64,000 nucleotides of DNA. Origin: Eledone cirrhosa (lineage: Eukaryota). How positions within the stretch are numbered: position 1 is the stretch's first letter; each line of letters begins with the position of its first letter. Under the pieces are notes generated by a model, which saw only the letters and a list, made by a program, of their open reading frames with translations, did not search any database and was not told where the DNA came from. Location of the stretch: positions 316,014,001 to 316,078,000 of the forward strand of contig OZ024743.1 in assembly GCA_964016885.1 (NCBI GenBank), read 5' to 3'. A program made the position numbers and the translations under genes. Shown piece by piece: positions 1-64,000 of this stretch.

Positions 1-27
1 GGCCAGCAATTATCCTAGTCCTAAGAA

Positions 28-170
28 TAGAGTTACGTCCCTTTAGAGTCTGAGTTTAAATCCCGCCGAGGTCAACTTTGCCTTTCACCCTTACGGCGAC
101 GATAAAATAAAGTACCAGTAATGCACTGAATTAATTGATGGCCTTGTTCCAAAAGTAGAAATAATTATTG
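28..170 (+). mobile_element. tRNA-derived SINE fragment (degenerate B box, body, 3' tail); one per unit, first copy shown
   Basis: GAGTTTAAATCCCGCCGAGGTCAACTTTGCCTTTCACCC...GATAAAATAAAGTACCAGT...GGCCTTGTTCCAAAAGTAGAAA is the reverse complement of the SINE copies at 60,493-60,903. It resembles an abundant octopus SINE (recalled, not searched). Confidence 0.8.
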
Positions 171-205
171 TATTAATAGTTTATATGACAGCCCCAGATA
201 CGTCT

Positions 206-279
206 GACCGGTTAGCTCAGTTGGTTAGAGCGTCGTGCTAATAACGCGAATGTCGTGGGTTCGAGCCCCATATTGGCCA
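206..279 (+). tRNA. trnI: tRNA-Ile(AAT), G2A variant
   Basis: 74-nt cloverleaf with anticodon arm TCGTG-CT AAT AA-CGCGA; A207 mismatches C71. Confidence 0.8.
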
Positions 280-287
280 TATTACGA

Positions 288-310
288 TTTGTTTTTTTTT
301 TTGTTTTTTT
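288..310 (+). terminator. Pol III oligo-T terminator downstream of tRNA-Ile (every unit, length-polymorphic)
   Basis: Long T runs begin ~10 nt after the discriminator base. Confidence 0.85.
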
Positions 311-439
311 CTATTAGGCTTTTAAACCTTTACCTTTTTAACTCAGTGAAGTATTTCAAGATAAAAATAATTTTGTTTTGATTTTTTTGAACATATAAGA
401 ATTTTTCTTGTTAAAATTTTCTTTTTAAATTTCATTATA

Positions 440-1085
440 TAAATCGTCGAAGTATTGGCACGAAGGGTATTCTTGTTTCGTGAACCTTGAAATAGCATAT
501 GGCTGCGTTCCACGGCCCCTGATGTTGCAGGTTCAGCAGGAGTTGGCGTTTATGTTCAGTTTCTTAATACCCTGAAGTCTTTAAACGAAAGTCCTAGTGT
601 TTGTGTTCGGATTAATGTTGTTAGTTAAAAACCATTCAATGTAGGTGTCTGACTCAGTTAAATGTGTACTTTCACCTCTCCAGTTCAATGTCTTCGTGGA
701 CAGCATTGACATTTATGACCGGGCTGGAAATGGTGACCGGATCAATTGGCTAAATTCGTCAGGCGGTGAACTCCGACATGCTCTTGATAGGTTTGCTGCC
801 GAGTGTTGCACGGCAGGAATGAAAATAAGTACTGCGAAGACTCAGATACTCCTCTTCTCAATGATATCTGCTCTGTGCACTCTATATGTGCATGAATTTT
901 CACTGAAGCAGAAGGTTGGATTATATGCACGTATTGTTAGAGCTGGTGCAATGATGCGCCAGCTTCAGCATTCGGTCTGAAGAAGGGACGTAGGTGTAAA
1001 ATCCGAACTCGCTATCTTCAATTCGGTATTCCTACCAGCTCTTACCTATGGCCATGAATCTTTGGTAATGACCAAAATAATATAA
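440..1085 (+). pseudogene. Degenerate RTE-clade (Rex3/Expander-like) LINE reverse transcriptase fragment; one per unit, first copy shown
   Basis: Hand translation gives CFVNLEIAYGCVPR (cf. CFVDLEKAYDRVPR), CVLSPLQFNVFVD (cf. QGCVLSPLLF), LRHALDRFAAECCTAGMKISTAKTE and FLPALTYGHESLVMT (cf. PTLTYGHELWVMT). It has stops and frameshifts, and the FADD motif is missing. Confidence 0.88.
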
Positions 1086-1467
1086 AAATGTGCCTCAAAC
1101 TAACAGATGTTCCTCGAGTCTAATGATCCACACCTAGCAAGCGCCGGCAAACCCGGATCATTTGGCATTTATTAAATTCCACGCATTGACCTGTACTTTG
1201 ACTAAGACCCACCCTACACTCACACTCCCCTGAGAACCCAAATGCAGAGATCACCAGTACACACCCCACTCTCCCACTCCTTACGTAGTGTATCCACCTA
1301 CTACCTACAATGTACCATCAACCAACCACTACACACCTGTGAGTTTCCTTTTACATTCTATACTTCCCATGTGTATAGGTGTAGATAGTCTTACGATCTT
1401 CTCTTCCCTAATTCTTGTATGGGTGTATGGATGTAGCATCTACATATGTGTGTGTGCATGTGTGAGT

Positions 1468-1516
1468 GACATTCGCGTTATTAACACGACGCTCTAACCA
1501 ACTGAGCTAACCGGGC
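1468..1516 (-). pseudogene. Inverted 5' half-copy (49 nt, positions 1-48) of tRNA-Ile(AAT): A box but no T arm or B box; 37 copies
   Basis: GACATTCGCGTTATTAACACGACGCTCTAACCAACTGAGCTAACCGG(C/G)C is the reverse complement of the tRNA 5' part with C32T. Copies start at 1468, 3033, 4615, 6196, 7779, 9357, 10937, 12515, 14094, 15673, 17253, 18832, 20411, 21990, 23570, 25148, 26727, 28305, 29884, 31463, 33042, 34620, 36199, 37777, 39356, 40934, 42512, 44090, 45669, 47247, 48826, 50404, 51982, 53560, 55138, 56717, 58294. Confidence 0.93.
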
Positions 1517-1833
1517 AGTTGGATCTGTTGCTGTCAGAATAAACTATTAATACAATAATTATTTGTACTTTTGGCACAAGGCCAGCAATTATCCTAGTCC
1601 TAAGAATAGAGTTACGTCCCTTTAGAGTCTGAGTTTAAATCCCGGCGAGGTCAACTTTGCCTTTCACCCTTACGGCGACGATAAAATAAAGTACCAGTAA
1701 TGCACTGGATTTATTGATGGCCTTGTTCCAAAAGTAGAAATAATTATTGTATTAATAGTTTATTTGACAGCCCCAGATACGTCTGGCCGGTTAGCTCAGT
1801 TGGTTAGAGCGTCTTGCTAATAACGCGAATGTC
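1468..1833. repeat. Inverted repeat, ~120-130-bp arms with ~105-130-bp spacer, at every unit junction (first shown)
   Basis: The left arm (half-tRNA + ATAAACTATTAATACAATAATTATTT(G/C)TACTTTTGGCACAAGGCCA) is complementary to the right arm (TGGCCTTGTTCCAAAAGTAGAAATAATTATTGTATTAATAGTTTAT + tRNA 1-48). Confidence 0.93.
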
Positions 1834-1858
1834 GTGGGTTCGAACCCCATATTGGCCA
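1785..1858 (+). tRNA. trnI: tRNA-Ile(AAT), G29T and G59A variant
   Basis: Cloverleaf with an anticodon-stem mismatch. Confidence 0.75.
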
Positions 1859-3349
1859 TATTACGGTTTGTTTTTTTTTTGTTTTTTTCTATTTGGCTTT
1901 TTAACTCAGTCAAGTATTTCTAGATAAAAATAATTTTGTTTTGATTTTTTTGAAAATATAAGAATTTTTCTTGTTAAAGTTTTCTTTTTAAATTTCATTA
2001 TATAAATCATCGAAGTATTGGCACGAAGGGTATTCTTGTTTCGTGAACCTTGAAATAGCATATGGCTGCGTTCCACGGCCCCTGATGTTGCAGGTTCAGC
2101 AGGAGTTGGCGTTTATGTTCAGTTTCTTAATACCCTGAAGTCTTTAAACGAAAGTCCTAGTGGTTGTGTTCGGATTAATGTTGTTAGTTAAAAACCATTC
2201 AATGTAGGTGTCTGACTCAGTTAAAAGTGTGTACTCTCACCTCTCCAGTTCAATGTCTTCGTGGACAGCATTGACAATTATGGCCGGGCTGGAAATGGTG
2301 ACCGGATCAATTGGCTAAATTCGTCAGGCGGTGATCTCTGACATGCTCTTGATAGGTTTGCTGCCCAGTGTTGCACGGCAGGAATGAAAATCAGTACTGC
2401 GAAGACTCAGATACTCCTCTTCTCAATGATATCTGCTCTGTGCTCTCTATATGTGCATGAATTTTCACTAAAGCAGAAGGTTGGATTATATGCACGTATT
2501 GTTAGAGCTGGTGCAATAATGCGCCAGCTTCAGCATTCGGTCTGAAGAAGGGAGGTAGGTGTAAAATCCGAACTCGCTATCTTCAATTCGGTATTCCTAC
2601 CAGCTCTTACCTATGGCCATGAATCTTTGGTAATGACCAAAATAATATAAAAATGTGCCTCAAACTAACAGATGTTCCTCGAGTCTAATGATCCACACCT
2701 AGCAAGCGCCGGCAAACCCGGATCATTTGGCATTTATTAAATTCCACGCATTGACCTGTACTTTGACTAAGACCCACCCTACACTCACACTCCCCTGAGA
2801 ACCCAAATGCAGAGATCACCAGTACACACCCCACTCTCCCACTCCTTACGTAGTGTATCCACCTACTACCTACAATGTACCATCAACCAACCACTACACA
2901 CCTGTGAGTTTCCTTTTACATACTATACTTCCCATGTGTATAGGTGTAGATAGTCTTACCATCTTCTCTTCCCTAATTCTTGTATGGGTGTATGGATGTA
3001 GCATCTACATATGTGTGTGTGCATGTGTGAGTGACATTCGCGTTATTAACACGACGCTCTAACCAACTGAGCTAACCGGGCAGTTGGATCTGTTGCTGTC
3101 AGAATAAACTATTAATACAATAATTATTTGTACTTTTGGCACAAGGCCAGCAATTATCCTAGTCCTAAGAATAGAGTTACGTCCCTTTAGAATCTGAGTT
3201 TAAATCCCACCGAGGTCAACTTTGCCTTTCACCCTTACGGCGACGATAAAATAAAGTACCAGTGATGCACTGAAATAATTGATGGCCTTGTTCCAAAAGT
3301 AGAAATAATTATTGTATTAATAGTTTATTAGACAGCCCCAGATACGTCT

Positions 3350-3423
3350 GGCCGGTTAGCTCAGTTGGTTAGAGCGTCGTGCTAATAACGCGAATGTCGT
3401 GGGTTCGAGCCCCATATTGACCA
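3350..3423 (+). tRNA. trnI: tRNA-Ile(AAT), G70A variant
   Basis: Ends ATTGACCA, giving a C3:A70 mismatch. Confidence 0.8.
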
Positions 3424-4932
3424 TATTACGATTTTGTTTTTTTTGTTTTTTTCTATTAGGCTTTTAAACCTTTACCTTTTTAACTCAGTCAAGTATTTCT
3501 AGATAAAAATAATTTTGTTTTGATTTTTTTGAAAATATAAGAATTTTTCTTGTTAAAGTTTTCTTTTTAAATTTCATTATATAAATCGTCGAAGTATTGG
3601 CACGAAGGGTATTCTTGTTTCGTGAACCTTGAAATAGCATATGGCTGCGTTCCACGGCCCCTGATGTTGCAGGTTCAGCAGGAGTTGGCGTTTATGTTCA
3701 GTTTCTTAATACCCTGAAGTCTTTAAACGAAAGTCCTAGTGTTTGTGTTCGGATTAATTAATGTTGTTAGTTAAAAACCATTCAATGTAGGTGTCTGACT
3801 CAGTTAAAAGTGTGTACTTTCACCTCTCCAGTTCAATGTCTTCGTGGACAGCATTGACATTTATGGCCGGGCTGGAAATGGTGACCGGATCAATTGGCTA
3901 AATTCGTCAGGCGGTGATCTCTGACATGCTCTTGATAGGTTTGCTGCCGAGTGTTGCACGGCAGGAATGAAAATCAGTACTGCGAAGACTCAGATACTCC
4001 TCTTCTCAATGATATCTGCTCTGTGCACTCTATATGTGCATGAATTTTCACTAAAGCAGAAGGTTGGATTATATGCACGTATTGTTAGAGCTGGTGCAAT
4101 AATGCGCCAGCTTCAGCATTCGGTCTGAAGAAGGGAGGTAGGTGTAAAATCCGAACTCGCTATCTTCAATTCGGTATTCCTACCAGCTCTTACCTATGGC
4201 CATGAATCTTTGGTAATGACCAAAATAATATAAAAATGTGCCTCAAACTAACAGATGTTCCTCGAGTCTAATGATCCACACCTAGCAAGCGCCGGCAAAC
4301 CCGGATCATTTGGCACTTATTAAACCCACGCATTGACCTGTGCTCTGACTAAGCCACACCCTACACTCACACTCCCCTGGGAACCCAAATGCAGAGATCC
4401 CGAGTTCACACCCCACTCTCCCACTTCTTTCTTAGTGTATCCACCTACTACCTACAATGTACCATCAACCAACCACTACACACCTGTGAGTTTCCTTTTA
4501 CATACTATACTTCCCATGTGTATAGGTGTAGATAGTCTTACCATCTTCTCTTCCCTAATTCTTGTATGGGTGTATGGATGTAGCATCTACATATGTGTGT
4601 GTGCATGTGTGAGTGACATTCGCGTTATTAACACGACGCTCTAACCAACTGAGCTAACCGGCCAGTTGGATCTGTTGCTGTCAGAATAAACTATTAATAC
4701 AATAATTATTTCTACTTTTGGCACAAGGCCAGCAATTATCCTAGTCCTAAGAATAGAGTTACGTCCCTTTAGAGTCTGAGTTTAAATCCCGCCGAGGTCA
4801 ACTTTGCCTTTCACCCTTACGGCGACGATAAAATAAAGTACCAGTGATGCACTGTAATAATTGATGGCCTTGTTCCAAAAGTAGAAATAATTATTGTATT
4901 AATAGTTTATTTTGACAGCGTGACGTGCGTCT

Positions 4933-5006
4933 GGCCGGTTAGCTCAGTTGGTTAGAGCGTCGTGCTAATAACGCGAATGTCGTGGGTTCGAGCCCCATAT
5001 TGGTCA
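4933..5006 (+). tRNA. trnI: tRNA-Ile(AAT), C71T variant
   Basis: Ends ATTGGTCA, giving a G2:U71 wobble. Confidence 0.85.
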
Positions 5007-6512
5007 TATTACGATTTTTTTTTTTTTTTTTTTTTTCTATTAGGCTTTTAAACCTTTACCTTTTTAACTCAGTCAAGTATTTCTAGATAAAAATAATTTT
5101 GTTTTGATTTTTTTGAAAATATAAGAATTTTTCTTGTTAAAGTTTTCTTTTTAAATTTCATTATATAAATCGTCGAAGTATTGGCACGAAGGGTATTCTT
5201 GTTTCGTGAACCTTGAAATAGCATATGGCTGCGTTCCACGGCCCCTGATGTTGCAGGTTCAGCAGGAGTTGGCGTTTATGTTCAGTTTCTTAATACCCTG
5301 AATTCTTTAAACGAAAGTCCTAGTGTTTCTGTTCGGATTAATGTTGTTAGTTAAAAACCATTCAATGTAGGTGTCTGACGCAGTTAAAAGTGTGTACTTT
5401 CACCTCTCCAGTTCAATGTCTTCGTGGACAGCATTGACATTTATGGCCGGGCTGGAAATGGTGACCGGATCAATTGGCTAAATTCGTCAGGCGGTGAACT
5501 CCGACATGCTCTTGATAGGTTTGCTGCCGAGTGTTGCACGGCAGGAATGAAAATAAGTACTGCGAAGACTCAGATACTCCTCTTCTCAATGATATCTGCT
5601 CTGTGCACTCTATATGTGCATGAATTTTCACTGAAGCAGAAGGTTGGATTATATGCACGTATTGTTAGAGCTGGTGCAATAATGCGCCAGCTTCAGCATT
5701 CGGTCTGAAGAAGGGAGGTAGGTGTAAAATCCGAACTCGCTATCTTCAATTCGGTATTCCTACCAGCTCTTACCTATGGCCATGAATCTTTGGTAATGAC
5801 CAAAATAATATAAAAATGTGCCTCAAACTAACAGATGTTCCTCGAGTCTAATGATCCACACCTAGCAAGCGCCGGCAAACCCGGATCATTTGGCATTTAT
5901 TAAATTCCACGCATTGACCTGTACTTTGACTAAGACCCACCCTACACTCACACTCCCCTGGGAACCCAAATGCAGAGATGACGAGTACACACCCCACTCT
6001 CCCACTCCTTACCTAGTGTATCCACCTACTACCTACAATGTACCATCAACCAACCACTACACACCTGTGAGTTTCCTTTTACATACTATACTTCCCATGT
6101 GTATAGGTGTAGATAGTCTTACGATCTTCTCTTCCCTAATTCTTGTATGGGTGTATGGATGTAGCATCTACATATGTGTGTGTGCATGTGTGAGTGACAT
6201 TCGCGTTATTAACACGACGCTCTAACCAACTGAGCTAACCGGCCAGTTGGATCTGTTGCTGTCTAAATAAACTATTAATACAATAAGTATTTCTACTTTT
6301 GGCACAAGGCCAGCAATTATCCTAGTCCTAAGAATAGAGTTACGTCCCTTTAGAGTCTGAGTTTAAATCCCGCCGAGGTCAACTTTGCCTTTCACCCTTA
6401 CGGCGACGATAAAATAAAGTACCAGTAATGCACTGGAATAATTGATGGCCTTGTTCCAAAAGTAGAAATAATTATTGTATTAATAGTTTATTTGACAGCC
6501 CCAGATACGTCT

Positions 6513-6586
6513 GGCCGGTTAGCTCAGTTGGTTAGAGCGTCGTGCTAATAACGCGAATGTCGTGGGTTCGAGCCCCATATTGGCCA
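6513..6586 (+). tRNA. trnI: tRNA-Ile(AAT), array consensus
   Basis: GGCCGGTTAGCTCAGTTGGTTAGAGCGTCGTGCTAATAACGCGAATGTCGTGGGTTCGAGCCCCATATTGGCCA: all four stems pair, A box TAGCTCAGTTGG, B box GGTTCGAGCCC, and the U30:G40 pair typical of eukaryotic Ile(IAU). Confidence 0.95.
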
Positions 6587-8095
6587 TATTACGATTTTGT
6601 TTTTTTTGTTTTTTTCTATTAGGCTTTTAAACCTTTACCTTTTTAACTCAGTCAAGTATTTCTAGATAAAAATAATTTTGTTTTGATTTTTTTGAAAATA
6701 TAAGAATTTTTCTTGTTAAAGTTTTCTTTTTAAATTTCATTATATAAATCGTCGAAGTATTGGCACGAAGGGTATTCTTGTTTCGTGAACCTTGAAATAG
6801 CATATGGCTGCGTTCCACGGCCCCTGATGTTGCAGGTTCAGCAGGAGTTGGCGTTTATGTTCAGTTTCTTAATACCCTGAAGTCTTTAAACGAAAGTCCT
6901 AGTGTTTGTGTTCGGATTAATTAATGTTGTTAGTTAAAAACCATTCAATGTAGGTGTCTGACTCAGTTAAAAGTGTGTACTTTCACCTCTCCAGTTCAAT
7001 GTCTTCGTGGACAGCATTGACATTTATGGCCGGGCTGGAAATGGTGACCGGATCAATTGGCTAAATTCGTCAGGCGGTGATCTCTGACATGCTCTTGATA
7101 GGTTTGCTGCCGAGTGTTGCACGGCAGGAATGAAAATCAGTACTGCGAAGACTCAGATACTCCTCTTCTCAATGATATCTGCTCTGTGCACTCTATATGT
7201 GCATGAATTTTCACTAAAGCAGAAGGTTGGATTATATGCACGTATTGTTAGAGCTGGTGCAATAATGCGCCAGCTTCAGCATTCGGTCTGAAGAAGAGAG
7301 GTAGGTGTAAAATCCGAACTCGCTATCTTCAATTCGGTATTCCTACCAGCTCTTACCTATGGCCATGAATCTTTGGTAATGACCAAAATAATATAAAAAT
7401 GTGCCTCAAACTAACAGATGTTCCTCGAGTCTAATGATCCACACCTAGCAAGCGCCGGCAAACCCGGATCATTTGGCATTTATTAAATCCCACGCATTGA
7501 CCTGTACTTTGACTAAGACCCACCCTACACTCACACTCCCCTGGGAACCCAAATGCAGAGATGACGAGTACACACCCCACTCTCCCACTTCTTCCTTAGT
7601 GTATCCACCTACTACCTACAATGTACCATCAACCAACCACTACACACCTGTGAGTTTCCTTTTACATACTATACTTCCCATGTGTATAGGTGTAGATAAT
7701 CTTACGATCTTCTCTTCCCTAATTCTTGTATGGGTGTATGGATGTAGCATCTACATATGTGTGTGTGCATGTGTGAGTGACATTCGCGTTATTAACACGA
7801 CGCTCTAACCAACTGAGCTAACCGGCCAGTTGGATCTGTTGCTGTCAGAATAAACTATTAATACAATAATTATTTCTACTTTTGGCACAAGGCCAGCAAT
7901 TATCCTAGTCCTAAGAATAGAGTTACGTCCCTTTAGAGTCTGAGTTTAAATCCCGCCGAGGTCAACTTTGCCTTTCACCCTTACGGCGACGATAAAATAA
8001 AGTACCAGTAATGCACTGGATTAATTGATGGCCTTGTTCCAAAAGTAAAAATAATTATTGTATTAATAGTTTATTTGACAGCTCCAGATACGTCT

Positions 8096-8169
8096 GGCCG
8101 GTTAGCTCAGTTGGTTAGAGCGTCATGCTAATAACGCGAATGTCGTGGGTTCGAGCCCCATATTGGCCA
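8096..8169 (+). tRNA. trnI: tRNA-Ile(AAT), G29A variant
   Basis: A8125 gives an A29:C41 mismatch. Confidence 0.8.
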
Positions 8170-9674
8170 TTTTACGATTTTTTTTTTTTTTTTTTTTCTA
8201 TTAGGCTTTTAAACCTTTACCTTTTTAACTCAGTGAAGTATTTCAAGATAAAGATAATTTTGTTTTGATTTTTTTGAACATATAAGAATTTTTCTTGTTA
8301 AAGTTTTCTTTTTAAATTTCATTATATAAATCGTCGAAGTATTGGCACGAAGGGTATTCTTGTTTCGTGAACCTTGAAATAGCATATGGCTGCGTTCCAC
8401 GGCCCCTGATGTTGCAGGTTCAGCAGGAGTTGGCGTTTATGTTCAGTTTCTTAATACCCTGAAGTCTTTAAACGAAAGTCCTAGTGTTTGTGTTCGGATT
8501 AATGTTGTTAGTTAAAAACCATTCAATGTAGGTGTCTGACTCAGTTAAAAGTGTGTACTTTCACCTCTCCAGTTCAATGTCTTCGTGGACAGCATTGACA
8601 TTTATGGCCGGGCTGGAAATGGTGACCGGATCAATTGGCTAAATTCGTCAGGCGGTGATCTCTGACATGCTCTTGATAGGTTTGCTGCCGAGTGTTGCAC
8701 GGCAGGAATGAAAATCAGTACTGCGAAGACTGAGATACTCATCTTCTCAATGATATCTGCTCTGTGCACTCTATATGTGCATGAATTTTCACTAAAGCAG
8801 AAGGTTGGATTATATGCACGTATTGTTAGAGCTGGTGCAATAATGCGCCAGCTTCAGCATTCGGTCTGAAGAAGGGAGGTAGGTGTAAAATCCGAACTCG
8901 CTATCTTCAATTCGGTATTCCTACCAGCTCTTACCTATGGCCATGAATCTTTGGTAATGACCAAAATAATATAAAAATGTGCCTCAAACTAACAGATGTT
9001 CCTCGAGTCTAATGATCCACACCTAGCAAGCGCCGGCAAACCCGGATCATTTGGCATTTATTAAATCCCACGCATTGACCTGTACTGTGACTAAGACCCA
9101 CCCTACACTCACACTCCCCTGGGAACCCAAATGCAGAGATCACGAGTACACACCCCACTCTCCCACTTCTTCCTTAGTGTATCCACCTACTACCTACAAT
9201 GTACCATCAACCAACCACTACACACCTGTGAGTTTCCTTTTACATTCTATACTTCCCATGTGTATAGGTGTAGATAGTCTTACGATCTTCTCTTCCCTAA
9301 TTCTTGTATGGGTGTATGGATGTAGCATCTACATATGTGTGTGTGCATGTGTGAGTGACATTCGCGTTATTAACACGACGCTCTAACCAACTGAGCTAAC
9401 CGGCCAGTTGGATCTGTTGCTGTCAGAATAAACTATTAATACAATAATTATTTGTACTTTTGGCACAAGGCCAGCAATTATCCTAGTCCTAAGAATAGAG
9501 TTACGTCCCTTTAGAGTCTGAGTTTAAACCCCGCCGAGGTCAACTTTGCCTTTCGCCCTTCACGGCGACGATAAAATAAAGTACCAGTAATGCACTGAAA
9601 TAATTGATGGCCTTGTTCCAAAAGTAGAAATAATTATTGTATTAATAGTTTATTTGACAGCCCCAGATACGTCT

Positions 9675-9748
9675 GGCCGGTTAGCTCAGTTGGTTAGAGC
9701 GTCGTGCTAATAACGCGAATGTCGTGGGTTCGAGCCCCATATTGGCCA
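9675..9748 (+). tRNA. trnI: tRNA-Ile(AAT)
   Basis: Consensus copy. Confidence 0.95.
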
Positions 9749-11253
9749 TATTACGGTTTGTTTTTTTTTGTTTTTTTCTATTAGGCTTTTAAACCTTTAC
9801 CTTTTTAACTCAGTCAAGTATTTCTAGATAAAAATAATTTTGTTTTGATTTTTTTGAAAATATAAGAATTTTTCTTGTTAAAGTTTTCTTTTTAAATTTC
9901 ATTATATAAATCGTCGAAGTATTGGCACGAAGGGTATTCTTGTTTCGTGAACCTTGAAATAGCATATGGCTGCGTTCCACGGCCCCTGATGTTGCAGGTT
10001 CAGCAGGAGTTGGCGTTTATGTTCAGTTTCTTAATACCCTGAAGTCTTTAAACGAAAGTCCTAGTGTTTGTGTTCGGATTAATGTTGTTAGTTAAAAACC
10101 ATTCAATGTAGGTGTCTGACTCAGTTAAAAGTGTGTACTCTCACCTCTCCAGTTCAATGTCTTCGTGGACAGCATTGACATTTATGGCCGGGCTGGAAAT
10201 GGTGACCGGATCAATTGGCTAAATTCGTCAGGCGGTGAACTCCGACATGCTCTTGATAGGTTTGCTGCCGAATGCTGCACGGCAGGAATGAAAATCAGTA
10301 CTGCGAAGACTCAGATACTCATCTTCTCAATGATATCTGCTCTGTGCACTCTATATGTGCATGAATTTTCACTGAAGCAGAAGGTTGGATTATATGCACG
10401 TATTGTTAGAGCTGGTGCAATAATGCGCCAGCTTCAGCATTCGGTCTGAAGAAGGGAGGTAGGTGTAAAATCCGAACTCGCTATCTTCAATTCGGTATTC
10501 CTACCAGCTCTTACCTATGGCCATGAATCTTTTGTAATGACCAAAATAATATAAAAATGTGCCTCAAACTAACAGATGTTCCTCGAGTCTAATGATCCAC
10601 ACCTAGCAAGCGTCGGCAAACCCGGATCATTTGGCATTTATTAAATTCCACGCATTGACCTGTACTTTGACTAAGACCCACCCTACACTCACACTCCCCT
10701 GGGAACCCAAATGCAGAGATGACGAGTACACACCCCACTCTCCCACTCCTTACCTAGTGTATCCACCTACTACCTACAATGTACCATCAACCAACCACTA
10801 CACACCTGTGAGTTTCCTTTTACATACTATACTTCCCATGTGTATAGGTGTAGATAGTCTTACGATCTTCTCTTCCCTAATTCTTGTATGGGTGTATGGA
10901 TGTAGCATCTACATATGTGTGTGTGCATGTGTGAGTGACATTCGCGTTATTAACACGACGCTCTAACCAACTGAGCTAACCGGCCAGTTGGATCTGTTGC
11001 TGTCTAAATAAACTATTAATACAATAATTATTTCTACTTTTGGCACAAGGCCAGCAATTATCCTAGTCCTAAGAATAGAGTTACGTCCCTTTAGAGTCTG
11101 AGTTTAAATCCCGCCGAGGTCAACTTTGCCTTTCACCCTTACGGCGACGATAAAATAAAGTACCAGTAATGCACTGGATTAATTGATGGCCTTGTTCCAA
11201 AAGTAGAAATAATTATTGTATTAATAGTTTATTTGACAGCCCCAGATACGTCT

Positions 11254-11327
11254 GGCCGGTTAGCTCAGTTGGTTAGAGCGTCGTGCTAATAACGCGAATG
11301 TCGTGGGTTCGAGCCCCATATTGGCCA
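11254..11327 (+). tRNA. trnI: tRNA-Ile(AAT)
   Basis: Consensus copy. Confidence 0.95.
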
Positions 11328-12831
11328 TATTACGATTTTGTTTTTTTTGTTTTTTTCTATTAGGCTTTTAAATCTTTACCTTTTTAACTCAGTCAAGTAT
11401 TTCTAGATAAAAATAATTTTGTTTTGATTTTTTTGAAAATATAAGAATTTTTCTTGTTAAAGTTTTCTTTTTAAATTTCATTATATAAATCGTCGAAGTA
11501 TTGGCACGAAGGGTATTCTTGTTTCGTGAACCTTGAAATAGCATATGGCTGCGTTCCACGGCCCCTGATGTTGCAGGTTCAGCAGGAGTTGGCGTTTATG
11601 TTCAGTTTCTTAATACCCTGAAGTCTTTAAACGAAAGTCCTTGTGTTTGTGTTCGGATTAATGTTGTTAGTTAAAAACCATTCAATGTAGGTGTCTGATT
11701 CAGTTAAAAGTGTGTACTTTCACCTCTCCAGTTCAATGTCTTCGTGGACAGCATTGACATTTATGGCCGGGCTGGAAATGGTGACCGGATCAATTGGCTA
11801 AATTCGTCAGGCGGTGATCTCTGACATGCTCTTGATAGGTTTGCTGCCGAGTGTTGCACGGCAGGAATGAAAATCAGTACTGCGAAGACTCAGATACTCC
11901 TCTTCTCAATGATATCTGCTCTGTGCACTCTATATGTGCATGAATTTTCACTAAAGCAGAAGGTTGGATTATATGCACGTATTGTTAGAGCTGGTGCAAT
12001 AATGCGCCAGCTTCAGCATTCGGTCTGAAGAAGGGAGGTAGGTGTAAAATCCGAACTCGCTATCTTCAATTCGGTATTCCTACCAGCTCTTACCTATGGC
12101 CATGAATCTTTGGTAATGACCAAAATAATATAAAAATGTGCCTCAAACTAACAGATGTTCCTCGAGTCTAATGATCCACACCTAGCAAGCGCCGGCAAAC
12201 CCGGATCATTTGGCACTTATTAAACCCACGCATTGACCTGTGCTCTGACTAAGCCACACCCTACACTCACACTCCCCTGGGAACCCAAATGCAGAGATCC
12301 CGAGTTCACACCCCACTCTCCAAATTCTTTCTTAGTGTATCCACCTACTACCTACAATGTACCATCAACCAACCACTACACACCTGTGAGTTTCCTTTTA
12401 CATACTATACTTCCCATGTGTATAGGTGTAGATAGTCTTACGATCTTCTCTTCCCTAATTCTTGTATGGGTGTATGGATGTAGCATCTACATATGTGTGT
12501 GTGCATGTGTGAGTGACATTCGCGTTATTAACACGACGCTCTAACCAACTGAGCTAACCGGCCATTTGGATCTGTTGCTGTCAGAATAAACTATTAATAC
12601 AATAATTATTTCTACTTTTGGCACAAGGCCAGCAATTATCCTAGTCCTAAGAATAGAGTTACGTCCCTTTAGAGTCTGAGTTTAAATCCCGCCGAGGTCA
12701 ACTTTGCCTTTCACCCTTACGGCGACGATAAAATAAAGTACCAGTGATGCACTGTAATAATTGATGGCCTTGTTCCAAAAGTAGAAATAATTATTGTATT
12801 AATAGTTTATTTGACAGCTCCAGATACGTCT

Positions 12832-12905
12832 GGCCGGTTAGCTCAGTTGGTTAGAGCGTCGTGCTAATAACGCGAATGTCGTGGGTTCGAGCCCCATATT
12901 GGCCA
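12832..12905 (+). tRNA. trnI: tRNA-Ile(AAT)
   Basis: Consensus copy. Confidence 0.95.
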
Positions 12906-14410
12906 TATTACGATTTGTTTTTTTTTGTTTTTTTCAATTAGGCTTTTAAACCTTTACCTTTTTAACTCAGTGAAGTATTTCAAGATAAAAATAATTTTGT
13001 TTTGATTTTTTTGAACATATAAGAATTTTTCTTGTTAAAGTTTTCTTTTTAAATTTCATTATATAGATCGTCGAAGTATTGGCACGAAGGGTATTCTTGT
13101 TTCGTGAACCTTGAAATAGCATATGGCTGCGTTCCACGGCCCCTGATGTTGCAGGTTCAGCAGGAGTTGGCGTTTATGTTCAGTTTCTTAATACCCTGAA
13201 GTCTTTAAACGAAAGTCCTAGTGTTTGTGTTCGGATTAATGTTGTTAGTTAAAAGCCATTCAATGTAGGTGTCTGACTCAGTTAAAAGTGTGTACTTTCA
13301 CCTCTCCAGTTCAATGTCTTCGTGGACAGCATTGACATTTATGGCCGGGCTGGAAATGGTGACCGGATCAATTGGCTAAATTCGTCAGGCGGTGATCTCT
13401 GACATGCTCTTGATAGGTTTGCTGCCGAGTGTTGCACGGCAGGAATGAAAATCAGTACTGCGAAGACTCAGATACTCCTCTTCTCAATGATATCTGCTCT
13501 GTGCACTCTATATGTGCATGAATTTTCACTAAAGCAGAAGGTTGGATTATATGCACGTATTGTTAGAGCTGGTGCAATAATGCGCCAGCTTCAGCATTCG
13601 GTCTGAAGAAGGGGGGTAGGTGTAAAATCCGAAGTCGCTATCTTCAATTCGGTATTCCTACCAGCTCTTACCTATGGCCATGAATCTTTGGTAATGACCA
13701 AAATAATATAAAAATGTGCCTCAAACTAACAGATGTTCCTCGAGTCTAATGATCCACGCCTAGCAAGCGCCGGCAAACCCGGATCATTTGGCATTTATTA
13801 AATCCCACGCATTGACCTGTACTTTGACTAAGACCCACCCTACACTCACACTCCCCTGGGAACCCAAATGCAGAGATCACGAGTACACACCCCACTCTCC
13901 CACTCCTTACGTAGTGTATCCACCTACTACCTACAATGTACCATCAACCAACCACTACACACCTGTGAGTTTCCTTTTACATACTATACTTCCCATGTGT
14001 ATAGGTGTAGATAATCTTACCATCTTCTCTTCCCTAATTCTTGTATGGGTGTATGGATGTAGCATCTACATATGTGTGTGTGCATGTGTGAGTGACATTC
14101 GCGTTATTAACACGACGCTCTAACCAACTGAGCTAACCGGGCAGTTAGATCTGTTGCTGTCAGAATAAACTATTAATACAATAATTATTTCTACTTTTGG
14201 CACAAGGCCAGCAATTATCCTAGTCCTAAGAATAGAGTTATGTCCCTTTAGAGTCTGAGTTTAAATCCTGCCGTGGTCAACTAAGCCTATCACCCTTACG
14301 GCGACGATAAAATAAAGTACCAGTAATGCACTGGATTTATTGATGGCCTTGTTCCAAAAGTAGAAATAATTATTGTATTAATAGTTTATTTGACAGCCCC
14401 AGATACCTCT

Positions 14411-14484
14411 GGCCGGTTAGCTCAGTTGGTTAGAGCGTCATGCTAATAACGCGAATGTCGTGGGTTCGAGCCCCATATTGGCCA
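14411..14484 (+). tRNA. trnI: tRNA-Ile(AAT), G29A variant
   Basis: GTCATGCT in the anticodon stem. Confidence 0.8.
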
Positions 14485-15989
14485 TATTACGATTTGTTTT
14501 TTTTTTTGTTTTTTTCTATTAGGCTTTTAAACCTTTACTTTTTTAACTCAGTGAAGTATTTCTAGATAAAAATAATTTTGTTTTGATTTTTTGAAAATAT
14601 AAGAATTTTTCTTGTTAAAGTTTTCTTTTTAAATTTCATTATATAAATCGTCGAAGTATTGGCACGAAGGGTATTCTTGTTTCGTGAACCTTGAAATAGC
14701 ATATGGCTGCGTTCCACGGCCCCTGATGTTGCAGGTTCAGCAGGAGTTGGCGTTTATGTTCAGTTTCTTAATACCCTGAAGTCTTTAAACGAAAGTCCTA
14801 GTGTTTGTGTTCGGATTAATGTTGTTAGTTAAAAACCATTCAATGTAGGTGTCTGACTCAGTTAAAAGTGTGTACTTTCACCTCTCCAGTTCAATGTCTT
14901 CGTGGACAGCATTGACATTTATGGCCGGGCTGGAAATGGTGACCGGATCAATGGGCTAAATTCGTCAGGCGGTGAACTCCGACATGCTCTTGATAGGTTT
15001 GCTGCCGAATGCTGCACGGCAGGAATGAAAATCAGTACTGCGAAGACTGAGATACTCATCTTCTCAATGATATCTGCTCTGTGCACTCTATATGTGCATG
15101 AATTTTCACTGAAGCAGAAGGTTGGATTATATGCACGTATTGTTAGAGCTGGTGCAATAATGCGCCAGCTTCAGCATTCGGTCTGAAGAAGGGAGGTAGG
15201 TGTAAAATCCGAACTCGCTATCTTCAATTCGGTATTCCTACCAGCTCTTACCTATGGCCATGAATCTTTGGTAATGACCAAAATAATATAAAAATGTGCC
15301 TCAAACTAACAGATGTTCCTCGAGTCTAATGATCCACACCTAGCAAGCGCCGGCAAACCCGGATCATTTGGCACTTATTAAACCCTCGCATTGACCTGTG
15401 CTCTGACTAATCCCCACCCTACACTCACACTCCCCTGGGAACCCAAATGCAGAGATCCCGAGTTTACACCCCACTCTCCCACTTCTTCCTTAGTGTATCC
15501 ACCTACTACCTACAATGTACCATCAACCAACCACTACACACCTGTGAGTTTCCTTTTACATACTATACTTCCCATGTGTATAGGTGTAGATAGTCTTACC
15601 ATCTTCTCTTCCCTAATTCTTGTATGGGTGTATGGATGTAGCATCTACATATGTGTGTGTGCATGTGTGAGTGACATTCGCGTTATTAACACGACGCTCT
15701 AACCAACTGAGCTAACCGGCCAGTTGGATCTGTTGCTGTCTAAATAAACTATTAATACAATAATTATTTCTACTTTTGGCACAAGGCCAGCAATTATCCT
15801 AGTCCTAAGAATAGAGTTACGTCCCTTTAGAGTCTGAGTTTAAATCCCGCCGAGGTCAACTTAGCCTTTCACCCTTACGGCGACGATAAAATAAAGTACC
15901 AGTAATGCACTGGATTTATTGATGGCCTTGTTCCAAAAGTAGAAATAATTATTGTATTAATAGTTTATTTGACATCCCCAGGTACGTCT

Positions 15990-16063
15990 GGCCGGTTAGC
16001 TCAGTTGGTTAGAGCGTCGTGCTAATAACGCGAATGTCGTGGGTTCGAGCCCCATATTGGCCA
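15990..16063 (+). tRNA. trnI: tRNA-Ile(AAT)
   Basis: Consensus copy. Confidence 0.95.
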
Positions 16064-17569
16064 TATTACGATTTGTTTTGTTTTTTGTTTTTTTCTATTA
16101 GGCTTTTAAACCTTTACCTTTTTAACTCAGTGAAGTATTTCTAGATAAAAATAATTTTGTTTTGATTTTTTGAAAATATAAGAATTTTTCTTGTTAAAGT
16201 TTTCTTTTTAAATTTCATTATATAAATCGTCGAAGTATTGGCACGAAGGGTATTCTTGTTTCGTGAACCTTGAAATAGCATATGGCTGCGTTCCACGGCC
16301 CCTGATGTTGCAGGTTCAGCAGGAGTTGGCGTTTATGTTCAGTTTCTTAATACCCTGAAGTCTTTAAACGAAAGTCCTAGTGTTTGTGTTCGGATTAATG
16401 TTGTTAGTTAAAAACCATTCAATGTAGGTGTCTGACTCAGTTAAAAGTGTGTACTTTCACCTCTCCAGTTCAATGTCTTCGTGGACAGCATTGACATTTA
16501 TGGCCGGGCTGGAAATGGTGACCGGATCAATGGGCTAAATTCGTCAGGCGGTGAACTCCGACATGCTCTTGATAGGTTTGCTGCCGAATGCTGCACGGCA
16601 GGAATGAAAATCAGTACTGCGAAGACTGAGATACTCATCTTCTCAATGATATCTGCTCTGTGCACTCTATATGTGCATGAATTTTCACTGAAGCAGAAGG
16701 TTGGATTATATGCACGTATTGTTAGAGCTGGTGCAATAATGCGCCAGCTTCAGCATTCGGTCTGAAGAAGGGGGGTAGGTGTAAAATCCGAAGTCGCTAT
16801 CTTCAATTCGGTATTCCTACCAGCTCTTACCTATGGCCATGAATCTTTGGTAATGACCAAAATAATATAAAAATGTGCCTCAAACTAACAGATGTTCCTC
16901 GAGTCTAATGATCCACGCCTAGCAAGCGCCGGCAAACCCGGATCATTTGGCATTTATTAAATCCCACGCATTGACCTGTACTTTGACTAAGACCCACCCT
17001 ACACTCACACTCCCCTGGGAACCCAAATGCAGAGATCACGAGTACACACCCCACTCTCCCACTCCTTACGTAGTGTATCCACCTACTACCTACAATGTAC
17101 CATCAACCAACCACTACACACCTGTGAGTTTCCTTTTACATACTATACTTCCCATGTGTATAGGTGTAGATAATCTTACCATCTTCTCTTCCCTAATTCT
17201 TGTATGGGTGTATGGATGTAGCATCTACATATGTGTGTGTGCATGTGTGAGTGACATTCGCGTTATTAACACGACGCTCTAACCAACTGAGCTAACCGGG
17301 CAGTTAGATCTGTTGCTGTCAGAATAAACTATTAATACAATAATTATTTCTACTTTTGGCACAAGGCCAGCAATTATCCTAGTCCTAAGAATAGAGTTAT
17401 GTCCCTTTAGAGTCTGAGTTTAAATCCTGCCGTGGTCAACTAAGCCTATCACCCTTACGGCGACGATAAAATAAAGTACCAGTAATGCACTGGATTTATT
17501 GATGGCCTTGTTCCAAAAGTAGAAATAATTATTGTATTAATAGTTTATTTGACAGCCCCAGATACCTCT

Positions 17570-17643
17570 GGCCGGTTAGCTCAGTTGGTTAGAGCGTCAT
17601 GCTAATAACGCGAATGTCGTGGGTTCGAGCCCCATATTGGCCA
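17570..17643 (+). tRNA. trnI: tRNA-Ile(AAT), G29A variant
   Basis: GTCATGCT in the anticodon stem. Confidence 0.8.
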
Positions 17644-19148
17644 TATTACGATTTGTTTTTTTTTTTGTTTTTTTCTATTAGGCTTTTAAACCTTTACTTT
17701 TTTAACTCAGTGAAGTATTTCTAGATAAAAATAATTTTGTTTTGATTTTTTGAAAATATAAGAATTTTTCTTGTTAAAGTTTTCTTTTTAAATTTCATTA
17801 TATAAATCGTCGAAGTATTGGCACGAAGGGTATTCTTGTTTCGTGAACCTTGAAATAGCATATGGCTGCGTTCCACGGCCCCTGATGTTGCAGGTTCAGC
17901 AGGAGTTGGCGTTTATGTTCAGTTTCTTAATACCCTGAAGTCTTTAAACGAAAGTCCTAGTGTTTGTGTTCGGATTAATGTTGTTAGTTAAAAACCATTC
18001 AATGTAGGTGTCTGACTCAGTTAAAAGTGTGTACTTTCACCTCTCCAGTTCAATGTCTTCGTGGACAGCATTGACATTTATGGCCGGGCTGGAAATGGTG
18101 ACCGGATCAATGGGCTAAATTCGTCAGGCGGTGAACTCCGACATGCTCTTGATAGGTTTGCTGCCGAATGCTGCACGGCAGGAATGAAAATCAGTACTGC
18201 GAAGACTGAGATACTCATCTTCTCAATGATATCTGCTCTGTGCACTCTATATGTGCATGAATTTTCACTGAAGCAGAAGGTTGGATTATATGCACGTATT
18301 GTTAGAGCTGGTGCAATAATGCGCCAGCTTCAGCATTCGGTCTGAAGAAGGGAGGTAGGTGTAAAATCCGAACTCGCTATCTTCAATTCGGTATTCCTAC
18401 CAGCTCTTACCTATGGCCATGAATCTTTGGTAATGACCAAAATAATATAAAAATGTGCCTCAAACTAACAGATGTTCCTCGAGTCTAATGATCCACACCT
18501 AGCAAGCGCCGGCAAACCCGGATCATTTGGCACTTATTAAACCCTCGCATTGACCTGTGCTCTGACTAATCCCCACCCTACACTCACACTCCCCTGGGAA
18601 CCCAAATGCAGAGATCCCGAGTTTACACCCCACTCTCCCACTTCTTCCTTAGTGTATCCACCTACTACCTACAATGTACCATCAACCAACCACTACACAC
18701 CTGTGAGTTTCCTTTTACATACTATACTTCCCATGTGTATAGGTGTAGATAGTCTTACCATCTTCTCTTCCCTAATTCTTGTATGGGTGTATGGATGTAG
18801 CATCTACATATGTGTGTGTGCATGTGTGAGTGACATTCGCGTTATTAACACGACGCTCTAACCAACTGAGCTAACCGGCCAGTTGGATCTGTTGCTGTCT
18901 AAATAAACTATTAATACAATAATTATTTCTACTTTTGGCACAAGGCCAGCAATTATCCTAGTCCTAAGAATAGAGTTACGTCCCTTTAGAGTCTGAGTTT
19001 AAATCCCGCCGAGGTCAACTTAGCCTTTCACCCTTACGGCGACGATAAAATAAAGTACCAGTAATGCACTGGATTTATTGATGGCCTTGTTCCAAAAGTA
19101 GAAATAATTATTGTATTAATAGTTTATTTGACATCCCCAGGTACGTCT

Positions 19149-19222
19149 GGCCGGTTAGCTCAGTTGGTTAGAGCGTCGTGCTAATAACGCGAATGTCGTG
19201 GGTTCGAGCCCCATATTGGCCA
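19149..19222 (+). tRNA. trnI: tRNA-Ile(AAT)
   Basis: Consensus copy. Confidence 0.95.
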
Positions 19223-20727
19223 TATTACGATTTGTTTTGTTTTTTGTTTTTTTCTATTAGGCTTTTAAACCTTTACCTTTTTAACTCAGTGAAGTATTTC
19301 TAGATAAAAATAATTTTGTTTTGATTTTTTGAAAATATAAGAATTTTTCTTGTTAAAGTTTTCTTTTTAAATTTCATTATATAAATCGTCGAAGTATTGG
19401 CACGAAGGGTATTCTTGTTTCGTGAACCTTGAAATAGCATATGGCTGCGTTCCACGGCCCCTGATGTTGCAGGTTCAGCAGGAGTTGGCGTTTATGTTCA
19501 GTTTCTTAATACCCTGAAGTCTTTAAACGAAAGTCCTAGTGTTTGTGTTCGGATTAATGTTGTTAGTTAAAAACCATTCAATGTAGGTGTCTGACTCAGT
19601 TAAAAGTGTGTACTTTCACCTCTCCAGTTCAATGTCTTCGTGGACAGCATTGACATTTATGGCCGGGCTGGAAATGGTGACCGGATCAATGGGCTAAATT
19701 CGTCAGGCGGTGAACTCCGACATGCTCTTGATAGGTTTGCTGCCGAATGCTGCACGGCAGGAATGAAAATCAGTACTGCGAAGACTGAGATACTCATCTT
19801 CTCAATGATATCTGCTCTGTGCACTCTATATGTGCATGAATTTTCACTGAAGCAGAAGGTTGGATTATATGCACGTATTGTTAGAGCTGGTGCAATAATG
19901 CGCCAGCTTCAGCATTCGGTCTGAAGAAGGGAGGTAGGTGTAAAATCCGAACTCGCTATCTTCAATTCGGTATTCCTACCAGCTCTTACCTATGGCCATG
20001 AATCTTTGGTAATGACCAAAATAATATAAAAATGTGCCTCAAACTAACAGATGTTCCTCGAGTCTAATGATCCACACCTAGCAAGCGCCGGCAAACCCGG
20101 ATCATTTGGCACTTATTAAACCCTCGCATTGACCTGTGCTCTGACTAATCCCCACCCTACACTCACACTCCCCTGGGAACCCAAATGCAGAGATCCCGAG
20201 TTTACACCCCACTCTCCCACTTCTTCCTTAGTGTATCCACCTACTACCTACAATGTACCATCAACCAACCACTACACACCTGTGAGTTTCCTTTTACATA
20301 CTATACTTCCCATGTGTATAGGTGTAGATAGTCTTACCATCTTCTCTTCCCTAATTCTTGTATGGGTGTATGGATGTAGCATCTACATATGTGTGTGTGC
20401 ATGTGTGAGTGACATTCGCGTTATTAACACGACGCTCTAACCAACTGAGCTAACCGGCCAGTTGGATCTGTTGCTGTCTAAATAAACTATTAATACAATA
20501 ATTATTTCTACTTTTGGCACAAGGCCAGCAATTATCCTAGTCCTAAGAATAGAGTTACGTCCCTTTAGAGTCTGAGTTTAAATCCCGCCGAGGTCAACTT
20601 AGCCTTTCACCCTTACGGCGACGATAAAATAAAGTACCAGTAATGCACTGGATTTATTGATGGCCTTGTTCCAAAAGTAGAAATAATTATTGTATTAATA
20701 GTTTATTTGACATCCCCAGGTACGTCT

Positions 20728-20801
20728 GGCCGGTTAGCTCAGTTGGTTAGAGCGTCGTGCTAATAACGCGAATGTCGTGGGTTCGAGCCCCATATTGGCC
20801 A
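20728..20801 (+). tRNA. trnI: tRNA-Ile(AAT)
   Basis: Consensus copy. Confidence 0.95.
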
Positions 20802-22306
20802 TATTACGATTTGTTTTGTTTTTTGTTTTTTTCTATTAGGCTTTTAAACCTTTACCTTTTTAACTCAGTGAAGTATTTCTAGATAAAAATAATTTTGTTT
20901 TGATTTTTTGAAAATATAAGAATTTTTCTTGTTAAAGTTTTCTTTTTAAATTTCATTATATAAATCGTCGAAGTATTGGCACGAAGGGTATTCTTGTTTC
21001 GTGAACCTTGAAATAGCATATGGCTGCGTTCCACGGCCCCTGATGTTGCAGGTTCAGCAGGAGTTGGCGTTTATGTTCAGTTTCTTAATACCCTGAAGTC
21101 TTTAAACGAAAGTCCTAGTGTTTGTGTTCGGATTAATGTTGTTAGTTAAAAACCATTCAATGTAGGTGTCTGATTCAGTTAAAAGTGTGTACTCTCACCT
21201 CTCCAGTTCAATGTCTTCGTGGACAGCATTGACATTTATGGCCGGGCTGGAAATGGTGACCGGATCAATTGGCTAAATTCGTCAGGCGGTGAACTCCGAC
21301 ATGCACGTGATAGGTTTGCTGCCGAATGCTGCACGGCAGGAATGAAAATCAGTACTGCGAAGACTGAGATACTCATCTTCTCAATGATATCTGCTCTGTG
21401 CACTCTATATGTGCATGAATTTTCACTGAAGCAGAAGGTTGGATTATATGCACGTATTGTTAGAGCTGGTGCAATAATGCGCCAGCTTCAGCATTCGGTC
21501 TGAAGAAGGGAGGTAGGTGTAAAATCCAAACTCGCTATCTTCAATTCGGCATTCCTACCAGCTCTTACCTATGGCCATGAATCTTTGGTAATGACCAAAA
21601 TAATATAAAAATGTGCCTCAAACTAACAGATGTTCCTCGAGTCTAATGATCCACACCTAGCAAGCGCCGGCAAACCCGGATCATTTGGCACTTATTAAAC
21701 CCACGCATTGACCTGTGCTCTGACTAAGCCCCACCCTACACTCACACTCCCCTGGGAACCCAAATGCAGAGATCCCGAGTTCACGCCCCACTCTCCCACT
21801 TCTTCCTTAGTGTATCCACCTACTACCTACAATGTACCATCAACCAACCACTACACACCGGTGAGTTTCCTTTTACATTCTATACTTCCCATGTGTATAG
21901 GTGTAGATAGTCTTACGATCTTCTCTTCCCTAATTCTTGTATGGGTGTAAGGATGTAGCATCTACATATGTGTGTGTGCATGTGTGAGTGACATTCGCGT
22001 TATTAACACGACGCTCTAACCAACTGAGCTAACCGGCCAGTTGGATCTGTTGCTGTCTAAATAAACTATTAATACAATAATTATTTCTACTTTTGGCACA
22101 AGGCCAGCAATTATCCTAGTCCTAAGAATAGAGTTACGTCCCTTTAGAGTCTGAGTTTAAATCCCGCCGAGGTCAACTTAGCCTTTCACCCTTACGGCGA
22201 CGATAAAATAAAGTACCAGTAATGCACTGGATTCATTGATGGCCTTGTTCCAAAAGTAGAAATAATTATTGTATTAATAGTTTATTTGACATCCCCAGAT
22301 ACGTCT

Positions 22307-22380
22307 GGCCGGTTAGCTCAGTTGGTTAGAGCGTCGTGCTAATAACGCGAATGTCGTGGGTTCGAGCCCCATATTGGCCA
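22307..22380 (+). tRNA. trnI: tRNA-Ile(AAT)
   Basis: Consensus copy. Confidence 0.95.
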
Positions 22381-23885
22381 TATTACGATTTGTTGTTTTT
22401 TTTGTTTTTTTCTATTAGGCTTTTAAACCTTTACCTTTTTAACTCAGTCAAGTATTTCAAGATAAAAATAATTTTGTTTTGATTTTTTTGAAAATATAAG
22501 AATTTTTCTTGTTAAAGTTTTCTTTTTAAATTTCATTATATAACTCGTCGAAGTATTGGCACGAAGGGTATTCTTGTTTCGTGAACCTTGAAATAGCATA
22601 TGGCTGCGTTCCACGGCCCCTGATGTTGCAGGTTCAGCAGGAGTTGGCGTTTATGTTCAGTTTCTTAATACCCTGAAGTCTTTAAACGAAAGTCCTAGTG
22701 TTTGTGTTCGGATTAATGTTGTTAGTTAAAAACCATTCAATGTAGGTGTCTGACTCAGTTAAAAGTGTGTACTTTCACCTCTCCAGTTCAATGTCTTCGT
22801 GGACAGCATTGACATTTATGGCCGGGCTGGAAATGGTGACCGGATCAATTGGCTAAATTCGTCAGGCGGTGAACTCCGACATGCACGTGATAGGTTTGCT
22901 GCCGAATGCTGCACGGCAGGAATGAAAATAAGTACTGCGAAGACTGAGATACTCATCTTCTCAATGATATCTGCTCTGTGCACTCTATATGTGCATGAAT
23001 TTTCACTGAAGCAGAAGGTTGGAGTATATGCACGTATTGTTAGAGCTGGTGCAATAATGCGCCAGCTTCAGCATTCGGTCTGAAGAAGGGAGGTAGGTGT
23101 AAAATCCGAACTCGCTATCTTCAATTCGGTATTCCTACCAGCTCTTACCTATGGCCATGAATCTTTGGTAATGACCAAAATAATATAAAAATGTGCCTCA
23201 AACTAACAGATGTTCCTCGAGTCTAATGATCCACACCTAGCAAGCGCCGGCAAACCCGGATCATTTGGCACTTATTAAACCCTCGCATTGACCTGTGCTC
23301 TGACTAATCCCCACCCTACACTCACACTCCCCTGGGAACCCAAATGCAGAGATCCCGAGTTCACACCCCACTCTCCCACTTCTTCCTTAGTGTATCCACC
23401 TACTACCTACAATGTACCATCAACCAACCACTACACACCTGTGAGTTTCCTTTTACATACTATACTTCCCATGTGTATAGGTGTAGATAGTCTTACCATC
23501 TTCTCTTCCCTAATTCTTGTATGGGTGTATGGATGTAGCATCTACATATGTGTGTGTGCATGTGTGAGTGACATTCGCGTTATTAACACGACGCTCTAAC
23601 CAACTGTGCTAACCGGCCAGTTGGATCTGTTGCTGTCAGAATAAACTACTAATACAATAATTATTTCTACTTTTGGCACAAGGCCAGCAATTATCCTAGT
23701 CCTAAGAATAGAGTTACGTCCCTTTAGAGTCTGAGTTTAAATCCCGCCGAGGTCAACTTTGCCTTTCACCCTTACGGCGACGATAAAATAAAGTACCAGT
23801 GATGCACTGAATAATTGATGGCCTTGTTCCAAAAGTAGAAATAATTATTGTATTAATAGTTTATTTGACATCCCCAGATACGTCT

Positions 23886-23959
23886 GGCCGGTTAGCTTAG
23901 TTGGTTAGAGCGTCGTGCTAACAACGCGAATGTCGTGGGTTCGAGCCCCATATTGGCCA
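23886..23959 (+). tRNA. tRNA with Val anticodon AAC on a tRNA-Ile body (T36C, C13T)
   Basis: The loop reads CT AAC AA (anticodon 23,920-23,922); the D stem is GCTT/GAGC with a U13:G22 wobble. Confidence 0.85.
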
Positions 23960-25464
23960 TATTACGATTTGTTTTTTTTTGTTTTTTTCTATTAGGCTTT
24001 TAAACCTTTACCTTTTTAACTCAGTCAAGTATTTCTAGATAGAAATAATTTTGTTTTGATTTTTTTGAAAATATAAGAATTTTTCTTGTTAAAGTTTTCT
24101 TTTTAAATTTCATTATATAAATCGTCGAAGTATTGGCACGAAGGGTATTCTTGTTTCGTGAACCTTGAAATAGCATATGGCTGCGTTCCACGGCCCCTGA
24201 TGTTGCAGGTTCAGCAGGAGTTGGCGTTTATGTTCAGTTTCTTAATACCCTGAAGTCTTTAAACGAAAGTCCTAGTGTTTCTGTTCGGATTAATGTTGTT
24301 AGTTAAAAGCCATTCAATGTAGGTGTCTGACTCAGTTAAAAGTGTGTACTTTGACCTCTCCAGTTCAATGTCTTCGTGGACAGCATTGACATTTATGGCC
24401 GGGCTGGAAATGGTGACCGGATCAATGGGCTAAATTCGTCAGGCGGTGATCTCTGACATGCTCTTGATAGGTTTGCTGCCGAGTGTTGCACGGCAGGAAT
24501 GAAAATCAGTACTGCGAAGACTCAGATACTCCTCTTCTCAATGATATCTGCTCTGTGCACTCTATATGTGCATGAATTTTCACTAAAGCAGAAGGTTGGA
24601 TTATATGCACGTATTGTTAGAGCTGGTGCAATAATGCGCCAGCTTCAGCATTCGGTCTGAAGAAGGGAGGTAGGTGTAAAATCCGAAGTCGCTATCTTCA
24701 ATTCGGTATTCCTACCAGCTCTTACCTATGGCCATGAATCTTTGGTAATGACCAAAATAATATAAAAATGTGCCTCAAACTAACAGATGTTCCTCGAGTC
24801 TAATGATCCACGCCTAGCAAGCGCCGGCAAACCCGGATCATTTGGCATTTATTAAATCCCACGCATTGACCTGTACTTTGACTAAGACCCACCCTACACT
24901 CACACTCCCCTGAGAACCCAAATGCAGAGATCACGAGTACACACCCCACTCTCCCACTCCTTACGTAGTGTATCCACCTACTACCTACAATGTACCATCA
25001 ACCAACCACTACACACCTGTGAGTTTCCTTTTACATACTATACTTCCCATGTGTATAGGTGTAGATAATCTTACCATCTTCTCTTCCCTAATTCTTGTAT
25101 GGGTGTATGGATGTAGCATCTACATATGTGTGTGTGCATGTGTGAGTGACATTCGCGTTATTAACACGACGCTCTAACCAACTGAGCTAACCGGGCAGTT
25201 GGATCTGTTGCTGTCAGAATAAACTATTAATACAATAATTATTTCTACTTTTGGCACAAGGCCAGCAATTATCCTAGTCCTAAGAATAGAGTTATGTCCC
25301 TTTAGAGTCTGAGTTTAAATCCTGCCGTGGTCAACTAAGCCTTTCACCCTTACGGCGACGATAAAATAAAGTACCAGTAATGCACTGGATTTATTGATGG
25401 CCTTGTTCCAAAAGTAGAAATAATTATTGTATTAATAGTTTATTTGACAGCCCCAGATACCTCT

Positions 25465-25538
25465 GGCCGGTTAGCTCAGTTGGTTAGAGCGTCATGCTAA
25501 TAACGCGAATGTCGTGGGTTCGAGCCCCATATTGGCCA
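25465..25538 (+). tRNA. trnI: tRNA-Ile(AAT), G29A variant
   Basis: GTCATGCT in the anticodon stem. Confidence 0.8.
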
Positions 25539-27043
25539 TATTACGATTTGTTTTTTTTTTTGTTTTTTTCTATTAGGCTTTTAAACCTTTACCTTTTTAA
25601 CTCAGTGAAGTATTTCTAGATAAAAATAATTTTGTTTTGATTTTTTGAAAATATAAGAATTTTTCTTGTTAAAGTTTTCTTTTTAAATTTCATTATATAA
25701 ATCGTCGAAGTATTGGCACGAAGGGTATTCTTGTTTCGTGAACCTTGAAATAGCATATGGCTGCGTTCCACGGCCCCTGATGTTGCAGGTTCAGCAGGAG
25801 TTGGCGTTTATGTTCAGTTTCTTAATACCCTGAAGTCTTTAAACGAAAGTCCTAGTGTTTGTGTTCGGATTAATGTTGTTAGTTAAAAACCATTCAATGT
25901 AGGTGTCTGACTCAGTTAAAAGTGTGTACTTTCACCTCTCCAGTTCAATGTCTTCGTGGACAGCATTGACATTTATGGCCGGGCTGGAAATGGTGACCGG
26001 ATCAATGGGCTAAATTCGTCAGGCGGTGAACTCCGACATGCTCTTGATAGGTTTGCTGCCGAATGCTGCACGGCAGGAATGAAAATCAGTACTGCGAAGA
26101 CTGAGATACTCATCTTCTCAATGATATCTGCTCTGTGCACTCTATATGTGCATGAATTTTCACTGAAGCAGAAGGTTGGATTATATGCACGTATTGTTAG
26201 AGCTGGTGCAATAATGCGCCAGCTTCAGCATTCGGTCTGAAGAAGGGAGGTAGGTGTAAAATCCGAACTCGCTATCTTCAATTCGGTATTCCTACCAGCT
26301 CTTACCTATGGCCATGAATCTTTGGTAATGACCAAAATAATATAAAAATGTGCCTCAAACTAACAGATGTTCCTCGAGTCTAATGATCCACACCTAGCAA
26401 GCGCCGGCAAACCCGGATCATTTGGCACTTATTAAACCCTCGCATTGACCTGTGCTCTGACTAATCCCCACCCTACACTCACACTCCCCTGGGAACCCAA
26501 ATGCAGAGATCCCGAGTTCACACCCCACTCTCCCACTTCTTCCTTAGTGTATCCACCTACTACCTACAATGTACCATCAACCAACCACTACACACCTGTG
26601 AGTTTCCTTTTACATACTATACTTCCCATGTGTATAGGTGTAGATAGTCTCACCATCTTCTCTTCCCTAATTCTTGTATGGGTGTATGGATGTAGCATCT
26701 ACATATGTGTGTGTGCATGTGTGAGTGACATTCGCGTTATTAACACGACGCTCTAACCAACTGAGCTAACCGGCCAGTTGGATCTGTTGCTGTCTAAATA
26801 AACTATTAATACAATAATTATTTCTACTTTTGGCACAAGGCCAGCAATTATCCTAGTCCTAAGAATAGAGTTACGTCCCTTTAGAGTCTGAGTTTAAATC
26901 CCGCCGAGGTCAACTTAGCCTTTCACCCTTACGGCGACGATAAAATAAAGTACCAGTAATGCACTGGATTTATTGATGGCCTTGTTCGAAAAGTAGAAAT
27001 AATTATTGTATTAATAGTTTATTTGACATCCCCAGGTACGTCT

Positions 27044-27117
27044 GGCCGGTTAGCTCAGTTGGTTAGAGCGTCGTGCTAATAACGCGAATGTCGTGGGTTC
27101 GAGCCCCATATTGGCCA
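27044..27117 (+). tRNA. trnI: tRNA-Ile(AAT)
   Basis: Consensus copy. Confidence 0.95.
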
Positions 27118-28621
27118 TATTACGATTTGTTTTTTTTTTTGTTTTTTTCTATTAGGCTTTTAAACCTTTACCTTTTTAACTCAGTGAAGTATTTCTAGAT
27201 AAAAATAATTTTGTTTTGATTTTTTGAAAATATAAGAATTTTTCTTGTTAAAGTTTTCTTTTTAAATTTCATTATATAAATCGTCGAAGTATTGGCACGA
27301 AGGGTATTCTTGTTTCGTGAACCTTGAAATAGCATATGGCTGCGTTCCACGGCCCCTGATGTTGCAGGTTCAGCAGGAGTTGGCGTTTATGTTCAGTTTC
27401 TTAATACCCTGAAGTCTTTAAACGAAAGTCCTAGTGTTTGTGTTCGGATTAATGTTGTTAGTTAAAAACCATTCAATGTAGGTGTCTGACTCAGTTAAAA
27501 GTGTGTACTTTCACCTCTCCAGTTCAATGTCTTCGTGGACAGCATTGACATTTATGGCCGGGCTGGAAATGGTGACCGGATCAATTGGCTAAATTCGTCA
27601 GGCGGTGAACTCCGACATGCACGTGATAGGTTTGCTGCCGAATGCTGCACGGCAGGAATGAAAATAAGTACTGCGAAGACTGAGATACTCATCTTCTCAA
27701 TGATATCTGCTCTGTGCACTCTATATGTGCATGAATTTTCACTGAAGCAGAAGGTTGGATTATATGCACGTATTGTTAGAGCTGGTGCAATAATGTGCCA
27801 GCTTCAGCATTCGGTCTGAAGAAGGGAGGTAGGTGTAAAATCCGAACTCGCTATCTTCAATTCGGCATTCCTACCTGCTCTTACCTATGGCCATGAATCT
27901 TTGGTAATGACCAAAATAATATAAAAATGTGCCTCAAACTAACAGATGTTCCTCGAGTCTAATGATCCACACCTAGCAAGCGCCGGCAAACCCGGATCAT
28001 TTGGCACTTATTAAACCCACGCATTGACCTGTGCTCTGACTAATCCCCACCCTACACTCACACTCCCCTGGGAACCCAAATGCCGAGATCCCGAGTTCAC
28101 ACCCACTCTCCCACTTCTTCCTTAGTGTATCCACCTACTACCTACAATGTACCATCAACCAACCACTACACACCTGTGAGTTTCCTTTTACATACTATAC
28201 TTCCCATGTGTATAGGTGTAGATAGTCTTACCATCTTCGCTTCCCTAATTCTTGTATGGGTGTATGGATGTAGCATCTACATATGTGTGTGTGCATGTGT
28301 GAGTGACATTCGCGTTATTAACACGACGCTCTAACCAACTGTGCTAACCGGCCAGTTGGATCTGTTGCTGTCAGAATAAACTACTAATACAATAATTATT
28401 TCTACTTTTGGCACAAGGCCAGCAATTATCCTAGTCCTAAGAATAGAGTTACGTCCCTTTAGAGTCTGAGTTTAAATCCCGCCGAAGTCAACTTTGCCTT
28501 TCACCCTTACGGCGACGATAAAATAAAGTACCAGTGATGCACTGAAATAATTGATGGCCTTGTTCCAAAAGTAGAAATAATTATTGTATTAATAGTTTAT
28601 TTGACAGCCACAGATACGTCT

Positions 28622-28695
28622 GGCCGGTTAGCTCAGTTGGTTAGAGCGTCGTGCTAATAACGCGAATGTCGTGGGTTCGAGCCCCATATTGGCCA
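28622..28695 (+). tRNA. trnI: tRNA-Ile(AAT)
   Basis: Consensus copy. Confidence 0.95.
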
Positions 28696-30200
28696 TATTA
28701 CGATTTTTTTTTTTTTTGTTTTTTTCTATTAGGCTTTTAAACCTTTACCTTTTTAACTCAGTCAAGTATTTCTAGATAAAAATAATTTTGTTTTGATTTT
28801 TTTGAAAATATAAGAATTTTTCTTGTTAAAGTTTTCTTTTTAAATTTCATTATATAAATCGTCGAAGTATTGGCACGAAGGGTATTCTTGTTTCGTGAAC
28901 CTTGAAATAGCATATGGCTGCGTTCCACGGCCCCTGATGTTGCAGGTTCAGCAGGAGTTGGCGTTTATGTTCAGTTTCTTAATACCCTGAAGTCTTTAAA
29001 CGAAAGTCCTAGTGTTTGTGTTCGGATTAATGTTGTTAGTTAAAAACCATTCAATGTAGGTGTCTGACTCAGTTAAAAGTGTGTACTTTCACCTCTCCAG
29101 TTCAATGTCTTCGTGGACAGCATTGACATTTATGGCCGGGCTGGAAATGGTGACCGGATCAATGGGCTAAATTCGTCAGGCGGTGAACTCCGACATGCTC
29201 TTGATAGGTTTGCTGCCGAATGCTGCACGGCAGGAATGAAAATCAGTACTGCGAAGACTGAGATACTCATCTTCTCAATGATATCTGCTCTGTGCACTCT
29301 ATATGTGCATGAATTTTCACTGAAGCAGAAGGTTGGATTATATGCACGTATTGTTAGAGCTGGTGCAATAATGCGCCAGCTTCAGCATTCGGTCTGAAGA
29401 AGGGAGGTAGGTGTAAAATCCGAACTCGCTATCTTCAATTCGGTATTCCTACCAGCTCTTACCTATGGCCTTGAATCTTTGGTAATGACCAAAATAATAT
29501 AAAAATGTGCCTCAAACTAACAGATGTTCCTCGAGTCTAATGATCCACACCTAGCAAGCGCCGGCAAACCCGGATCATTTGGCACTTATTAAACCCTCGC
29601 ATTGACCTGTGCTCTGACTAATCCCCACCCTACACTCACACTCCCCTGGGAACCCAAATACAGAGATCCCGAGTTCACACCCCACTCTCCCACTTCTTCC
29701 TTAGTGTATCCACCTACTACCTACAATGTACCATCAACCAACCACTACACACCTGTGAGTTTCCTTTTACATACTATACTTCCCATGTGTATAGGTGTAG
29801 ATAGTCTTACGATCTTCTCTTCCCTAATTCTTGTATGGGTGTATGGATGTAGCATCTACATATGTGTGTGTGCATGTGTGAGTGACATTCGCGTTATTAA
29901 CACGACGCTCTAACCAACTGTGCTAACCGGCCAGTTGGATCTGTTGCTGTCAGAATAAACTACTAATACAATAATTATTTCTACTTTTGGCACAAGGCCA
30001 GCAATTATCCTAGTCCTAAGAATAGAGTTACGTCCCTTTAGAGTCTGAGTTTAAATCCCGCCGAGGTCAACTTTGTCTTTCACCCTTACGGCGACGATAA
30101 AATAAAGTACCAGTGATGCACTGAAATAATTGATGGCCTTGTTCCAAAAGTAGAAATAATTATTGTATTAATAGTTTATTTGACATCCCCAGATACGTCT

Positions 30201-30274
30201 GGCCGGTTAGCTCAGTTGGTTAGAGCGTCGTGCTAATAACGCGAATGTCGTGGGTTCGAGCCCCATATTGGCCA
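30201..30274 (+). tRNA. trnI: tRNA-Ile(AAT)
   Basis: Consensus copy. Confidence 0.95.
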
Positions 30275-31779
30275 TATTACGATTTGTTTTTTTTTGTTTT
30301 TTTCTATTAGGCTTTTAAACCTTTACCTTTTTAACTCAGTCAAGTATTTCTAGATAGAAATAATTTTGTTTTGATTTTTTTGAAAATATAAGAATTTTTC
30401 TTGTTAAAGTTTTCTTTTTAAATTTCATTATATAAATCGTCGAAGTATTGGCACGAAGGGTATTCTTGTTTCGTGAACCTTGAAATAGCATATGGCTGTG
30501 TTCCACGGCCCCTGATGTTGCAGGTTCAGCAGGAGTTGGCGTTTATGTTCAGTTTCTTAATACCCTGAAGTCTTTAAACGAAAGTCCTAGTGTTTCTGTT
30601 CGGATTAATGTTGTTAGTTAAAAACCATTCAATGTAGGTGTCTGATTCAGTTAAAAGTGTGTACTTTCACCTCTCCAGTTCAATGTCTTCGTGGACAGCA
30701 TTGACATTTATGGCCGGGCTGGAAATGGTGACCGGATCAATTGGCTAAATTCGTCAGGCGGTGAACTCCGACATGCACGTGATAGGTTTGCTGCCGAATG
30801 CTGCACGGCAGGAATGAAAATAAGTACTGCGAAGACTGAGATACTCATCTTCTCAATGATATCTGCTCTGTGCACTCTATATGTGCATGAATTTTCACTG
30901 AAGCAGAAGGTTGGATTATATGCACGTATTGTTAGAGCTGGTGCAATAATGCGCCAGCTTCAGCATTCGGTCTGAAGAAGGGAGGTAGGTGTAAAATCCG
31001 AAGTCGCTATCTTCAATTCGGTATTCCTACCAGCTCTTACCTATGGCCATGAATCTTTGGTAATGACCAAAATAATATAAAAATGTGCCTCAAACTAACA
31101 GATGTTCCTCGAGTCTAATGATCCACGCCTAGCAAGCGCCGGCAAACCCGGATCATTTGGCATTTATTAAATCCCACGCATTGACCTGTACTTTGACTAA
31201 GACCCACCCTACACTCACACTCCCCTGAGAACCCAAATGCAGAGATCACGAGTACACACCCCACTCTCCCACTCCTTACGTAGTGTATCCACCTACTACC
31301 TACAATGTACCATCAACCAACCACTACACACCTGTGAGTTTCCTTTTACATACTATACTTCCCATGTGTATAGGTGTAGATAATCTTACCATCTTCTCTT
31401 CCCTAATTCTTGTATGGGTGTATGGATGTAGCATCTACATATGTGTGTGTGCATGTGTGAGTGACATTCGCGTTATTAACACGACGCTCTAACCAACTGA
31501 GCTAACCGGGCAGTTGGATCTGTTGCTGTCAGAATAAACTATTAATACAATAATTATTTCTACTTTTGGCACAAGGCCAGCAATTATCCTAGTCCTAAGA
31601 ATAGAGTTATGTCCCTTTAGAGTCTGAGTTTAAATCCTGCCGTGGTCAACTAAGCCTTTCACCCTTACGGCGACGATAAAATAAAGTACCAGTAATGCAC
31701 TGGATTTATTGATGGCCTTGTTCCAAAAGTAGAAATAATTATTGTATTAATAGTTTATTTGACAGCCCCAGATACCTCT

Positions 31780-31853
31780 GGCCGGTTAGCTCAGTTGGTT
31801 AGAGCGTCATGCTAATAACGCGAATGTCGTGGGTTCGAGCCCCATATTGGCCA
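31780..31853 (+). tRNA. trnI: tRNA-Ile(AAT), G29A variant
   Basis: GTCATGCT in the anticodon stem. Confidence 0.8.
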
Positions 31854-33358
31854 TATTACGATTTGTTTTTTTTTTTGTTTTTTTCTATTAGGCTTTTAAA
31901 CCTTTACCTTTTTAACTCAGTGAAGTATTTCTAGATAAAAATAATTTTGTTTTGATTTTTTGAAAATATAAGAATTTTTCTTGTTAAAGTTTTCTTTTTA
32001 AATTTCATTATATAAATCGTCGAAGTATTGGCACGAAGGGTATTCTTGTTTCGTGAACCTTGAAATAGCATATGGCTGCGTTCCACGGCCCCTGATGTTG
32101 CAGGTTCAGCAGGAGTTGGCGTTTATGTTCAGTTTCTTAATACCCTGAAGTCTTTAAACGAAAGTCCTAGTGTTTGTGTTCGGATTAATGTTGTTAGTTA
32201 AAAACCATTCAATGTAGGTGTCTGACTCAGTTAAAAGTGTGTACTTTCACCTCTCCAGTTCAATGTCTTCGTGGACAGCATTGACATTTATGGCCGGGCT
32301 GGAAATGGTGACCGGATCAATGGGCTAAATTCGTCAGGCGGTGAACTCCGACATGCTCTTGATAGGTTTGCTGCCGAATGCTGCACGGCAGGAATGAAAA
32401 TCAGTACTGCGAAGACTGAGATACTCATCTTCTCAATGATATCTGCTCTGTGCACTCTATATGTGCATGAATTTTCACTGAAGCAGAAGGTTGGATTATA
32501 TGCACGTATTGTTAGAGCTGGTGCAATAATGCGCCAGCTTCAGCATTCGGTCTGAAGAAGGGAGGTAGGTGTAAAATCCGAACTCGCTATCTTCAATTCG
32601 GTATTCCTACCAGCTCTTACCTATGGCCATGAATCTTTGGTAATGACCAAAATAATATAAAAATGTGCCTCAAACTAACAGATGTTCCTCGAGTCTAATG
32701 ATCCACACCTAGCAAGCGCCGGCAAACCCGGATCATTTGGCACTTATTAAACCCTCGCATTGACCTGTGCTCTGACTAATCCCCACCCTACACTCACACT
32801 CCCCTGGGAACCCAAATGCAGAGATCCCGAGTTCACACCCCACTCTCCCACTTCTTCCTTAGTGTATCCACCTACTACCTACAATGTACCATCAACCAAC
32901 CACTACACACCTGTGAGTTTCCTTTTACATACTATACTTCCCATGTGTATAGGTGTAGATAGTCTCACCATCTTCTCTTCCCTAATTCTTGTATGGGTGT
33001 ATGGATGTAGCATCTACATATGTGTGTGTGCATGTGTGAGTGACATTCGCGTTATTAACACGACGCTCTAACCAACTGAGCTAACCGGCCAGTTGGATCT
33101 GTTGCTGTCTAAATAAACTATTAATACAATAATTATTTCTACTTTTGGCACAAGGCCAGCAATTATCCTAGTCCTAAGAATAGAGTTACGTCCCTTTAGA
33201 GTCTGAGTTTAAATCCCGCCGAGGTCAACTTAGCCTTTCACCCTTACGGCGACGATAAAATAAAGTACCAGTAATGCACTGGATTTATTGATGGCCTTGT
33301 TCGAAAAGTAGAAATAATTATTGTATTAATAGTTTATTTGACATCCCCAGGTACGTCT

Positions 33359-33432
33359 GGCCGGTTAGCTCAGTTGGTTAGAGCGTCGTGCTAATAACGC
33401 GAATGTCGTGGGTTCGAGCCCCATATTGGCCA
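33359..33432 (+). tRNA. trnI: tRNA-Ile(AAT)
   Basis: Consensus copy. Confidence 0.95.
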
Positions 33433-34936
33433 TATTACGATTTGTTTTTTTTTTTGTTTTTTTCTATTAGGCTTTTAAACCTTTACCTTTTTAACTCAGT
33501 GAAGTATTTCTAGATAAAAATAATTTTGTTTTGATTTTTTGAAAATATAAGAATTTTTCTTGTTAAAGTTTTCTTTTTAAATTTCATTATATAAATCGTC
33601 GAAGTATTGGCACGAAGGGTATTCTTGTTTCGTGAACCTTGAAATAGCATATGGCTGCGTTCCACGGCCCCTGATGTTGCAGGTTCAGCAGGAGTTGGCG
33701 TTTATGTTCAGTTTCTTAATACCCTGAAGTCTTTAAACGAAAGTCCTAGTGTTTGTGTTCGGATTAATGTTGTTAGTTAAAAACCATTCAATGTAGGTGT
33801 CTGACTCAGTTAAAAGTGTGTACTTTCACCTCTCCAGTTCAATGTCTTCGTGGACAGCATTGACATTTATGGCCGGGCTGGAAATGGTGACCGGATCAAT
33901 TGGCTAAATTCGTCAGGCGGTGAACTCCGACATGCACGTGATAGGTTTGCTGCCGAATGCTGCACGGCAGGAATGAAAATAAGTACTGCGAAGACTGAGA
34001 TACTCATCTTCTCAATGATATCTGCTCTGTGCACTCTATATGTGCATGAATTTTCACTGAAGCAGAAGGTTGGATTATATGCACGTATTGTTAGAGCTGG
34101 TGCAATAATGTGCCAGCTTCAGCATTCGGTCTGAAGAAGGGAGGTAGGTGTAAAATCCGAACTCGCTATCTTCAATTCGGCATTCCTACCTGCTCTTACC
34201 TATGGCCATGAATCTTTGGTAATGACCAAAATAATATAAAAATGTGCCTCAAACTAACAGATGTTCCTCGAGTCTAATGATCCACACCTAGCAAGCGCCG
34301 GCAAACCCGGATCATTTGGCACTTATTAAACCCACGCATTGACCTGTGCTCTGACTAATCCCCACCCTACACTCACACTCCCCTGGGAACCCAAATGCCG
34401 AGATCCCGAGTTCACACCCACTCTCCCACTTCTTCCTTAGTGTATCCACCTACTACCTACAATGTACCATCAACCAACCACTACACACCTGTGAGTTTCC
34501 TTTTACATACTATACTTCCCATGTGTATAGGTGTAGATAGTCTTACCATCTTCGCTTCCCTAATTCTTGTATGGGTGTATGGATGTAGCATCTACATATG
34601 TGTGTGTGCATGTGTGAGTGACATTCGCGTTATTAACACGACGCTCTAACCAACTGTGCTAACCGGCCAGTTGGATCTGTTGCTGTCAGAATAAACTACT
34701 AATACAATAATTATTTCTACTTTTGGCACAAGGCCAGCAATTATCCTAGTCCTAAGAATAGAGTTACGTCCCTTTAGAGTCTGAGTTTAAATCCCGCCGA
34801 AGTCAACTTTGCCTTTCACCCTTACGGCGACGATAAAATAAAGTACCAGTGATGCACTGAAATAATTGATGGCCTTGTTCCAAAAGTAGAAATAATTATT
34901 GTATTAATAGTTTATTTGACAGCCACAGATACGTCT

Positions 34937-35010
34937 GGCCGGTTAGCTCAGTTGGTTAGAGCGTCGTGCTAATAACGCGAATGTCGTGGGTTCGAGCCCC
35001 ATATTGGCCA
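34937..35010 (+). tRNA. trnI: tRNA-Ile(AAT)
   Basis: Consensus copy. Confidence 0.95.
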
Positions 35011-36515
35011 TATTACGATTTTTTTTTTTTTTGTTTTTTTCTATTAGGCTTTTAAACCTTTACCTTTTTAACTCAGTCAAGTATTTCTAGATAAAAATAA
35101 TTTTGTTTTGATTTTTTTGAAAATATAAGAATTTTTCTTGTTAAAGTTTTCTTTTTAAATTTCATTATATAAATCGTCGAAGTATTGGCACGAAGGGTAT
35201 TCTTGTTTCGTGAACCTTGAAATAGCATATGGCTGCGTTCCACGGCCCCTGATGTTGCAGGTTCAGCAGGAGTTGGCGTTTATGTTCAGTTTCTTAATAC
35301 CCTGAAGTCTTTAAACGAAAGTCCTAGTGTTTGTGTTCGGATTAATGTTGTTAGTTAAAAACCATTCAATGTAGGTGTCTGACTCAGTTAAAAGTGTGTA
35401 CTTTCACCTCTCCAGTTCAATGTCTTCGTGGACAGCATTGACATTTATGGCCGGGCTGGAAATGGTGACCGGATCAATGGGCTAAATTCGTCAGGCGGTG
35501 AACTCCGACATGCTCTTGATAGGTTTGCTGCCGAATGCTGCACGGCAGGAATGAAAATCAGTACTGCGAAGACTGAGATACTCATCTTCTCAATGATATC
35601 TGCTCTGTGCACTCTATATGTGCATGAATTTTCACTGAAGCAGAAGGTTGGATTATATGCACGTATTGTTAGAGCTGGTGCAATAATGCGCCAGCTTCAG
35701 CATTCGGTCTGAAGAAGGGAGGTAGGTGTAAAATCCGAACTCGCTATCTTCAATTCGGTATTCCTACCAGCTCTTACCTATGGCCTTGAATCTTTGGTAA
35801 TGACCAAAATAATATAAAAATGTGCCTCAAACTAACAGATGTTCCTCGAGTCTAATGATCCACACCTAGCAAGCGCCGGCAAACCCGGATCATTTGGCAC
35901 TTATTAAACCCTCGCATTGACCTGTGCTCTGACTAATCCCCACCCTACACTCACACTCCCCTGGGAACCCAAATACAGAGATCCCGAGTTCACACCCCAC
36001 TCTCCCACTTCTTCCTTAGTGTATCCACCTACTACCTACAATGTACCATCAACCAACCACTACACACCTGTGAGTTTCCTTTTACATACTATACTTCCCA
36101 TGTGTATAGGTGTAGATAGTCTTACGATCTTCTCTTCCCTAATTCTTGTATGGGTGTATGGATGTAGCATCTACATATGTGTGTGTGCATGTGTGAGTGA
36201 CATTCGCGTTATTAACACGACGCTCTAACCAACTGTGCTAACCGGCCAGTTGGATCTGTTGCTGTCAGAATAAACTACTAATACAATAATTATTTCTACT
36301 TTTGGCACAAGGCCAGCAATTATCCTAGTCCTAAGAATAGAGTTACGTCCCTTTAGAGTCTGAGTTTAAATCCCGCCGAGGTCAACTTTGTCTTTCACCC
36401 TTACGGCGACGATAAAATAAAGTACCAGTGATGCACTGAAATAATTGATGGCCTTGTTCCAAAAGTAGAAATAATTATTGTATTAATAGTTTATTTGACA
36501 TCCCCAGATACGTCT

Positions 36516-36589
36516 GGCCGGTTAGCTCAGTTGGTTAGAGCGTCGTGCTAATAACGCGAATGTCGTGGGTTCGAGCCCCATATTGGCCA
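36516..36589 (+). tRNA. trnI: tRNA-Ile(AAT)
   Basis: Consensus copy. Confidence 0.95.
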
Positions 36590-38093
36590 TATTACGATTT
36601 GTTTTTTTTTGTTTTTTTCTATTAGGCTTTTAAACCTTTACCTTTTTAACTCAGTCAAGTATTTCTAGATAGAAATAATTTTGTTTTGATTTTTTTGAAA
36701 ATATAAGAATTTTTCTTGTTAAAGTTTTCTTTTTAAATTTCATTATATAAATCGTCGAAGTATTGGCACGAAGGGTATTCTTGTTTCGTGAACCTTGAAA
36801 TAGCATATGGCTGTGTTCCACGGCCCCTGATGTTGCAGGTTCAGCAGGAGTTGGCGTTTATGTTCAGTTTCTTAATACCCTGAAGTCTTTAAACGAAAGT
36901 CCTAGTGTTTCTGTTCGGATTAATGTTGTTAGTTAAAAACCATTCAATGTAGGTGTCTGATTCAGTTAAAAGTGTGTACTTTCACCTCTCCAGTTCAATG
37001 TCTTCGTGGACAGCATTGACATTTATGGCCGGGCTGGAAATGGTGACCGGATCAATTGGCTAAATTCGTCAGGCGGTGAACTCCGACATGCACGTGATAG
37101 GTTTGCTGCCGAATGCTGCACGGCAGGAATGAAAATAAGTACTGCGAAGACTGAGATACTCATCTTCTCAATGATATCTGCTCTGTGCACTCTATATGTG
37201 CATGAATTTTCACTGAAGCAGAAGGTTGGATTATATGCACGTATTGTTAGAGCTGGTGCAATAATGCGCCAGCTTCAGCATTCGGTCTGAAGAAGGGAGG
37301 TAGGTGTAAAATCCGAACTCGCTATCTTCAATTCGGCATTCCTACCTGCTCTTACCTATGGCCATGAATCTTTGGTAATGACCAAAATAATATAAAAATG
37401 TGCCTCAAACTAACAGATGTTCCTCGAGTCTAATGATCCACACCTAGCAAGCGCCGGCAAACCCGGATCATTTGGCACTTATTAAACCCACGCATTGACC
37501 TGTGCTCTGACTAAGCCCCACCCTACACTCACACTCCCCTGGGAACCCAAATGCAGAGATCCCGAGTTCACACCCCACTCTCCCACTTCTTCCTTAGTGT
37601 ATCCACCTACTACCTACAATGTACCATCAACCAACCACTACACACCGGTGAGTTTCCTTTTACATTCTATACTTCCCATGTGTATAGGTGTAGATAGTCT
37701 TACGATCTTCTCTTCCCTAATTCTTGTATGGGTGTAAGGATGTAGCATCTACATATGTGTGTGTGCATGTGTGAGTGACATTCGCGTTATTAACACGACG
37801 CTCTAACCAACTGAGCTGACCGGCCAGTTGGATCTGTTGCTGTCTAAATAAACTATTAATACAATAATTATTTCTACTTTTGGCACAAGGCCAGCAATTA
37901 TCCTAGTCCTAAGAATAGAGTTACGTCCCTTTAGAGTCTGAGTTTAAATCCCGCCGAGGTCAACTTAGCCTTTCACCCTTACGGCGACGATAAAATAAAG
38001 TACCAGTAATGCACTGGATTCATTGATGGCCTTGTTCCAAAAGTAGAAATAATTATTGTATTAATAGTTTATTTGACATCCCCAGATACGTCT

Positions 38094-38167
38094 GGCCGGT
38101 TAGCTCACTTGGTTAGAGCGTCGTGCTAATAACGCGAATGTCGTGGGTTCGAGCCCCATATTGGCCA
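38094..38167 (+). tRNA. trnI: tRNA-Ile(AAT), G15C variant
   Basis: TAGCTCACTTGG; alters the A box and the Levitt pair. Confidence 0.75.
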
Positions 38168-39672
38168 TATTACGATTTGTTTTTTTTTTGTTTTTTTCTA
38201 TTAGGCTTTTAAACCTTTACCTTTTTAACTCAGTCAAGTATTTCTAGATAAAAATAATTTTGTTTTGATTTTTTTGAAAATATAAGAATTTTTCTTGTTA
38301 AAGTTTTCTTTTTAAATTTCATTATATAAATCGTCGAAGTATTGGCACGAAGGGTATTCTTGTTTCGTGAACCTTGAAATAGCATATGGCTGCGTTCCAC
38401 GGCCCCTGATGTTGCAGGTTCAGCAGGAGTTGGCGTTTATGTTCAGTTTCTTAATACCCTGAAGTCTTTAAACGAAAGTCCTAGTGTTTGTGTTCGGATT
38501 AATGTTGTTAGTTAAAAACCATTCAATGTAGGTGTCTGACTCAGTTAAAAGTGTGTACTTTCACCTCTCCAGTTCAATGTCTTCGTGGACAGCATTGACA
38601 TTTATGGCCGGGCTGGAAATGGTGACCGGATCAATGGGCTAAATTCGTCAGGCGGTGAACTCCGACATGCTCTTGATAGGTTTGCTGCCGAATGCTGCAC
38701 GGCAGGAATGAAAATCAGTACTGCGAAGACTGAGATACTCATCTTCTCAATGATATCTGCTCTGTGCACTCTATATGTGCATGAATTTTCACTGAAGCAG
38801 AAGGTTGGATTATATGCACGTATTGTTAGAGCTGGTGCAATAATGCGCCAGCTTCAGCATTCGGTCTGAAGAAGGGAGGTAGGTGTAAAATCCGAACTCG
38901 CTATCTTCAATTCGGTATTCCTACCAGCTCTTACCTATGGCCTTGAATCTTTGGTAATGACCAAAATAATATAAAAATGTGCCTCAAACTAACAGATGTT
39001 CCTCGAGTCTAATGATCCACACCTAGCAAGCGCCGGCAAACCCGGATCATTTGGCACTTATTAAACCCTCGCATTGACCTGTGCTCTGACTAATCCCCAC
39101 CCTACACTCACACTCCCCTGGGAACCCAAATGCAGAGATCCCGAGTTCACACCCCACTCTCCCACTTCTTCCTTAGTGTATCCACCTACTACCTACAATG
39201 TACCATCAACCAACCACTACACACCTGTGAGTTTCCTTTTACATACTATACTTCCCATGTGTATAGGTGTAGATAGTCTTACGATCTTCTCTTCCCTAAT
39301 TCTTGTATGGGTGTATGGATGTAGCATCTACATATGTGTGTGTGCATGTGTGAGTGACATTCGCGTTATTAACACGACGCTCTAACCAACTGTGCTAACC
39401 GGCCAGTTGGATCTGTTGCTGTCAGAATAAACTACTAATACAATAATTATTTCTACTTTTGGCACAAGGCCAGCAATTATCCTAGTCCTAAGAATAGAGT
39501 TACGTCCCTTTAGAGTCTGAGTTTAAATCCCGCCGAGGTCAACTTTGCCTTTCACCCTTACGGCGACGATAAAATAAAGTACCAGTGATGCACTGAAATA
39601 ATTGATGGCCTTGTTCCAAAAGTAGAAATAATTATTGTATTAATAGTTTATTTGACATCCCCAGATACGTCT

Positions 39673-39746
39673 GGCCGGTTAGCTCAGTTGGTTAGAGCGT
39701 CGTGCTAATAACGCGAATGTCGTGGGTTCGAGCCCCATATTGGCCA
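39673..39746 (+). tRNA. trnI: tRNA-Ile(AAT)
   Basis: Consensus copy. Confidence 0.95.
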
Positions 39747-41250
39747 TATTACGATTTGTTTTTTTTTGTTTTTTTCTATTAGGCTTTTAAACCTTTACCT
39801 TTTTAACTCAGTCAAGTATTTCTAGATAGAAATAATTTTGTTTTGATTTTTTTGAAAATATAAGAATTTTTCTTGTTAAAGTTTTCTTTTTAAATTTCAT
39901 TATATAAATCGTCGAAGTATTGGCACGAAGGGTATTCTTGTTTCGTGAACCTTGAAATAGCATATGGCTGTGTTCCACGGCCCCTGATGTTGCAGGTTCA
40001 GCAGGAGTTGGCGTTTATGTTCAGTTTCTTAATACCCTGAAGTCTTTAAACGAAAGTCCTAGTGTTTCTGTTCGGATTAATGTTGTTAGTTAAAAACCAT
40101 TCAATGTAGGTGTCTGATTCAGTTAAAAGTGTGTACTTTCACCTCTCCAGTTCAATGTCTTCGTGGACAGCATTGACATTTATGGCCGGGCTGGAAATGG
40201 TGACCGGATCAATTGGCTAAATTCGTCAGGCGGTGAACTCCGACATGCACGTGATAGGTTTGCTGCCGAATGCTGCACGGCAGGAATGAAAATAAGTACT
40301 GCGAAGACTGAGATACTCATCTTCTCAATGATATCTGCTCTGTGCACTCTATATGTGCATGAATTTTCACTGAAGCAGAAGGTTGGATTATATGCACGTA
40401 TTGTTAGAGCTGGTGCAATAATGCGCCAGCTTCAGCATTCGGTCTGAAGAAGGGAGGTAGGTGTAAAATCCGAACTCGCTATCTTCAATTCGGCATTCCT
40501 ACCTGCTCTTACCTATGGCCATGAATCTTTGGTAATGACCAAAATAATATAAAAATGTGCCTCAAACTAACAGATGTTCCTCGAGTCTAATGATCCACAC
40601 CTAGCAAGCGCCGGCAAACCCGGATCATTTGGCACTTATTAAACCCACGCATTGACCTGTGCTCTGACTAAGCCCCACCCTACACTCACACTCCCCTGGG
40701 AACCCAAATGCAGAGATCCCGAGTTCACACCCCACTCTCCCACTTCTTCCTTAGTGTATCCACCTACTACCTACAATGTACCATCAACCAACCACTACAC
40801 ACCGGTGAGTTTCCTTTTACATTCTATACTTCCCATGTGTATAGGTGTAGATAGTCTTACGATCTTCTCTTCCCTAATTCTTGTATGGGTGTAAGGATGT
40901 AGCATCTACATATGTGTGTGTGCATGTGTGAGTGACATTCGCGTTATTAACACGACGCTCTAACCAACTGAGCTAACCGGCCAGTTGGATCTGTTGCTGT
41001 CTAAATAAACTATTAATACAATAATTATTTCTACTTTTGGCACAAGGCCAGCAATTATCGTAGTCCTAAGAATAGAGTTACGTCCCTTTAGAGTCTGAGT
41101 TTAAATCCCGCCGAGGTCAACTTAGCCTTTCACCCTTACGGCGACGATAAAATAAAGTACCAGTAATGCACTGGATTCATTGATGGCCTTGTTCCAAAAG
41201 TAGAAATAATTATTGTATTAATAGTTTATTTGACATCCCCAGATACGTCT

Positions 41251-41324
41251 GGCCGGTTAGCTCAGTTGGTTAGAGCGTCGTGCTAATAACGCGAATGTCG
41301 TGGGTTCGAGCCCCATATTGGCCA
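41251..41324 (+). tRNA. trnI: tRNA-Ile(AAT)
   Basis: Consensus copy. Confidence 0.95.
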
Positions 41325-42828
41325 TATTACGATTTGTTTTTTTTTTGTTTTTTTCTATTAGGCTTTTAAACCTTTACCTTTTTAACTCAGTCAAGTATTT
41401 CTAGATAAAAATAATTTTGTTTTGATTTTTTTGAAAATATAAGAATTTTTCTTGTTAAAGTTTTCTTTTTAAATTTCATTATATAAATCGTCGAAGTATT
41501 GGCACGAAGGGTATTCTTGTTTCGTGAACCTTGAAATAGCATATGGCTGCGTTCCACGGCCCCTGATGTTGCAGGTTCAGCAGGAGTTGGCGTTTATGTT
41601 CAGTTTCTTAATACCCTGAAGTCTTTAAACGAAAGTCCTAGTGTTTGTGTTCGGATTAATGTTGTTAGTTAAAAACCATTCAATGTAGGTGTCTGACTCA
41701 GTTAAAAGTGTGTACTTTCACCTCTCCAGTTCAATGTCTTCGTGGACAGCATTGACATTTATGGCCGGGCTGGAAATGGTGACCGGATCAATTGGCTAAA
41801 TTCGTCAGGCGGTGAACTCCGACATGCACGTGATAGGTTTGCTGCCGAATGCTGCACGGCAGGAATGAAAATAAGTACTGCGAAGACTGAGATACTCATC
41901 TTCTCAATGATATCTGCTCTGTGCACTCTATATGTGCATGAATTTTCACTGAAGCAGAAGGTTGGATTATATGCACGTATTGTTAGAGCTGGTGCAATAA
42001 TGCGCCAGCTTCAGCATTCGGTCTGAAGAAGGGAGGTAGGTGTAAAATCCAAACTCGCTATCTTCAATTCGGCATTCCTACCAGCTCTTACCTATGGCCA
42101 TGAATCTTTGGTAATGACCAAAATAATATAAAAATGTGCCTCAAACTAACAGATGTTCCTCGAGTCTAATGATCCACACCTAGCAAGCGCCGGCAAACCC
42201 GGATCATTTGGCACTTATTAAACCCACGCATTGACCTGTGCTCTGACTAATCCCCACCCTACACTCACACTCCCCTGAGAACCCAAATGCCGAGATCCCG
42301 AGTTCACACCCACTCTCCCACTTCTTCCTTAGTGTATCCACCTACTACCTACAATGTACCATCAACCAACCACTACACACCTGTGAGTTTCCTTTTACAT
42401 ACTATACTTCCCATGTGTATAGGTGTAGATAGTCTTACGATCTTCTCTTCCCTAATTCTTGTATGGGTGTATGGATGTAGCATCTACATATGTGTGTGTG
42501 CATGTGTGAGTGACATTCGCGTTATTAACACGACGCTCTAACCAACTGTGCTAACCGGCCAGTTGGATCTGTTGCTGTCAGAATAAACTACTAATACAAT
42601 AATTATTTCTACTTTTGGCACAAGGCCAGCAATTATCCTAGTCCTAAGAATAGAGTTACGTCCCTTTAGAGTCTGAGTTTAAATCCCGCCGAAGTCAACT
42701 TTGCCTTTCACCCTTACGGCGACGATAAAATAAAGTACCAGTGATGCACTGAAATAATTGATGGCCTTGTTCCAAAAGTAGAAATAATTATTATATTAAT
42801 AGTTTATTTGACATCCCCAGATACGTCT

Positions 42829-42902
42829 GGCCGGTTAGCTCAGTTGGTTAGAGCGTCGTGCTAATAACGCGAATGTCGTGGGTTCGAGCCCCATATTGGC
42901 CA
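42829..42902 (+). tRNA. trnI: tRNA-Ile(AAT)
   Basis: Consensus copy. Confidence 0.95.
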
Positions 42903-44406
42903 TATTACGATTTGTTTTTTTTTGTTTTTTTCTATTAGGCTTTTAAACCTTTACCTTTTTAACTCAGTCAAGTATTTCTAGATAGAAATAATTTTGTTTT
43001 GATTTTTTTGAAAATATAAGAATTTTTCTTGTTAAAGTTTTCTTTTTAAATTTCATTATATAAATCGTCGAAGTATTGGCACGAAGGGTATTCTTGTTTC
43101 GTGAACCTTGAAATAGCATATGGCTGTGTTCCACGGCCCCTGATGTTGCAGGTTCAGCAGGAGTTGGCGTTTATGTTCAGTTTCTTAATACCCTGAAGTC
43201 TTTAAACGAAAGTCCTAGTGTTTCTGTTCGGATTAATGTTGTTAGTTAAAAACCATTCAATGTAGGTGTCTGATTCAGTTAAAAGTGTGTACTTTCACCT
43301 CTCCAGTTCAATGTCTTCGTGGACAGCATTGACATTTATGGCCGGGCTGGAAATGGTGACCGGATCAATTGGCTAAATTCGTCAGGCGGTGAACTCCGAC
43401 ATGCACGTGATAGGTTTGCTGCCGAATGCTGCACGGCAGGAATGAAAATAAGTACTGCGAAGACTGAGATACTCATCTTCTCAATGATATCTGCTCTGTG
43501 CACTCTATATGTGCATGAATTTTCACTGAAGCAGAAGGTTGGATTATATGCACGTATTGTTAGAGCTGGTGCAATAATGCGCCAGCTTCAGCATTCGGTC
43601 TGAAGAAGGGAGGTAGGTGTAAAATCCGAACTCGCTATCTTCAATTCGGCATTCCTACCTGCTCTTACCTATGGCCATGAATCTTTGGTAATGACCAAAA
43701 TAATATAAAAATGTGCCTCAAACTAACAGATGTTCCTCGAGTCTAATGATCCACACCTAGCAAGCGCCGGCAAACCCGGATCATTTGGCACTTATTAAAC
43801 CCACGCATTGACCTGTGCTCTGACTAAGCCCCACCCTACACTCACACTCCCCTGGGAACCCAAATGCAGAGATCCCGAGTTCACACCCCACTCTCCCACT
43901 TCTTCCTTAGTGTATCCACCTACTACCTACAATGTACCATCAACCAACCACTACACACCGGTGAGTTTCCTTTTACATTCTATACTTCCCATGTGTATAG
44001 GTGTAGATAGTCTTACGATCTTCTCTTCCCTAATTCTTGTATGGGTGTAAGGATGTAGCATCTACATATGTGTGTGTGCATGTGTGAGTGACATTCGCGT
44101 TATTAACACGACGCTCTAACCAACTGAGCTAACCGGCCAGTTGGATCTGTTGCTGTCTAAATAAACTATTAATACAATAATTATTTCTACTTTTGGCACA
44201 AGGCCAGCAATTATCGTAGTCCTAAGAATAGAGTTACGTCCCTTTAGAGTCTGAGTTTAAATCCCGCCGAGGTCAACTTAGCCTTTCACCCTTACGGCGA
44301 CGATAAAATAAAGTACCAGTAATGCACTGGATTCATTGATGGCCTTGTTCCAAAAGTAGAAATAATTATTGTATTAATAGTTTATTTGACATCCCCAGAT
44401 ACGTCT

Positions 44407-44480
44407 GGCCGGTTAGCTCACTTGGTTAGAGCGTCGTGCTAATAACGCGAATGTCGTGGGTTCGAGCCCCATATTGGCCA
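44407..44480 (+). tRNA. trnI: tRNA-Ile(AAT), G15C variant
   Basis: TAGCTCACTTGG. Confidence 0.75.
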
Positions 44481-45985
44481 TATTACGATTTGTTTTTTTT
44501 TTGTTTTTTTCTATTAGGCTTTTAAACCTTTACCTTTTTAACTCAGTCAAGTATTTCTAGATAAAAATAATTTTGTTTTGATTTTTTTGAAAATATAAGA
44601 ATTTTTCTTGTTAAAGTTTTCTTTTTAAATTTCATTATATAAATCGTCGAAGTATTGGCACGAAGGGTATTCTTGTTTCGTGAACCTTGAAATAGCATAT
44701 GGCTGCGTTCCACGGCCCCTGATGTTGCAGGTTCAGCAGGAGTTGGCGTTTATGTTCAGTTTCTTAATACCCTGAAGTCTTTAAACGAAAGTCCTAGTGT
44801 TTGTGTTCGGATTAATGTTGTTAGTTAAAAACCATTCAATGTAGGTGTCTGACTCAGTTAAAAGTGTGTACTTTCACCTCTCCAGTTCAATGTCTTCGTG
44901 GACAGCATTGACATTTATGGCCGGGCTGGAAATGGTGACCGGATCAATGGGCTAAATTCGTCAGGCGGTGAACTCCGACATGCTCTTGATAGGTTTGCTG
45001 CCGAATGCTGCACGGCAGGAATGAAAATCAGTACTGCGAAGACTGAGATACTCATCTTCTCAATGATATCTGCTCTGTGCACTCTATATGTGCATGAATT
45101 TTCACTGAAGCAGAAGGTTGGATTATATGCACGTATTGTTAGAGCTGGTGCAATAATGCGCCAGCTTCAGCATTCGGTCTGAAGAAGGGAGGTAGGTGTA
45201 AAATCCGAACTCGCTATCTTCAATTCGGTATTCCTACCAGCTCTTACCTATGGCCTTGAATCTTTGGTAATGACCAAAATAATATAAAAATGTGCCTCAA
45301 ACTAACAGATGTTCCTCGAGTCTAATGATCCACACCTAGCAAGCGCCGGCAAACCCGGATCATTTGGCACTTATTAAACCCTCGCATTGACCTGTGCTCT
45401 GACTAATCCCCACCCTACACTCACACTCCCCTGGGAACCCAAATACAGAGATCCCGAGTTCACACCCCACTCTCCCACTTCTTCCTTAGTGTATCCACCT
45501 ACTACCTACAATGTACCATCAACCAACCACTACACACCTGTGAGTTTCCTTTTACATACTATACTTCCCATGTGTATAGGTGTAGATAGTCTTACGATCT
45601 TCTCTTCCCTAATTCTTGTATGGGTGTATGGATGTAGCATCTACATATGTGTGTGTGCATGTGTGAGTGACATTCGCGTTATTAACACGACGCTCTAACC
45701 AACTGTGCTAACCGGCCAGTTGGATCTGTTGCTGTCAGAATAAACTACTAATACAATAATTATTTCTACTTTTGGCACAAGGCCAGCAATTATCCTAGTC
45801 CTAAGAATAGAGTTACGTCCCTTTAGAGTCTGAGTTTAAATCCCGCCGAGGTCAACTTTGTCTTTCACCCTTACGGCGACGATAAAATAAAGTACCAGTG
45901 ATGCACTGAAATAATTGATGGCCTTGTTCCAAAAGTAGAAATAATTATTGTATTAATAGTTTATTTGACATCCCCAGATACGTCT

Positions 45986-46059
45986 GGCCGGTTAGCTCGG
46001 TTGGTTAGAGCGTCGTGCTAATAACGCGAATGTCGTGGGTTCGAGCCCCATATTGGCCA
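45986..46059 (+). tRNA. trnI: tRNA-Ile(AAT), A14G variant
   Basis: TAGCTCGGTTGG; the invariant A14 is lost. Confidence 0.72.
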
Positions 46060-47563
46060 TATTACGATTTGTTTTTTTTTGTTTTTTTCTATTAGGCTTT
46101 TAAACCTTTACCTTTTTAACTCAGTCAAGTATTTCTAGATAGAAATAATTTTGTTTTGATTTTTTTGAAAATATAAGAATTTTTCTTGTTAAAGTTTTCT
46201 TTTTAAATTTCATTATATAAATCGTCGAAGTATTGGCACGAAGGGTATTCTTGTTTCGTGAACCTTGAAATAGCATATGGCTGTGTTCCACGGCCCCTGA
46301 TGTTGCAGGTTCAGCAGGAGTTGGCGTTTATGTTCAGTTTCTTAATACCCTGAAGTCTTTAAACGAAAGTCCTAGTGTTTCTGTTCGGATTAATGTTGTT
46401 AGTTAAAAACCATTCAATGTAGGTGTCTGATTCAGTTAAAAGTGTGTACTTTCACCTCTCCAGTTCAATGTCTTCGTGGACAGCATTGACATTTATGGCC
46501 GGGCTGGAAATGGTGACCGGATCAATTGGCTAAATTCGTCAGGCGGTGAACTCCGACATGCACGTGATAGGTTTGCTGCCGAATGCTGCACGGCAGGAAT
46601 GAAAATAAGTACTGCGAAGACTGAGATACTCATCTTCTCAATGATATCTGCTCTGTGCACTCTATATGTGCATGAATTTTCACTGAAGCAGAAGGTTGGA
46701 TTATATGCACGTATTGTTAGAGCTGGTGCAATAATGCGCCAGCTTCAGCATTCGGTCTGAAGAAGGGAGGTAGGTGTAAAATCCGAACTCGCTATCTTCA
46801 ATTCGGCATTCCTACCTGCTCTTACCTATGGCCATGAATCTTTGGTAATGACCAAAATAATATAAAAATGTGCCTCAAACTAACAGATGTTCCTCGAGTC
46901 TAATGATCCACACCTAGCAAGCGCCGGCAAACCCGGATCATTTGGCACTTATTAAACCCACGCATTGACCTGTGCTCTGACTAAGCCCCACCCTACACTC
47001 ACACTCCCCTGGGAACCCAAATGCAGAGATCCCGAGTTCACACCCCACTCTCCCACTTCTTCCTTAGTGTATCCACCTACTACCTACAATGTACCATCAA
47101 CCAACCACTACACACCGGTGAGTTTCCTTTTACATTCTATACTTCCCATGTGTATAGGTGTAGATAGTCTTACGATCTTCTCTTCCCTAATTCTTGTATG
47201 GGTGTAAGGATGTAGCATCTACATATGTGTGTGTGCATGTGTGAGTGACATTCGCGTTATTAACACGACGCTCTAACCAACTGAGCTGACCGGCCAGTTG
47301 GATCTGTTGCTGTCTAAATAAACTATTAATACAATAATTATTTCTACTTTTGGCACAAGGCCAGCAATTATCCTAGTCCTAAGAATAGAGTTACGTCCCT
47401 TTAGAGTCTGAGTTTAAATCCCGCCGAGGTCAACTTAGCCTTTCACCCTTACGGCGACGATAAAATAAAGTACCAGTAATGCACTGGATTCATTGATGGC
47501 CTTGTTCCAAAAGTAGAAATAATTATTGTATTAATAGTTTATTTGACATCCCCAGATACGTCT

Positions 47564-47637
47564 GGCCGGTTAGCTCACTTGGTTAGAGCGTCGTGCTAAT
47601 AACGCGAATGTCGTGGGTTCGAGCCCCATATTGGCCA
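47564..47637 (+). tRNA. trnI: tRNA-Ile(AAT), G15C variant
   Basis: TAGCTCACTTGG. Confidence 0.75.
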
Positions 47638-49142
47638 TATTACGATTTGTTTTTTTTTTGTTTTTTTCTATTAGGCTTTTAAACCTTTACCTTTTTAACT
47701 CAGTCAAGTATTTCTAGATAAAAATAATTTTGTTTTGATTTTTTTGAAAATATAAGAATTTTTCTTGTTAAAGTTTTCTTTTTAAATTTCATTATATAAA
47801 TCGTCGAAGTATTGGCACGAAGGGTATTCTTGTTTCGTGAACCTTGAAATAGCATATGGCTGCGTTCCACGGCCCCTGATGTTGCAGGTTCAGCAGGAGT
47901 TGGCGTTTATGTTCAGTTTCTTAATACCCTGAAGTCTTTAAACGAAAGTCCTAGTGTTTGTGTTCGGATTAATGTTGTTAGTTAAAAACCATTCAATGTA
48001 GGTGTCTGACTCAGTTAAAAGTGTGTACTTTCACCTCTCCAGTTCAATGTCTTCGTGGACAGCATTGACATTTATGGCCGGGCTGGAAATGGTGACCGGA
48101 TCAATGGGCTAAATTCGTCAGGCGGTGAACTCCGACATGCTCTTGATAGGTTTGCTGCCGAATGCTGCACGGCAGGAATGAAAATCAGTACTGCGAAGAC
48201 TGAGATACTCATCTTCTCAATGATATCTGCTCTGTGCACTCTATATGTGCATGAATTTTCACTGAAGCAGAAGGTTGGATTATATGCACGTATTGTTAGA
48301 GCTGGTGCAATAATGCGCCAGCTTCAGCATTCGGTCTGAAGAAGGGAGGTAGGTGTAAAATCCGAACTCGCTATCTTCAATTCGGTATTCCTACCAGCTC
48401 TTACCTATGGCCTTGAATCTTTGGTAATGACCAAAATAATATAAAAATGTGCCTCAAACTAACAGATGTTCCTCGAGTCTAATGATCCACACCTAGCAAG
48501 CGCCGGCAAACCCGGATCATTTGGCACTTATTAAACCCTCGCATTGACCTGTGCTCTGACTAATCCCCACCCTACACTCACACTCCCCTGGGAACCCAAA
48601 TGCAGAGATCCCGAGTTCACACCCCACTCTCCCACTTCTTCCTTAGTGTATCCACCTACTACCTACAATGTACCATCAACCAACCACTACACACCTGTGA
48701 GTTTCCTTTTACATACTATACTTCCCATGTGTATAGGTGTAGATAGTCTTACGATCTTCTCTTCCCTAATTCTTGTATGGGTGTATGGATGTAGCATCTA
48801 CATATGTGTGTGTGCATGTGTGAGTGACATTCGCGTTATTAACACGACGCTCTAACCAACTGTGCTAACCGGCCAGTTGGATCTGTTGCTGTCAGAATAA
48901 ACTACTAATACAATAATTATTTCTACTTTTGGCACAAGGCCAGCAATTATCCTAGTCCTAAGAATAGAGTTACGTCCCTTTAGAGTCTGAGTTTAAATCC
49001 CGCCGAGGTCAACTTTGCCTTTCACCCTTACGGCGACGATAAAATAAAGTACCAGTGATGCACTGAAATAATTGATGGCCTTGTTCCAAAAGTAGAAATA
49101 ATTATTGTATTAATAGTTTATTTGACATCCCCAGATACGTCT

Positions 49143-49216
49143 GGCCGGTTAGCTCAGTTGGTTAGAGCGTCGTGCTAATAACGCGAATGTCGTGGGTTCG
49201 AGCCCCATATTGGCCA
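49143..49216 (+). tRNA. trnI: tRNA-Ile(AAT)
   Basis: Consensus copy. Confidence 0.95.
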
Positions 49217-50720
49217 TATTACGATTTGTTTTTTTTTGTTTTTTTCTATTAGGCTTTTAAACCTTTACCTTTTTAACTCAGTCAAGTATTTCTAGATAGA
49301 AATAATTTTGTTTTGATTTTTTTGAAAATATAAGAATTTTTCTTGTTAAAGTTTTCTTTTTAAATTTCATTATATAAATCGTCGAAGTATTGGCACGAAG
49401 GGTATTCTTGTTTCGTGAACCTTGAAATAGCATATGGCTGTGTTCCACGGCCCCTGATGTTGCAGGTTCAGCAGGAGTTGGCGTTTATGTTCAGTTTCTT
49501 AATACCCTGAAGTCTTTAAACGAAAGTCCTAGTGTTTCTGTTCGGATTAATGTTGTTAGTTAAAAACCATTCAATGTAGGTGTCTGATTCAGTTAAAAGT
49601 GTGTACTTTCACCTCTCCAGTTCAATGTCTTCGTGGACAGCATTGACATTTATGGCCGGGCTGGAAATGGTGACCGGATCAATTGGCTAAATTCGTCAGG
49701 CGGTGAACTCCGACATGCACGTGATAGGTTTGCTGCCGAATGCTGCACGGCAGGAATGAAAATAAGTACTGCGAAGACTGAGATACTCATCTTCTCAATG
49801 ATATCTGCTCTGTGCACTCTATATGTGCATGAATTTTCACTGAAGCAGAAGGTTGGATTATATGCACGTATTGTTAGAGCTGGTGCAATAATGCGCCAGC
49901 TTCAGCATTCGGTCTGAAGAAGGGAGGTAGGTGTAAAATCCGAACTCGCTATCTTCAATTCGGCATTCCTACCTGCTCTTACCTATGGCCATGAATCTTT
50001 GGTAATGACCAAAATAATATAAAAATGTGCCTCAAACTAACAGATGTTCCTCGAGTCTAATGATCCACACCTAGCAAGCGCCGGCAAACCCGGATCATTT
50101 GGCACTTATTAAACCCACGCATTGACCTGTGCTCTGACTAAGCCCCACCCTACACTCACACTCCCCTGGGAACCCAAATGCAGAGATCCCGAGTTCACAC
50201 CCCACTCTCCCACTTCTTCCTTAGTGTATCCACCTACTACCTACAATGTACCATCAACCAACCACTACACACCGGTGAGTTTCCTTTTACATTCTATACT
50301 TCCCATGTGTATAGGTGTAGATAGTCTTACGATCTTCTCTTCCCTAATTCTTGTATGGGTGTAAGGATGTAGCATCTACATATGTGTGTGTGCATGTGTG
50401 AGTGACATTCGCGTTATTAACACGACGCTCTAACCAACTGAGCTAACCGGCCAGTTGGATCTGTTGCTGTCTAAATAAACTATTAATACAATAATTATTT
50501 CTACTTTTGGCACAAGGCCAGCAATTATCGTAGTCCTAAGAATAGAGTTACGTCCCTTTAGAGTCTGAGTTTAAATCCCGCCGAGGTCAACTTAGCCTTT
50601 CACCCTTACGGCGACGATAAAATAAAGTACCAGTAATGCACTGGATTCATTGATGGCCTTGTTCCAAAAGTAGAAATAATTATTGTATTAATAGTTTATT
50701 TGACATCCCCAGATACGTCT

Positions 50721-50794
50721 GGCCGGTTAGCTCAGTTGGTTAGAGCGTCGTGCTAATAACGCGAATGTCGTGGGTTCGAGCCCCATATTGGCCA
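50721..50794 (+). tRNA. trnI: tRNA-Ile(AAT)
   Basis: Consensus copy. Confidence 0.95.
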
Positions 50795-52298
50795 TATTAC
50801 GATTTGTTTTTTTTTTGTTTTTTTCTATTAGGCTTTTAAACCTTTACCTTTTTAACTCAGTCAAGTATTTCTAGATAAAAATAATTTTGTTTTGATTTTT
50901 TTGAAAATATAAGAATTTTTCTTGTTAAAGTTTTCTTTTTAAATTTCATTATATAAATCGTCGAAGTATTGGCACGAAGGGTATTCTTGTTTCGTGAACC
51001 TTGAAATAGCATATGGCTGCGTTCCACGGCCCCTGATGTTGCAGGTTCAGCAGGAGTTGGCGTTTATGTTCAGTTTCTTAATACCCTGAAGTCTTTAAAC
51101 GAAAGTCCTAGTGTTTGTGTTCGGATTAATGTTGTTAGTTAAAAACCATTCAATGTAGGTGTCTGACTCAGTTAAAAGTGTGTACTTTCACCTCTCCAGT
51201 TCAATGTCTTCGTGGACAGCATTGACATTTATGGCCGGGCTGGAAATGGTGACCGGATCAATTGGCTAAATTCGTCAGGCGGTGAACTCCGACATGCACG
51301 TGATAGGTTTGCTGCCGAATGCTGCACGGCAGGAATGAAAATAAGTACTGCGAAGACTGAGATACTCATCTTCTCAATGATATCTGCTCTGTGCACTCTA
51401 TATGTGCATGAATTTTCACTGAAGCAGAAGGTTGGATTATATGCACGTATTGTTAGAGCTGGTGCAATAATGCGCCAGCTTCAGCATTCGGTCTGAAGAA
51501 GGGAGGTAGGTGTAAAATCCAAACTCGCTATCTTCAATTCGGCATTCCTACCAGCTCTTACCTATGGCCATGAATCTTTGGTAATGACCAAAATAATATA
51601 AAAATGTGCCTCAAACTAACAGATGTTCCTCGAGTCTAATGATCCACACCTAGCAAGCGCCGGCAAACCCGGATCATTTGGCACTTATTAAACCCACGCA
51701 TTGACCTGTGCTCTGACTAATCCCCACCCTACACTCACACTCCCCTGAGAACCCAAATGCCGAGATCCCGAGTTCACACCCACTCTCCCACTTCTTCCTT
51801 AGTGTATCCACCTACTACCTACAATGTACCATCAACCAACCACTACACACCTGTGAGTTTCCTTTTACATACTATACTTCCCATGTGTATAGGTGTAGAT
51901 AGTCTTACGATCTTCTCTTCCCTAATTCTTGTATGGGTGTATGGATGTAGCATCTACATATGTGTGTGTGCATGTGTGAGTGACATTCGCGTTATTAACA
52001 CGACGCTCTAACCAACTGTGCTAACCGGCCAGTTGGATCTGTTGCTGTCAGAATAAACTACTAATACAATAATTATTTCTACTTTTGGCACAAGGCCAGC
52101 AATTATCGTAGTCCTAAGAATAGAGTTACGTCCCTTTAGAGTCTGAGTTTAAATCCCGCCGAAGTCAACTTTGCCTTTCACCCTTACGGCGACGATAAAA
52201 TAAAGTACCAGTGATGCACTGAAATAATTGATGGCCTTGTTCCAAAAGTAGAAATAATTATTATATTAATAGTTTATTTGACATCCCCAGATACGTCT

Positions 52299-52372
52299 GG
52301 CCGGTTAGCTCAGTTGGTTAGAGCGTCGTGCTAATAACGCGAATGTCGTGGGTTCGAGCCCCATATTGGCCA
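52299..52372 (+). tRNA. trnI: tRNA-Ile(AAT)
   Basis: Consensus copy. Confidence 0.95.
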
Positions 52373-53876
52373 TATTACGATTTGTTTTTTTTTGTTTTTT
52401 TCTATTAGGCTTTTAAACCTTTACCTTTTTAACTCAGTCAAGTATTTCTAGATAGAAATAATTTTGTTTTGATTTTTTTGAAAATATAAGAATTTTTCTT
52501 GTTAAAGTTTTCTTTTTAAATTTCATTATATAAATCGTCGAAGTATTGGCACGAAGGGTATTCTTGTTTCGTGAACCTTGAAATAGCATATGGCTGTGTT
52601 CCACGGCCCCTGATGTTGCAGGTTCAGCAGGAGTTGGCGTTTATGTTCAGTTTCTTAATACCCTGAAGTCTTTAAACGAAAGTCCTAGTGTTTCTGTTCG
52701 GATTAATGTTGTTAGTTAAAAACCATTCAATGTAGGTGTCTGATTCAGTTAAAAGTGTGTACTTTCACCTCTCCAGTTCAATGTCTTCGTGGACAGCATT
52801 GACATTTATGGCCGGGCTGGAAATGGTGACCGGATCAATTGGCTAAATTCGTCAGGCGGTGAACTCCGACATGCACGTGATAGGTTTGCTGCCGAATGCT
52901 GCACGGCAGGAATGAAAATAAGTACTGCGAAGACTGAGATACTCATCTTCTCAATGATATCTGCTCTGTGCACTCTATATGTGCATGAATTTTCACTGAA
53001 GCAGAAGGTTGGATTATATGCACGTATTGTTAGAGCTGGTGCAATAATGCGCCAGCTTCAGCATTCGGTCTGAAGAAGGGAGGTAGGTGTAAAATCCGAA
53101 CTCGCTATCTTCAATTCGGCATTCCTACCTGCTCTTACCTATGGCCATGAATCTTTGGTAATGACCAAAATAATATAAAAATGTGCCTCAAACTAACAGA
53201 TGTTCCTCGAGTCTAATGATCCACACCTAGCAAGCGCCGGCAAACCCGGATCATTTGGCACTTATTAAACCCACGCATTGACCTGTGCTCTGACTAAGCC
53301 CCACCCTACACTCACACTCCCCTGGGAACCCAAATGCAGAGATCCCGAGTTCACACCCCACTCTCCCACTTCTTCCTTAGTGTATCCACCTACTACCTAC
53401 AATGTACCATCAACCAACCACTACACACCGGTGAGTTTCCTTTTACATTCTATACTTCCCATGTGTATAGGTGTAGATAGTCTTACGATCTTCTCTTCCC
53501 TAATTCTTGTATGGGTGTAAGGATGTAGCATCTACATATGTGTGTGTGCATGTGTGAGTGACATTCGCGTTATTAACACGACGCTCTAACCAACTGAGCT
53601 AACCGGCCAGTTGGATCTGTTGCTGTCAGAATAAACTACTAATACAATAATTATTTCTACTTTTGGCACAAGGCCAGCAATTATCCTAGTCCTAAGAATA
53701 GAGTTACGTCCCTTTAGAGTCTGAGTTTAAATCCCGCCGAAGTCAACTTTGCCTTTCACCCTTACGGCGACGATAAAATAAAGTACCAGTGATGCACTGA
53801 AATAATTGATGGCCTTGTTCCAAAAGTAGAAATAATTATTGTATTAATAGTTTATTTGACATCCCCAGATACGTCT

Positions 53877-53950
53877 GGCCGGTTAGCTCAGTTGGTTAGA
53901 GCGTCGTGCTAATAACGCGAATGTCGTGGGTTCGAGCCCCATATTGGCCA
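53877..53950 (+). tRNA. trnI: tRNA-Ile(AAT)
   Basis: Consensus copy. Confidence 0.95.
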
Positions 53951-55454
53951 TATTACGATTTGTTTTTTTTTGTTTTTTTCTATTAGGCTTTTAAACCTTT
54001 ACCTTTTTAACTCAGTCAAGTATTTCTAGATAGAAATAATTTTGTTTTGATTTTTTTGAAAATATAAGAATTTTTCTTGTTAAAGTTTTCTTTTTAAATT
54101 TCATTATATAAATCGTCGAAGTATTGGCACGAAGGGTATTCTTGTTTCGTGAACCTTGAAATAGCATATGGCTGTGTTCCACGGCCCCTGATGTTGCAGG
54201 TTCAGCAGGAGTTGGCGTTTATGTTCAGTTTCTTAATACCCTGAAGTCTTTAAACGAAAGTCCTAGTGTTTCTGTTCGGATTAATGTTGTTAGTTAAAAA
54301 CCATTCAATGTAGGTGTCTGATTCAGTTAAAAGTGTGTACTTTCACCTCTCCAGTTCAATGTCTTCGTGGACAGCATTGACATTTATGGCCGGGCTGGAA
54401 ATGGTGACCGGATCAATTGGCTAAATTCGTCAGGCGGTGAACTCCGACATGCACGTGATAGGTTTGCTGCCGAATGCTGCACGGCAGGAATGAAAATAAG
54501 TACTGCGAAGACTGAGATACTCATCTTCTCAATGATATCTGCTCTGTGCACTCTATATGTGCATGAATTTTCACTGAAGCAGAAGGTTGGATTATATGCA
54601 CGTATTGTTAGAGCTGGTGCAATAATGCGCCAGCTTCAGCATTCGGTCTGAAGAAGGGAGGTAGGTGTAAAATCCGAACTCGCTATCTTCAATTCGGCAT
54701 TCCTACCTGCTCTTACCTATGGCCATGAATCTTTGGTAATGACCAAAATAATATAAAAATGTGCCTCAAACTAACAGATGTTCCTCGAGTCTAATGATCC
54801 ACACCTAGCAAGCGCCGGCAAACCCGGATCATTTGGCACTTATTAAACCCACGCATTGACCTGTGCTCTGACTAAGCCCCACCCTACACTCACACTCCCC
54901 TGGGAACCCAAATGCAGAGATCCCGAGTTCACACCCCACTCTCCCACTTCTTCCTTAGTGTATCCACCTACTACCTACAATGTACCATCAACCAACCACT
55001 ACACACCGGTGAGTTTCCTTTTACATTCTATACTTCCCATGTGTATAGGTGTAGATAGTCTTACGATCTTCTCTTCCCTAATTCTTGTATGGGTGTAAGG
55101 ATGTAGCATCTACATATGTGTGTGTGCATGTGTGAGTGACATTCGCGTTATTAACACGACGCTCTAACCAACTGAGCTAACCGGCCAGTTGGATCTGTTG
55201 CTGTCTAAATAAACTATTAATACAATAATTATTTCTACTTTTGGCACAAGGCCAGCAATTATCGTAGTCCTAAGAATAGAGTTACGTCCCTTTAGAGTCT
55301 GAGTTTAAATCCCGCCGAGGTCAACTTAGCCTTTCACCCTTACGGCGACGATAAAATAAAGTACCAGTAATGCACTGGATTCATTGATGGCCTTGTTCCA
55401 AAAGTAGAAATAATTATTGTATTAATAGTTTATTTGACATCCCCAGATACGTCT

Positions 55455-55528
55455 GGCCGGTTAGCTCAGTTGGTTAGAGCGTCGTGCTAATAACGCGAAT
55501 GTCGTGGGTTCGAGCCCCATATTGGCCA
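55455..55528 (+). tRNA. trnI: tRNA-Ile(AAT)
   Basis: Consensus copy. Confidence 0.95.
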
Positions 55529-57033
55529 TATTACGATTTGTTTTTTTTTTGTTTTTTTCTATTAGGCTTTTAAACCTTTACCTTTTTAACTCAGTCAAGT
55601 ATTTCTAGATAAAAATAATTTTGTTTTGATTTTTTTGAAAATATAAGAATTTTTCTTGTTAAAGTTTTCTTTTTAAATTTCATTATATAAATCGTCGAAG
55701 TATTGGCACGAAGGGTATTCTTGTTTCGTGAACCTTGAAATAGCATATGGCTGCGTTCCACGGCCCCTGATGTTGCAGGTTCAGCAGGAGTTGGCGTTTA
55801 TGTTCAGTTTCTTAATACCCTGAAGTCTTTAAACGAAAGTCCTAGTGTTTGTGTTCGGATTAATGTTGTTAGTTAAAAACCATTCAATGTAGGTGTCTGA
55901 CTCAGTTAAAAGTGTGTACTTTCACCTCTCCAGTTCAATGTCTTCGTGGACAGCATTGACATTTATGGCCGGGCTGGAAATGGTGACCGGATCAATTGGC
56001 TAAATTCGTCAGGCGGTGAACTCCGACATGCACGTGATAGGTTTGCTGCCGAATGCTGCACGGCAGGAATGAAAATAAGTACTGCGAAGACTGAGATACT
56101 CATCTTCTCAATGATATCTGCTCTGTGCACTCTATATGTGCATGAATTTTCACTGAAGCAGAAGGTTGGATTATATGCACGTATTGTTAGAGCTGGTGCA
56201 ATAATGCGCCAGCTTCAGCATTCGGTCTGAAGAAGGGAGGTAGGTGTAAAATCCAAACTCGCTATCTTCAATTCGGCATTCCTACCAGCTCTTACCTATG
56301 GCCATGAATCTTTGGTAATGACCAAAATAATATAAAAATGTGCCTCAAACTAACAGATGTTCCTCGAGTCTAATGATCCACACCTAGCAAGCGCCGGCAA
56401 ACCCGGATCATTTGGCACTTATTAAACCCTCGCATTGACCTGTGCTCTGACTAATCCCCACCCTACACTCACACTCCCCTGGGAACCCAAATGCAGAGAT
56501 CCCGAGTTCACACCCCACTCTCCCACTTCTTCCTTAGTGTATCCACCTACTACCTACAATGTACCATCAACCAACCACTACACACCTGTGAGTTTCCTTT
56601 TACATACTATACTTCCCATGTGTATAGGTGTAGATAGTCTTACCATCTTCTCTTCCCTAATTCTTGTATGGGTGTATGGATGTAGCATCTACATATGTGT
56701 GTGTGCATGTGTGAGTGACATTCGCGTTATTAACACGACGCTCTAACCAACTGTGCTAACCGGCCAGTTGGATCTGTTGCTGTCAGAATAAACTACTAAT
56801 ACAATAATTATTTCTACTTTTGGCACAAGGCCAGCAATTATCCTAGTCCTAAGAATAGAGTTACGTCCCTTTAGAGTCTGAGTTTAAATCCCGCCGAGGT
56901 CAACTTTGCCTTTCACCCTTACGGCGACGATAAAATAAAGTACCAGTGATGCACTGAAATAATTGATGGCCTTGTTCCAAAAGTAGAAATAATTATTGTA
57001 TTAATAGTTTATTTGACATCCCCAGATACGTCT

Positions 57034-57107
57034 GGCCGGTTAGCTCAGTTGGTTAGAGCGTCGTGCTAATAACGCGAATGTCGTGGGTTCGAGCCCCATA
57101 TTGGCCA
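57034..57107 (+). tRNA. trnI: tRNA-Ile(AAT)
   Basis: Consensus copy. Confidence 0.95.
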
Positions 57108-58610
57108 TATTACGATTTGTTTTTTTTTGTTTTTTTCTATTAGGCTTTTAAACCTTTACCTTTTTAACTCAGTCAAGTATTTCTAGATAGAAATAATTTT
57201 GTTTTGATTTTTTTGAAAATATAAGAATTTTTCTTGTTAAAGTTTTCTTTTTAAATTTCATTATATAAATCGTCGAAGTATTGGCACGAAGGGTATTCTT
57301 GTTTCGTGAACCTTGAAATAGCATATGGCTGTGTTCCACGGCCCCTGATGTTGCAGGTTCAGCAGGAGTTGGCGTTTATGTTCAGTTTCTTAATACCCTG
57401 ATGTCTTTAAACGAAAGTCCTAGTGTTTCTGTTCGGATTAATGTTGTTAGTTAAAAACCATTCAATGTAGGTGTCTGACTCAGTTAAAAGTGTGTACTTT
57501 CACCTCTCCAGTTCAATGTCTTCGTGGACAGCATTGACATTTATGGCCGGGCTGGAAATGGTGACCGGATCAATTGGCTAAATTCGTCAGGCGGTGAACT
57601 CCGACATGCACGTGATAGGTTTGCTGCCGAATGCTGCACGGCAGGAATGAAAATAAGTACTGCGAAGACTGAGATACTCATCTTCTCAATGATATCTGCT
57701 CTGTGCACTCTATATGTGCATGAATTTTCACTGAAGCAGAAGGTTGGATTATATGCACGTATTGTTAGAGCTGGTGCAATAATGCGCCAGCTTCAGCATT
57801 CGGTCTGAAGAAGGGAGGTAGGTGTAAAATCCGAACTCGCTATCTTCAATTCGGCATTCCTACCAGCTCTTACCTATGGCCATGAATCTTTGGTAATGAC
57901 CAAAATAATATAAAAATGTGCCTCAAACTAACAGATGTTCCTCGAGTCTAATGATCCACACCTAGCAAGCGCCGGCAAACCCGGATCATTTGGCACTTAT
58001 TAAACCCCCGCATTGACCTGTGCTCTGACTAAGCCCCACCCTACACTCACACTCCCCTGGGAACCCAAATGCCGAGATCCCGAGTTCACACCCACTCTCC
58101 CACTTCTTCCTTAGTGTATCCACCTACTACCTACAATGTACCATCAACCAACCACTACACACCTGTGAGTTTCCTTTTACATACTATACTTCCCATGTGT
58201 ATAGGTGTAGATAGTCTTACCATCTTCTCTTCCCTAATTCTTGTATGGGTGTATGGATGTAGCATCTACATATGTGTGTGTGCATGTGTGTGTGACATTC
58301 GCGTTATTAACACGACGCTCTAACCAACTGAGCTAACCGCCCAGTTGGATCTGTTGCTGTCTAAATAAACTATTAATACAATAATTATTTCTACTTTTGG
58401 CACAAGGCCAGCAATTATCCTAGTCTTAAGAATAGAGTTACGTCCCTTTAGAGTCTGAGTTTAAATCCCGCCGAGGTCAACTTTGCCTTTCACCCTTACG
58501 GCGACGATAAAATAAAGTACCAGTGATGCACTGAAATAATTGATGGCCTTGTTCCAAAAGTAGAAATAATTATTGTATTAATAGTTTATTTGACAGCTCC
58601 AGATACGTCT

Positions 58611-58684
58611 GGCCGGTTAGCTCAGTTGGTTAGAGCGTCGTGCTAATAACGCGAATGTCGTGGGTTCGAGCCCCATATTGGCCA
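58611..58684 (+). tRNA. trnI: tRNA-Ile(AAT)
   Basis: Consensus copy. Confidence 0.95.
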
Positions 58685-59380
58685 TATTACTTTTTTTTTT
58701 TTTTTTTTTGTTTTTTTTCTATCTGGCTTTTAAACCTTTACCTTTTTAACAAAGTGAAGTATTTCTAGATAAAAATAATTTTGTTTTGATTTTTTTGAAC
58801 ATATAAGAATTTTTCTTGTTAATGGTTTCTTTTTAAATCTCATTATATAAATCGTCGAAGTATTGGCACGAAGGGTATTCTTGTTTCGTGAACCTTGAAA
58901 ATGCATAGGGCTGCGTTCCACGGCCCCTGATGTTGCAGGTTCAGCAGGAGTTGGCGTTTATGTTCAGTTTCTTAATACCCTGAAGTCTTTAAACGAAAGT
59001 CCTAGTGTTTGTGTTCGGATAAATGTTGTTAGTTAAAAACCATTCAATGTAGGTGTCTGACTCAGTTAAATGTGTGTACTCTCACCTCTCCAGTTCAATG
59101 TCTTCGTGGACAGCATTGACATTTATGGCCGGGCTGGGAATGGTGACCGGATCAATTGGCTAAATTCGTCAGGCGGTGATCTCCGACATGCTCTTGATAG
59201 GTTTGCTGCCGGGTGTTGCACGGCAGGAATGAAAATCAGTACTGCGAAGACTCAGATACTCATCTTCTCAATGATATCTGCTCTGTGCACTCTATATGTG
59301 CATGAATATTCACTGAAGCAGAAGGTTGGATTATATGCACGTATTGTTAGAGCTGGTGCAAGAATGCGCCAGATCCATCT

Positions 59381-59454
59381 GGCCGGTTAGCTCTGTTGGT
59401 TAGAGCGTCGTGCTAATAACGCGAATGTCGTGGTTTCGAGCCCCGTATTGACCA
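59381..59454 (+). pseudogene. Diverged terminal tRNA-Ile(AAT), probable pseudogene
   Basis: A14T, G53T (B box), A64G and G70A relative to the array consensus; most of the upstream flank is deleted. Confidence 0.78.
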
Positions 59455-59618
59455 TATTACTATTTTTTTTTTTTTATTAGGCTTTTAAACCTTTACCGTT
59501 TTAACTCAGTGAAGTATTTCGAGATAAAAACGATTACGTTTTAATTTTTAAAATTGAAAAATATGTGTGTGCATGTATGATACACGTAGGCGTGTGTGTA
59601 CAGACCATTTTATATAAA

Positions 59619-59620
<2 letters not shown>

Positions 59621-59672
<52 letters not shown>
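59621..59672. repeat. (TA)n microsatellite
   Basis: Perfect TA run of ~26 units. Confidence 0.98.
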
Positions 59673-59676
<4 letters not shown>

Positions 59677-60091
59677 CAATGATGTAGACCAGTTCTTCTT
59701 TGTGTGTTATTGTATTCGCTGATCAGAGATTGGGATTGGTCCCCTGCAAAGCCTTTCCTGACTTAAAAAAGATTCAAGCGCAGACATCGCTTGATACGTG
59801 ACATTTTTTTACGATGTATCGTATTGCTGGCCATAGGCAAGTCCCTAGCAGGAATATAAAGCCATGTCAGTGATGTTCATGCTTAATTATCAAGCGATGG
59901 TATTACTCGAAATCGAGTTGCAGCCATCACATGTATGTGTATGTACATGACGGCATATATATCTATATATGTCTGTGAATGTGTGTGTATATATGTGTAT
60001 GCATGCACACGTGTATGTGTGCATGTATGAATGTGCTTGTGTGTTGCTACTTCATCCACTCATCTATCCACCTAGTGTATGTAATTCCCAT

Positions 60092-60401
60092 ACCTTCCTG
60101 ACCACGAAGCACTCCGTCGGTTACGACGACAAGTTTTTCAGTTGATCCGATCAACGGAACATCAGGCTCGTAAAATTAACATGCAAGTCGCTGAGCATTC
60201 CACAGACACACATGCACATACACATACACATACACAGACACGCATAGTTCTCAGGAAGATTCAGCGTGACTCAGAATGTGACAATGCTGGCCATTCGAAT
60301 GACAGGTACAACTCAGTTTTGCCAGCTGAGTGGACTGTAGCAGCGTGAAATAAAGTGTCTTGCTCAAGGGCACAACACGCCACCAGGAATCGAACTCACA
60401 A
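60092..60401 (-). mobile_element. tRNA-derived SINE, 5'-truncated
   Basis: The minus strand begins GTGAGTTCGATTCCTGG (B box), then GTGTTGTGCCCTTGAGCAAGACACTTTATTTCAC...CCACTCAGCTGGCAAAA; resembles a common octopus SINE (recalled). Confidence 0.75.
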
Positions 60402-60492
60402 TTGATTTATTTATTCGCCCATTTCTATGTAAAACCTTTTAAATCTCCCCAGTAAACTTGTGTGTGCTTCTGTGTATGCAGTATGCCTACAT

Positions 60493-60680
60493 ATAATTGT
60501 TTCTACTTTTGCCACAAGGCCAGCACATACCCAGTGCATTACTGGAACTTTATTTTATCGACCCCGTAATGATGAAAGGCAAAGTTAACCTCGACGGGAT
60601 TTGAACACAGATCGTAAAGAGACGTAACTATACTGGAAAGCATGGCGTCCGACACTCTACCCATACTGCCAATTACCACC
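60493..60680 (-). mobile_element. tRNA-derived SINE with internal deletion (same family as the array fragment)
   Basis: Minus strand: A box TGGCAGTATGG, B box TGTTCAAATCCC, body GAGGTTAACTTTGCCTTTCATC, tail GGCCTTGTGGCAAAAGTAGAAA. Confidence 0.82.
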
Positions 60681-60690
60681 ACATGTAATG

Positions 60691-60903
60691 ATTTCTAGTA
60701 TAGGCACAACGCCAATAATTTGGAGAGAGGAGAAAGTCGATTAAATCGACGTCAATACGTTACTGGTACTTTATTTTATCCACGCCGTAAGGGTGAAAGG
60801 CAAAGTTAACTTCGGTGGGATTTGAACTCAGATCATAAAAAGCCGTAACTGTATGCTGCAAAGCATGGCGTCTGACCCTCTACCGATACTGCCAATCCAC
60901 CGC
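60691..60903 (-). mobile_element. tRNA-derived SINE, near full length, tandem with the previous copy
   Basis: Minus strand: A box TGGCAGTATCGG, B box AGTTCAAATCCC, body CTTTGCCTTTCACCCTTACGGCG, tail GTGCCTATACTAGAAA. Confidence 0.82.
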
Positions 60904-61445
60904 AATTATATATAATGCACACACTTTATCACAAGTTACCTACCTATATTATCCACTTTATTATCTATTTTTAAGCCCTTAAATTTTACCTGATCTTCCT
61001 TATCTTATGTTATCCTGTTCACTCATCTGCTTACTAATTTATTAAACCATTTGCTCATTTACTTCTATATAACCCACTTTTTATTTTATTCTTTACTTAA
61101 AAATACTCATTCAACCTCTAAGCTCTGTTTACACCTCACCCGTTCCACCTCTATTCCTATGACCATTATACCACTTCTCCTCCAACACCACTATAACCCA
61201 CTAATCACGCCTACCCCACTCACACTACTTCTTCCTCCTGACCCCATGTCAGTTCAGATACACTTGCCATTCTCTGCCCCCTCCCCTCATATTCTTCATC
61301 TGCCCAGCTTACTACAATGATAAATTCGACCAAAGAATTACCAAGACTAGTAATCTATTTTTACACTCCTTGCAAATATTCCTATACCTCCGATACTTGC
61401 TGAACTCACAAACCGAAACAGCGTGGCACCGCGGTCGGGATTACA

Positions 61446-61533
<88 letters not shown>

Positions 61534-61550
61534 TCTGTCTCCCTCTCTCT
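61446..61550. repeat. (CT)n microsatellite
   Basis: Near-perfect CT run that degenerates after ~61,530. Confidence 0.97.
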
Positions 61551-61556
61551 TATATA

Positions 61557-61705
61557 TCATCATCATCATCATCATCATCGTTTAACGTCCATATTCCACG
61601 CTTGCATGGGTTTGGACGGGAGTTTTCCCACTTGAGGCAAGAGTGGTTGTCTTGCTCGTATAGGACTGTCTGGCGGGTTTTCTACGGCTGGATGCCCTTC
61701 CTAAT
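61557..61705 (-). mobile_element. SINE/RTE-tail fragment ending in (GAT)n
   Basis: Minus strand AGGAAGGGCATCCAGCCGTAGAAAA...CCCATGCAAGCGTGGAATATGGACGTTAAACGATGATGATG; the motif and trinucleotide tail resemble RTE-mobilised SINEs (recalled). Confidence 0.68.
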
Positions 61706-61806
61706 ATGTATGTATGTATGTAAAAGGTAAACAGAAATAACAACACATTCGGTACAGTATATGGAAGGGATATATTAGGTTAACGCTTGATATAGCAGGA
61801 AGAGGG

Positions 61807-61842
61807 TCTTGACGTTTCGGACGCTAGTCCTTCATCAGAAGA
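61807..61842 (-). ncRNA. Minimal type I hammerhead ribozyme (Penelope pLTR type)
   Basis: Minus strand TCTT-CTGATGA-A-GGAC TAGC GTCC-GAAAC-GTC-AAGA: core boxes, 4-bp stem II, 4-bp stem I, ACGT palindrome and GUC cleavage triplet. Confidence 0.85.
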
Positions 61843-62367
61843 AAGAATGAGAAATAAGATAGATTGAGGGGACGGGCGGGTTGGAATTGGAAAAAATGTA
61901 TTTAGATAAAAATAACAGGTCCATTCATGTTGATATCTCTTGCAAAGTGTTGGTGCTGGCGTTTTGTGTAATTTGTTTTTTTAGAAAAGTGGATGATGGA
62001 GCGCGTACTTGAAATGGAAAAAGAAACGTTTTGTAAAAAAAGCTATACTTGTGCACGCACATGCGTAAGCATGTGTGTGTGTGTGTGTTATTATACGTCC
62101 GTACGAAGCTAAGAAGAAATGTGTATGTGTATGTGAGTAAAAGAGCGTGTGTGCATGTAAGTACAAAGCTATGAACAAAGTATGTTAATATAAGGGTGTG
62201 TATGTGTGTATACAGAGTTGTGAAGGGAAAAGTGGAATGAGCATATATAGTCGGCATGTATTAGTTGTAAGAGAAGATGGGGTGTGATAATCGACGGGAT
62301 ATTAGAGAAATTGGAGAGGTGCGTTGAGTCCAAGAGGGGAATAGGACCCACGGCGGTGAATCAGACT

Positions 62368-64000
62368 TTATTCAGTCCTGGTGCGCGAGGCCTGTGATCC
62401 ATGATGTAAAAGGACACCCAGGACTGAAACATGTGGGGAAGAATGACCAGGAGAACAGAAATGACGGGTGACAGGAGTATCCAAACCGAGTCGTATGTCC
62501 CTCAAATGTTCGGCAAAACGGTCCGCCATACGGCATCCCGTTTGTCCGATATATAAAGACCCGCAAAGGGGACACTGGAGGGCATAGACAACGGGAACAA
62601 GGATGAGAGCCGGGTGGAGTCGTGGGAGAGGACGAAAAGGAACTGCGAACCAGAGGTGGCGGAGGTTGCGGGCGCGCTTAAAAGCAGTAATGGGTGGGTT
62701 TGGAAAAAAGTGAGAATTGACGGGTTCAGAAGAGAAGATACGGAAGGAACGGAGGATATGTCGCCGGAGTGGTAGGGTGATGGGGTGGTACGTGAGAGAG
62801 AAAGGAACTCGGGGGAGGTGAGAGGGCTGTGGTGCGGTCTGTTTCACGGGCGCAGGTGAGAGCAGCTTGGATCAGGGTGAGGGGATATCCACGCTGGATG
62901 AAGCAGGAAGCGATTCGAAGGGAATGGGTTTCGAAATCGTCGTCCTGGCTACAGAGCCGACGAAGACGGAGGAATTGGGAATAGGGTATGGAGTGTTTGG
63001 TGTGGGTTTGATGGGAAGAGGTGAAGTCGAGGTAAGATTGGGAGTCTGTTGGTTTAATGAAGATGGAAGTAGAGAGGGTGTGGTGAGAGTGATTAATAGA
63101 TAAAGAGATATCTAGAAAAGCGACAGAAGAATCAGAGACGGAGGAGGTGAAATTGAGATCAGGATGGAAAGATAGGACAAAAAAAAGAAAACAGTCGAGC
63201 TGTTCTCGTGATAGAGAGGTGGCGCCGATACAGTCGTCGATATAACGACCGTATAGCTCAGGAGTCGGTCCAGCGTACTGGGAGAAAATCTGTGCTTCGA
63301 CGTAGCCAATAAACAAGTTGGCATAGTTTGGACCCATTCTGGTTCCCATCGCTACCCCCAGAGACCTGCTGATAAAATTCACCCGAAAAAGTAAATCCAT
63401 TAAGGGCGAGAACAAGCTCAGCCAAACGGAGAAGAGTGGTAGTGCTGTGGTAAGGGGTAGGGCGTAAATCTAAAAATTGTTGGAGTGCGCGGAGGCCGTC
63501 ATCATGAGGGATGACGGTATAGAGAGAGGTGATGTCCAGGGTAAAGAGAAGGCGGGAGGGACCAGGAGGGAAGGAGAAAGAGTTGAAGAGTCTAAGGGCA
63601 TGGCAGGGGAGATTGCCGACCAACGGAGCGAGGATGGTGTCTAAATATTCAGAAATTATCTCGGTGTTGGGCAGTTGCACGCAGAAACGATAGGACGGCC
63701 AGGATTATTTTGTTTGTGTATTTTGGGGAGGAAGTAGATAGTGGGTGTGCGAGGGGTGCGTAGAATAAGGTTGGTGGCTGTGGGGGTAGGAGAGACGAGG
63801 AGATGAGCTCGAGTTGTTGGTAGCCAGGAGTGGGGTCGGAGGATAAAGGGCGGTAAAAAAGGGTATTGTGAAGCTGGCGGAGAGTTCAGCGCTCCAAACC
63901 ACCACAGCGCCACCTTTGTCAGCGGGTTTGATGACAATGTCATCGCGACGCCGAAGGTTGCGAAGAGCGGAGAGCTCAGTCCGTGTGATGTTAGAGCGAC
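62368..64000 (-). mobile_element. Penelope-like retroelement (RT + GIY-YIG endonuclease), frameshifted; continues past the right edge
   Basis: Motifs in order: IVIKPADKGGAVVVW, YFLPKIHK..GRPIVS, LDITSLYTVIP, GVAMGTRMGPNYANLF, YGRYIDDCIG, FLDI, IPYSQFLRLRRLCS, VVYALQCPLCGSLYIGQT..RFAEH. They are split over several reading frames. Confidence 0.95.

What the first reader, a model, noticed from the sequence alone, without database searches (positions are those of the whole stretch)
1..59560. tRNA-Ile macrosatellite whose unit fuses a tRNA gene, an antisense half-tRNA, a SINE piece and a dead RTE RT
Seen: ~38 near-identical 1.58-kb units give 39 tRNA-Ile copies of a single isodecoder in 59 kb. Established: tandem tRNA arrays are known in several eukaryotes. 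Inference: this unit was assembled from transposon debris around one tRNA gene and then amplified. The consensus folds fully and has a T50:A64 pair where the vertebrate Ile-AAT sequence I recall has C:G, so it looks like a real gene, and the array could be a copy-number-variable dosage locus for the inosine-34 Ile tRNA.
Basis: partly seen in the sequence, partly recalled or inferred. Interest (0 to 1): 0.72.

Follow-up and report, generated by a model that had tools for sequence, protein, structure and literature searches.

The report
Tandem isoleucine tRNA gene array
This is a real run of 54 near-identical 1.58-kb repeats, each with one isoleucine tRNA gene plus scraps of old mobile elements, lying among other tRNA gene arrays; it likely grew by ordinary tandem duplication and its genes are likely transcribed, so it is a new example of a known kind of locus.

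Summary
The array is real and larger than reported: 54 units over about 85 kb, 16 of them upstream of the window. It is one block of a tRNA gene island of at least 375 kb, which also holds a second Ile-AAT array (55 units of 1.5 kb) and a Ser array of more than 100 kb. This array has 47 of 111 genome-wide matches to the gene's 3' half; its neighbour has 51.

T50:A64 is shared by this genome's other Ile-AAT genes; the array's own mark is G6·U67. The 'antisense half-tRNA' is one arm of a 131-bp inverted duplication, lacks a B box and varies at background rate. The SINE and RT pieces are decayed passengers.

Differences among units point to active genes: the 20 bases upstream carry 8 mutation events against 2.4 expected. 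The neighbour array shows the same excess beside its two better copies but not its degenerate one. Transcription and copy-number variation were not measured. The closest known locus is the human 1q23.3 tRNA repeat. This scan noted similar Met, Val and Pro arrays elsewhere in this genome.

The parts
1..59370 (+). Tandem array of 1.58-kb units: 37 full and 1 partial unit in the window; it continues about 25.7 kb upstream to G000:C4:315,988,273, 54 unit starts in all
24..169 (+). 5'-truncated copy of a high-copy SINE (unit 1 shown); mean 84.5%, best 89.4% identity to 51 long hits in non-array loci
186..205 (+). Inner 5' flank of the gene; 8 mutation events among 53 units against 2.4 expected
206..279 (+). 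tRNA-Ile(AAT) gene (unit 1 shown; repeated every ~1579 bp to 58611). Majority form has G5·U68 and G6·U67, A73 and no intron
280..435 (+). 3' flank: T-run starting 9-16 bases after the gene in 5 of 5 units inspected (likely Pol III terminator), then AT-rich sequence
   Evidence: terminator role inferred
440..1085 (+). Decayed fragment of a non-LTR reverse transcriptase gene with stops and internal deletions; 64-71% identical to dispersed copies; RTE-like
1090..1468 (.). Unassigned low-copy spacer; not the 3' end of the Penelope-like family found at the array's left edge
1469..1516 (-). Antisense 5' piece of the tRNA gene (bases 1-48, U at position 32 in 37 of 37 copies, no B box)
1469..1833 (.). 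Inverted repeat across the unit junction: arms about 1469-1599 and 1704-1833 (SINE tail, 5' flank and tRNA bases 1-48), 91.6% alike over 131 bp, about 100-bp spacer of SINE body
23886..23959 (+). Copy with the anticodon changed to AAC (Val) on the Ile body, plus C13U
25260..36310 (+). Block duplication: window units 17-19 are identical to units 21-23
37889..52093 (+). Block duplication: window units 25-27 are identical to units 31-33
59381..59454 (+). Terminal damaged Ile-AAT copy (4 changes), joined directly to the broken RT piece through a 4-base microhomology; right end of the array

Best explanation
This is a tandem array of 54 copies of a 1.58-kb segment carrying one tRNA-Ile(AAT) gene, likely amplified by unequal crossing-over and gene conversion from one slice of an older isoleucine tRNA cluster, with genes that are likely transcribed by RNA polymerase III and transposon pieces that are likely passengers. 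Inferred order of events: (1) an RT fragment decayed near an Ile gene; (2) a SINE inserted about 40 bases upstream of the gene; (3) the SINE tail, flank and first 48 bases of the gene were duplicated head to head, leaving an antisense stub; (4) the gene took on C67U; (5) the segment was amplified and has since been shuffled between units. The array would add to the Ile-AAT pool alongside a second array of similar weight. Its size likely drifts rather than being tuned.
For: Shown, amplification: divergence rises with distance between units (Spearman 0.53), 953 of 2211 site pairs show all four allele combinations, and 7 of 1378 unit pairs are identical, 6 of them in two 3-unit blocks. Shown, context: a second Ile array (55 units, 157 Ile-like calls), 13 scattered tRNA-like calls between the arrays (11 called Ile) and a Ser array with 21-28 genes per 10 kb over 100 kb; tandemly duplicated Thr clusters at 2 of 13 other tRNA loci sampled. 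Shown, gene quality: cloverleaf is the minimum-energy fold, 62 bits, T-run downstream. Indirect, activity: the inner 5' flank has 8 events against 2.4 expected (P=0.003) and the gene 17 against 8.8 (P=0.009), while the outer flank has 2 against 1.9, the B-box-less antisense stub 6 against 5.6 and its flank 4 against 2.3. The neighbour array repeats this: 8 vs 2.8 and 8 vs 2.4 beside its two better copies, 2 vs 2.7 beside its degenerate copy. PMC6130373 (passages) reports this flank excess for active tRNA genes. Indirect, selection: 0 of 17 variant alleles in the gene reach 6 of 53 units, against 59 of 188 elsewhere; mean distance to the majority is 0.8% in the gene and 1.4% outside. Order: both arms share a change absent from the SINE family, so they come from one insertion; identities run RT 64-71%, SINE 84-89%, arms 92%, units 98%.
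Against: Transcription is inferred from mutation patterns, not measured. 20 of 53 gene copies carry a stem mismatch or a changed conserved base, so selection per copy is weak. The frequency test depends on the cut-off (P=0.07, 0.004, 0.008 at 4, 6, 8 copies), sites are linked, and 13% of 74-bp background windows also lack common alleles. 0.4% of background 20-bp windows reach 8 events. The flank changes are not mainly C-to-T or G-to-A, the signature named in PMC6130373: 1 of 8 events here. Gene conversion from other Ile genes could add flank variants; the one 5-base event had no exact donor among the flanks printed. The neighbour array amplifies a degenerate copy in each unit, so amplification by itself says nothing about function.
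Confidence: 0.7

Rival explanations
1. The array is a selected, stage-restricted dosage locus. The U67 isodecoder is made in bulk in oocytes or early embryos, like the clustered maternal tRNA genes of zebrafish, while scattered C67 genes serve the soma.
For: 47 of 49 genome-wide U67 matches lie in this array, so it could be regulated as a unit. PMC11417395 (passages) reports that maternally deposited zebrafish tRNAs come from repetitive clusters and later ones from isolated genes. Mutations passed between units are germline events, so the flank excess fits germline transcription.
Against: U67 also occurs in 2 isolated genes with unrelated flanks. 20 of 53 copies are damaged. Ser and Thr genes are arrayed too. 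PMC2886086 (abstract) concludes that an Arabidopsis tRNA array likely fluctuates by neutral drift.
Confidence: 0.13
2. The array is an inert satellite: a slightly weakened tRNA copy swept up in an amplification and silenced, with no contribution to the tRNA pool.
For: The gene differs from the common form by C67U, which gives two adjacent G·U pairs and costs 2.4 kcal/mol in the fold. Many copies are damaged. The neighbour array amplifies a degenerate copy.
Against: The flank and gene mutation excess is absent from the antisense stub and from the neighbour's degenerate copy. No gene variant has spread beyond 5 of 53 units. The score drops only from 64.3 to 62 bits.
Confidence: 0.12
3. The array is largely an assembly expansion of a few real copies.
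For: Two 3-unit blocks are exact duplicates and could be local over-assembly of up to about 7 units.
Against: Units differ by 2.1% on average with mosaic haplotypes, and only 7 of 1378 pairs are identical. In run X1, contigs covering the unit have word depth 297-405 while joined contigs of the dispersed RT family have 4-12. The tool warns that this is not a copy number, and X1 may be the assembled sample.
Confidence: 0.03

Closest known systems
Human 1q23.3 tRNA variable-number tandem repeat (PMC4041453; abstract and passages)
   Same: Head-to-tail units about 98% identical, tens of copies (9-43 there, 54 here), tRNA genes in every unit, and each unit also carries a partial LINE and another transposon fragment.
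   Different: The human unit is 7.3 kb, GC-rich, holds five tRNA genes of four kinds and binds CTCF; copy-number variation and transcription were shown. Here the unit is 1.58 kb and 41% GC, with one gene plus an inverted stub; variation and transcription were not measured.
Arabidopsis chromosome 1 tRNA triplet array (PMC2886086; abstract and outline)
   Same: Local tandem amplification of tRNA genes; modelled as unequal crossing-over with concerted evolution and neutral drift in copy number.
   Different: Three genes per unit and 27 units; the abstract mentions no transposon pieces or inverted stub.
Zebrafish chromosome 4 tRNA clusters (PMC11417395; passages)
   Same: Most tRNA genes sit in repetitive, transposon-rich clusters, with a few isolated copies elsewhere.
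   Different: Maternal expression of clustered isodecoders was observed there; no stage data exist here.
Transcription-associated mutagenesis at tRNA genes (PMC6130373; passages)
   Same: [quoted passage not shown]
   Different: Measured there between species and individuals; here it is read from copies within one array, with the antisense stub and a degenerate copy as internal controls, and without the C-to-T / G-to-A bias.

Membership tests
Tandem tRNA gene array / tRNA VNTR (1q23.3 type) | Head-to-tail kilobase units of about 98% identity in tens of copies | tested here: met
   54 unit starts, mean divergence 2.1% over 53 full units
Tandem tRNA gene array / tRNA VNTR (1q23.3 type) | A tRNA gene in each unit | tested here: met
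   55 ARAGORN calls in the array zone, 54 Ile and 1 Val
Tandem tRNA gene array / tRNA VNTR (1q23.3 type) | Copy number differs between individuals | not testable with these tools
   Three RAD-seq runs give only 1-3 reads over unit-specific sequence: presence, not number
Tandem tRNA gene array / tRNA VNTR (1q23.3 type) | Genes are transcribed | tested here: inconclusive
   Indirect only: flank mutation excess with internal controls
Functional cytosolic tRNA-Ile(AAU) gene | Cloverleaf, AAT anticodon, A73, covariance score above cut-off | tested here: met
   Majority form: 62 bits against a cut-off of 29; cloverleaf is the minimum-energy fold at 10, 20 and 37 C. 29 of 53 copies are identical to it and 4 more keep all pairs
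Functional cytosolic tRNA-Ile(AAU) gene | Internal A and B boxes and a downstream T-run | tested here: met
   Boxes read from the sequence against recalled consensus motifs; T-run in 5 of 5 units inspected
Functional cytosolic tRNA-Ile(AAU) gene | Mature, inosine-modified, charged tRNA | not testable with these tools
   Needs tRNA-seq and a charging assay
RTE-clade LINE | Reverse transcriptase domain | tested here: met
   The unit piece alone has no RVT_1 hit; 2 of 2 dispersed relatives hit RVT_1 above the cut-off
RTE-clade LINE | AP endonuclease and RT in one ORF of about 1000 aa; groups with reference RTE elements in a tree | tested here: inconclusive
   Many best homologs are 950-1060 aa with endonuclease plus RT, and the named ones are mostly from fish. 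This fits RTE (Rex3/Expander, a recalled label); no tree with reference elements was built
tRNA-derived SINE | Short, high-copy, dispersed, with a shared 3' end and a Pol III-type head | tested here: met
   98 hits in 54 non-array loci (518 kb) with shared ends; full copies extend about 35 bases further 5' than the unit's piece. Family name not determined; box motifs recalled
Site-specific retroelement of tRNA arrays | Intact element, with family members inserted at a fixed place beside tRNA genes | tested here: not met
   The RT piece is broken, and its relatives are scattered genome-wide (6263 candidates, 150 scored, 96 of them outside the array)

The most novel reading that the evidence does not exclude
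Each unit is a self-limiting tRNA cassette. Read-through transcription across the 131-bp inverted repeat would fold into a long hairpin covering the tRNA's 5' half and be cut into small RNAs matching nearly every Ile-AAT gene in the genome, so the array would both supply and restrain this tRNA, perhaps in the germline. The hairpin forms in a single-strand DNA fold and the stub differs from the gene at 1 of 48 bases. That is not fewer than drift allows (P=0.16), and the stub varies at background rate among units.
Probability: 0.04. Interest if true: 0.75.

Novelty: new member of a known kind. Interest (0 to 1): 0.3.

Why it matters
As a locus it is ordinary: tandem tRNA arrays with transposon scraps in the unit are described in humans, and this genome arrays several tRNA types.

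Two points have modest value. First, differences among units of a single assembly seem enough to tell working from dead tRNA copies: the flank excess follows gene quality in 3 of 3 better genes and is absent in 2 of 2 dead ones. That would be a cheap activity test for animals without tRNA-seq. Second, the array-linked U67 base makes 47 of 49 matching copies traceable in sequencing data, so the question of whether clustered tRNA genes are maternal outside fish is directly testable here.

Tried and rejected
Penelope 3' end in the unit: I first read unit bases 1150-1465 as the 3' end of the Penelope-like element at the left edge. 0 of 11 dispersed copies of that family match it, so this is rejected and the stretch is unassigned. 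A genome search gave 103 candidates, and the 40 scored were all in the array.

T50:A64 as an array-specific mark: rejected.

Antisense half as an independent tRNA insertion or conserved RNA: rejected. It is part of a longer inverted arm, Rfam finds nothing there at E up to 1, and it varies at background rate.

Gene more conserved than the rest of the unit by count of variable sites: not so, 23 per 100 bases against 14 for the whole unit. Only the frequencies are lower.

Pfam gave no relevant hit for the unit's RT piece or for 4 Penelope-like frames. The Penelope label rests on homologs with PF26215 and recalled motifs.

Tandem Repeats Finder cannot see the unit (period limit 500). The Rfam tRNA search of the genome scored only 63 of 552,091 candidates, so no genome-wide tRNA census was made.

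Sequencing runs: no RNA holder listed. Reads were laid only on the non-tRNA part of a unit, so U67 in other individuals is untested, and RAD-seq depth was too low for copy number.

A metagenome pattern scan returned 51 loci that were not analysed and are not used, so whether other animals share this gene body is left open.

Rows dropped: the last partial unit from all unit alignments; 3 of 55 units of the neighbour array with aberrant length.

Literature: searches listed no paper on nuclear tRNA arrays in cephalopods or on an inverted tRNA stub in an array unit. Only listings were seen, and subscription journals are not covered. No supplements were read. The organism was not determined.
Full report
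1. Observation. The window holds 38 starts of a 1.58-kb unit: 37 full units of 1565-1583 bp and a last partial one. Mean pairwise divergence is 1.9%, and 7 pairs are identical. ARAGORN tRNA genes, 37 Ile-AAT and 1 Val-AAC; a 39th, damaged copy lies at 59381. Of the 39 copies, 24 are identical and there are 10 distinct sequences. An antisense 5' piece of the gene is present 37 times.

2. True extent and setting. The window is G000:C4:316,014,001-316,078,000 in a 3.0-Gb genome. The array continues upstream to about 315,988,273: 54 unit starts, about 85 kb. On the left it abuts a high-copy retroelement (65,837 candidates; the 149 other scored matches are 90-94% identical) that looks Penelope-like (homologs with PF26215; label partly recalled). 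On the right, the RT piece breaks off and joins a damaged Ile gene through a 4-base microhomology. Upstream lie 13 scattered tRNA-like calls on both strands, 11 called Ile, and then a second Ile-AAT array on the minus strand. That array has 55 units of about 1495 bp and 157 Ile-like calls, three per unit: one intact, one weakened and one degenerate. Its unit shares with ours only the tRNA and a short flank. Downstream is a Ser cluster from about 316,088,000, with 21-28 Ser-AGA calls per 10 kb in 10 of 10 bins to 316,248,000 and none in 7 of 7 samples from 316,290,000 on. The island is thus at least 375 kb. Two of 13 other tRNA loci sampled are tandemly duplicated Thr clusters. Earlier unchecked notes of this scan describe Met, Val and Pro arrays in the same genome.

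3. Share of Ile-AAT genes. Two exact patterns for the gene's 3' half give 49 matches with U67 and 62 with C67. This array holds 47 of the 49. The neighbour array holds 51 of the 62, four more are scattered in the cluster and seven lie elsewhere. So this array has 47 of 111 (42%) and the two arrays together 98 of 111. A 5'-half pattern gives 128 matches, 52 of them in this array by the sequences. These counts miss diverged copies. T50:A64 is present in the intact Ile-AAT genes on other contigs as well. The array's own mark is C67U, which puts G6·U67 next to G5·U68. It costs 2.4 kcal/mol, leaves the cloverleaf as the best fold and lowers the Rfam score from 64.3 to 62 bits. Two isolated genes with unrelated flanks also have U67, so it is probably tolerated (inference).

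4. Anatomy of the unit. Bases 24-169 are a 5'-truncated SINE: 98 hits in 518 kb of non-array DNA, mean 84.5% identity over 51 long hits. Bases 206-279 are the gene, followed by a T-run 9-16 bases later. Bases 440-1085 are a broken RT fragment, 64-71% identical to dispersed copies. Two of those copies hit Pfam RVT_1, and their best homologs are largely ~1000-aa endonuclease-plus-RT proteins; this fits RTE, but no tree was built. Bases 1090-1468 are unassigned. The antisense half (gene bases 1-48) is the outer end of a 131-bp inverted repeat, 91.6% alike, that also copies the 5' flank and the SINE tail. Both arms share a change that the SINE family lacks, so one SINE-plus-gene segment was duplicated head to head (inference). 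The stub has no B box.

5. How it grew. Over 53 full units the mean divergence is 2.1%. It rises with distance (Spearman 0.53), haplotypes are mosaic (953 of 2211 site pairs show four combinations), and two 3-unit blocks are exact repeats at 4- and 6-unit offsets. This is what unequal crossing-over with gene conversion gives, the model proposed for the Arabidopsis tRNA array (PMC2886086, abstract). Mosaic 2% divergence argues against an assembly expansion, although the exact blocks (up to about 7 units) could be one. In run X1 the unit's contigs have word depth 297-405 against 4-12 for joined contigs of the dispersed RT family; this is suggestive only, and X1 may be the assembled sample. In three RAD-seq runs from another study most reads come from the dispersed RT family (83 of 93, 111 of 114 and 74 of 78 fit only partly). 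A few reads cover unit-specific sequence: 2-3 deep across the flank-RT junction in X7, and 1-2 deep over the unassigned spacer in X5. The unit therefore exists in other individuals, at unknown number.

6. Are the genes working? No direct data. Indirect test: active tRNA genes have a hypervariable 20-base 5' flank and excess rare variants (PMC6130373, passages). With clustered changes merged and rates corrected for GC, the inner 5' flank has 8 events against 2.4 expected (P=0.003), the gene 17 against 8.8 (P=0.009), the inner 3' flank 3 against 1.0 (P=0.08) and the outer flank 2 against 1.9. The antisense stub has 6 against 5.6 and its flank 4 against 2.3. In the neighbour array (52 of 55 units) the inner 5' flanks give 8 vs 2.8 (intact copy), 8 vs 2.4 (weakened) and 2 vs 2.7 (degenerate). 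Between the two inverted arms, 6 of 11 flank differences fall in the 21 bases next to the gene (P=0.04). In the gene no variant reaches 6 of 53 units (0 of 17, against 59 of 188 outside). Against this: the result depends on the cut-off (P=0.07 to 0.004), sites are linked, 13% of background windows also lack common alleles, only 1 of 8 flank events is C-to-T or G-to-A, and 20 of 53 copies are damaged (14 stem mismatches, 6 conserved bases). I read this as transcribed genes under weak, shared selection.

7. Comparison with what is known. The human 1q23.3 tRNA repeat has 9-43 units of 98% identity, each with a partial LINE and a MER fragment (PMC4041453, passages), so transposon debris in a tRNA repeat unit is described. 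Zebrafish keeps most tRNA genes in repetitive clusters, and maternal tRNAs come from them (PMC11417395, passages), which supplies the main rival. RTE LINEs, SINEs and Penelope-like elements are all recently active in an octopus genome (PMC13282606, passages); the organism here was not determined. Searches listed no paper on such arrays in cephalopods or on an inverted stub in an array unit (listings only).

8. Verdict. A real, ordinary tandem tRNA gene array: a new member of a known kind, one of several in this island and genome. The fused look of the unit reflects the history of the slice that was amplified, not a designed composite. The useful points are the internal-control evidence for activity and the traceable U67 base. 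Interest 0.3.

Noticed in passing
G000:C4:315,869,700-315,952,000 (loci L016-L022, L028-L030), minus strand: Second Ile-AAT tandem array: 55 units of about 1495 bp, each with an intact, a weakened (U25, U61) and a degenerate copy; mean divergence 1.9%.
   Followed up: partly
G000:C4:316,088,000 to at least 316,248,000 (L024-L025, L036-L039, L065-L074): Ser tRNA cluster turning into a dense array of about 317-bp repeats. AGA, TGA and CGA anticodons occur on one body at its start; 236 genome-wide matches to one Ser-AGA pattern.
   Followed up: partly
window 23886-23959: One array copy has anticodon AAC (Val) on the Ile body, plus C13U; a possible isoacceptor switch or a dead copy.
   Followed up: no
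L013:5133-5199 (first unit of the array): The first full unit alone carries a 64-bp SINE tail close to the family sequence, likely inserted after amplification.
   Followed up: partly
L013:3450-4262 and window 62368-64000 (minus strand): Penelope-like retroelement pieces lie near both ends of the array. The left one belongs to a very large family (65,837 candidates) and is cut in its 3' end at the array's edge; the right one is frameshifted.
   Followed up: partly
window 4900-4931: One unit has five clustered changes in the gene's 5' flank, with no exact donor among the flanks printed.
   Followed up: partly
L079, L080 (G000:C1:243,650,001-243,682,000): Thr tRNA cluster with 16-18 genes per 10 kb and kilobase tandem duplications.
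   Followed up: no
L083, L084, L085, L088, L089, L090 (also L081, L086): Six of the 13 top Rfam tRNA loci sampled are isolated Ala-GGC calls, and others are Val-GAC and Thr-GGT. G34 anticodons are unusual in animals (recalled), so these may be a tRNA-derived repeat family.
   Followed up: no
L040-L041 (G000:C4:217,662,000-217,671,000): A separate small cluster of about 12 decayed Ile-derived copies whose flanks resemble those of this cluster.
   Followed up: no
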